A DNA stretch of 64,000 nt, taken from the NCBI GenBank assembly GCA_038150265.1, contig JAYOTF010000004.1:70760-134759 (forward strand), written 5' to 3'. This DNA comes from Deltaproteobacteria bacterium (GTDB lineage Bacteria; SAR324; NAC60-12). Every line of letters begins with the position of its first letter. Positions within the stretch are counted from its first letter, which is position 1. The translations under genes were made by a program, and so were the position numbers. This document shows positions 1-64,000 of the stretch, one piece after another. The notes below the pieces were generated by a model that made no database searches, was not told the origin of the DNA, and worked only from the letters and a program-made list of their open reading frames with translations.

Positions 1-481
1 GTTTCAGGTACGGATGCAGCCGAGTCAGAAACTCCGGACTCATCAGGCGGTTCTTGGCATGCCCTTTTTTGGGCCAGGGGTCCGGAAAGTTCACATGAAG
101 CACATCCAGTGACTCAGGCGTCAGGTAGTCATCCAGGAACTCCCCGCGCTCCCGCAGCAGCAGCACGTTGGCCAGACCGCCTCGCTTGAGCTTGCGAGCG
201 GCCAGGGCCAGGCGCTTGTAGCGCAGCTCCATGCCCAGAAACAGATCCTGCGGATGCGCTTCAGCCCAGCGAATCAGGTACCGTCCGGAGCCACAGCCAA
301 TTTCCAGATGCAGGCGCTCAGGCGCATGCTCCGCCTGCCAGGCGGGAAACGCCTTTGGGTCCGGGTGCACCCAGATCCACTCCGGGTACTCATACACCTC
401 CTTGAGGTAGGGATTGTTTTGAGTCTGCCGCAGAAACTCTTCCGGGTCCTGGGTCCGGACATCAGGAGTACGGTAACGCAT
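1..481 (-). CDS. trmB: tRNA (guanine-N7)-methyltransferase, partial (3' end runs off the window)
   Basis: Manual translation (absent from the ORF track): MRYRTPD...LEIGCGSGRYL...FLGMELRYKR...VNFPDPWPKKGHAKNRL. Contains the SAM motif EIGCGxG and the TrmB FPDPWPK motif. Confidence 0.92.
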   Translation of the reverse strand, partial: MRYRTPDVRTQDPEEFLRQTQNNPYLKEVYEYPEWIWVHPDPKAFPAWQAEHAPERLHLEIGCGSGRYLIRWAEAHPQDLFLGMELRYKRLALAARKLKRGGLANVLLLRERGEFLDDYLTPESLDVLHVNFPDPWPKKGHAKNRLMSPEFLTRLHPYLK

Positions 482-1140
482 TGAAGAAAAAAGAGATTAC
501 AGTTGGTTGGAAGGTCAAGCAGGTTCGCTTTCTGGAAAGTGGGGAAGTCGTGGTTGATTTTGCTGATGACGCCCCGTCAGCGCGGCTGGACTACCTGGCC
601 TGGAGCGACCTGGCTCTGCCCCGGGAGGAAGCGATCACCTCCGAGCAGCATGCTCAGCTGGAAGCCGCCGTCTGGCGCTGGACGGTCCGGGAACGCGCGC
701 TGGCCCTGCTGGCGTCTCGCGAACACTCACGCTGGGAGCTGCGCCAGAAGCTCCGGCAGCGCTTTGACGCCCCGGAGTTGATCGACACCTGCCTGGACGA
801 CTTGCAGGAACGCGGTTACCAGAGCGATGAACGCTTTGCCCGGAGCTTCCTGGAGTCTCGCCTGCACTCACGCGACCAGGGGCCCTTCCGGCTGGTCGGG
901 GAGCTGCAGCAGCGTGGCATCTCCCGGGAACTGGCGGAGCGCCTGCTTGGCCAGCACCAGAGCCCGTCCCTGTGGCTCGAAAAAGCCCGCCGCGCGCGGG
1001 ACAAGGCCCTCAAGCGTCTGAAGCCCGGACAGCCTCAGCACAACCTCTGGAACAAGCTCTACCAGCAGGGCTTCTCCCGTGACATCATTGAGCAGGTCAT
1101 GGGCGAGCTTCCGGATGACGCGGACGCGCGCTTTTCCTAA
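481..1140 (+). CDS. recX: Regulatory protein RecX (start uncertain: TTG 481 or GTG 550)
   Basis: ALALLASREHSRWELRQKL, GYQSDERFARSF, GPFRLVGELQQRGI and LYQQGFS are RecX three-helix repeat motifs. Confidence 0.88.
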   Translation: MKKKEITVGWKVKQVRFLESGEVVVDFADDAPSARLDYLAWSDLALPREEAITSEQHAQLEAAVWRWTVRERALALLASREHSRWELRQKLRQRFDAPELIDTCLDDLQERGYQSDERFARSFLESRLHSRDQGPFRLVGELQQRGISRELAERLLGQHQSPSLWLEKARRARDKALKRLKPGQPQHNLWNKLYQQGFSRDIIEQVMGELPDDADARFS

Positions 1141-2285
1141 AGGCTCCGGCCGATCAGCTCCTTCATGACCTCGTTGCTGCCCCCGTAAATTTTCTGGACG
1201 CGCGCGTCAGTGTACATGCGGGCAATCGGGTACTCGTTCATGTATCCGTACCCTCCATGAAGCTGCAGGCAGGCGTCCACGATTTCATTCTGCTTCTGGG
1301 TGCACCACCACTTTGCCATTGAGGCCGTTTCGTTGTCCAGCTCCCCCCGGCACAGGCGCTCAATGCAGGAGTCCAGAAAGACCCGGGCAATGTGCGTCTC
1401 GGTCTTGCATTCGGCCAGGGTGAAGCGAACGGTCTGCAGGTCCAGGAGTCGTTTGCCAAACGCCTCGCGGTTCCGGGTGTGTTCCACCGTGATGGCCACC
1501 GCATGCTCCATCGCCGCAACGCCCGCCACTGCCAGGGCCAGACGCTCCTGCGGAAGCTGCTGCATGAGGTAGTAGAAGCCCTTGCCTTCCTCGCCCAGCA
1601 GATTGGCAACGGGCACCCGCGCATCGTCAAAGAACAGCTCCGAGGTGTCTGCCGCCTTCATGCCCATCTTGTCAAGGTTCCGGCCCCGCTGGAATCCGGG
1701 CGTGTTTTCGGTCTCCACCACCAAAATGGAGATGTTCCGGGAGCCCTTGCCTTCTCCGGTCTTCACACAGAGCAGAATCAGGTCGGCATGCTGTCCATTC
1801 GTGATGAAGGTCTTGGCGCCATTGACCACATAGGTGTCGCCCTCTCGGACCGCTCGGGTCTGGATGTTCTGCAGGTCCGAGCCGGCCCCGGGTTCGCTCA
1901 TGGCAATCGCAGACACCCGCTCGCCCGAGGCCAGTTGCGGCAACCAGCGCTGCTTCTGCTCCTCAGTGCCGTAGTGCAGCAGGTAGTGCGGACAGATGGT
2001 GCTGTGCACCGGGTACCCCAGGTTTCCGCCGATACCGGATTTTTCGAGCTCCTCAATGACCACGGCTTCATGCGCAAAGGTGCCCCCCACGCCCCCATAC
2101 GCTTCCGGAATGCTTGGCAGCAGCAGGCCCATCTCTCCGGCCTGATTCCAGGCCTCGCGGTCCACCTGTCCCTGCGCCAGCCAGCCCTCAAGCCTGGGGA
2201 CAAATTCACGCTCCAGAAACTTGCGGGTGGTCTCGCGGAGCAGGCGCAGTTCCTCCGTTTCCCAAGTCGGGGTATAGGCTTTCAT
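1137..2285 (-). CDS. Acyl-CoA dehydrogenase (long-chain-like)
   Basis: IAMSEPGAGSDLQ, NGAKTFITNG, LQLHGGYGYMNEYPIARMYTDARVQKIYGGSNE. Confidence 0.95.
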   Translation of the reverse strand: MKAYTPTWETEELRLLRETTRKFLEREFVPRLEGWLAQGQVDREAWNQAGEMGLLLPSIPEAYGGVGGTFAHEAVVIEELEKSGIGGNLGYPVHSTICPHYLLHYGTEEQKQRWLPQLASGERVSAIAMSEPGAGSDLQNIQTRAVREGDTYVVNGAKTFITNGQHADLILLCVKTGEGKGSRNISILVVETENTPGFQRGRNLDKMGMKAADTSELFFDDARVPVANLLGEEGKGFYYLMQQLPQERLALAVAGVAAMEHAVAITVEHTRNREAFGKRLLDLQTVRFTLAECKTETHIARVFLDSCIERLCRGELDNETASMAKWWCTQKQNEIVDACLQLHGGYGYMNEYPIARMYTDARVQKIYGGSNEVMKELIGRSL

Positions 2286-2361
2286 GATGCAACTCCGTAA
2301 AATGATGGCAGGCGCGGGTTCTCCCGCAGTAGCTTAAGTGCAACCCCCAAAAAGAACAACC

Positions 2362-3234
2362 ATGGAACCTCCTGCTCCGTTCTACCTGGGATGCCCCGAG
2401 TGGGCCAATGCCGACTGGCGCGGAAGCCTCTTTCCGGAAGGGGCCAAACCTGCGGACTTCCTCCGCGGGTACGCCTCCGTCTTCAATACCGTTGAAGGCA
2501 ACACCACCTTTTACGCCTTGCCCCGAGCCGAGATCATCGCCCGCTGGAAGGACGAAACTCCGGAGACCTTTCGCTTCTGCCTGAAGATGCCCCAGCGGCT
2601 TTCGCATGAACTCCGGCTGCAGGGCGTCGAGGCCGACCTGACCCAGATGTTCCGGACCTTTGCTCCGCTGGAGAGCCGGCTGGGCCCCTTGTTCCTGCAA
2701 CTCCCAGCGTCGTTTGGCCCCCGGGACCTTCCGGCGCTTGAGGCCTTTCTGGAGCAGCTTTCTGCCGACTTCCGCTATGCCGTCGAGGTTCGGCACCCGG
2801 AGTTCTTTTCCCGAGGTCCGGCCGAAAACCGGCTCGATGCCCTCCTGCAGCGGCACCAAGTGGCACGGATGGTCTTTGACACCACCGAGCTGTATTCCAG
2901 CACCGAGACGGATCCGGACACGCGTGAGGCCCAGCGCAAGAAACCACGGGTGGCGTTCCGGGACACCGTGACCACCGACCACGCGCTGGTCCGTTACGTT
3001 GGGCACCTGGAGGACTCGCGGAACCTGCCGGCGCTCCACCGCTGGGCCGATCAGGTCGCCCGCTGGATTCAGGCGGGCCTCACCCCGTGGTTCTTTGTGC
3101 ACACGCCGGGGGACCGGACGGCTCCGGAGCTGGCCCAGACGTTTCACCAGCTTGTTCGGCAGCGGCTCCCAGAGCTTCCGGAGCTGCCCGCATTTCCGCA
3201 GGATCCGGAGGCCGCCCAGCTGAGCCTCTTCTGA
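2362..3234 (+). CDS. DUF72 (YecE-like) family protein
   Basis: YASVFNTVEGNTTFYALP, FRFCLKMP, LFLQLPASF, AVEVRHPEFF, FFVHTP. Confidence 0.88.
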   Translation: MEPPAPFYLGCPEWANADWRGSLFPEGAKPADFLRGYASVFNTVEGNTTFYALPRAEIIARWKDETPETFRFCLKMPQRLSHELRLQGVEADLTQMFRTFAPLESRLGPLFLQLPASFGPRDLPALEAFLEQLSADFRYAVEVRHPEFFSRGPAENRLDALLQRHQVARMVFDTTELYSSTETDPDTREAQRKKPRVAFRDTVTTDHALVRYVGHLEDSRNLPALHRWADQVARWIQAGLTPWFFVHTPGDRTAPELAQTFHQLVRQRLPELPELPAFPQDPEAAQLSLF

Positions 3235-3240
3235 AACGCG

Positions 3241-4545
3241 CTACCAGTACCGCAGCGCCCCCTGAAACAGGTCCCGGACATCGGCTTCACTGAGCGGCAA
3301 TGGCGCATTGACCAGCAGGCGCTGCTGCGCCCATGCCCGTTCCGTGAGGGCAGGCAGGTCGGCTTCGGTGTAGCCCAGCCCGGAAATGCCATTGGGCAGC
3401 TGGGCCTGCTGCATGAGGTGGATCACTTGCTGCGCCAGGGCTTCTCCGGCATCCGCTCGCGCCACGTCTCGGATGTCCATGCCCAGCGCCTCTGCCGCCT
3501 GCAGGTGACGCTCTGGACACGCGGGGCCGGTCTTCCGAAACACGGCGGGCGCATTGACGATGACCGACGTTCCATGCGGCACCATCGCATGATCGCCCGG
3601 CCAGCCATCCGGAGGCAGCTCCTTGGCCAGCCCCGCCACCGCATACGACATCCCATGCGGAACATGGCACCCCGCGTTGCCAAAACCAATCCCGGCCAGC
3701 ATCCCCGCAAACATCAGCCCCTCCAGCGGCTCCAAGGCCTCCGGATCCGCCAGGGACGGCAGCAGGTGCTCGCCAATCAGACGGATGGAGCGCAGGCAAG
3801 CCAGGTCGCTGTAGGGGTTCGCCCCTTGACTAAGCGGGCGCTGAGTCGGCGTCTCCGGAGCCGGGCGGTGCGTAAAGGGGCGGGCCGTCACCGACTCACA
3901 GGCATGGCTGAAGACATCCAGCCCGTTTGCCGCCCGGACCGCTGGGGGCAGCGTCTGCAGCGCCGACGGATCCAACACCCCCAGGCTCGGACGAAGCGCT
4001 GCGTGCGAGATTCCGGACTTCACTCCCAGCTCCAGAAAATCACAGATCGCAATGCCTGTGCACTCGCTGGCCGTCCCAAACGTCGTGGGGCAAGCAATGT
4101 GAGGCTTCAGCGGTCCCGGAACCGGCTGGGCGCGTCCAATCGGAGCGTTGACGTAGGCAAACAGGTCTTCGGGCCACGTCGAGTAGAGGTTTGCCGCCTT
4201 TGCCGTGTCCATGCACGAGCCGCCTCCGACTGAGAGAAAGCCATCAAAGCGTCCCTCCTGCGCAAAGCGGGCACCGGCCTGGAAGGCCCGGTCGGTTGGC
4301 TCCACCTCAACTTCAGCAAACACGGCCACATCCAGCCCTTCGCGCTCCAGTGCCTTCCGGACCGTTTCCACGGGCTCCAGGTGCTGCACCCGCGGGTCGG
4401 TGAACAGCGCCACTCGGGTCATCCCGAGCGCCTTTGCATCCGCTCCAACCTCCTGGAGCGCGCCCCAGCCGAATTTGATCTTGGGGGCTTCCACGGTGAA
4501 GGCACGGTCGCCGCCTTCGCTGAAGGAAAAGTAAGCGTCCAGCAT
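3241..4545 (-). CDS. Hydroxyacid-oxoacid transhydrogenase (iron-containing ADH family)
   Basis: SVGGGSCMDTAKAANLY, YVNAPIG, PTTFGTASECTG, GFGNAGCHVPHGMSY, PHG. AAGGAGG RBS upstream. Confidence 0.88.
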   Translation of the reverse strand: MLDAYFSFSEGGDRAFTVEAPKIKFGWGALQEVGADAKALGMTRVALFTDPRVQHLEPVETVRKALEREGLDVAVFAEVEVEPTDRAFQAGARFAQEGRFDGFLSVGGGSCMDTAKAANLYSTWPEDLFAYVNAPIGRAQPVPGPLKPHIACPTTFGTASECTGIAICDFLELGVKSGISHAALRPSLGVLDPSALQTLPPAVRAANGLDVFSHACESVTARPFTHRPAPETPTQRPLSQGANPYSDLACLRSIRLIGEHLLPSLADPEALEPLEGLMFAGMLAGIGFGNAGCHVPHGMSYAVAGLAKELPPDGWPGDHAMVPHGTSVIVNAPAVFRKTGPACPERHLQAAEALGMDIRDVARADAGEALAQQVIHLMQQAQLPNGISGLGYTEADLPALTERAWAQQRLLVNAPLPLSEADVRDLFQGALRYW

Positions 4546-4602
4546 GGTTCCTCCTTGGAAATCAGGTGAGAGGGGGATCTGACGATCCCGTTGGGCGGGA
4601 AA

Positions 4603-7600
4603 TCAGGTGGCTTCCGGAGCCGTGTAGCCTGCAGGCGCGACGCCCACTTGGTTGCCGCCTTGCTCCTGAGCGAGGTCAACGGCATGCTCCACCGCCAGGA
4701 TCAGGTTCTTGCGGGTCAGGGAGTCGGTCAGCGCTTCCGGATAAGACGCCACCCCCATGGTCACGCTGACCTTGAAGTGTGTGTCCTTCCAGACAAAGTC
4801 GAAGGCCTGGATGTCATCGTGGATCTTCTGGGCAAAGTCCTGGGCGGCGATGGAGTCCATGCCCTTCATGGCCACAATCAGCTTCTCACCAAAGTAGCGG
4901 GACGGGATGTCGCTCTTCCGGCAGTGATTCTGGACCAGGGTCGCCAGCTGCTTGATGACGTAGTCGCCCCCTTCAAACCCGTGGGTGTTGTTGACGTCCC
5001 GGAAGTGGTCAGGATCCACCAGCACCAGAGACAGCGGCGTTTGCCGCTTGCGGGCTTCCTTGATCAGCCCTTCCACATGCTGGGAGAAGGACTCACGGGT
5101 GGCCAGCTGCGTCAGCTCGTCCAGCTCGATCTTCTGGCTACCGGCATCCTGCTCGGCAGCCTCCAGCAGGTCTTCCACCGTCAGGGTTTCGCCTTCGCTG
5201 TCAGGGAAGGCGCCAACTCCGACACAGACGGACACATGGAAGGTCTTGTCCTCCCAGGTAAACTCGTGCTCATTGATGAGCCGCTTCACCTTGTTGGCGT
5301 AGCTCTGTGCCGCCTGTCGGTCGAGGTTCGGCAACGCAATGATGACCTTCTCACCATGGTAACGGGCCGGGACGTCAGACTTGCGGGCTTGCTCCTGCAC
5401 CACCTGGGCAAAGGTCCGGATCACCTCGTCGCCACACTCGAAGCCGTACTTGTCGTTCACCAGGTGGAAGTTATCCGGATCCACCACCACCACAGAGAGG
5501 GGGTTGTCGCTCTGCTGCGCCTTGGCCAGCAGGTCACCGAGGGTGCGCATGAAGTAGGCCCGGTTCGGAAGCTGGGTCAGGTCGTCGGTGTAGTTGTCAA
5601 TGGCGGCATCCACCTGGTTGCCCCCCTTCTCCTGGGCCAGCTCCACGGCATTCTCAGCGGCCAGCACGAGGTTCTTGCGGGTCAGGTTGTCCTTGAGCAC
5701 CTCCGGATACGAAGCCACCCCGAGGGTCACGGGCACACTGAAGTGCTCCCCACGCCAGATGAAGTCGTAGTCCATGATGTCGCGGTGGATCTGGTTCGCA
5801 AAGTCCATTGCGGCGGCGGTGTCCAGATTCCGGAGCACGACAATGATCTTCTCGCCAAAGTAACGGGCCGGGATGTCGCTCTTGCGGGTATGCTTCTTGA
5901 CCATCTTCGCCAGTTCCTGAATGACGTAGTCGCCCCCCTCAAATCCGTAGGCATTGTTGATGTTCTTGAAGCTGTCCGGATCCACCAGCACCACCGCGAG
6001 GGCATGCTGCTTCTTCTTCGCCTCCTCGGCCAGGTCGTCAAAGAGCCGGTTGAAGGTGTCGCGGGTGGCCAGCTGGGTCAGCTGATCGATCTCGATCTTC
6101 TGGGAACCGGCATCCTTTTCTGCGGCGGCAATCAGCCCCTCCACACTCAGGTTCTCCTCACCGATGTCCGGATACGACCCCACTCCGACGCTAACGGTGA
6201 CCCGGAACATCTTGTCTTCCCACACAAACTCGTGCTCATTGATCAGGCGCTGCACCTGCTGTGCGTAGTTGCGGGCGGCCTCGAGGTCGAGGTTCGGAAG
6301 GGCAATGATGACCTTTTCCCCGGTGTAGCGAGCGGGAACGTCCGCCTTGCGGGCATGGCGCTTGACGACCTCGGCAAAAGTCCGGATGACTTCATCGCCA
6401 CACTCAAACCCATACTTGTCGTTGACGAGGTGGAAGTTGTCTGGATCCACCAGCACCACCGACAGAGCGCCCTTGGTGCGCTGCGAGCGGGCCACAAAGT
6501 CGCCCAGACGCCGGAGGAAGAAGTCGTGGTCGAAGAGCTTGGTGAGGTCGTCGATGTCTTCCGGACGGACCTGCTGGAAGCCCTTGATGTGGATGTTGCC
6601 CAGCAGCTTCTTGGCCAGGTTCTGGAACGGTTCAACCGTCAGACCGACCGCGACCAGGAGCACCACCTTGAAGTAGAAGGAGTCTTCGGCCAGGTCGTCC
6701 ACATAGGGCTCTGTGGTCGCATCCAGAAACGCGAACAGGACCATGACCACGACCGCAACAATGTAGTCGGAGATGTTTTCGGAGTACCCCATGCCCCGGA
6801 GCACACCGGAGATGAGGAGCAGCACCATCAGGAAGCCCAGCTGTGCCGAGTAGAACCACCACGTTTCATACCAGGGGGGCTCCACCACAAAGGTGAAGGA
6901 CACCGGTTCACTCCGGGCCCCATCCTTCCGCATGGCCTTGACGTGGAAGACGTACTCCTTCCAGGTCAGGTTCGTGTATTCGCGGAAGGGGCGTATCGAC
7001 CACTTGGACCAGTCATCCTCCATCCCTTCAAGGTAGGTCTGGTACATGACGTCGCTCGGGTAGGTGTAGTCGTTCGAGGTAAAGGTAAAGCGAACGGCGT
7101 TCTGCTCATAGGGCAGGATCCGGGTCGTCAGCGGAGACTCGTTCCGGACCGCAATCCCACCGAGTTCCTTGAAGAAGTTTCCGGCAAAGAGGTTCACCTC
7201 GTCCTGGATGCTCTCCACCTGCCGAATGAGGGGGGTGAACTCCGGATCCTCTCGCACCAGCGGGGGGCGGGCCGAGACAAACATCTCCACATCTGGAGGA
7301 ACCGTCGGGGGCTCTTCCAGGGGGATGAAGGCATAGACACCGGCGCTGCTCGCGAGCCAGGTGTTGTCCTTGAGGTCCTGAAAGATGCTGAAGACGTTCT
7401 GCTCCGGGATGTGCATCTTCTCCAGCACCGTCACCGTCTCTTCATTGAAGTCGAGGCGGACAATGCCCACTCGGTCCACCGCAAGCAGAAACACGCCGGG
7501 CGACACCTCGGTTCGGGCGGTCACCAGGTGGTTCTCAAAGACGTCCTGATTTTCGTACTCCAAAAACGTAAAGGCTTCCCGCTCCGGAGTGCCTTCATTC

Positions 7601-8319
7601 GCCGGGGAGTCAAGAGCCGGGTCATACAGAAGCAGGCCCTTGTCCTGAGTCACCAGCAGCAGGCGCCCGCCCGGAAACGGCAGCATGGCGTGAGCCAGGA
7701 AGAAGTTCCCCTCCGGGACGTTGCGCAGAACCCCATCCACAATGCGCATCAGACCATAGTCGCTGTCCAGGACGTAGAGGGTGTCGCCGATGGGGGTCAC
7801 CTTGTAGAGGTAGCCCTCGGTTTCAATTTGGGTAAACACCCCATCCTTGTAGCGCAGCAGCAGCTGCTCGAACAGGAACAGCAGCTCGCCATCCGGACGC
7901 TTCAGGCTCTCCAGCAGCGGCCCCAGCAGCTCCCAGTCCTCCACCTGAATCTGGTCCTTGAGGGAGATATACGTGGTTTAGCCGTCGCTGTTCGGCGGCA
8001 GGTAGCCCAGCTCGCCGTAGCCCCCGACAAATACCCGTCCGTTGTCATCGGTGATCAGGCTGGAGCCCCCGCCATCACCAGGCATCTTGATGAGCCGCCA
8101 GGTGCTGCTGTCAAACTCATAGACCCCATTGAAGGTCGCAAAGTACATCACCCCACGGGAATCCTGAGTGGCATCCCACACCACGGGCTCCGCCTCGTAG
8201 TTGGCCACCGCGTACTGGCGCAACACGCCCACGTCCCAGCGGTCAAACGCCTGGGCGCTGCCTCCGAGCAGGAGGAGCAAGGTGATGATGATCCCGAATC
8301 CGTATCCCCAGCGCTTCAT
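4603..8319 (-). pseudogene. Membrane receptor of about 1238 codons: signal peptide, beta-propeller, Y_Y_Y domain, 3 TM helices and 4 degenerate GGDEF domains; interrupted by an in-frame TAA at 7978-7980
   Basis: ORFs 7978-8319 and 4603-7944 are in one frame, with 11 sense codons between them after the TAA. Propeller motif QDSRGVMYFATFNGVYEFD; Y_Y_Y motif YQTYLEGMEDDWSKWS..REYTNL...YVFHVKA..PPWYETWW; four GGDEF folds with TGEKV/FGEKI/HGEKV/FGEKL. Confidence 0.8.
4645..6552 (-). repeat. Intragenic tandem duplication with a 966-bp period (copies about 5611-6552 and 4645-5586), each copy encoding two GGDEF-like domains
   Basis: Matching motifs are offset by exactly 966 nt: gccacactc at 6397/5431, gtagtcgccccc at 5926/4960, DDLT codons at 6552/5586, GGNQV at 5611/4645. 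Confidence 0.9.
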
Positions 8320-11300
8320 TTACTCAATCTCAAAGGTGATGAAACGGGTGGAACGGTTGTTGACCCAGTCGTCAACCTGAATGTCGAGGGTGATGCTCCC
8401 CCGGATGGGGAGGCGGCTGATGGCCCGGCGGTACAGGCGTTTGTTGCGACCATTCAGGGAATAGAACACCTCCCGAACTCCACTTTGCGGATCCTTGGTG
8501 TCAATGTGCAGCAGGCTGCCCCGTCTGATGAAGAACTTCCCGTCACTTTCCCGGAAGGGCGGCGTGCTGCGGATCGCCACTTCCGGGTTGGTGGCATCGA
8601 CCATGAAGCTCAGGGATTTCTGTTCCTCGGTGTTGCCCACCTCATCGACCGAGTAGTAGCTCAGCTCGTACCGTCCAGTTTCCTTGATGCGGATGGGCCC
8701 CTTGTACGGCTGCTGCTTGCCGCCGTTGATGCGGTAGACCGTTTGGCGGATGCCCGCTCCTCCATCAGAAGCCAGGAGGCGGATCTCGGTGTCCGCATTG
8801 AGGTACAGCTCCCCCCGGTACAGGTACTGCGTGCCCACCACCTCATGAGACGTCACCGGAGCGGTCAGGTCGAGGTAGAAGTCCTTCGATTGCCGAGGAG
8901 TCGTGTTTCCCACCCGATCCAGCGAGCTGAAGGAGATGGTGTGCCGGCGCTCCACCTCCGGAAGCCCGAAGGTGTTGGTGTACGGCTCCATCTCGCCCGT
9001 GTCAAAGGCATAGAGGATCTTGAGGACTTCGCTGGACTTTTCCTTGGCACTGAGCGAGAAGGTCGTGGTCCGAGAGACATAGGTCCGGCCATTGTTCGCA
9101 AGGTGCTGCTCGCCCCGGACCCGCAACGAAACGGCAGGAGGCTCGTGGTCCAGCGAGAAGTTCAGCTTCCGGACCGTCTCCTTGTTCCCCACTTCATCGA
9201 CCGCGTAGTAGGTCAGCAGGTGGTCGCCTTCCGGCAGGTTCCGGAGGGTCGCTGCCGTCAGCGGACGTCGATAGAGCTGCTCGGTGCCGTTGTCAAAGGA
9301 GTAGTAGATCCCGGCCACGCCCGAGAGGCCGTCGTCAGACCTCAGCTCAATGGTGGTTTGAGAGGAGAGGGTGCTTCCGAAGAAGGCGCCTTCAACCGTG
9401 TGGGTGGTCAGGGGCGGAGCCAGGTCGATGCTGAACTCCATGGAGCGCACCTTTTCGGCATTTCCCACCTTGTCCAGGGCGTAGTAGCTGACGCGGTACA
9501 CCTTCTCGCTGAAGAAGAGCTTGATCGGCTCCTCATATTCCACAAATCCGGAGCCATCAATCGAGTAATAGAGAGCTTCCACGCCCGACTGCTTTTCCTT
9601 GCCTGCATCGCGAGCCGTCAGTTCCAGCACCAGGCCTTCACTGTAGTACGTGGTGCCCCCTCGCTCAAACTTGTTGGCCCCCTTCAGGCGAGCCGTGGTT
9701 CGAGGATCCGTGTCGTCAATGTTGATCCGGAAGAGCCGCTTGGTGCCCGGAATGCCCACCCCAAGGGCCTGAGAGCCCCCCTGGCTGAAAAACAGCGACT
9801 GCGGATCCTTGTCGTCCGGATCATAGGCCATCTGGAAGTACGGAGCATCCTCTTCCGGAGAAACCGAGAGGCGGAGGAAAAACTCCAGACCCGCGGCGCC
9901 CATGAGTCCATGCTCATCGCTCACAAACCAGTGCTTGCGGTGCGAGACCCGCCCGTCGGGACCAATGGAGCTTCCGGCCGCATCGTCTCCACCCGACTCG
10001 CCGGCACCCGCCCAGCGGGCCTGATCGACGCGGACCAGCAGCACCTGTGGTTTTTCCTGATTGTTGACGTTGTCAATGGAGTAGAAGCGGATGGTGTAGT
10101 CGCCGTCTTCACTCCAGCTCAGAGGCTGATCGTACGGCTGACACTCCTGATCGTTGATGCAGATCATCGTCTTCTCCACCCGAGATTCCAGGTCGGTGGC
10201 TTCGAAGAAGATGGAGGTGCTGGGGCCAATGATGACGGTGTCATCATTCCACGACGATGACCCGGAGATGCGGTATCCGGTGGTCGGAGGGGTGCCGTCT
10301 ACGTAGACCCGCCGGCGGTAGATGCCTTCGTTTTCCGCCTTGTCGGAAACACGGGCGCCAATCCAGTGCAGCCCGGCTTTTTGAGGAGGCAGAAAGGGAT
10401 CGGTGTACGGAATCCACTCCGCATCATCCAGGTTGTAATCGAGGCTCTTGATCTCTGAAAATTCGTCGCGGGCCACCAACCGGATGGGCGATGAGCTGGA
10501 GACGTAAACCACGCCATCTTGCCGGTATTCGCGACCCTCCACCTTGATCTCCAGCTCCGGAGGCTGGTTGTCATGCTGGAAGGGCACCGTCTGCCACGCC
10601 TCAGCGTTCTTGACCCGGTCCACGGCGCTGACGTAAAGCGTGTGGGCGCCCGGAGGAATGTCCTTCATTTCCAGTGGCTTCCGGTAGACCTGCTCCTTGC
10701 CTTCATCAATGCGGTAGCGGATCCGGTCGACTCCGGAGGCCCCATCTTCGGCCTGGAGCACCAGTCGTCCTGCTGTGGCAACCGCCCGGTTCAGGTGCGG
10801 TCCTTCCGGAATCACCTGGGTCACCGGAGCCGTCAGGTCGACCACCAGGGTCAGGTCCTGAAGCGGCTCCTCGTTGCCCACATGATCGACGGAGAAGTAC
10901 TTGAAGGTGTGCACCCCATCTACGGCCAGGTTGAGCTTGAGGCCTGCGGCAGGAACGTAGGGTTTGCCTTCATACGAGACCCAGGTCTTCCAGACTCCGG
11001 AAAGGGCATCGGTGGGGACCAGCTCAAACTGGGAGTTCTGCCCAATGAAGTCGCGCTCCGGGGTTTCGTAGGAGGGGGTCTCGGGGTAGTTGGGTTGGGT
11101 TTCCGGGGGGGTGCCGTCGCCAATGACCGTGTAGGCTTCCGACTTCACCGCCAGGTTGCGGACCAGGTTTTCCCCTTCTTTCAGCGGAATGCCGCTCTGC
11201 TCCTTGGGGTCGGGAACCGAGACCGCGTCTTCCGCCTCAGGCTGGAGCGCCAACCCGAGGAAGACCGGCTGCCGCAACGGGGCATACGTGATGCCGTCAT

Positions 11301-11445
11301 CGTTGACGTAAACCCGCGGCTGATGCTGAGGAGCCTGTGGCCACTGGCGTTCCTGAGCCTGCAGCGGTCCCCACGCCAACAGAGCCCCCAGCAACCCGAC
11401 GGTTCTTAACCCATGCCACTTTGCCACCAAGCAAGCTCCGAACAA
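8320..11445 (-). CDS. Secreted Ig-like/beta-sandwich repeat protein (OmpL47-like repeats, about 9 units); start uncertain
   Basis: N-terminal signal peptide (..PLQAQ). Recurring D-x-T-(A/P)-P-x-T ... D-x-x-SG(V/I) ... Y(Y/F)(S/A)(V/I/L)D-x-V-(G/N)-N-x-E units. Confidence 0.75.
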   Translation of the reverse strand: MFGACLVAKWHGLRTVGLLGALLAWGPLQAQERQWPQAPQHQPRVYVNDDGITYAPLRQPVFLGLALQPEAEDAVSVPDPKEQSGIPLKEGENLVRNLAVKSEAYTVIGDGTPPETQPNYPETPSYETPERDFIGQNSQFELVPTDALSGVWKTWVSYEGKPYVPAAGLKLNLAVDGVHTFKYFSVDHVGNEEPLQDLTLVVDLTAPVTQVIPEGPHLNRAVATAGRLVLQAEDGASGVDRIRYRIDEGKEQVYRKPLEMKDIPPGAHTLYVSAVDRVKNAEAWQTVPFQHDNQPPELEIKVEGREYRQDGVVYVSSSSPIRLVARDEFSEIKSLDYNLDDAEWIPYTDPFLPPQKAGLHWIGARVSDKAENEGIYRRRVYVDGTPPTTGYRISGSSSWNDDTVIIGPSTSIFFEATDLESRVEKTMICINDQECQPYDQPLSWSEDGDYTIRFYSIDNVNNQEKPQVLLVRVDQARWAGAGESGGDDAAGSSIGPDGRVSHRKHWFVSDEHGLMGAAGLEFFLRLSVSPEEDAPYFQMAYDPDDKDPQSLFFSQGGSQALGVGIPGTKRLFRINIDDTDPRTTARLKGANKFERGGTTYYSEGLVLELTARDAGKEKQSGVEALYYSIDGSGFVEYEEPIKLFFSEKVYRVSYYALDKVGNAEKVRSMEFSIDLAPPLTTHTVEGAFFGSTLSSQTTIELRSDDGLSGVAGIYYSFDNGTEQLYRRPLTAATLRNLPEGDHLLTYYAVDEVGNKETVRKLNFSLDHEPPAVSLRVRGEQHLANNGRTYVSRTTTFSLSAKEKSSEVLKILYAFDTGEMEPYTNTFGLPEVERRHTISFSSLDRVGNTTPRQSKDFYLDLTAPVTSHEVVGTQYLYRGELYLNADTEIRLLASDGGAGIRQTVYRINGGKQQPYKGPIRIKETGRYELSYYSVDEVGNTEEQKSLSFMVDATNPEVAIRSTPPFRESDGKFFIRRGSLLHIDTKDPQSGVREVFYSLNGRNKRLYRRAISRLPIRGSITLDIQVDDWVNNRSTRFITFEIE

Positions 11446-11461
11446 CCTGAGTTTGATCTAT

Positions 11462-13225
11462 CTATTGCTGAGGAACAATCCGGAATTCAGTTACCTGAGT
11501 AGCCTGATTCTGAACGTTGTCTTCTGCCCGCACCGAAATCCGGAAGCGCCCCGGCTTGTCAAAGAACAGGGTTTCTCCGTATGCCTTGTAAGGCTCATCA
11601 TTGAGGGCAAATTCCAGCTTCCGGACGTTGGCCGAGTTATCGGTTGAGGTCAGGTACAGCAGGGTGTTGATGGGGAAGATCTTCACGTCCACGCCGTCTT
11701 CCTTCTCCACACGAAGGGGATCAATGCTGAAGATGGTCAGGATCTGCGGCGGCGTGTTGTCCACAATCAGGAACAGCGGAGAAGACACCTCCCGGTTGTT
11801 GACCCGGTCAATGGACCAGTAGCTGAACATGTACTGGCCTTCTACCGGAATGACAATGTCCTGCTCATAGGTGGTTTCCGCCTCGTTGCCCAGTCGGTAG
11901 CTGGTGGTCTGCACCCCTGCCAGGTCGTCCTGAGCGCTCAGGCGCACCTTCGTGTTGCCAGTCAGCCACACGGCGCCAATGCCCTGACTGAAGTGCGGCC
12001 CCAGGAACTCGTGAGACGACTTCGGAGGCATCGCATCCATGACCACATCCAGCGTTTTGGGCTCCGACTCGTTCCCCAGGCGGTCTCGGCTCTTGAAGAT
12101 GACCTTCATCTCGCCAGGCGCCACCCGAGGAATGAACGGGGTCACGTACTCGCTGTAAGGCAGCTCGTTGATGCGGTACTGAATGGACTGCGGCTGAGAC
12201 CGGAGGTCCGTTGCATCCAGCTGCACCCGGGTCCGTGGAGAAACGTACTGCCGGTCGTTGACCAGGGCCACATCGCCAATGAGGGTGGCCTCGACTTCCG
12301 GAGCGGTCCGGTCCAGCTCGAAGCGGTACTCGCGGGCCACTTCCACGTTGTCCACCTGGTCAATGGCAAAGTAGTGCAGCACCCGCTCCCCATCCGGAAG
12401 GTCCTTGACGGCAATGCCGGTTTCCGGATTGTACTGGCGGGTGGTGCTTTCGTTATCGAAGCGGTAGCGGATTTCCCGAACCCCCGAAAGCTGGTCACCA
12501 CTGGTGAGCAGGATCACACTCTGCTGCGAGAGGATGTCGCCCAAAAAGTTGTTGGTCACGGTGTGTGTGGTCGTCGGTGGGGTCAGGTCCACCGTAAACA
12601 GCACCTCCACCGGTTTGCTGGCGTATCCCACGTGGTCCACGGCGTAGTGACGCACCAGGTAGGTTTTTTCCTGATTCAGATTCAGCGGATTTTCATAAAC
12701 GCCGTACGGCACCCCATCGACAGAAATGTACGCGTCTTCAATTCCGGAGAGGTCGTCCACCGAACGCAGCGTGCCGATCAGTCCTCGCCCGTAGTAGGTC
12801 ATCTTCGAGGATTTGTAGATTGGAGCATCCGTGAGGTTCAGGTTGGTCTCCGGAGGCTGGCCATCGGCAATGAACTTGTACAGCGTCTCTTCTTCTGTCA
12901 GGTAGTTGACCCAGCGGATGAACTGCCGCCCCGGAATTTCCAGGCGGATGCCTTCCGTTTGCCGCTCCTGCTTGCCCCCTTCAGCCAATTCCTGAATCGT
13001 TTGCAGCAAGAACGTCTGAGCGCCTTCTTCCGGAGACGAGGCCAGCCGAATCCACACCGGCTTGTCCATGGGCCAGTAGACCATTTTGGAGCTGCTGGTG
13101 TACACCTTGAGCTCATGCTTCAGCGGTACGGGAACCGGCTGCGCCCACAGGCTTCCGGCGCCCAGCAAGGCAACCAGGAGCCCTAAATTGATCTGCAAGA
13201 AAAGAAGCGCGCCACGGTTAAACAT
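11462..13225 (-). CDS. Secreted Ig-like/beta-sandwich repeat protein (OmpL47-like repeats, about 5 units); paralog of the downstream gene
   Basis: Signal peptide (GAGSLWAQ). Repeats start DGQPPET, DLTPPTT, DRTAPEV, DAMPPKS, DNTPPQI and contain YAVDHVG/YFAIDQVDN/YWSIDRVNN. Confidence 0.75.
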   Translation of the reverse strand: MFNRGALLFLQINLGLLVALLGAGSLWAQPVPVPLKHELKVYTSSSKMVYWPMDKPVWIRLASSPEEGAQTFLLQTIQELAEGGKQERQTEGIRLEIPGRQFIRWVNYLTEEETLYKFIADGQPPETNLNLTDAPIYKSSKMTYYGRGLIGTLRSVDDLSGIEDAYISVDGVPYGVYENPLNLNQEKTYLVRHYAVDHVGYASKPVEVLFTVDLTPPTTTHTVTNNFLGDILSQQSVILLTSGDQLSGVREIRYRFDNESTTRQYNPETGIAVKDLPDGERVLHYFAIDQVDNVEVAREYRFELDRTAPEVEATLIGDVALVNDRQYVSPRTRVQLDATDLRSQPQSIQYRINELPYSEYVTPFIPRVAPGEMKVIFKSRDRLGNESEPKTLDVVMDAMPPKSSHEFLGPHFSQGIGAVWLTGNTKVRLSAQDDLAGVQTTSYRLGNEAETTYEQDIVIPVEGQYMFSYWSIDRVNNREVSSPLFLIVDNTPPQILTIFSIDPLRVEKEDGVDVKIFPINTLLYLTSTDNSANVRKLEFALNDEPYKAYGETLFFDKPGRFRISVRAEDNVQNQATQVTEFRIVPQQ

Positions 13226-13294
13226 CTGAGGGTCCTCAAGTATGAAAAAAAGAAGGGTGCTGGTCAGGGCTTATCGAAAAGCTTAAATTTCGCA

Positions 13295-13303
13295 ACTATA
13301 GCA
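13295..13303 (-). promoter_or_regulatory. Possible extended -10 promoter (TGcTATAGT) for the 13225->4603 operon
   Basis: TGnTATAGT on the minus strand about 70 nt upstream of ATG 13225, in AT-rich intergenic DNA. Confidence 0.35.
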
Positions 13304-13358
13304 CTGGTCTTGCACAAAGGCCATGCTAGAGTTTGGGCCAGGTCCCGAATTTGAGGCA

Positions 13359-14009
13359 TCAGCGCCGCAATTTGCGTTCCAGAATGGTTTGCAGCTCCAC
13401 GTCACTCAGCAGTTTTTCGAGCCCGCCTCCGGGAAACAGCCGGGCCCAGCGGTACGCCAGGTCAGCGCCCAGCCCGTGTTCCACGCCAACGGGCGGCTCC
13501 TTCATGACCTGCTTGAAGGCATCGTTCACCGAGCGGGCCAGCCGGGTGTAGTAATGGTCGAGCACCTCGGCGGTGCTCCCCCCGGCTCGCCAGGCTTCCT
13601 GGTACCACTCCATCGCATTGAGCTTCACAATTGTGCTCCGGGGGTAGCCGGAACACATCAGGTTCCACGGATCGCCCTCGCGGTGCTGATCGCCAGCGCT
13701 CCGGAAGTCGGTCCGCAGCACCACTGCCGGGATGTCCAGCATCTTCGCAAAGAGGAACTCCACCACGGTTCCGGAGTCCAGCTCCAGCCCATCAAAGTTG
13801 AGCAAGATGAGGTCGGCCTTCAGGACCTCCAGCAGGTCCTGATTCCGGATCTCCACCGAGCGCCCGCTCGTCTGCTCCAGGTTCTGGGGCAGCACGCAGC
13901 GGTACTCGCTTCCGGACTCGCGCTCAATGGCTTCTGCGAGCAACAGGTTCCCGATGAGGTCCTTGTGGTTGAACAGATCGCCGGCAAAGTAGATGGAATG
14001 AGTATGCAT
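13359..14009 (-). CDS. Nucleoside 2-deoxyribosyltransferase family protein
   Basis: IYFAGDLF, LPQ, D..ADL...FDGLELDSGTVVEF..A...P.V.LRTDFR, WNLM. Confidence 0.8.
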   Translation of the reverse strand: MHTHSIYFAGDLFNHKDLIGNLLLAEAIERESGSEYRCVLPQNLEQTSGRSVEIRNQDLLEVLKADLILLNFDGLELDSGTVVEFLFAKMLDIPAVVLRTDFRSAGDQHREGDPWNLMCSGYPRSTIVKLNAMEWYQEAWRAGGSTAEVLDHYYTRLARSVNDAFKQVMKEPPVGVEHGLGADLAYRWARLFPGGGLEKLLSDVELQTILERKLRR

Positions 14010-14108
14010 CAGCAGGGCTCCTCTGGGTGAAAAAGCGAATCAGGGGTTGATGAAGGTAAAGGCGGCACAGCGGCAGCTTCGTGGATCCGGAAGCGGCGCC
14101 GCGTCCTC

Positions 14109-15110
14109 TTAGCGCGCAGGGCGGACCTCGCCCACCCGGAGCTCGTTTCGGTTCCGGAGTTCCTGTGACACCGAAAACGAGGGATCCCGGGGGCGAACGC
14201 CGAGTTGGTTCAGGACCTCGCTCAAGGCGACTTCCGCAGCACGAGCCGCGCCGTCTTCCACCTTGAGGGCAAGGCCCACGCCCTGTTCCGGAACGGTTGC
14301 GGCATACACGCCTTCCGCGCCGCCCTTGCAGACCACCTGGTCCCCAAAGGCTTCCATGACGCGGGTGCAGTGCCGCCCGGTTCCGGCCACATAATAGGGT
14401 TCCGCCAGCATGGCCGCCTGCAGGCGTCGCGCAGCCGCAGCCCAGTCTTCCGGAAGCCCCACCCCGGTTCCAAAGCGGGCCATGCCCCGGGCCAGTGCCT
14501 GAAGCGGCACACACCACGTTGGAATGGAGCAGCCGTCAATGCCAACCGGGACCTGGTTCAGGTCGAGCCCCATCGTCTGCTCAAGGGCCTGCTGAATGTG
14601 CTGCTGAACCGGGTGCTCCAGCTGAACGTACCCCTTCGGGTCCACCCCCAACTGGCGCGCCACCGAGAGAAACCCGGAGTGCTTTCCGGAGCAGTTGTTG
14701 TGGAGCGCACAGGGCGTTTCGCCGCGTCGGGCCAGGGCGTAAGCCGATTCTTCGTGCGTGGGCCAATGCTGGCCACACTCCAGGTGGGCATCGGTGCAGT
14801 CGATGCGCTCCAGCCACTGAGACACTGCGGCAATGTGCCGCTCCTCAGAGCCGTGAGAGGCACAGGCCAGGGCCAGCTCCACCTGCTGCAGCCCCCAGCG
14901 GTCTGCCGCTCCGGAGAGGATCAGTGGCAGCGCCTGCAGAGGCTTGGACGCCGAGCGGGGGAAGGTGGGGTAGTCGGGGTTGCCCCACTGACGCACCACC
15001 TGACCAGCGGCATCCAGTACCACCGCATGCACCTGATGCCGGCTCTCAACGACGGGGCCGCGGGTGACTTCAATGCAAAGGGGGGCAGCTTGATCCGAAG
15101 CAGCCGACAT
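14109..15110 (-). CDS. L-asparaginase II (Rhizobium-type) family protein
   Basis: RGPVVESRH, PRSASKPLQA, ACASHGSE, NNCSGKHSG, DGCSIP, KGGAEGV, KVEDGAARA. AGGAG RBS before ATG 15110. Confidence 0.9.
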   Translation of the reverse strand: MSAASDQAAPLCIEVTRGPVVESRHQVHAVVLDAAGQVVRQWGNPDYPTFPRSASKPLQALPLILSGAADRWGLQQVELALACASHGSEERHIAAVSQWLERIDCTDAHLECGQHWPTHEESAYALARRGETPCALHNNCSGKHSGFLSVARQLGVDPKGYVQLEHPVQQHIQQALEQTMGLDLNQVPVGIDGCSIPTWCVPLQALARGMARFGTGVGLPEDWAAAARRLQAAMLAEPYYVAGTGRHCTRVMEAFGDQVVCKGGAEGVYAATVPEQGVGLALKVEDGAARAAEVALSEVLNQLGVRPRDPSFSVSQELRNRNELRVGEVRPAR

Positions 15111-15140
15111 GCGATCTCCTGACACAAAAGTTAGCGAGAG

Positions 15141-16067
15141 TTAGGCGGAAATCTGGTGCTTGACCTGCCACGCCACCTGCATCGCATTCAGGCCATCCTG
15201 CGCCGACACCTTCGGCTGCGTCTTCGTCCGGATGCACTCCAGGAAGCTCTGGACCTCTTCCAGCAGAGCGTCTCCGCGCTCCAACTGCACCACCTCCGGC
15301 TTGAGGGTTTCCGGGTCAATGCCCTCCTGCAGTTCCACCTGAAGCCGCCGGGCCTGCCCGGTTCCGTAGTCGAGCGAGAGGTAGAGCCCGGGCTGGAAGA
15401 TGCGCATGCGGCGTTCCGCCTTGTCAGAAACACGGCTGGCCGTCAGGTTCGCAATGCACCCTCCCGGAAAGCGCAGGCGGGCGCTGGCCAGGTCGCTGCT
15501 GGGGGTGATGATGGAGACCCCGTTCGCTTCCACCTGCTCAGGCATCTCCCCGACCACGGCCAGGACCAGGTCGATGTCGTGGATCATCAGGTCGAGGATG
15601 ACGTCCACATCCGTTCCTCGCTTGGGAAACGGAGCAATGCGGATGTTTTCAATGAACTGCGGCGTTTGAATCTGCTCCCGGAACCCCGTAAAAACCGGGT
15701 TGAAGCGCTCCAGGTGCCCGATCTGCAGAATCACCTCATGCCGGGCCGCCAGCTTTGTCAGCTCTTCGGCCTCCTCAAGGGTGGCGGCAAAGGGCTTTTC
15801 CAGCAGCACATGCACCCCCTTTTCCACAAACGGACGGGTGATGGCATGGTGGGCACTGGTGGGCACCACAATGCTCACCGCGTCCACGTGGTCCAGCACC
15901 GCAGCCGGGTCGGTGTGCCAGGGCACGCCCAGCTCTTCTCCCACCTTCTGGGCCTGTTCCGGATTCGAATCCACCACCCCGATCAGTTCGCAATCAGGCA
16001 GCGCCGCATGTTTTTGGGCATGGAAGCGCCCGAGGTACCCGACTCCGATGACAGCAGTTTTCAGCAT
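15141..16067 (-). CDS. Gfo/Idh/MocA NAD-dependent oxidoreductase, GnnA (UDP-GlcNAc 3-dehydrogenase)-like
   Basis: True start is MLKTAVIGVGYLGRFHAQK. Motifs HVLLEKP, GHLERFNP, DVDVILDLMIHDID, ANLTASRVS. Confidence 0.85.
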   Translation of the reverse strand: MLKTAVIGVGYLGRFHAQKHAALPDCELIGVVDSNPEQAQKVGEELGVPWHTDPAAVLDHVDAVSIVVPTSAHHAITRPFVEKGVHVLLEKPFAATLEEAEELTKLAARHEVILQIGHLERFNPVFTGFREQIQTPQFIENIRIAPFPKRGTDVDVILDLMIHDIDLVLAVVGEMPEQVEANGVSIITPSSDLASARLRFPGGCIANLTASRVSDKAERRMRIFQPGLYLSLDYGTGQARRLQVELQEGIDPETLKPEVVQLERGDALLEEVQSFLECIRTKTQPKVSAQDGLNAMQVAWQVKHQISA

Positions 16068-16096
16068 GAGTTTGTTCAGCAAAGGTTTGCAGCAAC

Positions 16097-16122
16097 CCCC
16101 CTCCGGAACCAGCCGAAGGGGG
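16097..16122 (-). terminator. Intercistronic stem-loop 3' of the oppA-like gene
   Basis: Minus strand CCCCCTTCGG-ctggtt-CCGGAGGGGG forms a 10-bp stem; no U-tract. Confidence 0.45.
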
Positions 16123-16135
16123 TGAGCGAGGGGGC

Positions 16136-17755
16136 TCAGTCCAGACGCCAGTTCCGGATCTGCTGGCCCCCCAGGGCCATGTGGTACCACCCCTTCACCC
16201 AGGGCTTGACCAGGTAGGACGCGGTGTAGAAGTAGAGCGGAATCATCGCCGCCTCTTCCTCGGTCAGAATCTGCTCCGCACGGTAGTAGAGCTTCTTGCG
16301 CTCCTCCGGATTGGTGGAGGCCATGGCTCGGTCCGTCAGGTCTGCAAACTCCTGGTTGTGCCAGCGCAGGCGGTTGGTGGACTTGGTGGGGTGGAAGACT
16401 TCCAGCAGCCAGTTGTTTGCATCCGGATAGTCCGCACACCAGCCAAAGCGGAACAGGTGCGGCGCGCTGGGCTCGGTGGTGGACTTCAGGTAGACCTTCC
16501 ACTCCTGATTTTCCACCTTGATGTTGATGCCGAGGTTGCGCTTGAGCATCGCCTGAACCGCCTGGGCCACCTTGGCGTGGCTTTCGGACGTGTTGTGCAT
16601 GTAGGTGATTTCCGGGAAGCCCTCGCCGTTGGGATAGCCCGCTTCCGCGAGCCACTTCCGGGCCTGTTCCGGATCATAGTGGATGCCCACGCCTTCCGAC
16701 GGATCCACCGACCCAAAAATCGGCGGACGCGTGAAGGTCGTCGCCGGCTCCTGACCTCCGCGGGTCACACGCTCCACAATCGTCTTGCGGTCAATTGCTG
16801 CCGAAATCGCCTTCCGGACCTTCGGGTTGTCCATGGGCGCCCGTTCGTTATTGATGGCCAGGTAGTAGGTGCAGAGATCCGGCTGCACCGAGAACTCGCT
16901 CCGGTACTCCTCCTTGACCCGGTTCATCTCTGCCGGCGGCATCGGCAGGTAAGACGCCCCCATCAGGTCCAGCTCATTGTTTTCGTACATCGCCAGGCCC
17001 GTGGACTCTTCCGGAATGATGTAGTAGTGCACTTCCGGAATGTAAGGCGCCAGGCCACTGACGGCATCCGAGTAGTTCGGATTGCGCTTGAGCACCAAGC
17101 GGTCGCCCTTCTTCCACTCGGCCAGGCGGTAGGAGCCGTTGGTGACAATGTTTTCCGCATTCGTCCAGCTTGTGCCATGCGCCTCAATTGCCTTGCGGGG
17201 CAACGGACGGTAGGTCCACAAGCCCGCCATGGCCGGAAAGAAGCCGGCGGGGGCATTGAGCTGAAACTCAACCGTGTAATCATCCAGGGCCTTCACCCCC
17301 AGCTGGTCCACGTCTTTTTCGGCACCGGTGTTGATGGCCTCGGCATTCTTGAGGATGTAGAGGACGTAGGCATACGGGGAGGCCGTTTCCGGGAGGATGT
17401 TCCGCTTCACGGCGTATTCAATGTCATGGGCCGTCACGGGGGTGCCATCACTCCACTTGACGCCTTCGCGCAGCTTGAAGGTGTAGGTCATGCTGTCGGC
17501 ACTCACCTGCCAGCTCGTGGCCAGCTCCGGAACCACCTCATAGGTCTTGGGGTTGTAGTCCGTGAGGCCGAGGAAGAGCTGCTCAATGACCTCAATCGAA
17601 GAGGAATCCTGAGCCACTCCGGGGTCAAGAGAAGGAATGGCCGACTGCATCGGCAGGCGCAAGAAATCGGGATGATCTGCCGCAAAAACGGTTCCCCCCC
17701 AGGCCAGAGCGGCCACGAGGGTGCCCGTCATGAGCGAACGAAGGCTGTGTGTCAT
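16136..17755 (-). CDS. oppA: Oligopeptide ABC transporter substrate-binding protein (family 5)
   Basis: SLDP, PELATSWQVS..YTFKLREGVKWSDGTPVTAHD, NGSYRLAEW, VRKAISAAIDR, GWCADYPDA. Confidence 0.9.
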   Translation of the reverse strand: MTHSLRSLMTGTLVAALAWGGTVFAADHPDFLRLPMQSAIPSLDPGVAQDSSSIEVIEQLFLGLTDYNPKTYEVVPELATSWQVSADSMTYTFKLREGVKWSDGTPVTAHDIEYAVKRNILPETASPYAYVLYILKNAEAINTGAEKDVDQLGVKALDDYTVEFQLNAPAGFFPAMAGLWTYRPLPRKAIEAHGTSWTNAENIVTNGSYRLAEWKKGDRLVLKRNPNYSDAVSGLAPYIPEVHYYIIPEESTGLAMYENNELDLMGASYLPMPPAEMNRVKEEYRSEFSVQPDLCTYYLAINNERAPMDNPKVRKAISAAIDRKTIVERVTRGGQEPATTFTRPPIFGSVDPSEGVGIHYDPEQARKWLAEAGYPNGEGFPEITYMHNTSESHAKVAQAVQAMLKRNLGINIKVENQEWKVYLKSTTEPSAPHLFRFGWCADYPDANNWLLEVFHPTKSTNRLRWHNQEFADLTDRAMASTNPEERKKLYYRAEQILTEEEAAMIPLYFYTASYLVKPWVKGWYHMALGGQQIRNWRLD

Positions 17756-17869
17756 AAGAGTCTCCTGAGCAAGAGATTGGGCGAGTGAGGCCGTGGCGAG
17801 ACTGCAACAGGTTCTTGTTTCTGAGAATGCTTGTCAAGCCACGTTCCGGCAGCCCAGGCGCTTTGGGGG

Positions 17870-18496
17870 CTAAACCAGAGGCACAAAGGAAAACCGACCC
17901 AGCGCCTCTGATTCCAGACCCGCAGGGGTCTTCCGGACCCGGGTCATGGTGCACCCCTGAGGCGCTCCGATCGGCGCCAGCAAGAGGCCACCGGGCTCGA
18001 GTTGCTCAAGCAAGGCAGGGGGAAGGGCTTCCGAGGCCGCAGTGAGAACAATCCGGGAATACGGTCCTGCTTCCGGAGCCCCCTGCTTGCCATCGCCCCA
18101 CTGAACCGCTACCGTCCGGAAGCCAGCCTGGGCGAGGTTCGAGCGGGCAAATGCCACCAGCTCCGGATGCCGTTCAATGGAGACCACCTGCTTCGCCAGC
18201 ACCGCCAGCAGGGCCGCGTTGTAGCCACTTCCGGTGCCAATTTCCAGCACCGTGTCCTCGGGTCCCACCTCCAGCCACTTCAGCATCAGCATCACCGTGG
18301 TCGGCTGCGAAATCGTCTGTCCCTGCCCAATCGGCAAGGGAAAGTCCAGGTAGGCTTCTCCCACTCGGTGCGACTCCACAAAGGCTTCCCGGGGCACCTG
18401 CTGGAAGGCCTGCAGCACGGCTTCCGGAATGCCTTCCTGCTGCCACTCGCGGAGCAGTCGCTGCTTCTCCGGTTCTCGGGACGCGGCTGCTCTCAT
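17870..18496 (-). CDS. pcm: Protein-L-isoaspartate O-methyltransferase
   Basis: VPREAFV, LPIGQGQTISQP, VLEIGTGSGYNAA, FSFVPLV. Confidence 0.95.
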   Translation of the reverse strand: MRAAASREPEKQRLLREWQQEGIPEAVLQAFQQVPREAFVESHRVGEAYLDFPLPIGQGQTISQPTTVMLMLKWLEVGPEDTVLEIGTGSGYNAALLAVLAKQVVSIERHPELVAFARSNLAQAGFRTVAVQWGDGKQGAPEAGPYSRIVLTAASEALPPALLEQLEPGGLLLAPIGAPQGCTMTRVRKTPAGLESEALGRFSFVPLV

Positions 18497-19626
18497 GAGG
18501 AGCTGCGGGTGGAGGTCAGGTACAGGTGATTGCGGTGCACAACGGGACGCGAGAAGACCGGGAGCAGTTCGGTACTGCCCGCCCGGAAGGCCTCAAGCTG
18601 CTGCCGCAGTTCCCGGGCGGTGCAGGCCACGCGTCCGACCCCCAGGCGGGTGCCGGAAGCCCCGACGATTTCCACCAGATCCTTGACGTCAAAGCTCCCG
18701 GTCACGCGCACAATGCCTTTGGCCAGCAGGCTCTTGTGGTGATCCCGCAGCGCGGCTTCTGCTCCTTCGTCCACCAGCAGGCTGCCCTGGCTCAGTGCTC
18801 CTGCCGCGAGCCACTTCTGGTAGCCGTTCACCTTGCGTCCGGTGGCCACGAAGTGGGTTCCGTTGCGCTTCCCCGAGAGCACTTCCAGCACCCCAGCGGG
18901 CGCCTTGCCCTCGAGGATATGGGTGTGGATGCCAAACTCCATGGCCATGCCGGCGCACCGCACCTTGCTTTCCATGCCGCCCTTGCCCACCTGCGTTTTG
19001 GTAGGACGGCACCAGTCCAGCACCTCCTTGGTGACCTCCGTCACTTCCGGAACCACCAACGAACGCCGACCGGCCGGCGTCTGCTCCTCCCGCAGCAGGC
19101 CGGGGGCCGTGGTCAGAAACACCATCCGATCCGCCCCGGCCACAGCGGCTGTGTAGACCGCCAGCTGGTCGTTGTCACCAAACTGATGGATCTTCAACTC
19201 CTCGGTGGCCACCACATCATTTTCATTGACGATGGGCAGCACCCCTGCGTCCAGCAGGCCACTGAGGGTGCTTCGGATGTTGAGGTACGACGAACGCTCC
19301 CCAAAGTCCTGGCGGGTCAGCAGCACCTGCGCGACCGCAATGCGGTGCTCTCGGAAAAAATCGCCATAGATCTGCATCAGCCGCGCCTGTCCCACTGCCG
19401 CCAGGATCTGGCTGGTCTTCAGCGAGTCCGCAGGAGCCTTCTTCAGGTCCACCAGTTCCCGTCCCGCTCCCACCGCTCCGGAGCTCACCAGGATGACCCG
19501 GTGCCCCCGGTCCCGGATCGTCGCAATGGTGTGCGCCAACTCACTGATGAGGTTGTAGTCCAGGCGCCCGTTCGGACGCTGCAGGACGTTGGTTCCAATT
19601 TTTAGAACAAGGCGTTGCGAGGGCAT
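18493..19626 (-). CDS. proB: Glutamate 5-kinase with C-terminal PUA domain
   Basis: VLKIGTN, VSSGAVGAG, AAVGQ, PIVNENDVV, FGDNDQLA, GGMESKV, KSLLAKGI. Confidence 0.95.
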   Translation of the reverse strand: MPSQRLVLKIGTNVLQRPNGRLDYNLISELAHTIATIRDRGHRVILVSSGAVGAGRELVDLKKAPADSLKTSQILAAVGQARLMQIYGDFFREHRIAVAQVLLTRQDFGERSSYLNIRSTLSGLLDAGVLPIVNENDVVATEELKIHQFGDNDQLAVYTAAVAGADRMVFLTTAPGLLREEQTPAGRRSLVVPEVTEVTKEVLDWCRPTKTQVGKGGMESKVRCAGMAMEFGIHTHILEGKAPAGVLEVLSGKRNGTHFVATGRKVNGYQKWLAAGALSQGSLLVDEGAEAALRDHHKSLLAKGIVRVTGSFDVKDLVEIVGASGTRLGVGRVACTARELRQQLEAFRAGSTELLPVFSRPVVHRNHLYLTSTRSSS

Positions 19627-19926
19627 GGAAGGCAATCCGGACCAGTCAATTCAGCAAAACTTAATTTTTTAACACACTCACCAAAAAGATGCCATGAGCG
19701 ACGCCTCACTCGACCGTGTTTTCGGTCAATTTTTGTTTTTGGCTGGCCTAAACCAACGGATGCCCTACCTTGAAAAATATGGAAAACTGGACACCCTCTG
19801 AAAGGGTGATGAATTTTCCTGCCGAGGGGTCCCGCCTCTCGGCAGAGTCGGCAACCGAGTTGAGCCTGAGGCTCGCGCTACCGGCTGCGCGGGGGCTGCT
19901 TCCGAAACGCCTGGTGCGGTCCGGAG

Positions 19927-21120
19927 GTGATGCCCCAGAACCCAACTCTTCCTGACAATCCCAGACCCGGCGAGCCCCTCATGTCCCTGAATGATATTCG
20001 TGTCCGTGACCTCCCGATTTATCAGGAGCCACTCCAGGTGCTGGAGATCCTGAAGCGTCAATTTCAGCGTCCGCAATCCCAAATGCGAGCGGCCAAGAAA
20101 AATGCCATTGTCAGTGGCGCGCTCAAGGGAGTGGGCCAGGCCATCAAGTCTCGCAAGCTCCCGCCGGCACGAGACCTCGATGCGGCAGGAACCCGACTCG
20201 CTCAGGCGCTGGGAGGCGACGCGCTGCAACTGGCCTCGGCCCTGCAAAACGATCCCTGGGACCTCAATGCCCGGACCCAGCTCATCCTCCAGTTTTCCTC
20301 CAGCCCCTTGAAGAGCAACCTGGCGGCGCTGACAGACGCCCTGCTGCTGGCTCACGCCAACAACCTGGATCCGGTTCAGCTCAAGCAGTCCTCCCTCTAC
20401 CTCGCCAGCCACCTGCAGTCGCTGCTGCTGGTCACGCTGCACGATGCCCTCCGGGAAGATGAGGCGCGTCTGGCGGAAGAGGAATCGACGGATGAACGCA
20501 CCCAAAAGCAGCTCAAGGAACTCCGGAACAGCCGCTCCTACGTGGGGGAACTCGCCAAACTCCTCAAGGCCAAGGGGGGAAATGGACCGCTGGCCTTCAA
20601 GTACAAGGAAGTCGCCCTCGGCGGCAAACCCACGCCCAAGCAGCAGCAGGACCTCAATACGCTGCTCCGCCTGCTCGTCGGACTGCCCCTGCTGCGTGAT
20701 CAGCAAGGCACCTTGCTTGAAGCCCTCCGGAAAGCCGACCCCAATTCCCTGCTCCTCAATTTCTATGAGGCCGAGTCCCGGCGCATGGAGGTGTTCACCC
20801 TCCAGCTGCAGAACCGCTTTCTGAAAAAACCGGAGCTGACCCAAAAGACTTCGCAGTTGCTCCAGGAGGCCCTGCTCTTTGCGCAGAAAAACGTCGACAA
20901 CCTCGGCGTCAACCCGCAGCCTGGATTCGAAACCAACTGCCTGCTGCAACTCGCAACCCTCTGTTCGCAGGCCATTGTGCAGGTTCGACGCAGCCGCGAG
21001 TCCGTCTCCGACAGCCTCGCCACCCTCAGCAACCGAACCCTCGAGACCCTCCGCAAGCGCTCAGACGACCCCAAGGTCGCCAAGGCCATCAACCAGTTGG
21101 TCCGGGCCACCGAGCTCTGA
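19927..21120 (+). CDS. Hypothetical alpha-helical protein (start uncertain, 19930 or 19981)
   Basis: Long ORF with genome-typical GC3 codon usage; Leu/Gln/Lys-rich; no recognised motif. Confidence 0.7.
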   Translation: MMPQNPTLPDNPRPGEPLMSLNDIRVRDLPIYQEPLQVLEILKRQFQRPQSQMRAAKKNAIVSGALKGVGQAIKSRKLPPARDLDAAGTRLAQALGGDALQLASALQNDPWDLNARTQLILQFSSSPLKSNLAALTDALLLAHANNLDPVQLKQSSLYLASHLQSLLLVTLHDALREDEARLAEEESTDERTQKQLKELRNSRSYVGELAKLLKAKGGNGPLAFKYKEVALGGKPTPKQQQDLNTLLRLLVGLPLLRDQQGTLLEALRKADPNSLLLNFYEAESRRMEVFTLQLQNRFLKKPELTQKTSQLLQEALLFAQKNVDNLGVNPQPGFETNCLLQLATLCSQAIVQVRRSRESVSDSLATLSNRTLETLRKRSDDPKVAKAINQLVRATEL

Positions 21121-21160
21121 CCTCCTGACTCGGCTGAGCCCGCTGCGGGGCTTTGCGCCC

Positions 21161-21182
21161 AAAATGACTGACTAGTCATTTT
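21161..21182. promoter_or_regulatory. Palindromic operator, probably bound by the adjacent TetR
   Basis: AAAATGACT-gact-AGTCATTTT is a perfect 9-bp inverted repeat just before a TTGACG (-35-like) hexamer, about 70 nt upstream of tetR. Confidence 0.65.
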
Positions 21183-21250
21183 TTATTGACGCAGAAGCAT
21201 GGGGTTGCTTTACTGCTGACACAGCCGATTTTCTGTCTCTTGATCGTAAG

Positions 21251-21814
21251 ATGAGTTCCGTTTCCAAACGTGATGCCCTGTTAGACACCGCCGAGGCCCT
21301 GTTTGTACGCGACGGCTTCTGGGGAACCACCACCGCCAGCATTGCTCGTGAAGCTGGGGTGGCCACCGGAACGCTGTTTACCTACTTTTCCTCGAAAGAC
21401 GAGTTGATTGACGAGGTGTACATGCGCATCAAGGCGACGGCCTTTGCCTCCACCAGTCCCGCGTTGGAGCCGGCTCCGCTTTCAGAAGACGGGTTTCGCC
21501 TCATCATGGAAAAGTACATCCGCTGGGGGTGTGCCCACCCTCAGCAGTACCGGCTGTTGCTGCAGCTTCGGCAGGAAAACGTGATCAGCCAGCGCGTTCA
21601 GGAGCAGGTGGAAGAAGGCGGCCTGAGCCTGTTGCAGCAGGGCATTGAGAGGGGCCTGATCGAATCCCTCGACCCGTCCTTTCTCTACAGCATGGTGGCG
21701 GCTCAATGCGAGGCGGCCATTCAGTATGCTCTGGATCACCAGCTGGATGCTCCGGAAGTCGAAGCATTTGCGCGGCAGACATCTTCCCTCATCTGGAAAT
21801 TCTTGACCCCTTGA
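21251..21814 (+). CDS. TetR/AcrR family transcriptional regulator
   Basis: N-terminal [43 protein letters not shown]. Confidence 0.93.
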
Positions 21815-21845
21815 TGGTCCCTCACTCCCTTCCCTCAGGAGCCTC

Positions 21846-22301
21846 ATGAAACAGCTCACCATCAACAACCAGGTCGTCACGGTCGACGTGGACGATGACA
21901 CGCCCCTTCTGTGGGTCCTCCGCGACGAAGTGGGCCTCACCGGAACCAAGTTTGGATGCGGAATTGCGCAGTGTGGCGCCTGCACGGTCCACATCGATGG
22001 CGTCCCGGTCCGCTCCTGCAGCTACCCGGTCAACTCGGTTCCGGAATCGGCTCAGATCACCACCATTGAAGGAATCGGCGCCAACGGACTTCATGCGGTG
22101 CAGCAGGCGTGGCTCGAGGAACAGGTGCCGCAGTGCGGCTACTGCCAGTCCGGACAGATCATGGCGGCCACAGCGTTGCTGGCCACCAACCGTGCTCCCA
22201 GCGACGCGGAAATTGATGCTGCCATGACCAACATCTGCCGCTGTGGCACCTATCCCCGCATCCGCAAGGCGATCCGCCGCGCTGCTGAACTGATGGCCTA
22301 A
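21846..22301 (+). CDS. (2Fe-2S)-binding subunit, IorA-like
   Basis: [33 protein letters not shown]. Confidence 0.93.
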
Positions 22302-22311
22302 GGAGTCGACC

Positions 22312-24444
22312 ATGCCAATCACTCGTCGCAAGTTTCTCTATTCGTCTGTTCTCACCGGACTCGCCGGCAGTGGCCTGCTGCTGGGCTGCTCCTCCACCTC
22401 CAAGCAGATCCTCAGTGTTCCGGAACCTGCTGACACGGCCCTTGGGCTCTGGATCCGGATCGGATCGGATGGCACCATCACCCTGGTGATTCCGGCGGCC
22501 GAAATGGGACAGGGCGTCACCACCTCCCTTTCCACCATTGTTGCCGAAGAACTGGAGGTCGATTACGAGTCGATTCAAACCGTTCTGGCTCCGGCGAATG
22601 AGGAGTACAACAACCCGGAAATGGGCATGCAGGGAACCGGAGGCAGCAACTCGGTGATCGCCTGGTGGGAGCCCCTCCGCAAGCTGGGGGCCTCTGCCCG
22701 GGTGATGCTGGTGCAAGCAGCGGCGAATCGCTGGCAGGTTCCCGCTGAGGAATGCACGGTTGAAGACGGAGTGGTCCTTCACCAGGCCTCTGGACGCAGC
22801 GCCCGCTACGAGGAGTTGACGGTTGAGGCGGCCCGGCTGGACATTCCGTCGGATCCGCCCCTCAAGGACCCCAAGCGTTACCGGTACGTCGGCAAGTCCG
22901 TGCCCCGCAAAGACGGCCTCGAGAAGGTCACCGGAACCGCTGAGTTCGGCATTGATGTCCAGGTCCCCGGCATGCTCTACGCGGCCATTCGACAGTCTCC
23001 GGTTTTTGGTGGAACGGTGGCGTCCTTCGATGAGGCCTCCGCCAGGCAGGTCAAGGGCGTGGTGGCCGTGGTTCCGGTTCCGAATGGGGTGGCGGTGGTC
23101 GCCGACCGGTTCTGGAGCGCCAAGAAGGGGGCCGATGCGCTCAAGGTGAGTTTTTCCGGTGGAACTTCGGTGGGGGCCTCCAATGCGTCCATCTTGCAGA
23201 GCTACCGCCAGGCGCTCGAGGAATCAGGCAAGGCGGAGCTGACGGGCTCCCGGGGGCTTGATGTCGAATACGAGCTGCCCTTCCTGGCGCATGCCACGAT
23301 GGAGCCGATGAACTGCACCGCTGACGTTCAGCCCGACCGTTGCACCGTCTGGGCCCCCACCCAGTTTCCCGGAGTCGCCCGGACCCGAGCCGCCGAATTG
23401 ACGGGGCTCGAAGAGGAGCAGGTCACCCTCAACTGCACCTACCTCGGTGGCGGATTTGGTCGCCGGGCAGAAGTCGACTTTGTTGCCCAGGCCGTCTTGA
23501 TCTCAAAGGCCGTGGGGAAGCCCGTCAAGCTGGTCTGGACGCGTGAGGAAGACACCCAGCACGACTTCTACCGTCCCGCCTACCTGAGCCGCGTTCAGGT
23601 TCAGCTCAATGAGCAAGGGGCTCCGGAAAGCTGGGACCACCAGTTGGCCGGACCGTCCATCCTCTCGCAGATCACGAGTCGGCTCATGGGCCTCGAGTTT
23701 GCGGGCACCGTCATGAACTGGCTGGACTGGGACATGACCTCCACCGAGGGAGCGGGGAAGATTCCCTACGCCGTGGGTTCGCACAACGTTGACTACACCA
23801 TTGTTGATCCGGGAGTGCCCGTCGGGTTCTGGCGTTCGGTGGGCAGCTCGCACAACGCCTTCACCGTGGAGTCCGTGGTCGATGAAGCGGCCCACCTGGC
23901 GGGGAGGGATCCGCTGGAGTACCGCAAGGCGCTGCTTCAGGAACACCCCCGCTACGTGGCGCTTCTGGACCAGCTTGCCCGGGATTCCGGATGGGGCACC
24001 CCGTTGCCGGCAGGCCACGCCCGTGGGGTCGCCATCCATGAGTCGTTCAAGAGCATCGTTGGCGAAGTCGCCGAGGTTTCGGTGGAGAACGGTCAGCTCC
24101 GCGTCCACCGCGTTTATGCCACCATTGACTGCGGACGGCACATCAACCCGGACATCATCACGGCACAGGTGCAGGGCGCCATTTGCTTTGGGCTCTCGGC
24201 CATGCTGAAGGAGCAGATCACCCTGAAGGACGGGGCGGTGGTCAACAGCAACTTCCACGACTACCCCCTTCTGCGTCTGGCAGAAGCTCCGGACGTGTCG
24301 GTGAGCATCATGCAGAACAACGAGGCTCCCGGCGGCGTTGGGGAACCCGGGGTGCCGCCCCTGGCTCCGGCGGTCTGCAACGCCATCTTTGCTGCCACCG
24401 GAAAGCGCATCCGCAAGCTCCCGCTGGCTGATCAACTCACGTAA
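22312..24444 (+). CDS. Molybdopterin-binding subunit, IorB-like (xanthine dehydrogenase family), with Tat signal
   Basis: TRRKFL Tat motif, EMGQG, AHATMEPMN, GGGFGRR, WTREED, GFWRSVG, GGVGEPGVPP. Confidence 0.92.
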   Translation: MPITRRKFLYSSVLTGLAGSGLLLGCSSTSKQILSVPEPADTALGLWIRIGSDGTITLVIPAAEMGQGVTTSLSTIVAEELEVDYESIQTVLAPANEEYNNPEMGMQGTGGSNSVIAWWEPLRKLGASARVMLVQAAANRWQVPAEECTVEDGVVLHQASGRSARYEELTVEAARLDIPSDPPLKDPKRYRYVGKSVPRKDGLEKVTGTAEFGIDVQVPGMLYAAIRQSPVFGGTVASFDEASARQVKGVVAVVPVPNGVAVVADRFWSAKKGADALKVSFSGGTSVGASNASILQSYRQALEESGKAELTGSRGLDVEYELPFLAHATMEPMNCTADVQPDRCTVWAPTQFPGVARTRAAELTGLEEEQVTLNCTYLGGGFGRRAEVDFVAQAVLISKAVGKPVKLVWTREEDTQHDFYRPAYLSRVQVQLNEQGAPESWDHQLAGPSILSQITSRLMGLEFAGTVMNWLDWDMTSTEGAGKIPYAVGSHNVDYTIVDPGVPVGFWRSVGSSHNAFTVESVVDEAAHLAGRDPLEYRKALLQEHPRYVALLDQLARDSGWGTPLPAGHARGVAIHESFKSIVGEVAEVSVENGQLRVHRVYATIDCGRHINPDIITAQVQGAICFGLSAMLKEQITLKDGAVVNSNFHDYPLLRLAEAPDVSVSIMQNNEAPGGVGEPGVPPLAPAVCNAIFAATGKRIRKLPLADQLT

Positions 24445-24457
24445 TCCGTCCCTTCCG

Positions 24458-24491
24458 GGTCCTGCAGGCGCCTCCCGGAACCTGCGGGACC
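24458..24491 (+). terminator. Stem-loop after iorB-like gene
   Basis: GGTCCTGCAGG-N12-CCTGCGGGACC forms an 11-bp stem; weak U-tract. Confidence 0.4.
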
Positions 24492-24552
24492 TGATCCTCT
24501 CGTTTTGTGTCCGCAAGGCCTTGCCCCTCGCGTGGAATTCCCCATCAGGTTT

Positions 24553-25671
24553 ATGCCCCTCAACCGTTCCTTCTTGCTGGTCGTGCTCGTGAGCCTCTTC
24601 AGCCTTTCCTTGATGTCCTGCTCCACGTGGCGTGAGCTGGGGGAGAAACCCAGCGGTCCGGAGTTGGCACAACTCGCCCAATCTCCTCAATTTGACGCCG
24701 AGCGGCAGCATTTTGAAAATCGGCAGCCGGGGCTGCTGCAACAGATGAACGAGCGCATCACGCTCAAGTCCATCTGGGAGTTTTTCTTCTCCGGAGTCCC
24801 CGACCAAACTCCCCGGACCCCGCTTCCGGAGCGCCAGCCGGTTCAGCTCGACGCGTTCCTGGCGCCCAGCCCAGCAGTGAAGTTCATCTGGCTCGGACAC
24901 TCCACGCTGCTCCTCAATTTGTCCGGAACCATTGTCCTCATTGACCCGGTTTTTTCCAGGGCTGCGTCTCCGGTCAAGTGGGTCACCCAGCGGTTTCAGC
25001 CTCCGATTCTGCCGCTTGAGGCCCTTCCGGAGGTGGATGTCATCCTCATCTCTCATGACCACTACGATCACCTGGACATGGAGACGATCGAGTTCTTCCG
25101 AGACAAAACGGCTCGGTTCTTTGTGCCTCTCGGGATCTCCTCACACCTGCGCTACTGGGGCATTGATGCCTCCCGGATCACCGAGCTTGACTGGTGGGAG
25201 CAGGCGCAGTTTGAAAACCTGACCCTCACCTGCACACCGGCCCAGCACTTTTCTGGAAGAACCGGCCAGAGCATGGTCACGCTCTGGAGTTCGTGGGTCG
25301 TGGAGCAGGGAGCGAGCAGGGTCTTCTTCAGTGGTGATTCCGGATACGACCGCCACTACCAGCAAATCGGAGAACGCTTTGGTCGCTTCGACATCGCTTT
25401 CCTCGACAGCGGACAGTACCACCCCAACTGGCGGGAGGTCCACAACCTTCCGGAAGAGGCGGTTCAGGCGGCCATCGACCTCAAGGCCGACAGGATGATG
25501 CCGATTCACTGGGGGATGTTTCGACTGGCGCTGCATGAGTGGTATGCCCCGCCACAGGAGTCCCGACAGGCTGCTCTCGAAAAGGGCATGCCGCAGATCA
25601 TTCCGCAGCTGGGAGAGGTGGTGGACCTGAGCCAGCCACCGGCTGTGGAACCCTGGTGGCTCACCCGTTAA
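24553..25671 (+). CDS. MBL-fold metallo-hydrolase (RomA/NAPE-PLD-like), probable lipoprotein
   Basis: WLGHST, SHDHYDHLD, PAQHFSGR, FSGDSGY, PIHWG; lipobox LMSC. Confidence 0.88.
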   Translation: MPLNRSFLLVVLVSLFSLSLMSCSTWRELGEKPSGPELAQLAQSPQFDAERQHFENRQPGLLQQMNERITLKSIWEFFFSGVPDQTPRTPLPERQPVQLDAFLAPSPAVKFIWLGHSTLLLNLSGTIVLIDPVFSRAASPVKWVTQRFQPPILPLEALPEVDVILISHDHYDHLDMETIEFFRDKTARFFVPLGISSHLRYWGIDASRITELDWWEQAQFENLTLTCTPAQHFSGRTGQSMVTLWSSWVVEQGASRVFFSGDSGYDRHYQQIGERFGRFDIAFLDSGQYHPNWREVHNLPEEAVQAAIDLKADRMMPIHWGMFRLALHEWYAPPQESRQAALEKGMPQIIPQLGEVVDLSQPPAVEPWWLTR

Positions 25672-25712
25672 CCACTGAGGGTTGGGGCCCGGGTCTGGGA
25701 ACTACAGGAGTG

Positions 25713-25727
25713 TGGTACGCAACTTGC
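25713..25727 (+). promoter_or_regulatory. Putative sigma-54 (-24/-12) promoter
   Basis: TGGTACG-CAAC-TTGC against the consensus TGGCACG-N4-TTGC: one mismatch, correct GG-N10-GC spacing, intergenic and upstream of ORF 25845. Confidence 0.55.
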
Positions 25728-25844
25728 GAAATGGTTTCCTTCCAGGACGGAGGCCACCCTCAGCTGGTCAGCAGCTGACGTGCTTCATGGATGAACCCTG
25801 AGTGACCCATCAGTCTGGCAACAGGCTGACCATGAAACCCCTTT

Positions 25845-26165
25845 ATGGACTCCATCAGAGAAACCCGAGTCTTGCGTGAAAACACGCTGGTCCTTTCGGT
25901 TCCGGAAGAATTTCTGCTGGCTGAAGTGGAAATCATCATCCAGAAACTGTCCCGTGGCGCTGAGACTCAATCCGAACGGGACTCCTACTCCAAACTCCTG
26001 GCGCGCCTGCATCGGCGCAAGGCCTACGGCACTCTCCACCCGCGGGTGAAGCTCGATGGAATGAGCCTGATCCTGCTGGAGAAGGACTTCTTCTCCGACA
26101 TCCCGGAAGGAGTGCAAGAAGCGGTTGAGGAACAAGTCAGCCGCCGAGCCGTGGCTCCCAGTTAG
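25845..26165 (+). CDS. Hypothetical protein (106 aa)
   Basis: ORF fills the gap between the MBL gene and the convergent epimerase gene; plausible codon usage. Confidence 0.6.
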   Translation: MDSIRETRVLRENTLVLSVPEEFLLAEVEIIIQKLSRGAETQSERDSYSKLLARLHRRKAYGTLHPRVKLDGMSLILLEKDFFSDIPEGVQEAVEEQVSRRAVAPS

Positions 26166-27223
26166 GAGAAGGTCACCCCCAGCCCAGGTTGCTCCAGGGG
26201 GCGGAGGATTCCGTCCTCAAGGAGGTACCCTCCCTGGGCCGGATCTCGGGTTAGGTCGAGGTCCCCATCCAGGTCCAGGTACCGCGTGTTCGGACACGCC
26301 AACGCCTGATGCAGCGCCGCAGCCAGGCTGGTTCGGCTTTCGTCATTGCACCCCCACATCAGATCAATCCCTGACACGGCCGCCAGGTGCGCAATGCGCC
26401 GGGCTGGCTCCAGGCCCCCGCACTTCATCAGCTTGATGTTGAAGGTGCCACAGTAGGGCTCCGGATACCCGTAACGCAGCGCGTCGGCCTCGGACTTCAG
26501 GCTTTCGTCAAGGGCAAGGTGCTGCCGCTGCTCCGGAGTCAGCTCCCGGAGGGCTTCGGTATCAGACACCTTCAGGGGCTGCTCCACAAACTCCAACCGC
26601 AACGCCTCCCGCTGGTCCAGCAGCTTCCGGAGTTCAGCCAAGCCGTAGCCCTGGTTGGGATCCACCCGCAGGACGGTGTCTGCCGGCAGATCCTCCCGGA
26701 GCTTCGCCAGCCGTTCCAGGTCTTCTTCCAGGCTCTTCCCCAACTTGACCTTGAGCACCGAAAATCCCTGGGCGCGTTTTTCGGCCGCTTCCTTCAGGGT
26801 CTCGTCCAGAGTCCGAAGCCCCAGGGTGTTCGAGGTGGGCAGAGCCTGATGCGCGCGCCCCAGCATTTCAACCAGGGGGACGTCCAGCCGCCGGGCCAGG
26901 AGGTCGTGAAGGGCCATGTCCGCGGCTGCCAGGGCTGCGGGATTGGCCTGAAGCTGCTCCTGAAGCGGGCGGAGCAGGCGGGGGAGGTGCCGGATGTCTT
27001 CGCCCTCCAGGGCCTGAAGCTGCTCCAGGGCTGCCGCACAGGACGCATCGGTCTCGCCCGTGACGTGCTCTCCGGGAGACGCCGAGCCGCAGCCCAGGAC
27101 GTGCCCCTCGGCCTCCAGCTCCAGGAAGTGCAGCGTGACGTCCTCGCTGGTGTTGTAGGAAATGCTAAAGGGCTGGGTCAACCGGATGGTCTCTTGCCAC
27201 ACGCGAACACGCTTCAGCTTCAT
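26162..27223 (-). CDS. Enolase-superfamily dipeptide epimerase / N-acyl amino acid racemase (DgcA-like)
   Basis: KVKLG, RVDPNQG, EQP, LDES, NIKLMKCGGL, MWGCNDES, DLDG. Confidence 0.88.
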   Translation of the reverse strand: MKLKRVRVWQETIRLTQPFSISYNTSEDVTLHFLELEAEGHVLGCGSASPGEHVTGETDASCAAALEQLQALEGEDIRHLPRLLRPLQEQLQANPAALAAADMALHDLLARRLDVPLVEMLGRAHQALPTSNTLGLRTLDETLKEAAEKRAQGFSVLKVKLGKSLEEDLERLAKLREDLPADTVLRVDPNQGYGLAELRKLLDQREALRLEFVEQPLKVSDTEALRELTPEQRQHLALDESLKSEADALRYGYPEPYCGTFNIKLMKCGGLEPARRIAHLAAVSGIDLMWGCNDESRTSLAAALHQALACPNTRYLDLDGDLDLTRDPAQGGYLLEDGILRPLEQPGLGVTFS

Positions 27224-28287
27224 CGGGTCTGCTCCTCTTGAATGAAGGTTTGGATGAGCGGAATCAGGGCCTCAACCCCGTGTTCCTTGGGCAGCATCAC
27301 CGGCACGCCCAGGCGCTCCTCATGTTCCCCCCGCAGGCCTTCCGCTTCCTTCGGGTTGAGGCACTCCGTGCTGAGCGTCACCGCCAGGGTCCGGGAGCCG
27401 TACAGGCGAATCAGCTCCAGGTCGTCCTTGACGTCCGGAATCGGCAGCTCCGCGGCCTGAGCCCGGAAGACGGTCCGCCCCGGCGCATGCTGCAGAATCA
27501 CCCCCCGGGCCATCGCCGAGCACAGGTACTCCGAGCCGCAGGGGCCTGACGGGTTGCGCAGCGACGACTGGCCTTCAAGCAGAATCAGGTCCGGACTCCG
27601 CTCCCGGTCGCACTGCACCACGGCATGCTCCAACTCGCCGGAGACAAAATCATTCGGAGTTGAATCGAAGATGAAGCCGTAGTCGTGTCCGGACTGCATC
27701 CACCCGGTTTGCCCCGTGAAGATCATCTCCGTCCGGATGCCTGCCGCATTGCAGGCTTCCCAGAGCCAGCGGGTGGTGGTGCGCTTCCCAACGGCACAGT
27801 CGGTTCCCAAAATGGCCAGACGCGGCGCCTTGACCTGTGTGATCTCTCCGGTCCAGAAGTGGAGGTCCATCTTGGAGCGAGGCTTGCGGATGTCGAGCAG
27901 CGTCACCTGCTTGCGGGCGGCAGCTTCCACGAGGTGCGGCTTGTCCGAGAGGAACTCGTGCAGGCCGTTCACCACTCCCAGCCCCTGTTCAATGGCCTCT
28001 TCAATGACACTGAGCAGCTCCGGAAGCAGCTTGCCGCCTGACGTCGTGATGCCCACAATCGCCACCTCCGGCGGCGCTGCAGACTGCTGACAGGCCTCGG
28101 CCACGGACGCAAACACCGGAATGCCGCGCGGGGTTCCATCGACCACCGTGCCTGCGTCTTCTCCCGCCTGATCGGGATCCACCACCCCGACAATCCGGAA
28201 ACGATCACTGCCCCGGACCAGACCAAAAGCGGTTTTGGCACGATCAAAGTTAAAGGTCTGGGGAGCCAGCACCAACGCATTTTGCAT
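27220..28287 (-). CDS. DUF1611 family protein (DgcN-like N-acetyltransferase)
   Basis: KTAFGLVR, GLHEFL, GTDCAVGKRTT, TGQTG, DFVSGELE, EGQSSL. Confidence 0.88.
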   Translation of the reverse strand: MQNALVLAPQTFNFDRAKTAFGLVRGSDRFRIVGVVDPDQAGEDAGTVVDGTPRGIPVFASVAEACQQSAAPPEVAIVGITTSGGKLLPELLSVIEEAIEQGLGVVNGLHEFLSDKPHLVEAAARKQVTLLDIRKPRSKMDLHFWTGEITQVKAPRLAILGTDCAVGKRTTTRWLWEACNAAGIRTEMIFTGQTGWMQSGHDYGFIFDSTPNDFVSGELEHAVVQCDRERSPDLILLEGQSSLRNPSGPCGSEYLCSAMARGVILQHAPGRTVFRAQAAELPIPDVKDDLELIRLYGSRTLAVTLSTECLNPKEAEGLRGEHEERLGVPVMLPKEHGVEALIPLIQTFIQEEQTR

Positions 28288-28324
28288 GGAAAATCCTCTG
28301 TAAGACGGAAAAAGCGAAGGGCTC

Positions 28325-29347
28325 TCAGACGCCGGAGAACCCGTTAAGGAAGTGAATCAGGTTGGGGCCCAGGGCCTCTGACAGGTAGCCTCCTTCCTGA
28401 ACCAGCACCGTCGGGAGACGCAGTTGCCCCAGGCAGGCGCCCATCTGCTCGAACCCCGGAGTCGTCACCGCGAGCCCGGCCAGCGGGTCGCTTTCATGGG
28501 CGTCGAGCCCCAGCGCCACGACCAACGCATCGGGGGCAAAGGCCGCCACCCGCGCCAGAGCCTTGTCAAGGGCCTTCAGGTAGCCGGAATCCGCGGTGCC
28601 GCGTGGCAGGGGGACATTCAGGTTGAAGCCTTCTCCGGCACCTGTGCCACGCTCCTGAGCATGCCCCCAGTAAAAGGGATAAAACCGGGCCGGATCGGCG
28701 TGTAGCGAGACGGTGAGGACATCAGAGCGGTCGTAAAAGATGCTCTGAGTCCCGTTACCGTGGTGAAGGTCGACATCCACAATCGCCACCCGTCCCAGTT
28801 GGTTCCGGAGGAACTGAGCCGCAATGGCGGTGTTGTTGAGGTAACAGAATCCGCCCGCCATGTCGGCATGCGCGTGGTGTCCGGGAGGACGGCAGAGGGC
28901 ATACGCGGCCGCCTGGGTCTCCAGAACCTGTGCGGCCGCCGCCACGGCCGTGTTCGCACTCGCCTGCACCGAAGCCCAGGTGTGGGCGCCAATCGGGCAC
29001 GCCGTGTCAAAGAGGTGCCACCCCGCCTGCCCCACAGCAGAGTCCGGATAGCCCAGGCCCTGACGGTTCGGGTGGATGTTCGGGATGACCTCCGCCGATC
29101 CGGAGTCAATGTACTGCCAACGCCGGTAGATGTGTTCGAGGAACTGGAGGTACTCCGCTGTATGAACCGCCGCAACCGGGCCCCGGCCAAAGGCTTCAGG
29201 CGTCCGGACCTCATGACCGTTCGCCTGCAGCGCCTGATGCAGGGCGTTGGCACGAGCGGCGACTTCCGGATTGGGCTGCGGGGCGCCGCTGGAGAGGAAA
29301 AACTGAGGCTCATGCTGAAGCTGAGCGGCATCAAAGTACGCGATCAT
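28325..29347 (-). CDS. Histone-deacetylase-family amidohydrolase (acetylpolyamine amidohydrolase-like)
   Basis: RPPGHHA, GGFCYLNN, DVDLHHGNGTQ, GLDAHESDP, QEGGY. Confidence 0.92.
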   Translation of the reverse strand: MIAYFDAAQLQHEPQFFLSSGAPQPNPEVAARANALHQALQANGHEVRTPEAFGRGPVAAVHTAEYLQFLEHIYRRWQYIDSGSAEVIPNIHPNRQGLGYPDSAVGQAGWHLFDTACPIGAHTWASVQASANTAVAAAAQVLETQAAAYALCRPPGHHAHADMAGGFCYLNNTAIAAQFLRNQLGRVAIVDVDLHHGNGTQSIFYDRSDVLTVSLHADPARFYPFYWGHAQERGTGAGEGFNLNVPLPRGTADSGYLKALDKALARVAAFAPDALVVALGLDAHESDPLAGLAVTTPGFEQMGACLGQLRLPTVLVQEGGYLSEALGPNLIHFLNGFSGV

Positions 29348-29353
29348 GGTGTC

Positions 29354-30286
29354 CTACAGGTTGACCTGAGCCTGCCCCTTGAGGGCAAGGAGCTCGCGGG
29401 CCTCGTCGGGCGTGGCCACTTCCAGCGAAAGGCGTTCCAGAATTTCCCGGATGCGCTGCACCTGCGCCGCATTGTTGGGCGCCAGCTGTCCCTTGCCCAG
29501 GTAGAGGCTGTCTTCGAGTCCCACCCGGACGCTTCCCCCCAGCGTTGCCGCGTTGGTGATCATGCCCATCTGGTGCCGTCCGGCGGCCAGCACAGAAAAC
29601 CGGTAGTGGTCGCCAAAGAGCTTGTCTGCGGTTTCCTTCATGTGCACCAGGTGCGCGGGATCGGGACCAATTCCTCCCAGGACTCCAAAGATGAACTGAA
29701 CAAACAGCGGCCCCTTCACCAGCCCTCGGTCCCAGAAGTGCTTGAGGTTGTAGAGGTGCCCCACGTCGTAGCACTCAAACTCGAAGCGCGCGCCTCGCTT
29801 CTCCCCCAGCTCATGGAGGATGAACTCGATGTCCTTGAAGGTATTCCGGAAGACAAAGTCACGGGTGTCTTCCAGAAACTGAGGCTCCCAGTCGTGCTTC
29901 CAGTCCTGAAAGCGCTCAAGCGCGGGAAAGAGTCCAAAGTTGATGGAGCCCATGTTGAGTGAGCACATTTCCGGACACACCTGCAACGGAGCCTGCAGGC
30001 GTTCCTCAACGGACATGTACTGCCCGCCGCCGGTGGTGATGTTAATGACCGCGTTGGTGTTCTGGTGAATGGTGGGCAGGAACTGCAGAAACACCTCCGG
30101 ATCGGGAGTGGGAGCCCCGTTTTCCGGATTGCGGGCATGCAGGTGCAGGATGGCGGCACCGGCCTCTGCTGCAGCAATGGCCTGCTCGGCAATCTCCTCC
30201 GGCGTCACCGGCAGGTGGGGGCTCATGCTGGGAGTGTGAATGGAGCCCGTGACCGCACAGGTGATGATGACTTTCTTTTGAGGCAT
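29354..30286 (-). CDS. Beta-keto acid cleavage enzyme (BKACE/DUF849, Kce family)
   Basis: IITCAVTG, AGAAILHLHAR, TTGG, SLNMGS, FEFECYD, VRVGLEDSLY. Confidence 0.92.
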   Translation of the reverse strand: MPQKKVIITCAVTGSIHTPSMSPHLPVTPEEIAEQAIAAAEAGAAILHLHARNPENGAPTPDPEVFLQFLPTIHQNTNAVINITTGGGQYMSVEERLQAPLQVCPEMCSLNMGSINFGLFPALERFQDWKHDWEPQFLEDTRDFVFRNTFKDIEFILHELGEKRGARFEFECYDVGHLYNLKHFWDRGLVKGPLFVQFIFGVLGGIGPDPAHLVHMKETADKLFGDHYRFSVLAAGRHQMGMITNAATLGGSVRVGLEDSLYLGKGQLAPNNAAQVQRIREILERLSLEVATPDEARELLALKGQAQVNL

Positions 30287-30301
30287 GAACAGGCTCCGCA
30301 A

Positions 30302-31651
30302 TCAAGAGGTGGGCAACGCGCGCTCTTCGGCAAAGCGCAGGAGCGTCCGGTGCAGTTTGTCGAGCAGCTCCCCCACCTCCGCATCGCTGATGCAGAGCGG
30401 TGGGCAGACCATCAGGTGGTCTCCGGAGTATCCTCCGCGAGTGCGACGTGAGTAGAGGATCAGCTGCTCCTCATAGGCCAGTTCCACCACCCGAGCGTGG
30501 GCATTCCACTCCGGAGGCAGCACCTCCCAGGTTTCCGGGTTGGCCACCAGCTCAAACGCCAGCAGCAGGCCCTTGCCCCGCACATCTCCGATGAAGGGAA
30601 AGCGCTGCTGAAGCGCCAGCAGGCCTTCCCGGAGTTGAGCGCCCTGCTGCGTGGCCTGGGCCATCAGGTTTTCTTCCAGCATGACCTCCAGAACGGCTTT
30701 TCCGGCAGCACAGGCCAGTGGGTTGCCCGCGTAGGTGTAGCCATGCATGAAGCCCCCATCGTCCAGCACGTCCTCAACACAGTCCTCTCGGGCAACGACC
30801 GCTCCCAGCGGGCAGTACCCTGCCGCGAGCCCCTTGGCCAGGGCCACCAGATCGGCTTGCACGCCCCAGTGTGAGAGCCCGAGGTACTCGCCCGTCCGGC
30901 CTGCTCCGCACAGGACCTCGTCTGCAATCAGGAAGAGGCCATACTTATCACAGATTTCCCGGACTCGGGGGTAGTACGATTCCGGAGCCACCAGCGCCCC
31001 GGTGGTCGCGCCACCGACGGGCTCAGCGAGGAAGGCCAGCACGGTCTCTGGGCCCTGGGCCTGAATTTCCTGCTCCAGCAGATTCGCGTAACGGAGCCCC
31101 CGCTCTTCCCAGCTCAGGTCGTCCTGATCTCGATAGGCCGTTGGCGCCGGAATCTGCGGCATGCGCTGGTACATCGGTGTGAAGGGGTCGTTCAGTGGTC
31201 CATAACTGGTTGCCCCCAGGAGGCCCAGGGTGCAGCCATGATAAGACGGACTGAGGGAGATCACCTTGTAACGGCTGCCTTGCCCCCGGGCCAGGGCGAT
31301 CTGCCGAGCCAGTTTGAGGCAGGACTCAACCGTCTCTGAGCCTCCGGAGGCAAAGAAGACGCGGTTGAGGGCAGGAGGCATGACGGCAGAGAGCTGTTCC
31401 GCAAACTCTTCCGCGGCATCATTCTCAAAGTGGAGCCGGTAGGCAAAGGCGGCTTCACGGAGTTGAGCCTCCATGGCGGCAATGACCTTCGGGTGACTGT
31501 GCCCAATGTTGGAGACCATTGCCCCGGAGGAGCCGTCGAGGTAGCGGTTTCCCGCCTGATCCCAGAGGTAGACGCCTTGGGAGCGGGAGACACGGGGCTT
31601 GTGGTTGCGGGATTGATAAAACAGGTGGGACGTCTTCAGAGACGAAGACAT
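30302..31651 (-). CDS. Class-III PLP-dependent aminotransferase
   Basis: YLDGSSGA, SGGSE, SYHG, AEPVGG, LIADEVLCGAGRTG, LAKGLAAGY, HGYTY. GGAGG RBS. Confidence 0.92.
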   Translation of the reverse strand: MSSSLKTSHLFYQSRNHKPRVSRSQGVYLWDQAGNRYLDGSSGAMVSNIGHSHPKVIAAMEAQLREAAFAYRLHFENDAAEEFAEQLSAVMPPALNRVFFASGGSETVESCLKLARQIALARGQGSRYKVISLSPSYHGCTLGLLGATSYGPLNDPFTPMYQRMPQIPAPTAYRDQDDLSWEERGLRYANLLEQEIQAQGPETVLAFLAEPVGGATTGALVAPESYYPRVREICDKYGLFLIADEVLCGAGRTGEYLGLSHWGVQADLVALAKGLAAGYCPLGAVVAREDCVEDVLDDGGFMHGYTYAGNPLACAAGKAVLEVMLEENLMAQATQQGAQLREGLLALQQRFPFIGDVRGKGLLLAFELVANPETWEVLPPEWNAHARVVELAYEEQLILYSRRTRGGYSGDHLMVCPPLCISDAEVGELLDKLHRTLLRFAEERALPTS

Positions 31652-31685
31652 GGGGACCTCCAGTAGGAGAAAGGTGTTTAGCGAA

Positions 31686-32417
31686 TCAATCCCCGACCCA
31701 GAATGCCTGCTCCAGATCGGTGAAGTCAGAAGCGGGACCTTCAAATTTATTGCGCCCAAGCTCAAGGACGTAGACGTAATCGGCAATCTTGAGCGCATGC
31801 CGGATTTCCTGATCCACGAGCAGGATCGTCAGCTGATCCTCTGTGGCCAGCATCTTCAGCATGTCATAGACTTCCTCAGCGAGCATCTTCGAAAGCCCGG
31901 CAGTGGGCTCATCCACAAGCAGCACCTTCGGATCGGCCATGAGCGTGCGGCTGATCTCCACCATGCGCTGCTGTCCGCCCGAAAGCTCGCCGGTCACCTG
32001 ACGGCGCTTCTCCTTGAGGATGGGAAAGCGTTCGTAGTTGATCTCGATCTTTTCCCGAACCTGCTTCTTGTCACTCCGGAAGGTCCAGCCTCCGAGCTCC
32101 AGGTTCTCCTCAACGGTCATGTCCTTGAAGACCCCTGGTTGCTGCGGAATGTACGCCAGCCCCTTGAGGATGCGCTGATGGGTGGGAACGTCCAAGATGC
32201 TTTCACCGTCCAGGAGGATCTCTCCGCCGTTGGGGCGCAGGAAGCCGAAGGCAGCCTTGAGGGCCGTGGACTTGCCCACTCCGTTGGCTCCGAGGATGGT
32301 GGTGATGCTCCGGGGACGGGCCACGACGCTGAGATCCTGGAGGATGTTCAGGTCGCGGTAGTATCCCACGTAAAGGTTCTGGATTTCAAGAACAGCGTCA
32401 ACGGTGCGTTGCATCAC
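31686..32417 (-). CDS. HAAT (Liv-type) ABC transporter ATP-binding subunit, LivF-like
   Basis: GANGVGKST, LSGGQQRM, LLVDEPTAGL. Confidence 0.92.
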   Translation of the reverse strand: MMQRTVDAVLEIQNLYVGYYRDLNILQDLSVVARPRSITTILGANGVGKSTALKAAFGFLRPNGGEILLDGESILDVPTHQRILKGLAYIPQQPGVFKDMTVEENLELGGWTFRSDKKQVREKIEINYERFPILKEKRRQVTGELSGGQQRMVEISRTLMADPKVLLVDEPTAGLSKMLAEEVYDMLKMLATEDQLTILLVDQEIRHALKIADYVYVLELGRNKFEGPASDFTDLEQAFWVGD

Positions 32418-33187
32418 TCCTGTGTTGGCGAAGAGGTGGAAGAGCGGGACGCGGCAGGCTCATCGTCCTCGTCGCTGCCGAGGTAGGCCTCAATGACGGC
32501 CGGATCCTTCTTGACGTCCTCCGGGGTTCCATCGGCGATCAGGTCTCCGTAATTCAGCACCAGCAACCGGTTGCACAAGGAAAAGATCGAGTCCATCTGG
32601 TGGCTGATCAGAATGATCGCCTTGCCTGCGTCATTCACACGCCGGATGTACCCGTAGATGACCTCCATGAGCTTGGGGTGCACCCCGGCAAAGGGCTCAT
32701 CGAGGATGATGATGTCCGGATCCAGCATCAGCAGGCGTCCCAGCTCCAGGAGCTTCTGCTGCCCCCCGGAGAGGGCCTGCGCGTACTCGTTGCGCAGGTG
32801 GTCAATCGTCAGGAACTCCAGCACCTCCATCGCCTTGGGCAGCACCTCGTCCTTTCCCACCGTGAGGTCCTTGGCCAAGGCTGGAACGTAGAGGTTCTCC
32901 AGCACCGTCATCCTCCGGAAGGAGCGAGTCACCTGAAAGGTCCGGCCGAGTCCGGCTCGGGCGACTTCAAACGGGGCCAGCTGGTCAATGCGTTCGCCAT
33001 TGAGGTACACGGTCCCGCTACTGGGCTTGATGGCCCCGTCGAGGATGTTGGTCAGGGTCGTCTTCCCCGCACCGTTCGGACCAATCAGGCCAATCATTTC
33101 CGGGCCCTTGACGTCGAAGGAGACGCCCTTGAGGACATTGAGGCCGCCGAAGCGCTTCTTTAGGTTTTTGACCGAAAGTTCAATCAT
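32414..33187 (-). CDS. HAAT ABC transporter ATP-binding subunit, LivG-like
   Basis: GPNGAGKTT, GRTFQ, LSGGQQK, LDEPFAG, VIEAYLG. Confidence 0.92.
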   Translation of the reverse strand: MIELSVKNLKKRFGGLNVLKGVSFDVKGPEMIGLIGPNGAGKTTLTNILDGAIKPSSGTVYLNGERIDQLAPFEVARAGLGRTFQVTRSFRRMTVLENLYVPALAKDLTVGKDEVLPKAMEVLEFLTIDHLRNEYAQALSGGQQKLLELGRLLMLDPDIIILDEPFAGVHPKLMEVIYGYIRRVNDAGKAIILISHQMDSIFSLCNRLLVLNYGDLIADGTPEDVKKDPAVIEAYLGSDEDDEPAASRSSTSSPTQE

Positions 33188-34398
33188 GACGGCACCGAAG
33201 TCGACGAGGTGTCCCGCTGTCGCTTGGCAACGGTTTCCGAGGCCACATGCGCTCGGGTGAAGTACTCAATGATGGGCGTGATGAGTCCGTTCCGGTAGAA
33301 GCGCAGGGTGACCATCAGCAGCACTCCGAAGAACACCAGCCGCCAGAGCGTCATGTCGATTTCCACGCCGCCAATGACAAAGCTGTTCCGGAGCATCTCC
33401 AGGATGAACTCAATGATGATCGCCCCAATGGCCGCTGCCGCAAAGTTTTCCAGCCCGCCAATGACGGCCATGGCCACCACGAGGCTCATTTGCAGGATGA
33501 TGAGGTTGTTGGGCGTGATGATGCCAATGTAGTGGGCCTGCACGGCGCCCGCCAGGGCCGCCATCATGGAGGTGATCACAAAGACCAGAATCTTGTACCG
33601 GATCGTGTTGATGCCCAGCGCCGCGGCGGCGTCTTCATCTTCCCGGAGGGCCCGGACAAACAGGCCAAACCGCGAATGGGCGAGCCACGCCAGCACCCCC
33701 AGGCACGCCAGGAGCAAGAAGAACATCACAAAGTAGGGCGGAATCTTGTCTGTCTGGCTGAACTCATGCCCAAACCAGGTGACGCCCCCTTCAAACAGCT
33801 GCGGCAGTTCAATGCCGGCTTGCCCCCGGGTGATGTCGATCTCGGCGCTGATGGCCGCCCGGAGGATTTCGGAGAAGCCCAGGGTAAACAGCGCCAGATA
33901 CGCCGCGCGCAAGCGGAGCACGAGCAAACCGATCAGCAGGCCAAACAGGCCTCCGATCACCGTGCCCAGGAGGATGCCCAACCAGAGGGGCATCGTCGTG
34001 ATCTCCACCGTTCCCCCCCACGCGTCCATGGCCTTGGTCAGGCAGTCCTGCGCCAGGGTGCTGGACGTCACCCCCACCGCATCCTTGATGATGAGGTACT
34101 GGTCGCCAAACGCGTACTCGGTGCAGAGGTTCGTCGGCTCCGGAGACAGGAAGAAGTAGTTGCTGAACAGCGCCGTTCCGTACGCCCCCAGCCCCATGAA
34201 CCCCATGTGCCCAAAGGAAAACTGCCCACCGTATCCGGCCAGCATCGACCAGCTGGACGCCAGAATGGCGTAAAAGAAGCCGGTGATGCAGATGTGCATG
34301 ATGTAGTCATAGTCCCGCCCCCCATACATGAAGGGGAAGAGGAAGAAAAAGGCAACCAGGCCGATGCTGATCAACCAGAGCGTTTGCTGTCGGGTCAT
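33184..34398 (-). CDS. HAAT ABC transporter permease, LivM-like
   Basis: GYGGQFSFGH..F.GLGAY, LRLRAAYLALFTLGFSE, ALREDEDAAAALGI. Confidence 0.92.
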   Translation of the reverse strand: MTRQQTLWLISIGLVAFFFLFPFMYGGRDYDYIMHICITGFFYAILASSWSMLAGYGGQFSFGHMGFMGLGAYGTALFSNYFFLSPEPTNLCTEYAFGDQYLIIKDAVGVTSSTLAQDCLTKAMDAWGGTVEITTMPLWLGILLGTVIGGLFGLLIGLLVLRLRAAYLALFTLGFSEILRAAISAEIDITRGQAGIELPQLFEGGVTWFGHEFSQTDKIPPYFVMFFLLLACLGVLAWLAHSRFGLFVRALREDEDAAAALGINTIRYKILVFVITSMMAALAGAVQAHYIGIITPNNLIILQMSLVVAMAVIGGLENFAAAAIGAIIIEFILEMLRNSFVIGGVEIDMTLWRLVFFGVLLMVTLRFYRNGLITPIIEYFTRAHVASETVAKRQRDTSSTSVPS

Positions 34399-35663
34399 AC
34401 TTTTCCGTGCGTTCCGCTGGCAAAACGACGTCCCATCAGACCGGTAGGACGCAGCAGCAGGGTCAGGGTCAGGACGATCATGCCATAGGCAGGAATGTAG
34501 GAAGACGCTTTCTGGGGGTCCGGAATGCAGCCGGTGCCCGCGGCCTCAACGAGTCCAATGATGATGCCGCCGAGGAAGGCGCCGGGCAACGAGCCCAGGC
34601 CACCGAGGACCACAATCACGAATGAGCGCATCGCCGGGATCATTCCCACTTGAGGCAACCACGAGAACGCCTGCACGAGGGTGGCGCCAGAGAGGCCGGC
34701 GATCATCCCGCCCATGGCAAAGGCCAGCATGTTCATCCGGTGCGGGTTGATGCCCGCAATCGCAGCCGCTTCTCGGTCCTGACTCACGGCCCGCAGGGCC
34801 TTTCCCGTCCAGGTCTTGTAGAGGAAGAAGAGCAGCGCCAGCAGCACCAGGATGGAGATGACGGCGGCAATGAAGCGTGGGTTGGAGATCGAGATCGTGT
34901 CAAAGAGTTCCATGTTCCCCCGGCTGGTCTTCAGCAGCCACGGGTCTTCCTTCGAGGGCAGACGCAGGCGCGGAAAGTCCACAAAGCGCCGGGCCTTGAC
35001 CGGGTTGGAGCCGGCCACGGCCTGCACAAAGTACTGCAGCGTGAAGGCCAGTCCGAAGGTGACCAGAATCCCGTACTCCACCGGGCGCTCAATGCGTCCA
35101 TCGTACATGGGCGTCAGGAAGAGGCGCTCAAACAGGGCTCCCAGCATGAAGGTGCCCGCGCAGGCGATGATGATCGCCAGGAAGGGAGAGAGGCCGGGAA
35201 TCCAGACGACAGAGACATAATAGGTGAGCATGCCCCCGATCATGTAAAACTCGCCGTGGGAGAAACTGACGATGCCTAAAATCGAGAAAATCAGGGTCAG
35301 GCCCAGGGCCATCAATCCGTAGATGATGCCAATGATCAGGCCATTGGTAAACTGGGAGAGGACGAATGAGCCGTTGGCCACGCAGTTGTTCTGCGGGTCA
35401 GCCATCGCAAAAGCCACCATCAGGATCCCCACAATCATCAGGGACGGGATGGCAATCAGGCGGGTTGAGCTTTCCGGAGTCTTCTGCCAGAGCGGGACCA
35501 GCCCAATGGGTCCAAGCGCCGCGCCGATCAGCGACCCCATGAGCACAGCATTGGACGTGTCGAGGTCCTTCCTGAGGTAGATCCGACGCGTTCCATAGCT
35601 TCCTACAACTCCCCAAAACACAAGCCAGAGGGTTGTCCACCAGAAGATGGAAGAGTATTCCAT
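34395..35663 (-). CDS. HAAT ABC transporter permease, LivH-like, with an N-terminal membrane extension
   Basis: YGLMALGLTLIFSILGIVSFSHGEFYM, GKALRAVSQDREAA, VVLGGLGS, RPTGLMG. Confidence 0.9.
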   Translation of the reverse strand: MEYSSIFWWTTLWLVFWGVVGSYGTRRIYLRKDLDTSNAVLMGSLIGAALGPIGLVPLWQKTPESSTRLIAIPSLMIVGILMVAFAMADPQNNCVANGSFVLSQFTNGLIIGIIYGLMALGLTLIFSILGIVSFSHGEFYMIGGMLTYYVSVVWIPGLSPFLAIIIACAGTFMLGALFERLFLTPMYDGRIERPVEYGILVTFGLAFTLQYFVQAVAGSNPVKARRFVDFPRLRLPSKEDPWLLKTSRGNMELFDTISISNPRFIAAVISILVLLALLFFLYKTWTGKALRAVSQDREAAAIAGINPHRMNMLAFAMGGMIAGLSGATLVQAFSWLPQVGMIPAMRSFVIVVLGGLGSLPGAFLGGIIIGLVEAAGTGCIPDPQKASSYIPAYGMIVLTLTLLLRPTGLMGRRFASGTHGKV

Positions 35664-35747
35664 TGCACCAATACGTGAGGAGTGATGGGAAGGGAAGTAG
35701 CAGGACAGGAGCGTGGCAACTCCAGGAGCCACCACGCCGAACGATCC

Positions 35748-36989
35748 TTAATCGACGTACTTGGGCTCGCCCGTTTTGTACGCGTCCGGATAGACAATGG
35801 TCATGCCGCTGGAGGCCTCACCTTCCACCTGGTACTGGACCATGGTGATGGCGACGTCGGGCCACTGGTGCCACCACTCGTCCCCCTTGCCGTCAGCAGA
35901 CGGATCCTTTTGGGTGCCATACGGGAAGTAGATGCGACCCAGCACCCCTTCGTAGGAGACGTTTTCCAACGCCTTCACAATGGCATCTCCGTTGGTGGAG
36001 CCGGCGTCGTTGATGGCTTGGGCCAGCACGCCCACCGAGTCGTAAGCTTCCAGTGCGTAGCTCTCCACCCCCGTCTTGCCGGTCTGGGACTTGTAGTCCG
36101 CGGCAAACTTCTTGGCGCGGGCGTTGTACATGCTTTCCGGAATGCCGATCCGGGCCATGAACGCCATGTTGCCGTCTGGGACGTTTTCCCACCAGGCCTT
36201 ACTTTCAAGGCCCGCCTGGTTCGCGTGGAACTTGATGTCCATCGGTCCAATGCCGGCATCCGCCGCCTGCTGCGTGAAGTTGTAGCCGGCTTCTCCGGTC
36301 AGGAGCACGATCACGTAGTCCGGATCCTCCGCCTTCACCCGCTCCACGATTCCCGCAAAGTCCTGGGTGCCGATGTCCACACCAAAGGTGACCGACTCAA
36401 TCCCGCGGCCGCCCAGTCCCTGCTCGCACTCCTTCGCAGCAGGAATGCCGTAGTCGGTATTTTCGGTCACGATCGTCACCTTCTTCACACCCGGGGCCTG
36501 TGCCGCAAACTGCCAGATCACTCCAGATGCCCAGGAGCTCAGAGGGGCAATGCGGAAGATGTACTTCTGCTTGTCCCCGGTGATGGTGTCGTTCCAGGTC
36601 TCAGCAAAAACCACGGGAATGCCTCGGGCGTTGGCCACATCCTTCGAGGCCACGCCAACGGAGCTGTGGTAGCCCCCGGCAACGCCAATCACCCCTTCTT
36701 GCGTGATCAGCTTTTCCATCATGGCGGTCGCCTTCTCGGGCAGCCCTTCGGTGTCGGTCATCACCACCTTCAGGTCGCACCCCAGCACGCCTCCAGCTGC
36801 GTTGATGTCTCGCTCAGCCAGCATCATGGCGTCTCGCATGGCTTCCCCTCCGGTCACCGATCCCGGAGCCGAAAGAGGCGCCAGGCCGCCGATCTTGTGA
36901 ACACAATCTGCCGCCCAGGTCGGGGCAAAAGAGACCAGGCTGAACGAGGCTGCCAGCAGCCATCGAAAGGCACGGTTCTTATTCCTCAT
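35748..36989 (-). CDS. HAAT ABC transporter substrate-binding protein (LivK-like)
   Basis: Signal peptide; IGGLAPLSAPG, INAAGGVLG, GGYHSSV, FRIAP, AYDSV. AAAGGAG RBS. Confidence 0.9.
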   Translation of the reverse strand: MRNKNRAFRWLLAASFSLVSFAPTWAADCVHKIGGLAPLSAPGSVTGGEAMRDAMMLAERDINAAGGVLGCDLKVVMTDTEGLPEKATAMMEKLITQEGVIGVAGGYHSSVGVASKDVANARGIPVVFAETWNDTITGDKQKYIFRIAPLSSWASGVIWQFAAQAPGVKKVTIVTENTDYGIPAAKECEQGLGGRGIESVTFGVDIGTQDFAGIVERVKAEDPDYVIVLLTGEAGYNFTQQAADAGIGPMDIKFHANQAGLESKAWWENVPDGNMAFMARIGIPESMYNARAKKFAADYKSQTGKTGVESYALEAYDSVGVLAQAINDAGSTNGDAIVKALENVSYEGVLGRIYFPYGTQKDPSADGKGDEWWHQWPDVAITMVQYQVEGEASSGMTIVYPDAYKTGEPKYVD

Positions 36990-37236
36990 AAGATGCTCCT
37001 TTACATGAATTAGCGATCAGGGGGCTTCTCCGGACGCGTCCACGCCCGAGTGAAGAAGCAACACACCCGAATGAACCAGAACGGACTTCCGGGTAGCTCA
37101 AAAAGTGACAGCGGAAGGTTTCGTTTCATTCGAAGGGCACCACCTTAGGCAGATCCCCCCTGGCACGCTATTACATTTGCGACACAATTTTGTATCTTTC
37201 CCCAAATTTCAGAGAAAATTTCCCGACCCTTTACGT

Positions 37237-37249
37237 TAAATTACTGATT
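37237..37249 (-). promoter_or_regulatory. Possible IHF-binding site in an AT-rich divergent promoter region
   Basis: Minus strand AATCAG-taat-TTA matches WATCAR-N4-TTR. Confidence 0.3.
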
Positions 37250-37428
37250 TGTTTTACAGAACAATCGCTGCATCCTTCCCCCCGTGTCAGGAATCGGGCC
37301 CAAAAATATTTTTTTGAGCAATCCGCTCAAGTTTTCCGGAGCGGTGCCGATAAGGGAGCTAAGGTTTTCTGCAGTTGGGGCACGGACGCCCCGGCTGGTT
37401 TTTGGAACGTCCTCAAGAGGAGACGATC

Positions 37429-37626
37429 ATGTACCTGCAAAATCTCGACGCCGCCCTGCAAAGCCAAGTGCAGTCCAAGGATTTTGAACAGCGCGTCAAC
37501 CGCGCCGTCCAGTCCTTCCTCTATGATCTGGATTTCATGATGATGGAGGAACAGCACACGGGAACGCGGGCCAAGTTCTCATTTGAGCGCCCGGTGACCA
37601 CCGCGGATTGGCTGATTCCCGCCTAA
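37429..37626 (+). CDS. Small hypothetical protein (65 aa)
   Basis: Strong RBS AAGAGGAG upstream of ATG 37429; GC3-type codons; followed by a hairpin. Confidence 0.65.
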   Translation: MYLQNLDAALQSQVQSKDFEQRVNRAVQSFLYDLDFMMMEEQHTGTRAKFSFERPVTTADWLIPA

Positions 37627-37636
37627 GGTGGGGGGT

Positions 37637-37665
37637 TCCGCTCCTGAGGACGCCTCAGGAGTGGA
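37637..37665. terminator. Hairpin between convergent genes
   Basis: TCCGCTCCTGAGG-acg-CCTCAGGAGTGGA forms a 13-bp stem. Confidence 0.55.
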
Positions 37666-39187
37666 CCGCAACCGGTGCAGCAACCGGCTGAACTTCAGGG
37701 ATGACCCGTCCTGGAAGGTTGATCTGGAAGACCACCCCGGCGTTCACCGGGAGGTTCCGGGCCTCAATGTTGCCTTCGTGAAGTTCGACCATCTTGCGGC
37801 TGATGGCGAGCCCCAGTCCGGTTCCCCGCTCCTTGCCCTGAGTCTGAAAGGGCTCAAAGAGCTTGGCGAGGATCTGACTTGGAATCGGGTCTCCGTTGTC
37901 CACGACCTGAATGATGAGGTCGTTGTGCGAGGGAATGAAGCGGATTTCAATGTGTCCGCCTTCCACCTCACGCAGCTTCTCCCACGCATTCTTCACCAGG
38001 TTGACGATCACGCGGATCAGCTTCCGGCCATCGACCTTGAAGCGCAGGTTGATGTGTTGGGGAGGAATGCAGTAGTCCACGGGCACGCTGTCCACAAAGC
38101 CGAGGTAGGCATCTAGCTGCGCCTCAAAGTCCTCAAACTCAAAGACTTCCTCCTTGAGGGCCACCCGTCCGTTGGCAAACTCCAGGATGTCTTCGGTGAG
38201 CCCCTTGATGTTGACCGACGACTGACTGACCCTGCGGATGTACGTCAGGGCCCGGACCCGCTCCATGGGCGAGACCTCTTCCTTGCTGAGCATCTGCAGC
38301 AGCAGGGACGTGAAGCTCATGATGGAGCCGTTGGTGTTCCCAATGTCATGTCCAAACTCGGCCACGGCGTAGCCCAGTTCCACCAGCCGACGCTCCTGCT
38401 TCTGTGCCTGATGCAGGTCTTCCACCGTACTTTCCAGCTGCTGCTTCGACTCTTCGAGCTCCCGGACGTTGTGCGCCAGCTCGGACTGCATCGACTGAAA
38501 CCGTCCCCAGAGCTCCTGCAGCACGTCCACACGACGCTCCAGCGTGGTCCGTGGCTGGTTGCGGCCCTCCAGGTTCATGTCACCCGGCTCCTGTTCGCGA
38601 CGGTACCGGACAAACTGACGGCACAGGGCGTCTACCTGCTGCGTGACCTTCCGGGCCTGAAGCTGCAGCCAGAGGGCAATCACCATCAAGGAAGCCCCCA
38701 TGCTGAGCAGCAGGCGGATCGGCCAGTTGTGCTCCAGCCCACTCTCCGGAAGCGCAATCAGGCTGCCTGAAATGCCCTTTTCATTGACGGGCACGGAAAA
38801 CTCTCCGGACACGTGCTCCACCCCTTCGGCATCTGGACGAAACTCAAGGCGAGCAATGCCCGGAAAGGGTTCGGCCAAAAACTGCTGAAATTTTTCCGAA
38901 TCCGGGGTCACTCCGTGCTGCAGCAGACTCGTCAGCTCCTGACGGGCCGCGTCCAGCCCCGACACCCCCTGAGCGCTCAGCCCCTGCCCAAAGGGCAACG
39001 CGGCCCACCCCGTCAGCAGGTACACCCCCAGAAACACCCCGCTGGCAATCAACGCAATGTGCCGCTTGGTCAGCACCTGCTGCTCAAAGGGCTTTTCCTG
39101 ACGGACGCTGTTGAGGCGACTCTGGGGAGGAGGATTGCGTGGGGCCGTACGACGGCGTTTCCGGGGAGCCTGGTTTTTCGGTTTCAT
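37655..39187 (-). CDS. Membrane sensor histidine kinase (2 TM, coiled coil, atypical H-box)
   Basis: EFGHDIGNT H-box; NLVKNAWE, DNGDPIP, LFEPFQT, GTGLGLAIS HATPase boxes. Confidence 0.88.
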   Translation of the reverse strand: MKPKNQAPRKRRRTAPRNPPPQSRLNSVRQEKPFEQQVLTKRHIALIASGVFLGVYLLTGWAALPFGQGLSAQGVSGLDAARQELTSLLQHGVTPDSEKFQQFLAEPFPGIARLEFRPDAEGVEHVSGEFSVPVNEKGISGSLIALPESGLEHNWPIRLLLSMGASLMVIALWLQLQARKVTQQVDALCRQFVRYRREQEPGDMNLEGRNQPRTTLERRVDVLQELWGRFQSMQSELAHNVRELEESKQQLESTVEDLHQAQKQERRLVELGYAVAEFGHDIGNTNGSIMSFTSLLLQMLSKEEVSPMERVRALTYIRRVSQSSVNIKGLTEDILEFANGRVALKEEVFEFEDFEAQLDAYLGFVDSVPVDYCIPPQHINLRFKVDGRKLIRVIVNLVKNAWEKLREVEGGHIEIRFIPSHNDLIIQVVDNGDPIPSQILAKLFEPFQTQGKERGTGLGLAISRKMVELHEGNIEARNLPVNAGVVFQINLPGRVIPEVQPVAAPVAVHS

Positions 39188-39419
39188 CCGCAATCACTTC
39201 GGTTTGATCGCCCCAGCAGCCAAAGTGACCCGGGGAAGGTGAGAGAATCCGTTTTGGGAATTCTTGAATAACGCTAACCACTTCAGACTGCAAGCGCAGC
39301 CTTGCTTCGCTGATAAATCATTGCATCCGCATTTAGTGATTTGATTCTTGAGCTTTGGCCCAAATCCTGTGATGATGGCGTTTTCTTTTCACTGCCATTT
39401 CAGAATCAACGGAGTCCGT

Positions 39420-40727
<1,308 letters not shown>

Positions 40728-40739
40728 GTTCGCTCCCCG

Positions 40740-40784
40740 GCGACGGGTCCTTCCCGGGATCCGTCGCATGAGGAAGGCCTCATG
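40740..40784 (+). terminator. Double hairpin after ahcY
   Basis: GCGACGGGTCC/GGATCCGTCGC (11 bp) followed by CATGAGG/CCTCATG (7 bp); no U-tract. Confidence 0.45.
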
Positions 40785-41005
40785 GCCCCTCGCACGCCCC
40801 CTCTGCAGTCCCTGATCCCCTCCGACGTCATCCCTGACTCCTGCTGAAGCCACTCGGTTCCTTCCAGAAGCCCCCTGTTGGGTCCGGAAGGCCGGAGTTC
40901 TTTTCTGCCACCACCCGACGGCTCCTTAACTGACTCCTCATGAGCCCGGAGGGTCCGGACGCTCCCCTGTCAGCGTCTGCTTGTGTCGACTTTTGGAAGT
41001 TCCGT

Positions 41006-41914
41006 ATGCCACGTTCAGGTAACCTGATTCAGGCGCTTTGGGGCCTGGCCCTTTTGCTGCTGGTGGGAGGCTGTCAAGGCACCCCCATGATTGGCGCCAA
41101 CACGCCCCAAGAAGACCTTGATCAGGAACGTTCCGCCACGTACCCCTCTGACGAAGAGATCTACCGCCCGGCTTCAGAGACCATCGCCTTTCTGCCGGTC
41201 CAGCAGGTGGGGAAGCTTTCCCGCTACCACCGGGCCGTGAGCGTCGCCTTTGTGCAGTCCACCCTCGAGGAATTCTCCGGCTTTCAGATCCTTGCCGACC
41301 AGCGGGTGCTGGAAACGCTGTCCCTCAGTCAGTTCCGTTCCGTTCCGGAAAGCTGCCGACTCCAGGCCAGTGAGCCCTGCATTGAAGCCGCACTCGGAGT
41401 CGGACGCTACCTCAAGGCGGACTACATTGCTCTGATGCGCCTGACCCCCAGCCCGGTCCGTGAGGCAGAGAACGACTGGAGCACCTACGTGACCCTGAAG
41501 ATCCACCGCGTTGATCCGGAAGCGACTCCTCAGCTCCGCCCCACCAAACGCCTGGATGAAGAGCTGACCTTCGTTTCCTCTCAGGCCGTCCCCTTGCGGC
41601 AGGAATTCGGCCAGCGCATCCGGAAGGCCTTTCCGATCCAGGGGTTCATTCTGGAAACCCGGGGGGGACGGGCCTATGCCCTCATCAACCTGGGGGAGGA
41701 GCACCACGACAAGGGCATTGTTCCCGGAGCCACCCTGAGCATCTACCGTCGCAGCTACCGGGCCACGGCAGAGTCGGGTCCCACCCAGGTGGCCTTCGAC
41801 CGAGTGGGGCACCTCAGCCTCGTCAACGTGCTCCCCCAAACCGCGTGGGGCATCGTGCCGGAGGAATTCCGGGACGCCATCCGCAGCGGCGATGTGGTGC
41901 AGGTGGAGCCATGA
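41006..41914 (+). CDS. Hypothetical lipoprotein (possible CsgG/FlgT-like fold)
   Basis: Lipobox LVGGC; IAFLP...GRYLKADY and C-terminal INLG...GI..G...IRSGDVV resemble FlgT/CsgG-type proteins. Confidence 0.6.
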   Translation: MPRSGNLIQALWGLALLLLVGGCQGTPMIGANTPQEDLDQERSATYPSDEEIYRPASETIAFLPVQQVGKLSRYHRAVSVAFVQSTLEEFSGFQILADQRVLETLSLSQFRSVPESCRLQASEPCIEAALGVGRYLKADYIALMRLTPSPVREAENDWSTYVTLKIHRVDPEATPQLRPTKRLDEELTFVSSQAVPLRQEFGQRIRKAFPIQGFILETRGGRAYALINLGEEHHDKGIVPGATLSIYRRSYRATAESGPTQVAFDRVGHLSLVNVLPQTAWGIVPEEFRDAIRSGDVVQVEP

Positions 41915-42489
41915 CGCTTCCGGAGCGCAAGCAGGCCCTCCGGGACGATCTGCGTCGCCAGCGTCGGGACTGGGCCCCCTCGCACCGCTCAAACGCCTCT
42001 GCGCACCTGCTCCAGCACCTGCGGCAGGCCCCCGGCTACGCAACGCTGCAGCGCCTCCACCTCTTCCTCGGCCTGGCAGATGAACCCGACACGCAGTCCT
42101 GGCTTCCCGAACTTTGGGCTGACGGCAAGCAAGTGAGCGTCCCGTGTGTGGTTCCCGGAACGGCGGAGTTGGAGCACGCCCGCCTGAATCCGGACACTCC
42201 GCTGGTCCCTGGCGCCTGGGGGCTGCTGGAACCGCCTCCGGAGCAGCGCGATCCCGTTCTGGCCAACTGGGCAGACTGGATCCTTGTTCCCGGCCTGGCC
42301 TTCGATCGGCAGGGAGGACGTCTTGGGTACGGCAAGGGCTTTTACGACCGCTTTCTGGAGACGGCTTCCGGACGCACCCTCGGCGTTGGGTTCGCCTTTC
42401 AGGTGGTTCCGGAGGTCCCGTGCGAGGCCCATGACGTTCCGCTACACGGGCTGCTCACCGAGCAGGGCTTGAGCTGGTTGCAGCCATGA
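41911..42489 (+). CDS. 5-formyltetrahydrofolate cyclo-ligase
   Basis: KQALR, EP, LVPGLAFDRQGGRLGYGKGFYDRFL, EAHDVPL; ATGA overlap with the upstream gene. Confidence 0.93.
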   Translation: MTLPERKQALRDDLRRQRRDWAPSHRSNASAHLLQHLRQAPGYATLQRLHLFLGLADEPDTQSWLPELWADGKQVSVPCVVPGTAELEHARLNPDTPLVPGAWGLLEPPPEQRDPVLANWADWILVPGLAFDRQGGRLGYGKGFYDRFLETASGRTLGVGFAFQVVPEVPCEAHDVPLHGLLTEQGLSWLQP

Positions 42490-43130
42490 AGAAGCTCTTC
42501 TCCTTCCTCCTCACGCTGCTGCTTTTGCTCGGGGCGCTCTTTGTCCTCCGGGCTCCCCTCCTCACGGCTTATGCTCGCTTCTTCACCGTGGACACGGCCA
42601 CTCCGGGAGCAGACGCCATTGTGGTCCTTTCCGGAAACATGCTCACCCGCACGCCACATGGGGTGGAGCTGCTCCGCCAGCAGTACGCTCCCGCGCTCTA
42701 CGTCACAGATGAAAAGTCCCGGAACGCCCGCTTTCAGCACCTCTACCCCACGAACCTGGATTTTGCCAAGGCGGTTCTTGCAGAAACCGGTGTTGCCGGA
42801 ACGCCTGAGGTGATCCCCTCGCTCAAGGAAGGCGCCACCTCGACTTTTGATGAGGCCTACGACGCCCGAACCTTTGCCGAAGCACAGGGCTGGAAGCGGA
42901 TCATCCTGGTCACCGATGCCTTTCACACACGACGTGCCCACCTCGCCTTTGAAAAGGTCTTTGCCGGCAGCCCGGTTCAGCTTCAAATGAGCGCTGCGCC
43001 CAACGACATCTACGATGAAACCAACTGGTGGACCTCCGACTACGGCTTGCTGGTTTATCTGTCTGAAGGCATCAAGTATCCCGTCTACCTTGTCACGGCA
43101 CGGAACGTCTCCTTTGTCCGCAACGACTGA
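42486..43130 (+). CDS. YdcF/DUF218 family protein
   Basis: N-terminal [30 protein letters not shown]. Confidence 0.85.
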
Positions 43131-43144
43131 CCCTCCGGGTTTCC

Positions 43145-44497
43145 ATGGCCACCAGCGTCTTTGATCTGTTTAAAATCGGCATCGGCCCCTCCAGCTCTCA
43201 CACCGTTGGCCCCATGAAGGCCGCCCAGCAGTTCCTGCGGCACCTTCCCCCTCTGGAGCAGGTGCAGCGGGTGGAAGTCGAGCTCTTTGGCTCGCTTGGC
43301 CTCACCGGCAAGGGGCACGGCACCGACAAGGCCGTTCTCCTTGGACTGGAAGGCGAGGAGCCGGAACACGTCCCCATTGCCCAGATTCCGGAACGCCTCG
43401 AACACCGCCACCAGCACCAGCAGCTGCACCTCGCTGGGCAGGTGTGGCTTCCCTTCTCCCCGAAAAAGGACCTGATCTTTCACCGGCGCAAGAGCCTTCC
43501 GCTGCACGAAAACGGGATGATCTGCCGAGCGTTTGGGGCTGGAGAGCAGCTGCTGGTGGAACGGACCTACTACTCGATTGGGGGTGGATTTGTGCTGGAG
43601 CCGGAAAACGGCACCCTCGTGATCCGGGAGGAGCACACGGAGGTGCCCTTTCCCTTTCACTCTGCGGCAGAGCTGCTGGCCCACTGTCAGGCGGAACAGT
43701 GCCGCATCAGCGACCTGGTGCTGGCCAACGAGCAGCAGGGGCATCCGGAGGCCACCATTCGGGAGCGATTGCTCGCCATCTGGCACGTCATGCAAGCGTG
43801 CGTGAAGACGGGTTGCGAACAGGAGGGCGTTTTGCCCGGAGGCCTGCAGGTTCCTCGTCGTGCAGCCGACCTCCACCGACGCCTGCAACGTGAAGACGAC
43901 CCCATGAACACCATGGTCTGGGTCAACCTGTTTGCGCTCGCCGTCAATGAAGAAAATGCGGCCGGAGGACGAGTGGTCACGGCTCCAACCAACGGAGCCG
44001 CCGGCATCATCCCTGCGGTGATGCACTACCTCCTGCACTTCACTCCGCACCGTACCGACGACACCTTCATTCGCTTTCTGTTGACCGCTGCTGGAATCGG
44101 CGCCCTCTACAAGGAAAATGCCTCCATTTCCGGCGCCGCCGTGGGGTGCCAGGGAGAAGTGGGAGTGGCGTGCTCCATGGCTGCAGGAGCGCTTGCTGAG
44201 GTCCTCGGCGGGACCCCGGAGCAGGTGGAGAATGCGGCCGAAATTGGCATGGAACACAACCTGGGCCTGACCTGTGACCCCATTGGTGGGCTGGTCCAGA
44301 TTCCCTGCATTGAGCGAAATGCCATCGCCGCCGCCAAGGCCATCAATGCGGCGCAGCTGGCGCTACGCACCGACGGCAGCCACCGGGTGTCGCTCGACAA
44401 GGTCATCCGGACGATGTTCCAGACGGGCAAGGACATGCACCGCAAGTACAAGGAAACCTCCCGCGGAGGCCTGGCGGTCAATGTTGTGGAGTGTTGA
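43145..44497 (+). CDS. sdaA: L-serine ammonia-lyase (Fe-S, single chain)
   Basis: [72 protein letters not shown]. Confidence 0.97.
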
Positions 44498-44551
44498 CGT
44501 TCGAGAGGGGGAGTTCCAGAAGCAGCCCGGCTTCAGGAGTCACAAGAAGGG

Positions 44552-45610
44552 TCAGGTAAAGACCAGGGAGGTGTCCTGCTTTTCGGTCACGCGACCGATG
44601 CGGCAGGCGTCGGTGACTCCGGCCTGCTGAAGAGCAAGCACGGCTGCATCCGCTTCATTTTCCGGAAGCGCCACCAGCAGACCGCCGCTGGTTTGCGGGT
44701 CAAACACGATCTCACGCTCCTTCGGCTTGAGGCCTTCCGGAAAGCGGATGGAGCTTCCTACCAACGCCCGGTTGGCCAGGTTGACGCCGGTGCTCATGCC
44801 CCGAAGGTACATTTCCTTCGCCTCCCGCATCAGTGGCAGCTGATCCAGTTCCATCTGCAGGGTGACGTCTGAGCCTTTGGCCATCTCAAAGCCATGTCCG
44901 GCAAGGCCAAAGCCTGTCACATCGGTGCAGGCATGCACCTCAAATCCCGCCAGCGTCTCGGCCGCTACCTTGTTGAGGATGATCAGTTGGTCCAGGCACT
45001 CCTGAAGGGCTTCAGCTGAAACCCAGCCCTTGAGGTTGGCATTGAACAGCACTCCGCTGCCGATGCGCTTTGTCAGCACCAGCACGTCTCCAGGGCGAGC
45101 GCCGGCGTTCCGCCAGAAGTGGTCTGGATGCACCAGCCCCACGACCGACAGCCCGAACTTCGGTTCCTCGTCATCCGTTGTATGCCCGCCCAAGAGGACG
45201 GCCCCCGCTTCAGTGATCTTGCTCATCCCTCCAGCCAGGATGCCTTCCAGGATCTCCGGACCCAGCTTGTCAGAAGGAAACCCCACCAGGTTCAGGCAGA
45301 AGGTGGGCTGGCCCCCCATCGCGTACACGTCGCTCAGGGCGTTGGCAGCCGCAATCTGCCCAAAGAGGTAGGGGTCATCGACCGGAGGAGTGATGAAGTC
45401 CGCTGTTGCCACCAGCGCCTGATGCTCATTCAGGCGATAGACTCCCGCGTCATCACTGGTGGAAAAGCCCACCAGCACATTGGGATCCACCTGCTGCGGT
45501 AAGGCCTCAAGCAGTTTGCCCAGCCCGACCGGACTGAGTTTTGCTGCTCACCCGCACGTCTTGGCCAAGCTGGTCAGGGTTGGTTTCTGAAACCACTTCC
45601 CCAGAGCCAT
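44552..45610 (-). CDS. selD: Selenide, water dikinase (selenophosphate synthetase) containing selenocysteine (UGA at 45548-45550, codon 21)
   Basis: Read-through gives MALGKWFQKPTLTSLAKTCG-U-AAKLSP...DDAGVY...DFITPPVDDP..FGQIAAANALSDVYAMGG...GGHT...TDVTGFGL...DPQTSGGLL. Confidence 0.95.
45510..45547 (-). promoter_or_regulatory. Bacterial SECIS element
   Basis: After the UGA: CUCAGUCC-[GGUC]-GGGCUGGG is an 8-bp stem whose loop starts with G, 17 nt after the UGA; a lower stem GCAG/CUGC is also present. Confidence 0.75.
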
Positions 45611-45677
45611 AGGCACCTTTCCATCAGGAGGTTATCGGATCAGGACTCACCAGGAGTCGGGTTCAGGACCGTTGGGC

Positions 45678-47495
45678 TCAGCCCTGGTCCACTTTGAGGA
45701 CGGCCATGAAGGCTTCCTGTGGGACTTCGACGGTGCCCACGCGCTTCATGCGCTTCTTGCCTTCCTTCTGCTTCTCCAGCAGCTTGCGCTTGCGGGTGAT
45801 GTCACCACCGTAACACTTCGCCGTCACATCCTTGCGCATCGCGCCCAGGGTTTCACGGGCAATCACCTTGGCGCCAATTGCGGCCTGAATGGCCACCTCG
45901 TACATCTGTTTCGGAACCAGCTCCTTGATCTTCTTCGCCAGCTCCCGGCCCTTGTAGTAGGCCTTCTCCTTGGGGACAATCAGGGACAGCGCATCCACCA
46001 CCTCTCCGTTGAGCATGATGTCGAGCTTCACCAGGTCTCCCTTGCGGTAGTCATCAAGCTCATAATCAAAGGACGCGTACCCCTTCGTCACCGACTTCAG
46101 GCGGTCGTAGAAGTCCATGACGATTTCATTGAGGGGAAACTCATACTCGAGCTGGACCCGGTTGGGGCCGGGATACTCCATGTTGATCTGCGTCCCGCGG
46201 CGTTCCTGGGCCATGGTCATGATGCCCCCGACAAACTCGGGAGGCGTGAAGATCCGGCCCCGGATGTAGGGTTCCTCAATGCGGTCGATGCTCATCACCG
46301 GAGGCAGCTGCGAGGGGTTGTCCACCGCAATCATCTCGCCGTCGGAGAGGTAGACGTGGTAGATCACACTCGGAGCGGTGGTGATCAGGCTGAGCCGGAA
46401 CTCGCGCTCCAGCCGTTCCTGGGCAATTTCCATGTGCAGCAACCCGAGGAAGCCACAGCGAAAGCCAAAGCCCAGCGCCACCGAAGTCTCAGGCTCATAG
46501 GTAATGGATGAGTCATTGAGCGCCAGCTTCCGGAGGGCTTCCTTGAGGTCTTCATACTGCTCCGTGTCCACCGGATAGATGCCACTGAAGACCATCGGCT
46601 TCGCCTCTTCGTACCCGGAAAGCGGCGCGGCGCAGGGACGCTCGGCCAGGGTCACGGTGTCTCCGATCTTGGTGTGGCCAATCGTCTTGATCGAAGCACT
46701 GAGGAAGCCCACCTCGCCAGGCCCCAGCACCTCGCGGTCCTTCTTGAAGGGTGTAAAGACCCCGAGCTGCGTCACCTCGTACTCCTTCTCCGTCGCCATG
46801 AAGCGGACCCGGTCTCCAACCCGGACCTCGCCTTCCACCACCCGGATCATGATCACAATCCCCAGGTAGGGATCGAACCAGGAGTCGAAGACCAGCGCCT
46901 GCAGCGGCTTCTCGTTCTTGCCACTGGGGGGCGGCACCAGGTGGACAATCTGCTCCAGCACTTCGTGAATGCCGAGTCCACGCTTGGCGCTGACGCGGGC
47001 AGCCATGCTGGCATCCAGTCCAATGATGTCCTCGATTTCCTGAGCAATGCGTTCGGGTTCTGCCGTCGGGAGGTCGATCTTGTTCAGCACCGGCAGAATC
47101 TCCAGATCGTTGTCGAGCGCCAGGTAGACGTTGGCCAGGGTCTGGGCCTCCACCCCCTGCGCAGCATCCACCACCAGCAACGCGCCTTCGCATGCGGCCA
47201 GCGAGCGTGACACCTCATAGGTGAAGTCCACGTGTCCGGGGGTGTCAATGAGGTTCAGGATGTACTCCTCGCCGTCATCCGCCACGTAGTTCAGGCGAAC
47301 GGACTGGGACTTGATGGTGATCCCGCGTTCGCGCTCAAGGTCCATGTTGTCGAGCAACTGCTCCTGAGCCTCCCGTTCGGTGATGGCCCCCGTTTCGCGC
47401 ATCAGGCAGTCGGCCAGGGTCGACTTCCCGTGGTCAATGTGGGCAATGATGGAAAAGTTCCGGATGCGTTGCGGATCAACGGGCTTCTGGGCCAT
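45678..47495 (-). CDS. lepA: Translation elongation factor 4
   Basis: [63 protein letters not shown]. Confidence 0.98.
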
Positions 47496-47646
47496 GCAGG
47501 AGTGCGGAAAACAGGGTTGTGAGGAGGTAAGCTCATAAACGCGTTAACGTAGCAGCTTTACGTGATTCCTGCCAGCGCAAACGACGGGGAGGCTCCGGGA
47601 GGAAGCCCGGAGCAGAGGGGATCCGAAGAAGGGAGAGGGGCTTCGC

Positions 47647-48141
47647 TTAGAAGCGGCTCCCGATGCCAAAGGAAAGGCTGGGGCCGGTTCCGGAGACGGC
47701 GTCAAACTCGTAGAACTGCCACGCGGGGCGGACGAATCCGTACAGGAGCGTGTCTCCCACCGTAAAGTACTGGGCCACTTCTGCATGAAGGTCGCCTCCA
47801 AGACGCTCCGATTCCGAGCCGGAGCCGTCTTGATAACGCAGGTCGGAGCTGCCCAGTTCAATGCCAACGGCCAGCTCGATCGGGGACTGCTGCAGCGGGA
47901 GCAGCGCGTCCACCCCCAGCGAGTAGGTCGTGGAGCGGTAGTTGCCGTTTTCGTACGCCCGCAGGTTCAGGGAGTGCCGCATGGCCCGGTTGTCTCGGTA
48001 GTGCCCATACAGCGAGCCCCCGAGTCCGGAAGCGCCCTGGAAGGCACTCGTCTGGTTCCAGTGGGGACTGACTGCATCCAGCCGCACCTCAGGGTTGGCA
48101 AAAATGAGGAGGCTCCCCAACAGCATCAGCAGTCCAGACAT
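47647..48141 (-). CDS. Small outer-membrane beta-barrel-like protein
   Basis: Signal peptide, alternating amphipathic beta strands, C-terminal Phe (SLSFGIGSRF). Confidence 0.6.
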   Translation of the reverse strand: MSGLLMLLGSLLIFANPEVRLDAVSPHWNQTSAFQGASGLGGSLYGHYRDNRAMRHSLNLRAYENGNYRSTTYSLGVDALLPLQQSPIELAVGIELGSSDLRYQDGSGSESERLGGDLHAEVAQYFTVGDTLLYGFVRPAWQFYEFDAVSGTGPSLSFGIGSRF

Positions 48142-48150
48142 GGTCGTTTC

Positions 48151-49806
48151 TTAAAGGGTTTTGCCGCATCGGAACCCGGTATCGGGCCATGCGAGATTCG
48201 GGCGGGTGTGCCCACGGTAGTAACCGGCAGCCTCAAACGCATTGAACGCCCAGGATGACCCCCGGACGACCCGCTCCACGCCTCCGGCCTCAGAGGCTCC
48301 GGAGGTGTAAGGCCGGTAGTGATCGGCGACAAACTCGCGGACGTTTCCCGACAGGTGCATCACGCCTTCTGGCGTTACGTCCCGGTTCCGCTCATTGACC
48401 GACACCGAGCCCTCGGCTCCGGACTCGCGCGTGACCGCAAAGTTGGGCGCAAAGCCGGTTCCATTCCAGGGGTACTTGCGGCCCTTGGGTCCCCGAATGG
48501 CGCGCTCCCATTCGATCTCAGTCAGCAGGCGCTTGCCCACATACTGGCAATAAAACTTGGCATCTTCCCACGTCACGCCCACCACCGGGTGATCGGCCTG
48601 ACCATCTGGGTAGCGTCCCTCCTGCCAGCCGACGGGCTCTCGGTGCCCGGTCCGCTGCACAAACTCGTAGTACTGATCCTGGGTCACCTCCCGGATGTCA
48701 ATCAGGAAGGCCTTCACCCGCACCGTCCGTTCAGGCGAGGAGTCGCTGTAGAGCGGATCGTTGCTGCCCATCACAAACACACCTCCGGGAATCAGCACCT
48801 GGTCCTTGGCATCCTGTGGCTTGCGCTGCTGGAGCTTCTTCGTGAAGGGGTTCACCAGCGCGGTCTGCTCCCGGAGCGGCACCCCGAACTTGATCAGGTC
48901 CGCCCAGAAGATCACTCCGGTGTAGATGCTCATCATCTTCAAGGACGCCACCAGCTCGCCGTCTGGACGCGTGTTGATGGAGCCATAGACAAAGGCGTCC
49001 ACCCCATACAGCTCTCCCAGGCGACGGGCCTGGTTTTCGTCAATAAAGGCGGCCGTGTTGAGCTTCTGCTCTTGGTAGATGAGCTTGAGGTTCTCACGGT
49101 CCACCACGCTCAGCAGAGACTCCTGAGAGATGGCCACGGTCAGGTAGTCCATGACCTCTTCAGAGGTGAAGGATTTGGGCGTGTCGATGCTCCAGAAGCT
49201 CACCCGCCGGATCTTTTCTTCCTTGAGGCGGTCCTCGTCGCGCCGGAGGGAGTCGATGAACTTGCCGTTGAGGTCATTGAGCAGCAGGTAGTGGTCGCGC
49301 TCCTCAAAGAGCGGGAAGGCGTCGGCCCAGACGATGGAGGAGTTCTGCACATCAATCGCCTTGAGGATCAGGGTCTCCTTGTAGATGGAGCCGTAGATGA
49401 ACAGCTGCACCCCCAAAATGTTCCCCAGCTCCCGGTACTCGTTGGGGGTGACAAATTCGGAAAGCTGAATGCGCTGCTCCTGAAGAATCAGCTGCAGCTT
49501 CGAGCGATCCGTCACCCGAAAGCGCTGGGTCCGGACCACCTTGACGTTGATGTAGTCAATCAGCTCATTGATGTTGAGGTTGAGCTGGGTGTTTTCCAGC
49601 TTGATCCGGGAGATGGCCAGGGTCGTGAACTGAGCTGGAACGGAGCGTTGAATGGAGTTGGCCACGCGTCCTGCAACGGCCTCATTGTCGACAAACAGAT
49701 TTTGAGTTCCTTGAGCGACAGCGGGGCTCACAAGTCCACTCAGCAGCCAGCTGAGCCCAAGGAGCGCCGTCAGGAGGCGAGTCAGAGCGTGATGGTTTTT
49801 CAGCAT
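48151..49806 (-). CDS. Secreted protein with two CsgG/TolB-N-like domains and a C-terminal FGE-sulfatase (SUMF1-like) domain
   Basis: Twice DRxxLxLIxQEQ...LGx(I/L)xGV..F(I/V)YGSI; then IPGGVFVMGS, EVT, HPVVGVTWEDA..YC...KRLLTEIEWERA, GNVREF, RGSSW, GFRC. Confidence 0.8.
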   Translation of the reverse strand: MLKNHHALTRLLTALLGLSWLLSGLVSPAVAQGTQNLFVDNEAVAGRVANSIQRSVPAQFTTLAISRIKLENTQLNLNINELIDYINVKVVRTQRFRVTDRSKLQLILQEQRIQLSEFVTPNEYRELGNILGVQLFIYGSIYKETLILKAIDVQNSSIVWADAFPLFEERDHYLLLNDLNGKFIDSLRRDEDRLKEEKIRRVSFWSIDTPKSFTSEEVMDYLTVAISQESLLSVVDRENLKLIYQEQKLNTAAFIDENQARRLGELYGVDAFVYGSINTRPDGELVASLKMMSIYTGVIFWADLIKFGVPLREQTALVNPFTKKLQQRKPQDAKDQVLIPGGVFVMGSNDPLYSDSSPERTVRVKAFLIDIREVTQDQYYEFVQRTGHREPVGWQEGRYPDGQADHPVVGVTWEDAKFYCQYVGKRLLTEIEWERAIRGPKGRKYPWNGTGFAPNFAVTRESGAEGSVSVNERNRDVTPEGVMHLSGNVREFVADHYRPYTSGASEAGGVERVVRGSSWAFNAFEAAGYYRGHTRPNLAWPDTGFRCGKTL

Positions 49807-49831
49807 GTTCGCATTTGAGAAGTTGTCGGAT

Positions 49832-51025
49832 TCAGCCGAGGGCCACGAGTTGCTCCCGTACCTGCTGGTAGTACCGATTCAGCGTTTGACGAGCGCGTTC
49901 CACCAGGGCCTCCGCCTCTTCGCGCTGATACTGATCATCCGGCTTCCAGTGCCGGGTTTGCAGACGGTAGGGCCGCAGGCCTTCCGTCACATCATGAGGT
50001 CCGCACAGGAGGTCACTGACGTCTGGACGTTCCACCCACTGTTCGCCCATGTTGTGCTCCAGGGCGGCATACCACCGAGCAAAGTGCTGAAGCCGTTCGT
50101 CCTCAAAGTATCCGATCGGCTTCAGCGATTCAATGAGTTTCCGGAGCGCCGGGTTGTGCACGTAGCGGTCGTAATCGACCACATAGAGGCTCTCTGACAG
50201 AAAGAGGGGAGAGCCATGCAGCATCAGGCCCTTGCGCCGCAGGGTGTTGCCACTCTGCACAATTTCAATGCCGACGCTGCCCACTTCCGACTCCAGCACC
50301 GCGTCTTCCACGTCCTCCACCGACACCACCCGCAGGCCCGGATACGCCGCATGGACGATTCCGGTGTAGCGTCCCTTCACAAACACGGGGCGCCCGTGCC
50401 GGGCCAGGGTTTCCAGGCTGACCGGGCTCCGGCCCCGGCCTCCGGGCTTCGAGATGAGGAAGAACCCCACCACGTCCTGAACCTCCTGCTGCAGGGTCGC
50501 ATTGGGACTCGTCAGCATCGCCGACCCCGCAATGCGGATGCCCGTCGGCTTGACCAGGTGGTAGTTGTACATCCCCCATTTGGTCACCATCGTGGGGTCC
50601 CGGAGGTAGTACTGGGTCATGGAAAGCAGCTCGTCCAGCCCCACAATCGTAAAGTCCACCTCGTCCAGGCGAATGAGCGACGAGCCGTTGTGCGGCTCCT
50701 CCCCTTCAATCCGGACGCGGTGCCCGGCGAGGTCCCACTCGTACCCGAGGAAGCCAATCCGGTAGGGACGGCGCGATCGCTTGCGGTCCACAAACACGGA
50801 AAAACACGCCGGCGCCTGGTTCAGGGCCGCTTGCAGGTGTCTGGTCACCTCCTGCAGGTTGGGGCTGCTCAGGGCCTTTCCCTGATCCAGGACGGCTGAA
50901 ATCTGGTCAATTTCCTCCGGAGGGGCCCCCAGTTGCTTGAGTTTGCCAAGAAAGTTGCGCAGCGTTCGTCCGGACCGAGGAACGGCACAGGTTAGGTCAA
51001 AAGAAGGTTCAGGGGTGGAAGTCAC
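49832..51025 (-). CDS. Divergent ATP phosphoribosyltransferase (HisG)-like protein (start GTG 51025 inferred)
   Basis: LTCAVPRSGRTL, DFTIVGLDEL and VEDAV...GIEIVQSGNTLRRKGL...LFLSESLYV resemble HisG motifs in the correct order. Confidence 0.55.
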   Translation of the reverse strand: MTSTPEPSFDLTCAVPRSGRTLRNFLGKLKQLGAPPEEIDQISAVLDQGKALSSPNLQEVTRHLQAALNQAPACFSVFVDRKRSRRPYRIGFLGYEWDLAGHRVRIEGEEPHNGSSLIRLDEVDFTIVGLDELLSMTQYYLRDPTMVTKWGMYNYHLVKPTGIRIAGSAMLTSPNATLQQEVQDVVGFFLISKPGGRGRSPVSLETLARHGRPVFVKGRYTGIVHAAYPGLRVVSVEDVEDAVLESEVGSVGIEIVQSGNTLRRKGLMLHGSPLFLSESLYVVDYDRYVHNPALRKLIESLKPIGYFEDERLQHFARWYAALEHNMGEQWVERPDVSDLLCGPHDVTEGLRPYRLQTRHWKPDDQYQREEAEALVERARQTLNRYYQQVREQLVALG

Positions 51026-51204
51026 AACATCATAACTGGCTTTGAGAAAGACGGGCCCGTCTGGAACACCGTTCCAGTCATGCAATGCGCATGCGCATGC
51101 CGCCTCGTTTCTACAGCTTCCCAAGTTTTGCCTTGCAGGAAAAGCCATGAATTCGCAGAATTGCAAAATTCTCGACTTCCTCGCTGACCCACAGTTCCTT
51201 CGTC

Positions 51205-51921
51205 ATGAAACACGCACTCGCCCTCACCTTGCTGGTTGCCAGCCTGCTGACCTCCGGAAGCGCCGCTGCAGTGGAATTCTTTCCACGCAGCACCGACACC
51301 GCCATTTTGCAGCAGGACGCCTTTCAGATCTACCCGCCGAACCAGCCGGGCAATGGCCTCTACTTTGAGGAAGAGTGGCTGGCCTCCGACCCACGCCGCG
51401 TCATCCTCTCCGCCCAGCTGATCTATGGACTCGAAGGCAAGTTCGTCTACCTCTACCGTGAAAACTCCGGAGCCCTGCGCCTGGATGTCGCCGAGTCTGA
51501 AAACGCCAACACCCTCCGGCTCCGTCCCATCAACGACACCTACTACGAAATCCTGGAAACCGACTCCCGGACCCTGAAGCTCTTCCGGGTCTTCCGTGGA
51601 GAAATTCACCCGCTGCTCGGACGCTCCCGGACCGCAACCGGCCTGGTGCCTTCTGACACACACGCCGTGTTCTACAACATCATCCAGTCCGAGATGGTCA
51701 CGCCTTCAGACGGCTCCGATCCCTTCCGGACCTACACCTTCCGGCTCCACGTGGTGCGGCAAGACACCGAAGGCTACCGCAGCATCCGGGACCTGGAGAT
51801 CACCGATACCCAGGCCAAACTCGACCTGTCCTGGGAAAATGCCACCACCGTCAGCTACGACCTCCGCATGGGAGGCCGGGAGTCTGTTGACCTGAGCCGC
51901 TACCTCCCCAACCTGTTCTGA
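51205..51921 (+). CDS. Hypothetical secreted beta-rich protein
   Basis: Signal peptide MKHALALTLLVASLLTSGSAAA; genome-typical codons. Confidence 0.7.
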   Translation: MKHALALTLLVASLLTSGSAAAVEFFPRSTDTAILQQDAFQIYPPNQPGNGLYFEEEWLASDPRRVILSAQLIYGLEGKFVYLYRENSGALRLDVAESENANTLRLRPINDTYYEILETDSRTLKLFRVFRGEIHPLLGRSRTATGLVPSDTHAVFYNIIQSEMVTPSDGSDPFRTYTFRLHVVRQDTEGYRSIRDLEITDTQAKLDLSWENATTVSYDLRMGGRESVDLSRYLPNLF

Positions 51922-51923
51922 CG

Positions 51924-52592
51924 ATGCCCAAGCCCATTGAATGTGTGCTGTTTGACATGGATGGCCTCCTGTTGGACACCGAGAGCTTCTACACCGAGGT
52001 GACCCAGCAGATCGCCTCTCAGTATGGCAAGGTCTTCGACTGGACCCTCAAGTCCCGGGTCATTGGACGCAAGGCGCTGGAGTCTGCCGAGATGATCGTC
52101 ACCGAGCTGGAGCTGCCCATCACGGCTCAGGAGTACCTCGACCGGCGCAATGGCACCCTCGAGGAGATGTTTGCCCGCGTGGAACCGCTTCCGGGGGCTC
52201 CGGAGCTCACCGGACACCTGCGCCGTCACGGCGTCAAGCAAGCCGTGGCCACCAGCTCCGTGAAGCGCCTCTTCCACCTGAAGACCGAACGGCACCAGCA
52301 GTGGTTTCAGGACTTCGACCTCGTTGTGAACGGAGACGACCCGGAGATCAAGCAGGGGAAGCCGGCTCCAGACATCTTCCTCCTGGCCGCCCAGCGCCTC
52401 GGGGTGCCTCCGGAGCGGTGCCTGGTCTTTGAAGATGCCCCCTCTGGCATGAAGGCCGCCCGGGCCGCCGGCATGTCCGTGATCGTGGTGCCCGACCCGC
52501 AGATGGACCGGACGCCGTATGATGACGCGGATGAAATCCTTGACTCCCTGAACGACTTCGACCCTGCCCCGTGGAACCTCCCCGCGCGCTGA
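51924..52592 (+). CDS. HAD-IA hydrolase (HDHD1/pseudouridine-5'-phosphatase/GPP-like)
   Basis: FDMDGLLLDTE, VATSS, GKPAPDIFL, VFEDAPSG. Confidence 0.88.
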   Translation: MPKPIECVLFDMDGLLLDTESFYTEVTQQIASQYGKVFDWTLKSRVIGRKALESAEMIVTELELPITAQEYLDRRNGTLEEMFARVEPLPGAPELTGHLRRHGVKQAVATSSVKRLFHLKTERHQQWFQDFDLVVNGDDPEIKQGKPAPDIFLLAAQRLGVPPERCLVFEDAPSGMKAARAAGMSVIVVPDPQMDRTPYDDADEILDSLNDFDPAPWNLPAR

Positions 52593-54688
52593 CCGACTCC
52601 TCCCTGCTCCCGGCACCTGAGTACTCCGGCGGCCTGACGCTCCACGGAGCGCTGCAGCCGGAGCCGTCCCTTTCGTTTCTTCCGTTCCTGCTCGACCACT
52701 TCACCCGCCAGACGCTCAGCCCAGCCTTTGTGCACCAGGCCCTTGGACTGGTTCAAAGCAGCGGGGTCACCGGAGACACACGGGACGCCCTCCTCCTGAC
52801 AGCGGCTCTGCTGGAGGTTCGACAGGCGGTGGAGCAGGGAAGCTCCGGGGTGCCCCTCACGGACTTCTGCGAGCGCTGGAGCCAGCAGCTTCCTGCCCAG
52901 TGGGGAGCGGTTTCGCCAGAAGACGTGCACGCCACATTGCAGGCGCACCCGCGGCTCATCGGCCCTCCGGAGGCGACCACCCCGCTGGTGCAGGCCTTTG
53001 GTCTGCTGTTTCAGCACCGGAGCCACCACCAGGAGCGCGCGCTTGCCGAGGCCCTGCAGGAACGCCAGCAGCTCCAAGCGGTTCTCCCTGCGGCGGCTGA
53101 AGTCCGGCACGCCTGGGAAGACGTCCGCCACACGCATCCCCTGCGCCATGAGGGGCAGCCACTCGCCCTGGCCCCAGAGCAGCAGCTGGCCAGCCTGCTT
53201 GCCCTGACGGCTCCAACGCTGCTCATCTCCGGAGGTCCCGGGACAGGAAAGACGTCGGTGGTCACAACCGTCCTTCGCCTCATGGCTCGGCTGGCTCCAC
53301 AGCCCCTCAAGCCCGTGCTGGGCGCCCCAACGGGTCGGGCGGCTCGGCGCCTGCTCGAATCCCTCCGGGCTGGGCTGGGCTCTCTGGAGGCGCCTCCGGA
53401 AGTGGACCGCGCCCTTGGAGAAAGCCTGAAGCAGTCACAGACGCTGCATGGCCTGCTGGGCTACTCCCCGCGCCTGCGGCAGTTTCATCGCCATGCCCTC
53501 AATCCTCTGACCGCAGACGTGATCATCATTGATGAAGCGTCCATGATTGACCTGGAGTTGATGACCCACCTCTTCCAGGCCACCCAGTCACGCATCCCCG
53601 GAATGCCGTCGGTGCCCCGGGTGATCCTGCTCGGCGACCCCGGGCAGCTTCCGGCCGTGGGCACCGGAGCCGCCTTTCTCAACCTGCTGTCCGAGCCGGA
53701 CTTCTGGGTGGCGCAGCACACCTCGTGGCTGCACCAGGTGCTTCCGGAAGACGCGCGCCCGGCGCCCCCAGCGCCTCCTTCCCGTCCCCGGACCTTCCTC
53801 CCGACGGTGGAGCTGCGCCAGAGCTTCCGGCAGCAGGCCGGCGGTGGTGGCGGCGCGATCCTCGACCTCGCAAGCGCGATCCGGAACCCGGATGCTGTGA
53901 CGCCCGAAGCGTTCCGGGAGCGCATGCCTGAGCTGGGCTCGCTTGAGGCCTGGGGAGCTTCTGGAGTGGCCCTTCACCTGCGTCCGCGCCGTCCTCGGGC
54001 ACATGACGCCCTGCTGCAAACGTGGCTGGACCGCTTTCACCGCAGCGACCGCCTCCGGAAGTTGCGCGAGGAGGTGTTTACCGAAGACGACCTCCACACC
54101 AACAAGGCGTGGTGGGATGACACCTTTGCCGAGCTGCACCACACCCGGCTCCTGACCCTCACTCGCGTGCTGCCCTCTGGCACCCATTCCCTGAACGACC
54201 GCATCCGGCAGCTGCTCGGGGTCCAGGCCCCCGGTGTCTTCCCCGGTGCCCCGATCATTGCCACCCAAAACAGCCACGAGCGCCAGATCTTCAACGGGGA
54301 TCAGGGGGTGTGCCTGAAGATCCGGGAGTCTCCAGAAAAAGCCCCTGTCCACAAACTGGTTTTTCCTGTTGATGACGGCTACCAGACGTTTTATGATCAT
54401 GAGCTTCGGAACCTGGAGCTCGCGTATGCCATCACCGTTCACAAGAGTCAGGGCTCCGAATACCGCCATGTGGCCCTCATCCTTCCGGACTCAGAGGATC
54501 TGCAGCGCACGACGGTCTCTAGCCTGGTCTCTCGGGAAATGGTCTACACCGCGGTCACCCGGGCCAAGCAATCGGTCCTGCTCTCCGGAACATGGGAGGT
54601 CTGGCAACAGGCCGTACAGCAAACCCAGCATCGGCACTCCGGGCTTCCGCACTGGTTGCATCCGGACGCCTCATTTCCCCAACCCTAA
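52571..54688 (+). CDS. recD: Exodeoxyribonuclease V alpha subunit (RecD helicase)
   Basis: ISGGPGTGKTS, APTGRAARRL, TLHGLLG, IIDEASMID, LGDPGQLPAV, FNGDQG, AYAITVHKSQGSEY, YTAVTRAK. Confidence 0.88.
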   Translation: MEPPRALTDSSLLPAPEYSGGLTLHGALQPEPSLSFLPFLLDHFTRQTLSPAFVHQALGLVQSSGVTGDTRDALLLTAALLEVRQAVEQGSSGVPLTDFCERWSQQLPAQWGAVSPEDVHATLQAHPRLIGPPEATTPLVQAFGLLFQHRSHHQERALAEALQERQQLQAVLPAAAEVRHAWEDVRHTHPLRHEGQPLALAPEQQLASLLALTAPTLLISGGPGTGKTSVVTTVLRLMARLAPQPLKPVLGAPTGRAARRLLESLRAGLGSLEAPPEVDRALGESLKQSQTLHGLLGYSPRLRQFHRHALNPLTADVIIIDEASMIDLELMTHLFQATQSRIPGMPSVPRVILLGDPGQLPAVGTGAAFLNLLSEPDFWVAQHTSWLHQVLPEDARPAPPAPPSRPRTFLPTVELRQSFRQQAGGGGGAILDLASAIRNPDAVTPEAFRERMPELGSLEAWGASGVALHLRPRRPRAHDALLQTWLDRFHRSDRLRKLREEVFTEDDLHTNKAWWDDTFAELHHTRLLTLTRVLPSGTHSLNDRIRQLLGVQAPGVFPGAPIIATQNSHERQIFNGDQGVCLKIRESPEKAPVHKLVFPVDDGYQTFYDHELRNLELAYAITVHKSQGSEYRHVALILPDSEDLQRTTVSSLVSREMVYTAVTRAKQSVLLSGTWEVWQQAVQQTQHRHSGLPHWLHPDASFPQP

Positions 54689-54695
54689 GGAGTCC

Positions 54696-56045
54696 ATGCC
54701 CTGCTTGCCCGTTCGGGTCGTTTCTTCTCGGTGGCTTGCCGTTGCAGGAGGGGTGCTGTGTGGACTCCTCCTGGCGGCCCAAGTGGCCTCGGCTCAGAGC
54801 ACCCCGCTGCTCAGTGCCATTTGGGAAGGCAATCAGGACCGGCTGGAACGCCTGCTCAAGGCTCAATCAGACCCGAATGCCCAGGATGAGTCTGGCCGGA
54901 CTCCGCTGATGCTGGCCACAACCCTGGGCGAAGCCCGGATGTGCCAGCTGCTGCTGGATCAAGGAGCCGATCCGGAGATTCGGGACAACCTGGGCAGCAC
55001 GGCGCTCACCATGGCGATCCGGCAGGGGGACCTCGAAATGGTTCGGCTGCTGCTCAATGGACAAGCCAGCCTGGAGTCTCGCCTGGATGATGGCTCCACG
55101 CCGCTGATTTATGCCTCCCTTGAAGGCCAGACCACCATCGTCCGGCTGCTGCTGGATCGAGATGCCGACGTCAATGCCCAAACCCGGAACGGCGAAACCG
55201 CGCTCATTGTTGCCGCCTTTGAAGGCCACCTGAGCATCATCCGCATGCTGCTGGATGCCGGAGCCCCGGTGGGCGACCAAAACAACGAAGGCTTCACGCC
55301 CGTCCTGGCTGCGGCCAGCAACGGCTACACCGACGCGGTCAACTACCTCATCCTCCGGGGCGCCAACCCCGACAGCGGTCAGCTCAGCCGCCTCACTCCG
55401 GAAGACCTCTTTGACAGCCGCCGAGAGGAAGTGGAGCCCCTGACGTTTGAGACCTTTGACAGCCCTCAGCAACTCTACCAGCTCATCAGCGCGTCCATTG
55501 AGGGACGCCTCAGCAAGGTCAACCAGCTGCTCAAGTCGGGGGCCCAGCCCAACCAGCGCGACGAAGCCGGGCGGACCGCCCTCATGGAAGCCAGCGCCTT
55601 TGGCCGCTACAACGTCGTCCGGCGCCTCATTGAAGCCGGAGCCGAGGTCAATGCCCAGGACAACCAGGGCATCACGCCCCTGATGCTGGCCACCCTGGAA
55701 GGCCGGGACCGCATTGTGGAGCTGCTGCTGGAAAAGGGAGCCGAGGTCAACACGGGAGACGGCGAAGGCGTGACCGCCCTCATGCTGGCTGGAGACGAAG
55801 GCCGCACCTTCATTGCCTCCCGGCTGCTGGAACAGGGCGCCCAGATCAATGCCCAGAACGTCAGCGGCAGCACCGCCCTCATTGAGGCCACACGCGAGGG
55901 ACGTTCCGACACCGTGGAGCTGCTGCTGCGGAAAGGCGCTGATGCGAGCATCCGGGACCAGTTTGGACGCTCCGCGCTTTCTGAGGCTGAAAACGAGGGA
56001 CACGAGGACATCATTCGGCTCCTGAAGAAGGCGCTCAAACCGTAA
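54696..56045 (+). CDS. Secreted ankyrin-repeat protein (two blocks of repeats)
   Basis: AAGGAG RBS; signal peptide; about 12 G-x-T-(P/A)-L-x-x-A...LL..GA..N repeats. Confidence 0.9.
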   Translation: MPCLPVRVVSSRWLAVAGGVLCGLLLAAQVASAQSTPLLSAIWEGNQDRLERLLKAQSDPNAQDESGRTPLMLATTLGEARMCQLLLDQGADPEIRDNLGSTALTMAIRQGDLEMVRLLLNGQASLESRLDDGSTPLIYASLEGQTTIVRLLLDRDADVNAQTRNGETALIVAAFEGHLSIIRMLLDAGAPVGDQNNEGFTPVLAAASNGYTDAVNYLILRGANPDSGQLSRLTPEDLFDSRREEVEPLTFETFDSPQQLYQLISASIEGRLSKVNQLLKSGAQPNQRDEAGRTALMEASAFGRYNVVRRLIEAGAEVNAQDNQGITPLMLATLEGRDRIVELLLEKGAEVNTGDGEGVTALMLAGDEGRTFIASRLLEQGAQINAQNVSGSTALIEATREGRSDTVELLLRKGADASIRDQFGRSALSEAENEGHEDIIRLLKKALKP

Positions 56046-56114
56046 TCCCAACCGTCCCTTCCATTTCCCAACCGGGGATGGGCCTGTGGCCTTCCCCCTT
56101 CCTGCAATTGCCTG

Positions 56115-57374
56115 ATGCTCAGCCCAACGGTTACGCCCACCGAAACCGGCTTTTATGGCCCCTACGGAGGCATGTTCATCCCCGAAATTCTGCGCTCGAC
56201 CTTTGATGAACTGATTGACGCCTTCCAGAAGGCCAAGGCCGACCCCCAGTTTTGGCGAGACTACGTGGCGTTGATGCAGAGCTACTCCTGCCGTCCCACT
56301 CCGGTGACGCCGCTCAACAACCTCTCCGAGTACTTTGGGGGACGGGTGAAGCTCCTGTGCAAACGGGAGGACCTCAACCAGACCGGCGCCCACAAGGCCA
56401 ACAACGTGATGGGACAGGGCCTGCTGGTGCAGCGCATGGGCAAGCGACGCGTCATTGCCGAAACCGGAGCCGGACAGCACGGGGTCGCCACGGCAACAAT
56501 GGCCGCCCGGCTGGGGCTCGAATGCACCATCTACATGGGCGCCACGGATGTGGAACGCCAGCGGCCCAACGTCTTCTGGATGGAACAGCTGGGGGCCACG
56601 GTGGTCGGAGTCACCGAAGGCACCGCCACGCTCAAGGACGCCATCAATGCCGCCATGCGCGACTGGACCGAGAGCATGGAAGACACCCATTACGTCCTCG
56701 GCACCGTCTGTGGCCCGCACCCCTTCCCGGAAATGGTGTCGTGGTTCCAGTCCATCATTGGACATGAAGCCCGCGATCAGGTCCGGGCGCTCACGGGGCA
56801 CCTGCCCGATCACATCTACGCCTGTGTCGGAGGAGGCTCCAATGCGTCCGGAATCTTCCTGCCGTTTGTCGATGACCGGGGGGTGGAGCTGGTGGGCGTG
56901 GAAGCCGGCGGACACGGCATCGAAAGCGGAGAGCACGCGGCTCGGCTTTCCGGAGGCACCGTGGGCATCGCCCAGGGCTACAAGACCTACTTCCTGCAAG
57001 ACGAGGAAGGCCAGATGCGGCACACGCACTCCATCTCCGCCGGCCTGGATTATGTCGGCATCAGCCCCATTCTGAGCTACCTGGCCGACACCGGCCGGGT
57101 CCGCTTTACGGCCGCGCCAGACGAGGCCGTGGTGGAAGCCGCCAAGCTCCTCATCCGCAAGGAGGGCATCATCCCCGCTTTGGAAAGCAGCCATGCCCTG
57201 GCCGCCATTTTGGATGAGCTGACGGACCTTCCGCAGGGGGATTCCGTTCTCTTCAACCTGTCCGGACGTGGCGACAAGGACATCTTCAACATTGCTGAAG
57301 CCATTGGAGATGAGAAGTGGAAGGAGTTCATCCGCCAAAAAGCCGCCCAACTCGACACCTCCTCTCACGCCTGA
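56115..57374 (+). CDS. trpB: Tryptophan synthase beta chain
   Basis: KREDLNQTGAHKANN, AETGAGQHG, CVGGGSNA, SISAGLDY, ALESSHA, LSGRGDKD. Confidence 0.97.
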   Translation: MLSPTVTPTETGFYGPYGGMFIPEILRSTFDELIDAFQKAKADPQFWRDYVALMQSYSCRPTPVTPLNNLSEYFGGRVKLLCKREDLNQTGAHKANNVMGQGLLVQRMGKRRVIAETGAGQHGVATATMAARLGLECTIYMGATDVERQRPNVFWMEQLGATVVGVTEGTATLKDAINAAMRDWTESMEDTHYVLGTVCGPHPFPEMVSWFQSIIGHEARDQVRALTGHLPDHIYACVGGGSNASGIFLPFVDDRGVELVGVEAGGHGIESGEHAARLSGGTVGIAQGYKTYFLQDEEGQMRHTHSISAGLDYVGISPILSYLADTGRVRFTAAPDEAVVEAAKLLIRKEGIIPALESSHALAAILDELTDLPQGDSVLFNLSGRGDKDIFNIAEAIGDEKWKEFIRQKAAQLDTSSHA

Positions 57375-57377
57375 ATC

Positions 57378-58166
57378 ATGAACCTGCAAAACTACCTGCA
57401 TCACCGCAAGCAAGAACGGGGGGTCCTCCTCATGACCCACGCCATTGTGGGCTACCCCTCGCTGGACGACAACTGGCGCATGCTGGAGATCATGCAGGAA
57501 GTCGGAGTGGACCTGGTGGAGCTGCAGATGCCGTTCAGCGAGCCCATTGCAGACGGTCCGCTGTTTGTTCAGGCCAATGAGCAGGCCCTGCGCAGCGGCA
57601 TTCGCACCCAGGACTACTTTGAGCTGATGAAGCAGGCGTCGGAGGCGTTTGACTTTCCACTCCTGATGATGGGGTACGCCAACACCGCCTACGCCATGGG
57701 CTACGAAACCTTCACCCGCCGGCTTGCTGAAAGTGGGGGGGTGGGGTACATCATTCCGGACCTGCCCTTTGAGGAGTTTGAAGACCTCACCTCGCTCAGC
57801 GGCCAACGCGAGTTGCACCCCATCCTCATCTGCACGCCCACCAACACCGAACAGCGGCTGCAGGAGATCTGTGAACACGGGGCCGGGATGCTGTACTGCG
57901 TCGCCCGCAAAGGCGTCACCGGAAAATCGACCCAGCTCGACTCCTCGGTCACCCACTTCCTCGACCGCTGCCGCAAGCACACCCCCCTTCCGCTTGGGCT
58001 CGGCTTTGGGCTCTCCACGGCTGATGACATCCGCCAGCTTCATGGACATGCAGACCTGGCCATCGTCGGATCCGCCCTCCTGCGCTCCTGGGAACAGGGT
58101 GGCGAAACCGCCTACCGCGAGCACCTGGAATCCCTCATCTCCGCCTGCCAGTCGACGCACCCCTGA
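57378..58166 (+). CDS. trpA: Tryptophan synthase alpha chain
   Basis: ELQMPFSEPIADGP, IIPDLP, GVTG, GFG, IVGSA. Confidence 0.95.
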   Translation: MNLQNYLHHRKQERGVLLMTHAIVGYPSLDDNWRMLEIMQEVGVDLVELQMPFSEPIADGPLFVQANEQALRSGIRTQDYFELMKQASEAFDFPLLMMGYANTAYAMGYETFTRRLAESGGVGYIIPDLPFEEFEDLTSLSGQRELHPILICTPTNTEQRLQEICEHGAGMLYCVARKGVTGKSTQLDSSVTHFLDRCRKHTPLPLGLGFGLSTADDIRQLHGHADLAIVGSALLRSWEQGGETAYREHLESLISACQSTHP

Positions 58167-58172
58167 AAATTT

Positions 58173-58197
58173 CCGAAAACCCCGCTTTTCGGTTGTT
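58173..58197 (+). terminator. Intrinsic terminator after trpA
   Basis: CCGAAAA-ccccgc-TTTTCGG followed by TTGTT. Confidence 0.5.
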
Positions 58198-58310
58198 GCC
58201 CGCCCGCATAACGCGTATCCTTAAAAGGATTAATTTTTGCTGGCTTTTTGAATCAGAAATGAAAATCATTTCCTGATTCTCTCATTTCTTGATTTCCCTG
58301 AGACTCCACC

Positions 58311-60125
58311 ATGGCTTCCCTGAAGCCTCCCTCGGAAGGCGCCCTCCGCATCCGGAAGGCGACCCTCTGGACGCTGGAAGACAACATCCTCTGCCTCCGC
58401 TACGAGCCCAATGTCGTTCTGGAGGGCTCGGAAGACTTCACCGAACTCATTGAAGCCATCCAGAAATTTCCCGAGTTGCAGCCTCCGGTTTCGCTGCTCC
58501 TGCTGGATCATGTCCCCGACATCAAGAAAATCCGCGGGCACCTCACTCAAAAAGACATCCTCCGGTTTTTTGGTCCGGCAGCGACCTATCTGGAATCGCC
58601 GAAAGAGCGCTACCGAGCCGCTTTCTATCAGCACGTCAACCCGTTTCCCTTCATCAACCGCATCTTCACCAACCTGGACGACGCCTTGGCGTGGCTGAGG
58701 CACCCTCAGGTGGCTCCGCTTCCCCCCACTCCGCTGACGGAAGTGGAGACCGATGAGTTCCTGAATGCCCTGATCCGCTTTGCCTCAGGGAACTACCACG
58801 TCCGGCTTCCGGAAGACCTGGAGCCCGCCAACCCCAAGACCGTTACTCCGCTGGTCAACCTGCTGCTGGAAGAGACCAGCGCCACCTACCAGGAGCTGCA
58901 GCAGGCCTACCAGCAGTTGGAGCAGATGAATGCCGAGCTTTCGGTAAAGAATGAGGAGCTGCAGCAGCTCAATCAGGCGTTGCAGCAGACTCAGGACCGA
59001 CTTTTTGATTTTGCCGAGGCCTCCAGCGACGTGTTTTGGGAAACCGATGCGCACCACCGCTTCACCTGGATGCAGCTCCGCGACCCCAGCCTTCCGGGCC
59101 GGGATCCACTGGGGCGGACCCGTTTTGAGATGAAGCGTTCCGATGATGACGAGGTGAAGTGGCAGGAGCACCAGAAGGCCCTCAGCGAACACGAGAGCTT
59201 CCGGGACTTTGAGTACCAGCAGCCGTCCGGGAGGTGGGTCCGGGTGAGCGGCAAGCCCTTTTTCAATGAGCAGGGGCACTTCATGGGGTACCGGGGCAGC
59301 ACCTCGGATATCACGGAGCGGCATCGGCTTGAGGCTCAGTATCAAGAGGCCCTCATTGCCCAGGAAGTGGAGGCGGTGCAGCGCGAGGCGGACTACCGCC
59401 TGATGCAGCAGTCCAAGCTCGCAGCACTCGGCGAGTTGGCCACCAGCGTGGCCCATGAGGTCAACAACCCCCTCACCTTCCTCAGCAGCATCTTTCAACT
59501 CTGGAAGGAGGACCTGGACGAAGAGGATCGGCTTCCGGAGCGGAGCGAGTTTGCCAAGGATCTGCAGGATGGGCTCAAGCAAGTCCGGCGCATCAGCGAG
59601 ATTGTTGATCATCTGCGGAATTTTGGGCGGCAGGATGCCACGGAAGAGACGCGCCTGTTTTCCTTGCGAGAACCGCTGGATGGCGCGTTGCTGCTGGTCC
59701 ACAAGGCTCTGAAGAACCGAAACATTGCCCTGCACAACCAGCTTCCGGAAGACCTCCCGCTGCTGGAAGGCATCCCCGGACAGATGGAGCAGGTGTTCCT
59801 CAACCTCCTCAACAATGCCAAGGATGCCCTCAGCGACTGGCCCCACGCCGAGATCACCCTCTCTGCTGCCCTTCAGGGCGATCACCTCTGCCTGAGTGTG
59901 CAGGACAACGGCCCAGGCATTCCCCAAGCGCTTCAGGGGCAGATCTTCAACTCGTTCTTCACCACCAAGCCCTCTGGCAAGGGGACCGGGCTGGGGCTCT
60001 CCATTGTCCGCAAAATTGTGGAAGGCCACGGCGGCCGCATCACCTGCTCCTCGCAGCCTGGGCAGGGGACCACCTTCACCCTGATGCTTCCGCTCCCAGA
60101 CGCCGCTCGCGCCACGTCCCCCTAG
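58311..60125 (+). CDS. Cytoplasmic PAS sensor histidine kinase with an N-terminal STAS/SpoIIAA-like domain
   Basis: FTNLDDALAWL ends the N-domain; PAS (SDVFWETD...GYRGSTSDITE); LGELATSVAHEVNNPL; NLLNNAKDA; GTGLGLSI; no TM segments. Confidence 0.9.
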   Translation: MASLKPPSEGALRIRKATLWTLEDNILCLRYEPNVVLEGSEDFTELIEAIQKFPELQPPVSLLLLDHVPDIKKIRGHLTQKDILRFFGPAATYLESPKERYRAAFYQHVNPFPFINRIFTNLDDALAWLRHPQVAPLPPTPLTEVETDEFLNALIRFASGNYHVRLPEDLEPANPKTVTPLVNLLLEETSATYQELQQAYQQLEQMNAELSVKNEELQQLNQALQQTQDRLFDFAEASSDVFWETDAHHRFTWMQLRDPSLPGRDPLGRTRFEMKRSDDDEVKWQEHQKALSEHESFRDFEYQQPSGRWVRVSGKPFFNEQGHFMGYRGSTSDITERHRLEAQYQEALIAQEVEAVQREADYRLMQQSKLAALGELATSVAHEVNNPLTFLSSIFQLWKEDLDEEDRLPERSEFAKDLQDGLKQVRRISEIVDHLRNFGRQDATEETRLFSLREPLDGALLLVHKALKNRNIALHNQLPEDLPLLEGIPGQMEQVFLNLLNNAKDALSDWPHAEITLSAALQGDHLCLSVQDNGPGIPQALQGQIFNSFFTTKPSGKGTGLGLSIVRKIVEGHGGRITCSSQPGQGTTFTLMLPLPDAARATSP

Positions 60126-60646
60126 CGCCCCCGGAGTCCGGAGACGCCGGACACCCATGGCAAGAGCAACGTCAGGAGGGTTCCGGCCTGCACCCAAAAG
60201 CCGGTGGAGTCGTGCATGGCGCGGAAGGCCTCACGGACTTCGGCCTGGCCCCAGCGGGTGGGATCCTGCACAGCGGCCGCCATTTCAGGCACCAGTCCAT
60301 AGCCCAGCCACGCCCACACGCCCAGCCCCACCAGCAGCCAGCCCTGCCGCAGCAGCACCCGCTTGGGCGCAGTGGGCCACTCCAGCCACGCCGTCCGTTG
60401 CTCCAGCAGAGCCAGCAGCAGGAACCCCCAGACACAGGCCGGAAAGAAGCGCTCAAAGAACAGCGTGAACAGCAGGCTGATCACCGCGTGCGACTGGGCC
60501 GCCGCTTCTGGAGGAAGCAGCCCCGGAACCGTCCGGAACCCCAGGGGCGCCAGAATTCCGGCGGACGCCACACCTCCGATCATCAGCGCCCACAGGATCC
60601 AAAAACCAAAACGAAGGGCTCCCTGCCAGCGTGCCTGAGCCTGCAT
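60122..60646 (-). CDS. Membrane protein (4 TM, DUF4149-like)
   Basis: AGAGGAG RBS before ATG 60646; hydrophobic helices; AP..F and FRAMH motifs. Confidence 0.6.
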   Translation of the reverse strand: MQAQARWQGALRFGFWILWALMIGGVASAGILAPLGFRTVPGLLPPEAAAQSHAVISLLFTLFFERFFPACVWGFLLLALLEQRTAWLEWPTAPKRVLLRQGWLLVGLGVWAWLGYGLVPEMAAAVQDPTRWGQAEVREAFRAMHDSTGFWVQAGTLLTLLLPWVSGVSGLRGR

Positions 60647-60822
60647 GCCATCTCCTCTTTCATGAATGATAGGTTTCTCTGAGACCAAAACATCAGGCCT
60701 CCAGCGTTCGGGAACTCCCGGAAAGCGGCAAGGCAAAACCCTGGCACTTGAGTCTTGGGCTCGCCTCGCTTTTACTGATGGCAGTTGAAGAACAACGCCC
60801 TCCCCCTTACGTCAAAGAAGCC

Positions 60823-63420
60823 ATGCGCCATCGCCTCCTCTCGCTCCTCCTGTTCCTCTTTCTCAGCGGCTGCCTGGTGCGTCCGGCTCCGGAAACCCAG
60901 GAAGGACGGCTGCAGGCGGCCATCCGCATTGCTCCAGAAAACGAACACGGCTACGTCCGGCTTGCCGACCTCTACCGCTCTGAGCGCCGCTTTGAAGACG
61001 CCCTGAGTGTTTTGGAGATCGGGCACCAGCGGGTTCCGGACTCGTCGCTGATCCGCCGCCTTCAGGCCAACCTGCTGGCCGCCCGGAACGTGCCCCAGGC
61101 CCTGAGGGTCTACCAGGTGCTGCTTGAGGAGACGCCGGACGACGAAGACCTGCGGCTCGACTACGCCCAGTTGCTGGTTCGGGCCGGGCAGCGACCCGAG
61201 GCCCGGGCGCAGCTGGAGCGGTTGCAGGAGAGCGGCAGCGAGCAGGCCAACGTCTTTTTGCTGTATGGCCTGCTGAACCTGCAGGAAGATCGGCTCGGTT
61301 TGGCCCAGGAAGCCTTGGTGGAAGCCGTTCGGCTCGATGAGGAAAACCCGGAAGCCTGGGCTGAGCTGGGACGCCTCTGGGAGCGGCAGGGGGAGTGGGG
61401 ACGCGCCCAGGAGTCGCTGCGCCGCGCGGTGGAGTTGGCTCCGGAGTCCGAAGAATTCCTGCGTCGCTTCATCACGGCTCAGGAGCGCCTGCTCGACCCC
61501 AAGGATCCGGACGCGGTTCTGCAGCTCGGACACACGCTGGAGCACCTCCGGGAACTGGCTCCGGAACGCGCCTGGACGCAAGCCCACTATGGCGAATTCC
61601 TGCACCGAACCGGACGTCCGGAGGAAGCGGAGGCTGAATTCCGGAAGGCGCTGGAGGCCTCTCCGCAGTACGCGTGGGGGTGGTTCCGGCTTGGAGGGTT
61701 GCTGCTGGAGCAAGGCCGCCCGGAAGAGGCGAAGCAGGCGCTGGAGACCGGGCTTCAGGAAGAGCCCGAAACACCATGGGCCCTGCAGCAACTGGCGCTG
61801 GCTGATGAGCAGCTGGGACGTCTGGACGAAGCGCGGCAGCGGTATGAGGCGCTCTTGCAGCAAGAAGCCTCGCTCCCTGTGCTGCGCCGCCTGCTGGAGC
61901 TGCACTGGGCGGAGCTCCGCTTTGATGCCATTCAGTCGACTCTGGAACAGGGCGTGGAACTGTTCCCCAAGGTCCCGGCGCTGCGGCTCGAGCTTGCGCA
62001 GTTTCTCGACCGCCGAGGTCGATACGAAGCCGCCCGGACCGCCTTTGAAGCCCTTCCTCGTTCTGGCGCCCGGGCGGACTTCTTCATCCAGCTCGGACGC
62101 CTCTCTCGGCTTGCCGACGACCTTCCCCAGGCGGAGCTGGACTTCCGGCAGGCCCTGCAGCTGGACCCCAAGGCTCAGTTGGCCCGCATGCAGCTCATTG
62201 AGCTCTTCCGGCAGGAAGAACGTCCCCTCGCGCTGGAAACCGAGCTGACCACCTTCCTGCAGCAGGAGCCCGACTCCGAATGGGGCGCGCTTCAGCAGGC
62301 GCAGTGGCTCCGGAAGTCAGGCCCGGCGGCCGCCTTCTCTGCTTATGTGGCAGCAACCGCTCCTCGCTTTCCGGACTCCCTTTCCTTGCAATTGCTTGAG
62401 GTTGAGCGCCTCCGGGCGCAGCAGCAGGAAGCTCAGGCCCTGGTGCTCCTCCAGACGCTTCAGGAGCAGGCTCCCCAAAATGAGGACCTCTTCAATGAGC
62501 TCGCCGTCCTGCAGTTCAATCAGGGAAATCCGGATGCGGCGAAGCAGGCCCTGCTGCGTTCCCTGGAGCTTTCCGGCTCCAACCTCTGGCCCTTGATGCA
62601 GCTGGTCCTTCAGCTTCCGGAAGCGCAGCAGCAGGCGTGGTTTGGCCACCAGGTCGAGGTCCGGCAGGCGTGGGCCCTCTTGATCCAGAACCTTCCAGAG
62701 CCCGTGTTTCCGGAAGCCCTGGACCCGCCAGCCCAGCAGGGTTTGGCCGTGCTGCACCACGCGTTGCAGCAGACGGCTCTTCCGGAGAACACTCCGGTTG
62801 CCGGCACAGCCCCGTGGTTTCAATTTGCGGAAGCGGTCCGTCTTGAGAAGCAACCGGCCGAGGCCGCCACCGCTTACGATCAGTTGCTGCAGCACCCGGC
62901 CCTTCCGGAAGCCTTGCGTCCGTGGGTGCAGGCACGGGCGGCAATGGTGCTTGAGCGCTCCGAACAGCCGGGTCCTGCGGCCGAACGCTATGCAGCTGTG
63001 CTCGCGGCTCACCCTCAGGCCACCTGGGCCTTGCTGCGGCAGGCCATTGCCCTGACTCATGCCGGCCGTGAGGCCGACACCATTCCCCTCTATGAGGCCC
63101 TGCTGAAGCAAAACCCGAATCACCCGATGATTCTGAACAACCTGGCCTGGATCTACCTCACTCACCCAGATCCCGCCCAGCGACGTCCGGAGCGCGCGCT
63201 GAAGCTGGCAGAACAGGCCGTGGCTCAAGAGGGATCGATTGATCACTGGGACACCCTCGCCGAGGCGTGGTTCCAGAATGGAGAGGCCTCGAAGGCCATT
63301 GAGGTGCTCCGTCAGGCCGTCCGGGAGACCCCGTTTCCGGAGTCACGGGAGTCGTACCTTCAGGCGCAGTACCAGCGCTTCCGGAGTGGAAACCCGCAGG
63401 TGCCTCCTCCCGCCGTCTGA
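60823..63420 (+). CDS. Large TPR-repeat lipoprotein
   Basis: Lipobox LSGC; many TPR units; C-terminal LNNLAWIYL...ALKLAEQAV...WDTLAEA. Confidence 0.88.
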   Translation: MRHRLLSLLLFLFLSGCLVRPAPETQEGRLQAAIRIAPENEHGYVRLADLYRSERRFEDALSVLEIGHQRVPDSSLIRRLQANLLAARNVPQALRVYQVLLEETPDDEDLRLDYAQLLVRAGQRPEARAQLERLQESGSEQANVFLLYGLLNLQEDRLGLAQEALVEAVRLDEENPEAWAELGRLWERQGEWGRAQESLRRAVELAPESEEFLRRFITAQERLLDPKDPDAVLQLGHTLEHLRELAPERAWTQAHYGEFLHRTGRPEEAEAEFRKALEASPQYAWGWFRLGGLLLEQGRPEEAKQALETGLQEEPETPWALQQLALADEQLGRLDEARQRYEALLQQEASLPVLRRLLELHWAELRFDAIQSTLEQGVELFPKVPALRLELAQFLDRRGRYEAARTAFEALPRSGARADFFIQLGRLSRLADDLPQAELDFRQALQLDPKAQLARMQLIELFRQEERPLALETELTTFLQQEPDSEWGALQQAQWLRKSGPAAAFSAYVAATAPRFPDSLSLQLLEVERLRAQQQEAQALVLLQTLQEQAPQNEDLFNELAVLQFNQGNPDAAKQALLRSLELSGSNLWPLMQLVLQLPEAQQQAWFGHQVEVRQAWALLIQNLPEPVFPEALDPPAQQGLAVLHHALQQTALPENTPVAGTAPWFQFAEAVRLEKQPAEAATAYDQLLQHPALPEALRPWVQARAAMVLERSEQPGPAAERYAAVLAAHPQATWALLRQAIALTHAGREADTIPLYEALLKQNPNHPMILNNLAWIYLTHPDPAQRRPERALKLAEQAVAQEGSIDHWDTLAEAWFQNGEASKAIEVLRQAVRETPFPESRESYLQAQYQRFRSGNPQVPPPAV

Positions 63421-63725
63421 CTCTGGGCAGTTTTTGCCACCCTTCTGGCCCGTCTCGGGCTCCAGACCTCAGGAGCCGAGAGTCTGGTGAAGTTTTTTTG
63501 TGCCGGACGTGGGGCCCAGCAAATAAATAATTTTGACCGAATGGGCTTAAATCCTCTTAGACTTCAGAGCACTAAGCCACTTCTCCCTGAGCCCAGGCGG
63601 AGGGTTCCCGCTGCAACCCGGCACAGGACTCTCGAACTGGAGTTGCTTTTGCAACAATGGACTCAAAAAATCCAGGAACTCCTGCTTGAGCAGGGAGTGC
63701 CAAGGAACTGCAATCGTAGACCGGC

Positions 63726-64000
63726 ATGTACATCATGAGAGCATTCGGGGCTGTCCTCGCAACAATTCCACTCCTTCTGGTTGGCTGTGCCGACCCAGAC
63801 ACCCAGCAACCCTCTCCCACCTTCTACTATGACGTCGGTGGAGTCGTCCGGGGGCTGGATGGGTCCGTCAACCTCGAAAACAACGGAACCGACGGCATCG
63901 TGGTTGCCAGCAGCGGCGCCTTTGTTTTTCCTCAAAACATTGCGGCCAACAACGGCTACAGCGTCACCGTCAAGACCCAGCCGGCCCGACAGACCTGCTC
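63726..64000 (+). CDS. Lipoprotein with an Ig-like surface domain, partial (runs off the window; start 63726 or 63735)
   Basis: Manual translation MRAFGAVLATIPLLLVGC...VGGVVRGLDGSVNLENNG...GAFVF...GYSVTVKTQPARQTC, with lipobox LVGC. Confidence 0.7.
   Translation, partial: MYIMRAFGAVLATIPLLLVGCADPDTQQPSPTFYYDVGGVVRGLDGSVNLENNGTDGIVVASSGAFVFPQNIAANNGYSVTVKTQPARQTC

Follow-up and report, generated by a model that had tools for sequence, protein, structure and literature searches.

For thirty years highly iterated palindromes (HIPs) have lacked an explanation and been regarded as a peculiarity of cyanobacteria. Those described include HIP1 (GCGATCGC) and the alternate HIPs, among them rCCGGy of Oscillatoria PCC 10802 (Elhai 2015, PMC4390886), and the available text of Xu et al. 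2018 (PMC5861425) reports periodicity of HIP1 only at 10–90 kb. A further precedent is the CCGG family of enzymes, many of which are described as needing two copies at once (PMC6344858; PMC2978343). Here we report a HIP-like palindrome in a phylum other than the cyanobacteria: TCCGGA is in large excess in a SAR324 genome, independently of coding and base composition, and its copies follow a 10.5-bp spacing rule at the level of the DNA. Searches of the literature outside subscription journals returned no report of TCCGGA over-representation among the matches listed and, with the same scope, no matches for SAR324 combined with a palindrome or a methylated motif.

The window, a stretch of 64,000 nt with a GC content of 61.7% (originally put at about 64%), belongs to genome G000 (3,393,712 bp in 87 contigs, GC 61.2%, 97.8% complete). 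Its 209 copies of TCCGGA compare with 24.36 ± 4.72 expected from 100 dinucleotide-preserving shuffles, of which the highest reached 35 and 0/100 reached 209. The density is 3.27 per kb and ranges from 3 to 11 copies per 2 kb; 196 of the 209 sites lie inside genes called with a purpose-made simple caller (2,637 ORFs no shorter than 90 aa, covering 86% of G000), and 13 lie outside. The hand counts in the original prediction for the dense and sparse stretches of Table 1 proved exact, while ACCGGA, put there at about two copies in 1-3240, occurs three times when counted with its complement TCCGGT. An Rfam scan of the 64-kb window gave no matches. The 80 LepA loci retained in a comparison for taxonomic placement were all 57–66% identical and belonged to many phyla, and so gave no placement.

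Table 1. Positions of TCCGGA-rich and TCCGGA-poor features in the window
Feature	Coordinates	Strand	Content	Basis
TCCGGA, whole window	1..64000		209 copies	counts vs shuffles
Dense stretch	1..3240		13 copies, all three codon phases	counts, ORF arithmetic
Left-end ORF, runs off window edge (within 1-3240)	site 284
recX (within 1-3240)	481-1140			Pfam name
Acyl-CoA dehydrogenase gene (within 1-3240)	1137-2285			Pfam name
DUF72 gene (within 1-3240)	2338-3234			Pfam name
Dense stretch in family-5 solute-binding protein gene (16136-17755, minus)	16081..17100		8 copies	counts, Pfam
ahcY (S-adenosylhomocysteine hydrolase)	39348..40727	+	sparse: 2 copies in 1.38 kb	counts, Pfam
Same-face pair, example	42367..42413		copies 41 bp apart (~4 helical turns)	coordinates
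Dense stretch, 3' part of TPR-repeat protein gene (60748-63420)	62281..63420		10 copies	counts, Pfam

Genome-wide, TCCGGA occurs at 9,711 sites, or one per 349 bp, and is the commonest hexamer of G000 by a factor of 2 (19,422 both-strand counts vs 9,274 for the next unrelated word). The observed/expected ratio (O/E) is 8.67 at order 0 and 7.57, 3.95 and 2.39 under Markov models of order 1, 2 and 3, respectively. Equal enrichment of all NCCGGN hexamers, an outcome that the original prediction had set against itself, is not seen: under the order-1 model the others reach 0.78–2.28. All 16 of 16 NTCCGGAN octamers are enriched (5.3–17.2 fold), which identifies the hexamer as the core; the flanks have a mild T/A preference (A at +1, 0.32 vs about 0.19) with no extended consensus. 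Copies are spread evenly, with a mean of 14.45 sites and a near-Poisson variance of 16.4 in 5-kb windows, and motif-free islands are absent.

The excess does not follow from what the genes encode. When synonymous codons were shuffled within the genes of G000 (10 shuffles), 2,062 ± 41 sites remained against 8,623 observed, a 4.2-fold difference of 158 sd. An O/E near 1 under codon control, the second outcome set against the original prediction, is thus not seen either. Every codon phase contributes (2,023/2,363/4,237 observed vs 514/722/826 shuffled; 3.3–5.1 fold), and non-coding DNA is enriched 6.1-fold (1,091 vs 177 expected). Relative to expectation from codon usage, the codon-pair tables give 4.2x for TCC-GGA, 8.6x for nnT-CCG-GAn and 4.3x for GTC-CGG-Ann. 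TCCGGA occupies 8,623 of the 20,921 positions at which the amino-acid sequence permits it (41.2%; by phase 0.34, 0.38 and 0.49). The excess is alike at GC 43% and 61%, since G018, from a different genus with a GC content of 43.3%, has an O/E of 8.9. What had been said of coding context from the window thus holds: the motif falls in three codon phases (site 284 in phase 0 of the left-end ORF, the putative trmB of the original prediction, 1110 as nnT-CCG-GAn in recX and 2651 as nTC-CGG-Ann in DUF72), it also lies between genes, and amino-acid usage alone is insufficient to account for it.

Among relatives, which are not independent samples, TCCGGA is enriched in genera g1, g12, g4, g6 and most of g11. 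The sister genus g2 is not enriched (9 genomes, 407–842 sites vs 415–840 for the control). Elsewhere in the phylum the word is nearly purged: four genomes of 3.1–3.4 Mb (G083, G084, G086 and G087) have 15–76 sites vs 1,435–1,728 for a reversed-word control, and G021 and G026 have 37–40. In small samples of the non-enriched G014 (52 kb), G009 (65 kb) and G019 (91 kb), where TCCGGA has an O/E of 0.74–1.36, no alternate hexamer palindrome with at least 10 sites exceeded 3.3-fold, and rarer AT-rich words reached 3.9-fold.

Conservation in orthologues, a test proposed in the original prediction, was assessed in 290 pairs from G000 and its congener G002, whose four-fold-site identity is 0.497. In conserved amino-acid context, fractions of 0.44, 0.63 and 0.53 of the sites, by phase, are kept, compared with 0.30, 0.36 and 0.23 predicted by independent codon evolution; the conservation of TCCGGA sites therefore exceeds that expected from independent codon drift by a factor of 1.5–2.3. 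At the same time, of the 790 sites that G000 has in conserved context, 363 have no counterpart site in G002, so individual copies are dispensable. Selection on pairs found no support when tested directly, in that G000 sites with only same-face neighbours were kept in G002 no better than those with only out-of-phase neighbours (71/151 vs 36/66; Fisher p = 0.38). The HIP-like core of the original prediction is nevertheless borne out: the palindrome is iterated far above expectation in the window and the genome, irrespective of frame and between genes, is common to related genera, and is conserved above drift.

The arrangement of the copies provides a second, separate signal. Site-to-site distances in G000 have spectral power at 10.5 bp that is 55–63x the median, about as strong as the 3-bp coding signal, with a best-fit period of 10.50–10.55 bp, which is the helical repeat of relaxed DNA. 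Phasing is limited to the full hexamer: CCGG outside TCCGGA gives 5.4x and half sites 3.7x, and 10.5-bp phasing is absent from the eight other words of G000 in which it was sought. Permitted positions are themselves aperiodic (3.7x), and it is the probability that both sites of a pair are realised, given that both are permitted, that is periodic (35x). The rule thus acts at the DNA level and only on the full hexamer. The phase is constant out to about 300 bp, and phasing persists when the two copies belong to different genes (R 0.089, nR2 6.7). Pairs at 11–17 bp reach 0.26 of expectation. Repeats do not cause the phasing: similar flanks occur in only 17 of 3,300 pairs, and removing these leaves R as it was. 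A 400-kb sample of G018 gives R = 0.379 with a phase of -0.03 (nR2 23.4). Within the 64-kb window alone phasing is not significant (74 pairs at 18–130 bp, R = 0.02), and 28 of the 74 pairs deviate by no more than 1.5 bp from a multiple of 10.5, vs 21 by chance.

The preferred phase is lineage-specific. Pair counts at 41–42 vs 47–48 bp, distances that are equal modulo 3, are 99/39 in G000, 47/31 in its congener G002 and 17/40 in its other congener G001 (whole genomes), and 400/112 in g11 (18 genomes), 40/17 in g4 (3) and 14/103 in g12 (3). At 52–53 vs 58–59 bp, again equal modulo 3, the corresponding counts are 71/34, 45/18 and 20/36, and 231/84, 38/19 and 12/101. Whole turns are therefore preferred in G000, G002, g11 and g4, and half turns in G001 and g12, with a median protein identity of 73% between same-genus species of opposite phase. 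Samples of G013 (762 kb; R 0.186, phase -0.46 turns, nR2 16.6) and G001 (797 kb; R 0.119, phase -0.39, nR2 7.1) agree with these counts; the phasing statistics are modest in G001 and in G002 (nR2 6.5). Genes preferentially common to G001 and G013 provided no lead among the 132 sampled in both (~5% of genes), of which the top outlier is 80% identical between these two and about 31% identical to G000.

The eightfold excess and the helix-phased spacing together suggest that a putative protein reads the chromosome through pairs of TCCGGA. The explanation that we prefer, at a little under even confidence, is a HIP-like tag whose copies a putative site-specific protein reads in pairs. TCCGGA would mark the chromosome throughout the lineage, as a tag comparable in kind to the cyanobacterial HIPs and maintained at about one copy per 350 bp in and between genes, and its reader is probably a dimeric, self-associating DNA-binding protein or enzyme. 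Neighbouring copies as far apart as about 300 bp may be linked through their bound proteins, whether these touch side by side, form bridges or loop the DNA, such that copies would accumulate on mutually favourable helix faces and be excluded at 11–17 bp. Lineages would differ in the geometry of contact or in whether selection favours or opposes it, which would give rise to 'same-face' and 'opposite-face' dialects; the function would lie at the level of the chromosome, in compaction, bridging or self-marking. CCGG-family nucleases, which often bind two copies at once, may offer the most concrete working model. PF07832 (Bse634I/Cfr10I) matched 0 of 45 family genomes and likewise 0 of 14 controls, and the search for the histone fold PF00808 was negative.

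A fuller and more tentative version of paired reading holds that an abundant protein, bound to TCCGGA about every 350 bp, couples neighbouring copies as a sequence-encoded chromosome architecture and that its geometry has flipped at least once, from same face to opposite face, yielding the two dialects in sister species. A domesticated dimer or tetramer resembling the CCGG-family nucleases may do the coupling, and the tag may also label kin in an arms race against nucleases that cut TCCGGA, the word being nearly purged elsewhere in the phylum. Among the three mechanisms offered in the original prediction, the exact-hexamer, DNA-level spacing rule favours the chromosome-organising protein site, and a CCGG/TCCGGA methylase with biased repair is left unsupported.

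That last mechanism, a drive of the kind that Elhai modelled for HIP1, in which a resident methyltransferase marks TCCGGA or its CCGG core, biased repair or gene conversion that uses the mark turns near-matches into full sites and the copies need no individual function, is unlikely, but it has several points in its favour. HIP1 and the alternate HIPs are described as co-occurring with cognate methyltransferases (PMC4390886), G000 has MutS, individual sites are replaced rapidly at a maintained density, and the one-off words CCCGGA/TCCGGG are enriched 2.3-fold; conservation above the codon-drift expectation could likewise stem from a lasting mutational or repair drive. Against it, PF00145 (C5 methylase), PF03852 (Vsr), PF02384 and PF07669 (Eco57I-type methylase) had no match in the 97.8%-complete G000 while control genomes matched, as was the case for PF02976 (MutH), whose control matched in E. 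coli; PF05063 (MT-A70) also had no match, with its control silent too. The methyltransferase search suggested in the original prediction did return two PF01555-like methylase genes, MT1 and MT2. MT1 (contig C45) encodes a 258-aa SPPY methylase, its gene overlapping the stop of a retron-type reverse transcriptase; this retron-linked methylase is confined to G000 and G001 (71% identity), apart from a fragment in G002, and MT1 was rejected as the determinant of the excess. MT2 (contig C51), an orphan gene that is conserved, carries DPFMGGGT as motif I and SPPY as motif IV; the stretch surrounding SPPY has its best PDB sequence match in a DNA cytosine-N4 methyltransferase (E 1.7e-5). Its presence in 33 of 45 family genomes does not track TCCGGA enrichment, since these include 7 of 9 in the non-enriched g2 and also members of g5 and g9. 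With its predicted model (pLDDT 84), Foldseek finds generic methylases, including Dam/DpnM and Trm11, and VIA-align places tRNA m2G methylases first (Trm11 Z 18.8, TrmN 17.1, Trm14) and generic methylases at about 15–16, a ranking that suggests MT2 may not act on DNA. The CpG-transition products TCTGGA/TCCAGA are enriched rather than removed (O/E 1.51, Markov 1; at permitted positions 1.62x for TCT-GGA and 4.74x for nnT-CCA-GAn). Finally, drive alone predicts neither helical spacing nor two opposite rules in congeners.

Somewhat less probable again is a watermark for self-identification or DNA uptake, by which the cell, its competence machinery or a nuclease would tell own-kind from foreign DNA. 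A 2026 study (PMC13756078) argues that HIP1 serves for uptake or as a watermark in a way that depends on methylation, and the even spread of copies agrees with such a role. The near-purging of TCCGGA in other lineages of the phylum is also in accord with it, as TCCGGA-specific nucleases may be common nearby and make the word a meaningful mark of identity. A ComEC-type competence domain is present, though also in 10 of 14 control genomes. Uptake and Chi-like readers work on single strands or during translocation, and do not predict a face-of-helix rule between copies; known uptake sequences are, moreover, longer and non-palindromic, whereas TCCGGA lacks a consensus beyond its mild flanks.

We consider it improbable that intrinsic DNA mechanics suffice, with a bent or bendable TCCGGA tuning curvature or supercoiling without a specific reader or, in a variant, with only a general enzyme involved, such as type IIA topoisomerase, which cuts with a matching 4-base stagger. 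The period is exactly the relaxed-DNA helical repeat with a phase held to about 300 bp, and bends add on the same face and cancel on opposite faces. Against this, other-context CCGG and half sites are not phased, and the general AA/TT periodicity of G000, at 11.1–11.2 bp, is distinct from the TCCGGA signal. AT/GC periodicity around sites is absent (amplitude <1.2%), and there is thus no resemblance to a wrapping code. A phase switch within one genus is hard to explain by DNA physics alone. A compositional or coding artefact, from codon usage, amino-acid pairs or dinucleotide bias, can be regarded as already refuted by the excess over synonymous shuffles in all phases and in non-coding DNA, its equality at both GC contents and its absence from g2. 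The maximal-order Markov ratio of only 1.22 would speak for such an artefact, but the pentamers TCCGG and CCGGA from which that model is built are themselves inflated by TCCGGA.

The spacing rule turns the question of function into a search for a protein whose binding depends on whether copies lie 21/42 or 26/47 bp apart, and same-face and opposite-face species offer a natural genetic contrast for finding it. More generally, a DNA-level signal can occupy synonymous sites at 41% of the positions that a proteome permits, which matters for codon-usage models and, in these ocean bacteria, which are abundant but uncultured, for binning and gene calling.

Several known systems share features with TCCGGA. 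VSP repair (Dcm/Vsr, CCWGG, E. coli) illustrates that repair can raise the frequency of a methylase target, but no Dcm-type methylase or Vsr was found in G000 and the T:G-derived neighbours of TCCGGA are not depleted. DUS, USS and Chi are likewise short words over-represented genome-wide and lineage-wide that act as a mark of self; they are asymmetric and longer (about 9–12 bases with an extended consensus for DUS-type words) or strand-oriented, whereas TCCGGA is a symmetric hexamer, and to our knowledge no face-of-helix spacing is known for any of them. In the GATC/Dam/SeqA/MutH system of gamma-proteobacteria SeqA prefers site pairs on one helix face, and the density of TCCGGA is close to the chance density of a tetramer; in contrast, TCCGGA as a hexamer needed 8-fold enrichment to get there, some of its lineages prefer opposite faces, and MutH was not found in G000. 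The CCGG-family nucleases (Kpn2I T|CCGGA; Cfr10I, Bse634I, NgoMIV, BsaWI, Ecl18kI, SgrAI) recognize the same word or core as symmetric dimers, and their pairwise reading is of the kind implied by the helical spacing rule, although restriction normally depletes its target and TCCGGA is enriched here. HIP1 is similarly a short GC-rich palindrome, hyper-abundant in and between genes, clade-wide with exceptions and more conserved than controls, without an agreed function, and one alternate HIP has a CCGG core. TCCGGA differs in being found in another phylum, in being a hexamer rather than an octamer, in having only a candidate cognate methyltransferase and, as the new element, in a base-pair-resolution rule that follows the helix at 10.5 bp and of which close relatives have two opposite versions.

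The window holds 209 copies of TCCGGA against 24.4 ± 4.7 expected from dinucleotide-preserving shuffles (the largest of 100 gave 35). The hand counts of the original prediction, 13, 8 and 10 copies in its three intervals and 2 in ahcY, proved exact on recount, and its GC content of roughly 64% is corrected to 61.7%. The assembly of the source genome (3.39 Mb, 87 contigs, 97.8% complete) carries 9,711 copies, one per 349 bp; TCCGGA is its top hexamer (19,422 both-strand counts), followed by its own overlapping neighbours and then by CAGCAG (9,274). Observed/expected (O/E) ratios are 8.7, 7.6, 3.95 and 2.4 at Markov orders 0, 1, 2 and 3, while the value of 1.22 under the maximal-order model is uninformative because this model uses pentamers that TCCGGA itself inflates. 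Equal enrichment of all NCCGGN hexamers, against which the original prediction had been staked, is not seen, the others lying at 0.78–2.28. All 16 NTCCGGAN octamers are enriched 5–17 fold, with TTCCGGAA at the top; the unit is therefore the hexamer, with T/A flanks mildly preferred. Its density along the genome is almost Poisson (5-kb windows: mean 14.45, variance 16.4, minimum 3) and drops to 1.2–1.5 per kb less than 30 bp from start codons.

Several further features of the source genome and the window were recorded alongside. The small contigs C61, C63, C78 and C83–C85 carry 0.4–1.5 copies per kb vs 2.9 genome-wide, and could represent recent acquisitions or binning errors. The genome strongly avoids CTAG (O/E 0.14) and also CATATG, CCTAGG, ACTAGT, TCTAGA and ATGCAT (0.09–0.24); GTAGTA/TACTAC (9.7x, Markov 1) and TAGTAG (4.8x) are over-represented, and octamers around TCGGCAA(T/A), namely ATTGCCGA, TTTGCCGA and TTGCCGAA, reach 3.6–4.0x the order-3 expectation. 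Two multidomain proteins of the window are listed with the methylase loci in the table of coordinates.

Coordinates of features in the window and of the two PF01555-like methylase genes of the source genome
Feature	Position	Strand	Details
1,113-aa protein with four tandem GGDEF domains	window 4603-7944	-	Pfam E 4e-121, 4 stretches
551-aa protein, CsgG/LpoB-like lipoprotein module and C-terminal FGE-sulfatase (formylglycine-generating enzyme-like) domain	window 48151-49806	-	
MT1 with retron-type reverse transcriptase	contig C45, locus L081:2-3159		MT1 258 aa, SPPY near N-terminus; start overlaps reverse transcriptase stop codon
MT2	C51:248-1387		DPFMGGGT, about 180 residues, then SPPYPGTYDY

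Genes were taken from a self-trained codon-usage caller, a crude tool that yielded 2,637 ORFs (minimum length 90 aa) covering 86% of the source genome. The density of TCCGGA is 2.94 per kb within genes against 2.37 per kb in the remaining DNA, where 1,091 copies stand against 177 expected. Within genes, 8,623 copies compare with 2,062 ± 41 after synonymous codons are shuffled within each gene (by codon phase, 2,023, 2,363 and 4,237 vs 514, 722 and 826), which bears out the earlier contention that amino-acid usage alone cannot explain the motif; this null is conservative, since TCCGGA itself shapes codon usage. The word is realised at 41.2% of the 20,921 positions at which the amino-acid sequence permits it. 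Codon-pair tables give 4.2x expectation for TCC-GGA and 0.42 for TCC-GGC, 8.6x for nnT-CCG-GAn and 4.3x for GTC-CGG-Ann.

Conservation in orthologues, put forward originally as a check, was assessed against the congener G002 using 290 orthologue pairs (105,954 codons; nucleotide identity 82%, four-fold-site identity 0.497). Sites are kept above the codon expectation, at 0.44, 0.63 and 0.53 by phase vs 0.30, 0.36 and 0.23 if the component codons are assumed to evolve as they do outside TCCGGA. In conserved amino-acid context, 427 of 790 sites are also present in G002, and permitted positions unrealised in the source genome are realised there in 0.13–0.30 of cases; copies are therefore individually dispensable and it is their density that is maintained. 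Selection on pairs was not detected in this comparison (71/151 sites kept with a same-face neighbour only vs 36/66 with an out-of-phase neighbour only, p = 0.38).

In the source genome, the spectrum of distances between TCCGGA copies peaks at 10.5 bp, with 55–63x the median power and a strength equal to that of the 3-bp coding peak. The peak requires the whole word: it is missing for CCGG outside TCCGGA (5.4x), for half sites (3.7x) and for CTGCAG, GGCGCC, TGGCCA, GGATCC, CCCGGG, GCCGGC and TCCAGA, and the AA/TT periodicity of the genome at large is 11.1–11.2 bp. The phasing does not arise at the protein level, because permitted positions themselves are non-periodic (3.7x) and the realisation of both members of a permitted pair is periodic (35x). 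Repeats were rejected as its source; similar flanks occur in just 17 of 3,300 pairs, and dropping these alters nothing. The offset from whole helical turns (phase) is steady at -0.06 turn, the strength (R) declining from 0.137 at 18–60 bp to 0.05 at 201–300 bp, and the signal persists between copies in different genes (R 0.089, nR2 6.7). Pairs at 11–17 bp are at 0.26 of expectation. The 64-kb window by itself shows no phasing, being too small a sample (74 pairs, R 0.02).

The enriched relatives compared follow either this same-face rule or its opposite. G018, of another genus, has a far stronger same-face signal than the source genome (R 0.379, phase -0.03, nR2 23.4 from 614 sites; distance peaks at 20–21, 29–33, 41–42 and 51–54 bp), and G002 agrees (373 kb sampled; R 0.169, phase -0.09, nR2 6.5). 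In the whole genomes of genus g12 and of the congener G001, pairs at 41–42 bp (four turns) are far under expectation; a half-turn excess was therefore predicted and then tested on distances matched modulo 3 (see the table of pair counts).

TCCGGA pairs at whole-turn and half-turn distances
Genomes	41-42/47-48 bp	52-53/58-59 bp
Source genome	99/39	71/34
G002	47/31	45/18
Genus g11 (18 genomes summed)	400/112	231/84
Genus g4 (3 genomes)	40/17	38/19
G001	17/40	20/36
Genus g12 (3 genomes)	14/103	12/101

Relative to the Poisson value N2/L, same-face pairs stand at 0.12–0.26 and half-turn pairs at 1.3–1.45 in G013, a member of another genus, and at about 0.5 and about 1.0 in G001. The sampled phases are -0.46 turn in G013 (762 kb; R 0.186, nR2 16.6; peaks near 26, 37, 48 and 58 bp) and -0.39 in G001 (797 kb; R 0.119, nR2 7.1). 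Median protein identity to the source genome is 90% for G002, 73% for G001, 59% for G013 and 56% for G018. G001 is congeneric with the source genome yet has the opposite phase, so the spacing rule has flipped between close relatives. These two opposite, lineage-specific phases of TCCGGA spacing are a new finding.

Surveys of 45 species genomes of the family and 88 genomes of the phylum, with the reversed word as control, place the trait among its relatives. The source genus has 7,726–9,711 copies per genome and g12 5,254–7,675; g4, g6 and the majority of g11 are also enriched. Genus g2 (nine genomes; 407–842 copies vs 415–840 for the control) and the large-genome genera g5, g8 and g9 are non-enriched. 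Markov-1 O/E ratios in sampled DNA are 6.8 in G002, 5.8 in G001, 6.7 in G013 (GC 56.8%) and 8.9 in G018 (GC 43.3%); ratios are thus alike at 43.3% GC and higher, and the trait is independent of base composition. In 52–91-kb samples of three non-enriched relatives, TCCGGA has O/E 0.74–1.36 and no alternative hyper-abundant hexamer palindrome was found. Most g11 species have TCCGGA at 10–30 times control, and five (G033, G034, G042, G043 and G046) have little or no excess (185–281 vs 118–179); these low-TCCGGA genomes offer the sharpest contrast for locating the responsible gene, though they are 51–59% complete.

Across the phylum, the sister family f2 is non-enriched and some genera of family f7 are mildly enriched. 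TCCGGA is nearly purged from G083, G084, G086 and G087 (3.1–3.4-Mb genomes among which the counts are 15, 25, 31 and 76 sites vs 1,435–1,728 for the control), and G021 and G026 (1.6–1.7 Mb) have 37–40 sites; searching with the MT1 methylase gave 16 matches in each of these two smaller genomes. Within one phylum the word is either hoarded or purged. G023, G067, G068, G081 and G085 are also listed for near-elimination.

In the source genome, searches for C5 methylases, PF02384, Eco57I-type methylases, Vsr, MutH and a histone fold all came back negative; MT-A70 and Bse634I searches gave no match, but the control genomes were silent as well. MutS and a ComEC domain are encoded, as are two PF01555-like genes, MT1 and MT2. 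MT1 is confined to the source genome and G001 within the surveyed genomes; the adjoining reverse transcriptase matches NCBIfam retron St85/Ec67 models (E 4e-59, frame open at the locus edge), and downstream lies a 311-aa ORF without family match. MT2 is conserved and single-copy in 33 of 45 family genomes, including 7 of 9 of the non-enriched g2, and the insert between its two motifs is conserved in enriched and non-enriched lineages alike; the presence of this putative methylase cannot alone explain the trait. Its predicted structure (pLDDT 84) is nearest in an all-against-all structural search to tRNA m2G methyltransferases (Trm11, Z 18.8; TrmN, 17.1), Foldseek matches include Dam and DpnM, and the top PDB sequence match at its SPPY motif comes from a DNA N4-cytosine methylase. 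At its N-terminus MT2 carries a low-complexity extension of mixed charge, which lengthens with TCCGGA density across genera: about 45–72 residues precede a conserved anchor in the non-enriched G006, g2 and f2, 99 in G010, 148 in G012 (K/E-rich), 229 in G013, 308 in G001 and 373 in G002, the G002 extension containing about a dozen RPRREDRPRYED-type repeats. The extension is K/E-rich in the low-GC genus, and in the source genome it is truncated by the contig end (C51:1-1387, L083/L096; orthologues L097–L107). Because the lineages are related, this correlate is a lead, not evidence.

Our leading, if tentative, reading is that TCCGGA serves as a HIP-like tag whose copies a putative site-specific protein reads in pairs. 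Proteins on two copies would touch, through cooperative side-by-side binding, bridging or looping; such contact is the simplest explanation because the rule needs the exact hexamer, tracks the helix over some 300 bp, keeps out-of-phase copies from lying close together and can invert between sister species. A methylation-linked repair drive seems unlikely, weakened both by the enzyme inventory of the source genome and by the spacing rules; moreover, the top near-cognates at permitted positions are CpG-transition products (TCT-GGA 1.62x, nnT-CCA-GAn 4.74x), whose abundance agrees with ordinary site decay and argues against Vsr-like repair. A self or uptake watermark would agree with the newest HIP1 proposal, as set out in the available part of PMC13756078, and with the purging of TCCGGA in other lineages of the phylum; we rate it as less probable still. 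Intrinsic DNA mechanics we regard as quite improbable, and no AT/GC periodicity surrounds TCCGGA sites in the source genome. A compositional artefact is excluded as the cause of the excess.

Our literature search, which lay outside subscription journals and supplements, turned up no account of TCCGGA being over-represented, nor of any iterated palindrome with helical phasing. In the accessible text of Elhai 2015 (PMC4390886), 'TCCGGA', 'spacing' and 'periodic' each occur 0 times. The periods treated in the available portion of Xu 2018 (PMC5861425) are of 10–90 kb only, so that the periodicity described there for HIP1 differs in scale from the 10.5 bp of TCCGGA. According to the accessible sections of PMC6344858, Kpn2I cleaves TCCGGA after its first base (T/CCGGA), and six CCGG-family enzymes require a second copy of their site. 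These readers of the same word family thus work through two site copies, like the contact proposed for TCCGGA, and their need for two copies favours a HIP-like tag that is read in pairs.

What the first reader, a model, noticed from the sequence alone, without database searches (positions are those of the whole stretch)
28325..36989. Candidate uptake and catabolism operon for N6-acetyl-beta-lysine or a related N-acetylated beta-amino acid
Seen: contiguous HAAT ABC transporter (5 genes), class-III aminotransferase, BKACE and HDAC-family deacetylase, with gaps of 34, 15 and 6 nt from livF onward. Established: class-III enzymes transaminate beta/omega-amines, and BKACE enzymes cleave 3-keto acids with acetyl-CoA. 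The biochemically described Pseudomonas beta-lysine route is N6-acetyl-beta-lysine transaminase (EC 2.6.1.65), then 3-keto-6-acetamidohexanoate cleavage, then 4-acetamidobutyryl-CoA deacetylase (EC 3.5.1.51). N6-acetyl-beta-lysine is an osmolyte of methanogens and some bacteria. Inference: the three enzymes map one-to-one onto this pathway and may supply genes for activities that, to my knowledge, are poorly linked to sequences, together with a scavenging transporter.
Basis: partly seen in the sequence, partly recalled or inferred. Interest (0 to 1): 0.75.

Follow-up and report, generated by a model that had tools for sequence, protein, structure and literature searches.

The report
Candidate beta-lysine breakdown gene cluster
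An uncultured coastal bacterium carries a ten-gene operon whose enzyme set, which recurs in many soil and marine bacteria, fits an old biochemical route for breaking down beta-lysine or its acetylated form, a route whose genes appear never to have been identified.

Summary
Five HAAT ABC-transporter genes, a class-III aminotransferase (AT), a BKACE and an HDAC-family deacetylase lie head to tail on the minus strand, with the stated gaps of 34, 15 and 6 nt.

The operon runs two genes further: a DUF1611 protein (DgcN-like N-acetyltransferase family) and an enolase-superfamily racemase-like protein.

- Among 70 untruncated loci holding an ortholog of the deacetylase, 68 have the AT and 53 the BKACE.
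Its nearest solved relatives are thialysine and diamine N-epsilon-acetyltransferases.
- Some loci add an acyl-CoA thioesterase.

These are the activities I recall for Barker's Pseudomonas route: acetylate, transaminate, cleave with acetyl-CoA, then de-esterify and deacetylate.

The deacetylase is an acetylpolyamine-amidohydrolase relative. It has lost both acidic residues that hold polyamine amines. The BKACE belongs to the neutral beta-ketohexanoate subgroup.

Against a simple reading:
- The HAAT transporter is specific to the SAR324 lineage.
- Related operons there lack the BKACE, the AT or both.
- No substrate was tested.

Most likely this is a catabolic module for beta-lysine or N6-acetyl-beta-lysine (about 0.5). 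It is a new gene assignment on known chemistry.

The parts
35748..36989 (-). HAAT-family periplasmic substrate-binding protein (413 aa)
   Evidence: Matches Peripla_BP_6 at 5e-55. All NCBIfam equivalogs (LivJ-type, UrtA) score far below their cut-offs. The best solved relative is the 3ip5 group, an amino-acid binding protein, at 9e-22. Orthologs of 71-97% identity occur in 15 of 88 genomes of the class, G000 included, always in family f1.
34395..35735 (-). ABC permease, LivH/UrtB-like (446 aa with the GTG start; the start is uncertain)
   Evidence: Matches BPD_transp_2 at 1e-44 over residues 130-427. It lies 12 nt after the SBP gene.
33184..34398 (-). ABC permease, LivM/UrtC-like (404 aa)
   Evidence: Matches BPD_transp_2 at 7e-45. 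It overlaps the preceding gene by 4 nt.
32414..33187 (-). ABC ATPase, LivG-like (257 aa)
   Evidence: Matches ABC_tran and BCA_ABC_TP_C. It overlaps the preceding gene by 4 nt.
31686..32417 (-). ABC ATPase, LivF/UrtE-like (243 aa)
   Evidence: Matches ABC_tran at 2e-30. It overlaps the preceding gene by 4 nt.
30302..31651 (-). Class-III (omega/beta-amine) aminotransferase, 449 aa; proposed N6-acetyl-beta-lysine transaminase
   Evidence: Matches Aminotran_3 at 4e-94 over profile positions 5-403 of 403. The best NCBIfam model, PRK07483, scores 422 bits, below its 485 cut-off. The best solved relative is 3i4j at 8e-94, and SpuC-type polyamine transaminases score lower. The nearest paralog in the own genome is only 32-34% identical. 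Orthologs of 49-65% identity sit next to the deacetylase in 68 of 70 loci.
29354..30286 (-). BKACE (beta-keto acid cleavage enzyme), 310 aa; proposed 3-keto-6-acetamidohexanoate:acetyl-CoA cleavage enzyme
   Evidence: Matches PF05853 at 3e-108. Scores 529 bits on NF053538, above the 430 cut-off. It is the only BKACE in the genome. The alignment to 8rio (P. denitrificans BKACE15) keeps the FEFECYD glutamate (E171) and the VRVGLED arginine (R254).
28325..29347 (-). HDAC-fold amidohydrolase of the acetylpolyamine-amidohydrolase (cluster 4) lineage, 340 aa; proposed deacetylase of 4-acetamidobutyrate or its CoA ester (or of N6-acetyl-beta-lysine)
   Evidence: Matches Hist_deacetyl at 1e-78. The best solved relatives are APAHs: 3men at 9e-98, 9gkz at 4e-90 and 6phr. 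RPPGHH and EGGY motifs are present. MrApaH E106 and E117 align to V105 and A116, and the PIS motif reads PLA.
27220..28287 (-). DUF1611 protein (DgcN-like N-acetyltransferase family), 355 aa; candidate stand-in for the GNAT of related clusters
   Evidence: Matches DUF1611_N and DUF1611. Scores 133 bits on NF041892 (DgcN), far below the 480 cut-off. A 69%-identical ortholog follows the AT directly in genus g10. In the SAR324 loci examined, DUF1611 and GNAT never occur together.
26162..27223 (-). Enolase-superfamily (MR_MLE) racemase/epimerase-like protein, 353 aa; role unresolved
   Evidence: Matches MR_MLE_C and MR_MLE_N. Its best NCBIfam models all score below cut-off: Ala-Glu epimerase 165 vs 500, and DgcA 146 vs 400. 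It overlaps DUF1611 by 4 nt. It was found only in the window's own genus and in L002.
36990..37654 (-). 665-nt upstream non-coding region with an AT-rich stretch; presumed promoter and control region
   Evidence: Read directly from the sequence. The consensus scan found no sigma-70-like site here. No regulator gene lies adjacent, whereas relatives carry LysR- or AraC-type regulators.

Best explanation
The ten-gene operon takes up a beta,omega-diamino acid and degrades it. The substrate is most likely L-beta-lysine (3,6-diaminohexanoate), its N6-acetyl derivative, or both.

Proposed steps, all inferred:
1. The HAAT ABC system imports the compound.
2. If the compound is not already acetylated, an acetyl-CoA-dependent acetyltransferase caps the distal amine. 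Here that is the DUF1611 protein; in most relatives it is an SSAT/thialysine-type GNAT.
3. The class-III aminotransferase converts the 3-amino group to a 3-keto group, giving 3-keto-6-acetamidohexanoate.
4. The BKACE cleaves this with acetyl-CoA into acetoacetate and 4-acetamidobutyryl-CoA.
5. The thioester is hydrolysed. Some relatives carry a thioesterase for this; none was found here.
6. The APAH-like amidohydrolase removes the acetyl group, giving 4-aminobutyrate and acetate.

The chemical reason for the acetyl cap is my inference. A free 6-amine would cyclise onto the 3-keto group or onto the thioester.

What is shown: the gene families, their order, their intact catalytic motifs and their co-occurrence across lineages. 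What is inferred: the substrate and every reaction.
For: **1. Conserved core.** I examined 80 loci chosen only for a deacetylase ortholog (60-86% identity, the best 80 of 565 relatives).
- 70 have enough flank to judge. Of these, 68 have the AT, 53 the BKACE and 62 a GNAT.
- 48 have all three, 14 have AT+GNAT, 5 have AT+BKACE, 1 has the AT only and 2 have none.
- Carriers span at least ten families of Alphaproteobacteria, two gammaproteobacterial MAGs, SAR324, and one record each labelled Bacteroidota and Betaproteobacteria.

**2. The GNAT.** Its nearest solved relatives are thialysine N-epsilon-acetyltransferase (2.6e-17) and diamine acetyltransferases SSAT2 and SSAT1. These enzymes acetylate a distal amine on an alkyl chain.

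**3. The thioesterase.** A 4HBT thioesterase occurs in or beside 16 of the 70 clusters. It matches the C-terminal part of the carnitine-dehydrogenase model. As I recall, that part hydrolyses the CoA product in the BKACE-based carnitine route. One plasmid record holds transporter, AT, BKACE, GNAT, deacetylase, LysR and thioesterase in 8.4 kb.

**4. The BKACE.** It passes NF053538. P. denitrificans BKACE15 is about 64% identical (my rough reading of the alignment). It accepts neutral C5-C6 beta-keto acids (PMC11961710, passage).

**5. The deacetylase.** It keeps the RPPGHH and EGGY motifs. It has Val and Ala where MrApaH uses E106 and E117 towards polyamine amines. Across sequences, Val stands at the first position in 86 of 89 orthologs and Ala or Ser at the second in 89 of 89. 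The four paralogs keep Asp or Glu in 4 of 4 and 3 of 4. This argues against a canonical polyamine substrate.

**6. DUF1611 as the acetyltransferase.** Within SAR324, loci carry either a GNAT or DUF1611, never both. The own genome has no ortholog of the cluster GNAT.

**7. Source of the substrate.** The own genome (97.8% complete) has no lysine 2,3-aminomutase family gene, although the control search rang in 8 of 14 reference genomes. Any beta-lysine skeleton would therefore come from outside, which fits the importer.

**8. Habitat.** Near-identical DNA lies in estuary, salt-marsh and mangrove runs. As I recall, methanogens in such sediments use N-epsilon-acetyl-beta-lysine as an osmolyte.
Against: - No enzyme or binding protein was assayed. 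No solved or characterised ortholog exists for the AT, the deacetylase or the SBP.
- **Transporter.** It is lineage-specific. Its close orthologs in sister genera sit in operons without a BKACE: genus g10 has transporter-AT-DUF1611, and G027 has transporter-deacetylase-GNAT. The imported compound can therefore apparently be handled without a cis BKACE.
- **BKACE missing from some clusters.** 14 of 70 clusters lack it, although 5 of 5 such genomes tested have an NF053538 BKACE elsewhere.
- **BKACE phylogeny.** In the tree the window's BKACE groups with SAR324 and database BKACEs of other contexts (next to SDR or 3-hydroxyacyl-CoA-dehydrogenase genes). It does not group with the 51 alphaproteobacterial in-cluster enzymes. 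The basal split is weak, at support 66. The enzyme may have been recruited from a generalist.
- **Deacetylase orthologs elsewhere.** In SAR324 they also occur alone or with unrelated neighbours.
- **No thioesterase here.** No ortholog was found in the window or its genome.
- **MR_MLE.** This gene has no role in the scheme.
- **GNAT.** The cluster GNATs did not match the AblB beta-lysine acetyltransferase model at 1e-5 (that such a model is in the library is my recollection).
- **No aminomutase nearby.** Lysine 2,3-aminomutase genes are not next to the cluster in any of 5 carrier genomes checked; 2 of the 5 have one elsewhere.
- **Possible terminator.** A terminator-like hairpin overlaps the deacetylase stop codon. 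The scan found no more such sites than shuffled sequence gives.
Confidence: 0.5

Rival explanations
1. The chemical logic is the same (cap a distal amine with acetyl, transaminate a beta-amine, cleave by BKACE, uncap), but the substrate is another beta,omega-diamino or N-acetylated beta-amino acid. Candidates are 3,5-diaminohexanoate, 3,5-diaminopentanoate, or a compound released from a larger amide by the DMFA2_C-like protein of Mesorhizobium clusters.
For: All the comparative evidence defines a substrate class, not a compound. BKACE15-type enzymes accept 5-substituted C6 keto acids (PMC11961710 passage). 50 of 70 loci carry a 740-aa DMFA2_C-like putative amidase between the transporter and the AT, which hints at a conjugated precursor in rhizobia. 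Transporter types differ between lineages.
Against: As far as I recall, beta-lysine is the only natural compound for which all four activities have been shown biochemically in one pathway. Also from recall, 3,5-diaminohexanoate is known only as an intermediate of anaerobic lysine fermentation.
Confidence: 0.2
2. The operon handles acetylated diamines or polyamines such as N-acetylputrescine or N-acetylcadaverine. The APAH-type enzyme and the acetyltransferase set the acetylation state. The AT converts the free amine to an aldehyde. The BKACE is an unrelated or downstream passenger.
For: The deacetylase's best solved relatives are acetylpolyamine amidohydrolases, and the GNAT's are diamine acetyltransferases. 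SpuC-type polyamine transaminases are among the AT's solved relatives at about 1e-73. Several relatives use PotD/PotA-type transporters. Operons with AT, acetyltransferase and deacetylase but no BKACE exist: 14 of 70 loci, and genus g10. In g10 the linked deacetylase is the paralog that keeps the canonical acidic residues.
Against: The BKACE sits between the AT and the GNAT or deacetylase in 53 of 70 loci, with gaps of a few bases. This is hard to explain for a passenger, because a BKACE needs a beta-keto acid and diamines cannot give one. The ortholog group has lost both polyamine-binding acidic residues and the PIS motif. No aldehyde dehydrogenase was seen in the clusters annotated. HAAT and LAO-type binding proteins usually bind carboxylate-bearing ligands (general knowledge).
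Confidence: 0.12
3. The last three genes form a D-amino-acid conversion unit of the DgcN/DgcA type. DUF1611 acetylates a D-amino acid, the MR_MLE enzyme racemises the N-acetyl form, and the HDAC-fold enzyme deacetylates it to the L-form. The AT then feeds the L-form into metabolism.
For: DUF1611 and MR_MLE match the DgcN and DgcA models of NCBIfam at 9e-39 and 1.4e-42. They overlap by 4 nt. The DgcN-DgcA route for D-glutamate is mentioned in PMC10845958 (passage).
Against: Both scores are far below the model cut-offs: 133 vs 480 and 146 vs 400. The deacetylase's orthologs go with AT, BKACE and GNAT in 79 other loci, and with DUF1611/MR_MLE only in L002. Genus g10 has DUF1611 without MR_MLE. 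The scheme gives the BKACE no role.
Confidence: 0.07

Closest known systems
L-beta-lysine catabolic pathway of Pseudomonas B4 (Barker laboratory, 1970s-1981). Its activities are beta-lysine N6-acetylation, N6-acetyl-beta-lysine transaminase (EC 2.6.1.65), 3-keto-6-acetamidohexanoate cleavage with acetyl-CoA, and a 4-acetamidobutyryl-CoA deacetylase-thiolesterase (EC 3.5.1.51). This is recalled; no paper was seen.
   Same: The set of activities needed matches the gene families in the conserved module one for one: acetyltransferase, beta-amine transaminase, acetyl-CoA-dependent beta-keto acid cleavage, thioesterase and deacetylase.
   Different: To my knowledge that pathway was described only as enzyme activities. 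No sequence link was found in ten searches of the held library. No Pseudomonas locus was among the 80 examined. The window lacks the GNAT and the thioesterase, and adds DUF1611 and MR_MLE.
BKACE family: Kce of lysine fermentation and the screened BKACE collection, including P. denitrificans BKACE15 (PDB 8RIO, 8RIP, 9HNF)
   Same: Same fold and family. The window's enzyme passes PF05853 and NF053538 and keeps E171 and R254. Acetyl-CoA-dependent cleavage to acetoacetate plus an acyl-CoA is the family reaction (PMC11961710 passages).
   Different: The physiological substrate of this subgroup is unknown; the paper says so for BKACE15. Here the keto acid would come from a transaminase, not from a dehydrogenase as in the SDR- or 3HCDH-linked relatives and, from recall, in the carnitine and lysine-fermentation routes.
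Bacterial acetylpolyamine amidohydrolases (cluster 4 classical deacylases: M. ramosa ApaH, P. aeruginosa PA1409/PA0321, Pseudomonas sp. ApaH 9GKZ)
   Same: They are the best solved relatives, at about 1e-68 to 1e-98. The RPPGHH and EGGY motifs are conserved (PMC11532494 section 16).
   Different: MrApaH E106 and E117 are Val and Ala here, and the PIS motif is PLA. This holds across 89 orthologs, while the paralogs keep the canonical residues. The group is therefore a separate subfamily with a probably different, less cationic substrate.
Carnitine catabolism: carnitine dehydrogenase, dehydrocarnitine-cleaving BKACE and betainyl-CoA thioesterase (recalled)
   Same: The logic is the same: transporter, an enzyme that makes a beta-keto acid, a BKACE, then a thioesterase. 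The cluster thioesterase matches the C-terminal part of the carnitine-dehydrogenase model.
   Different: The keto acid is made by a transaminase, and an acetyltransferase/deacetylase pair is present.

Membership tests
BKACE (PF05853; NCBIfam NF053538 subgroup) | Full-length match above the curated cut-offs | tested here: met
   PF05853 scores 361.6 bits against a cut-off of 24.8, over positions 1-274 of 274. NF053538 scores 529.4 bits against a cut-off of 430.
BKACE (PF05853; NCBIfam NF053538 subgroup) | Catalytic glutamate E171 and arginine R254 (BKACE15 numbering), and the HLH / GLED metal-site motifs | tested here: met
   The HMMER alignment to 8rio shows FEFECYD, VRVGLED and LHLHAR conserved. 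The residue roles come from PMC11961710. The assignment of the metal-site motifs is my recollection of the Kce structure.
BKACE (PF05853; NCBIfam NF053538 subgroup) | Acetyl-CoA-dependent cleavage of a beta-keto acid; which one | not testable with these tools
   Needs an enzyme assay.
Acetylpolyamine amidohydrolase (cluster 4 classical deacylases) | RPPGHH and XGGY motifs on an HDAC fold | tested here: met
   CRPPGHHAH and QEGGY are present. Hist_deacetyl matches at 1e-78.
Acetylpolyamine amidohydrolase (cluster 4 classical deacylases) | Acidic residue at the end of the L2 loop (MrApaH E106) that salt-bridges a polyamine amine; I recalled a second acidic residue, E117 | tested here: not met
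   Both align to V105 and A116. In 89 orthologs the first is Val in 86 and the second is Ala in 72 and Ser in 17. Paralogs have Asp or Glu in 4 of 4 and 3 of 4. The role of E106 comes from PMC11532494. The role of E117 is recalled.
Acetylpolyamine amidohydrolase (cluster 4 classical deacylases) | PIS gatekeeper motif | tested here: not met
   The window reads PLA, and most orthologs read PFG (F in 77 of 89, G in 76 of 89). Paralogs read PIS or PMS.
Class-III aminotransferase (PF00202) | Full-length domain match | tested here: met
   315.9 bits over positions 5-403 of 403. No NCBIfam equivalog reached its cut-off.
HAAT (LivJHMGF-type) ABC importer | Type-I binding protein, two BPD_transp_2 permeases and two ATPases in one operon | tested here: met
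   Every named equivalog (LivJ, LivH, LivM, LivG, LivF and the Urt proteins) scores below its cut-off, so the ligand is unassigned.
Barker L-beta-lysine pathway (as a gene cluster) | An N6-acetyltransferase is present | tested here: inconclusive
   The window and its genome have no GNAT ortholog. DUF1611 is a candidate, supported by the DgcN family name and by its either/or distribution with the GNAT. Relatives have an SSAT-type GNAT in 62 of 70 loci.
Barker L-beta-lysine pathway (as a gene cluster) | A beta-amine transaminase, an acetyl-CoA-dependent cleavage enzyme and a deacetylase are encoded together | tested here: met
   Met at the family level only.
Barker L-beta-lysine pathway (as a gene cluster) | Activity on beta-lysine, N6-acetyl-beta-lysine, 3-keto-6-acetamidohexanoate and 4-acetamidobutyryl-CoA | not testable with these tools
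   Needs assays or growth tests.
DgcN/DgcA D-glutamate system | Scores above the equivalog cut-offs | tested here: not met
   DgcN scores 133.3 bits against a cut-off of 480. DgcA scores 146.1 bits against a cut-off of 400.

The most novel reading that the evidence does not exclude
The module of aminotransferase, BKACE, acetyltransferase and APAH-like deacetylase (with a thioesterase in some loci) is the missing genetic basis of the L-beta-lysine pathway worked out enzymatically about forty-five years ago. It would give sequences to at least three orphan activities: EC 2.6.1.65, the 3-keto-6-acetamidohexanoate cleavage enzyme, and EC 3.5.1.51/3.5.1.63. It would define a new specificity subfamily of HDAC-fold amidohydrolases. 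It would show DUF1611 as a non-homologous replacement for an SSAT-type acetyltransferase. In coastal sediments it would let SAR324 and marine Alphaproteobacteria consume N-epsilon-acetyl-beta-lysine, the methanogen osmolyte.
Probability: 0.35. Interest if true: 0.7.

Novelty: new variant of a known kind. Interest (0 to 1): 0.6.

Why it matters
If confirmed, enzyme activities known only from protein fractions would get genes, and thousands of proteins now annotated as '3-keto-5-aminohexanoate cleavage protein', 'histone deacetylase family protein' and 'aspartate aminotransferase family protein' could be renamed.

It would add a physiological substrate to the largest BKACE subgroup, whose natural role is stated to be unknown (PMC11961710).

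It would separate a non-polyamine branch from the acetylpolyamine amidohydrolases.

It would point to a sink for beta-lysine-type compounds: osmolytes of methanogens and building blocks of streptothricin-type antibiotics (both recalled). The sinks would be in soils, rhizospheres and coastal sediments.

The test is cheap, because culturable carriers exist (Mesorhizobium, Shinella, Ancylobacter, Nitratireductor, Stappia).

Tried and rejected
- **Literature.** Ten full-text searches found no paper that links these genes to beta-lysine or acetyl-beta-lysine breakdown.
  - Bastard et al. 2014, the main BKACE paper, is not held. It and its supplements may bear on the novelty claim.
  - Two APAH structure papers were not held either.
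  - The NetSyn preprint on BKACE contexts has no occurrence of 'deacetylase', 'aminotransferase' or 'lysine' in its main text. Its supplements were not seen.
- **Earlier scan notes.** Nothing on this region or on look-alike sequences. One note describes an unrelated BKACE cluster.
- **Lysine 2,3-aminomutase.** I looked for one beside the cluster as direct support for beta-lysine. None was found in the own genome. Two of 5 carrier genomes have one, but it lies far from the cluster.
- **GNAT naming.** NCBIfam gave only weak generic matches, including streptothricin acetyltransferase at 7e-8. I did not use them.
- **Promoter and terminator scan.** It found no more sites than shuffled sequence gives, so it was not used as evidence. 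This includes the hairpin at the deacetylase stop.
- **BKACE tree.** I tested whether in-cluster BKACEs are one clade. They are not clearly so: 51 of 56 fall on one side of a weakly supported split (support 66), and the window's falls on the other. Only every third database hit (40 of 120) was included. The tree is a FastTree without an outgroup.
- **RNA evidence.** One salt-marsh metatranscriptome library holds short near-identical contigs on the SBP, a permease, the AT start and the BKACE. The tool warns that DNA can be present in such libraries and that contigs cannot show transcripts, so this is at most a hint. Parts without cover say nothing.
- **Histidine kinase.** The upstream kinase (37655-39193) was considered as a regulator. 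It is conserved next to the operon in L002 but was not seen upstream of the operon in L094, so I did not count it as part of the system.

Full report
**What is in the window**

- a type-I periplasmic binding protein (35748-36989)
- two BPD_transp_2 permeases (34395-35735 and 33184-34398)
- two ABC ATPases (32414-33187 and 31686-32417)
- a class-III aminotransferase (AT, 30302-31651)
- a BKACE (29354-30286)
- an HDAC-fold protein (28325-29347)

The block does not end there. After 37 nt comes a DUF1611 gene (27220-28287). Overlapping it by 4 nt is an enolase-superfamily MR_MLE gene (26162-27223). Beyond these the genes converge from the other strand.

Upstream lies a 665-nt non-coding region with an AT-rich stretch. 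No regulator gene is adjacent. Consensus scans for promoters and terminators gave no more sites than shuffled sequence.

I did not check that.

**The individual proteins**

*BKACE.* It is the only one in the genome. It passes the NCBIfam equivalog NF053538 at 529 bits against a cut-off of 430.
- Its solved relatives are 3e49, 3e02 and P. denitrificans BKACE15 (8rio).
- The alignment to 8rio keeps the catalytic E171 and R254.
[quoted passage not shown] Its physiological role is stated to be unknown (PMC11961710, passages).
- The window's enzyme therefore belongs to the subgroup that takes neutral C5-C6 keto acids.

*Deacetylase.* Its best solved relatives are acetylpolyamine amidohydrolases: 3men at 9e-98, 9gkz at 4e-90, then 6phr and 3q9b.
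- It keeps the RPPGHH and EGGY motifs that PMC11532494 (section 16) gives for cluster 4 polyamine deacetylases.
- I mapped residues by hand on the HMMER alignment to M. ramosa ApaH. E106, which that paper describes as salt-bridging a polyamine amine, aligns to V105.
- A second acidic residue, E117, whose role I only recall, aligns to A116. The PIS motif reads PLA.
- In an alignment of 93 sequences, the 89 orthologs (55% identity or more) have Val at the first position in 86 and Ala or Ser at the second in all 89. The motif is mostly PFG.
- The four paralogs (under 50% identity) have Asp or Glu in 4 of 4 and 3 of 4, and read PIS or PMS. One of them is the second copy in the window's own genome.
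- The window's enzyme thus belongs to a distinct branch that has lost the polyamine-holding residues.

*Aminotransferase.* It is a full-length class-III enzyme with no NCBIfam equivalog above cut-off. Its nearest solved relative is an uncharacterised Deinococcus protein.

*Binding protein.* It has no equivalog either. Its nearest solved relative is an amino-acid binding protein at 9e-22.

**Neighbourhood conservation**

A scan of one genome per species with the deacetylase found 565 relatives, of which the best 80 (60-86% identity) were kept with up to 10 kb of flank. I searched them by tblastn with the window's proteins and with proteins taken from the loci themselves. Nine loci were annotated with Pfam.

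Ten loci are cut too close to the deacetylase and were left out of the count: L003, L007, L013, L016, L023, L026, L051, L056, L063 and L070. What is visible in them is consistent with the rest.

In the other 70:

| Feature beside the deacetylase | Loci (of 70) |
|---|---|
| AT | 68 |
| BKACE | 53 |
| small GNAT | 62 |
| AT + BKACE + GNAT | 48 |
| AT + GNAT, no BKACE | 14 |
| AT + BKACE, no GNAT | 5 |
| AT only | 1 |
| none of the three | 2 |

Many of these loci are Mesorhizobium and so are not independent. Carriers nevertheless include:
- Pseudaminobacter, Nitratireductor, Shinella, Ciceribacter, Brucella, Ancylobacter, Rhodobium, Lutibaculum, Stappia and Sulfitobacter
- Kiloniellaceae and Rhodovibrionaceae
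- a Salinisphaerales MAG and another gammaproteobacterial MAG
- a record labelled Bacteroidota

All 5 genomes tested whose cluster lacks the BKACE have an NF053538 BKACE elsewhere.

**The extra genes in relatives**

*GNAT.* It lies between the BKACE and the deacetylase, or just after the deacetylase. Its nearest solved relatives are a thialysine N-epsilon-acetyltransferase (2.6e-17) and the diamine acetyltransferases SSAT2 and SSAT1. These enzymes acetylate a distal amine on an alkyl chain.

*Thioesterase.* A 4HBT thioesterase is in or near 16 of the 70 loci. It matches the C-terminal part of the carnitine-dehydrogenase model.

*One compact example.* An annotated plasmid record holds, in a row, an amino-acid ABC transporter, the AT, the BKACE, the GNAT, the deacetylase, a divergent LysR regulator and an acyl-CoA thioesterase.

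These are the activities I recall for the Barker laboratory's Pseudomonas B4 route: N6-acetylation of beta-lysine, transamination at C3, cleavage with acetyl-CoA to acetoacetate and 4-acetamidobutyryl-CoA, then thioester hydrolysis and deacetylation to 4-aminobutyrate.

The two 'ends' of the inferred substrate are read by different pairs of enzymes. An SSAT-type acetyltransferase and an APAH-type deacetylase handle a distal alkylamine. A beta-amine transaminase and a BKACE handle a beta-amino acid head. Beta-lysine has both.

**Variation inside the window's own lineage**

In the 88 genomes of the class:
- The full ten-gene order is kept in the two other genomes of the genus and in L002.
- In genus g10, a transporter 83-88% identical and an AT 77-80% identical are followed directly by DUF1611 (69% identical). 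There is no BKACE, deacetylase or MR_MLE between or after. A canonical APAH paralog, an AraC/DJ-1 regulator and an asparaginase II lie divergently upstream.
- In G027 the transporter (74-86% identical) is followed by the deacetylase ortholog and a GNAT, with no AT or BKACE.
- In G060 the transporter is followed by the BKACE, deacetylase fragments and a GNAT.

Loci with DUF1611 have no GNAT, and loci with a GNAT have no DUF1611. The window's genome has no ortholog of the cluster GNAT. NCBIfam names the DUF1611 family after the N-acetyltransferase DgcN, although the score here is far below the cut-off. I therefore read DUF1611 as the likely acetyltransferase of this operon. This is an inference.

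The same data cut the other way too. The transporter's ligand can evidently be processed by operons that lack a BKACE in cis, and deacetylase orthologs also occur alone or with unrelated neighbours.

Other NF053538 BKACEs of the class sit next to SDR or 3-hydroxyacyl-CoA-dehydrogenase genes. In a FastTree of 105 sequences the window's BKACE groups with those and with database hits, not with the 51 alphaproteobacterial in-cluster enzymes. The deciding split has only 66 support. The operon looks assembled from parts, with a generalist BKACE.

**Source of the substrate**

The genome is 97.8% complete and has no KamA-family lysine 2,3-aminomutase, while the same search rang in 8 of 14 control genomes. 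A beta-lysine skeleton would therefore have to be imported.

Near-identical DNA occurs in estuary runs, which may be the source sample. Short near-identical pieces occur in salt-marsh and mangrove runs. One salt-marsh RNA library holds short near-identical contigs on four genes of the operon. This is at most a hint of expression.

From recall, such sediments hold methanogens that accumulate N-epsilon-acetyl-beta-lysine.

**Verdict**

The most likely reading (about 0.5) is uptake and acetyl-protected breakdown of beta-lysine or N6-acetyl-beta-lysine.

| Reading | Odds |
|---|---|
| Beta-lysine or N6-acetyl-beta-lysine catabolism | about 0.5 |
| Same logic, another beta,omega-diamino acid | 0.2 |
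| Acetyl-diamine or polyamine catabolism with a passenger BKACE | 0.12 |
| DgcN/DgcA-like D-amino-acid unit using the deacetylase | 0.07 |

The polyamine reading is weakened by the BKACE's fixed place in the operon and by the lost acidic residues. The D-amino-acid reading is weakened by scores far below cut-off and by the deacetylase's partners elsewhere.

The MR_MLE gene is unexplained in every scheme.

I found nothing in the held literature that assigns genes to this pathway (ten searches, listed under Tried and rejected). The key BKACE paper of 2014 and its supplements could not be read, so the novelty claim carries that caveat.

Noticed in passing
window 26162-28287; L098:10725-11795; L099: DUF1611 (DgcN-like) follows the aminotransferase directly in a sister SAR324 genus, with no racemase after it. 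In the SAR324 loci examined it never co-occurs with the small GNAT. This suggests a non-homologous swap of acetyltransferases. The MR_MLE partner is found only in the window's own genus and in L002.
   Followed up: partly
L012:4933-7155 and 49 other loci (mostly Mesorhizobium): A 740-aa protein with an N,N-dimethylformamidase-beta-like C-terminal domain (PF20254) sits between the transporter genes and the aminotransferase in 50 of 70 clusters. It has no NCBIfam match. It may release the substrate from a larger amide.
   Followed up: no
L103 (Azospirillum brasilense Sp7 plasmid p2, NZ_CP012916.1 55282-74319): A 54%-identical deacetylase lies in a different cluster with no class-III aminotransferase. 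That cluster holds an ArgE/DapE deacylase, a peptide-type ABC transporter, a ketopantoate-reductase-like protein, a Zn hydrolase, the deacetylase, an acetolactate-synthase-like TPP enzyme and a BKACE. This is a second, unexplained pairing of an HDAC-fold enzyme with a BKACE.
   Followed up: no
L097:3843-5155 (G060): Between the BKACE and the GNAT, the deacetylase gene appears only as fragments. One is a 154-aa ORF matching the C-terminal part of the HDAC domain. The other is a 129-aa ORF with no family match. This is either a decayed gene or an assembly error.
   Followed up: no
L003, L004, L019, L025, L056, L062, L069, L070 (just after the deacetylase): In several marine and saline lineages a DAO-family FAD oxidoreductase follows the deacetylase, together with PotD/PotA-type transporters. 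Its role in the pathway is unknown.
   Followed up: no
window 28319-28342 (minus strand): A terminator-like hairpin followed by a T-run overlaps the stop codon of the deacetylase gene, before DUF1611. The scan found no excess of such sites over shuffled sequence, so its meaning is open.
   Followed up: no
L098:350-3814 versus window 14109-15125 and own contigs C35, C52: In genus g10 an asparaginase II, a canonical APAH paralog and an AraC/DJ-1-type regulator lie divergently next to the transporter operon. In the window's genome their orthologs (57-63% identity) are scattered over three places.
   Followed up: partly
window 37375-37626 (plus strand): A small ORF preceded by a GAGGAG-like ribosome-binding site lies between the operon's upstream region and the histidine-kinase gene. 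I read it off the sequence and did not search it against any family library.
   Followed up: no
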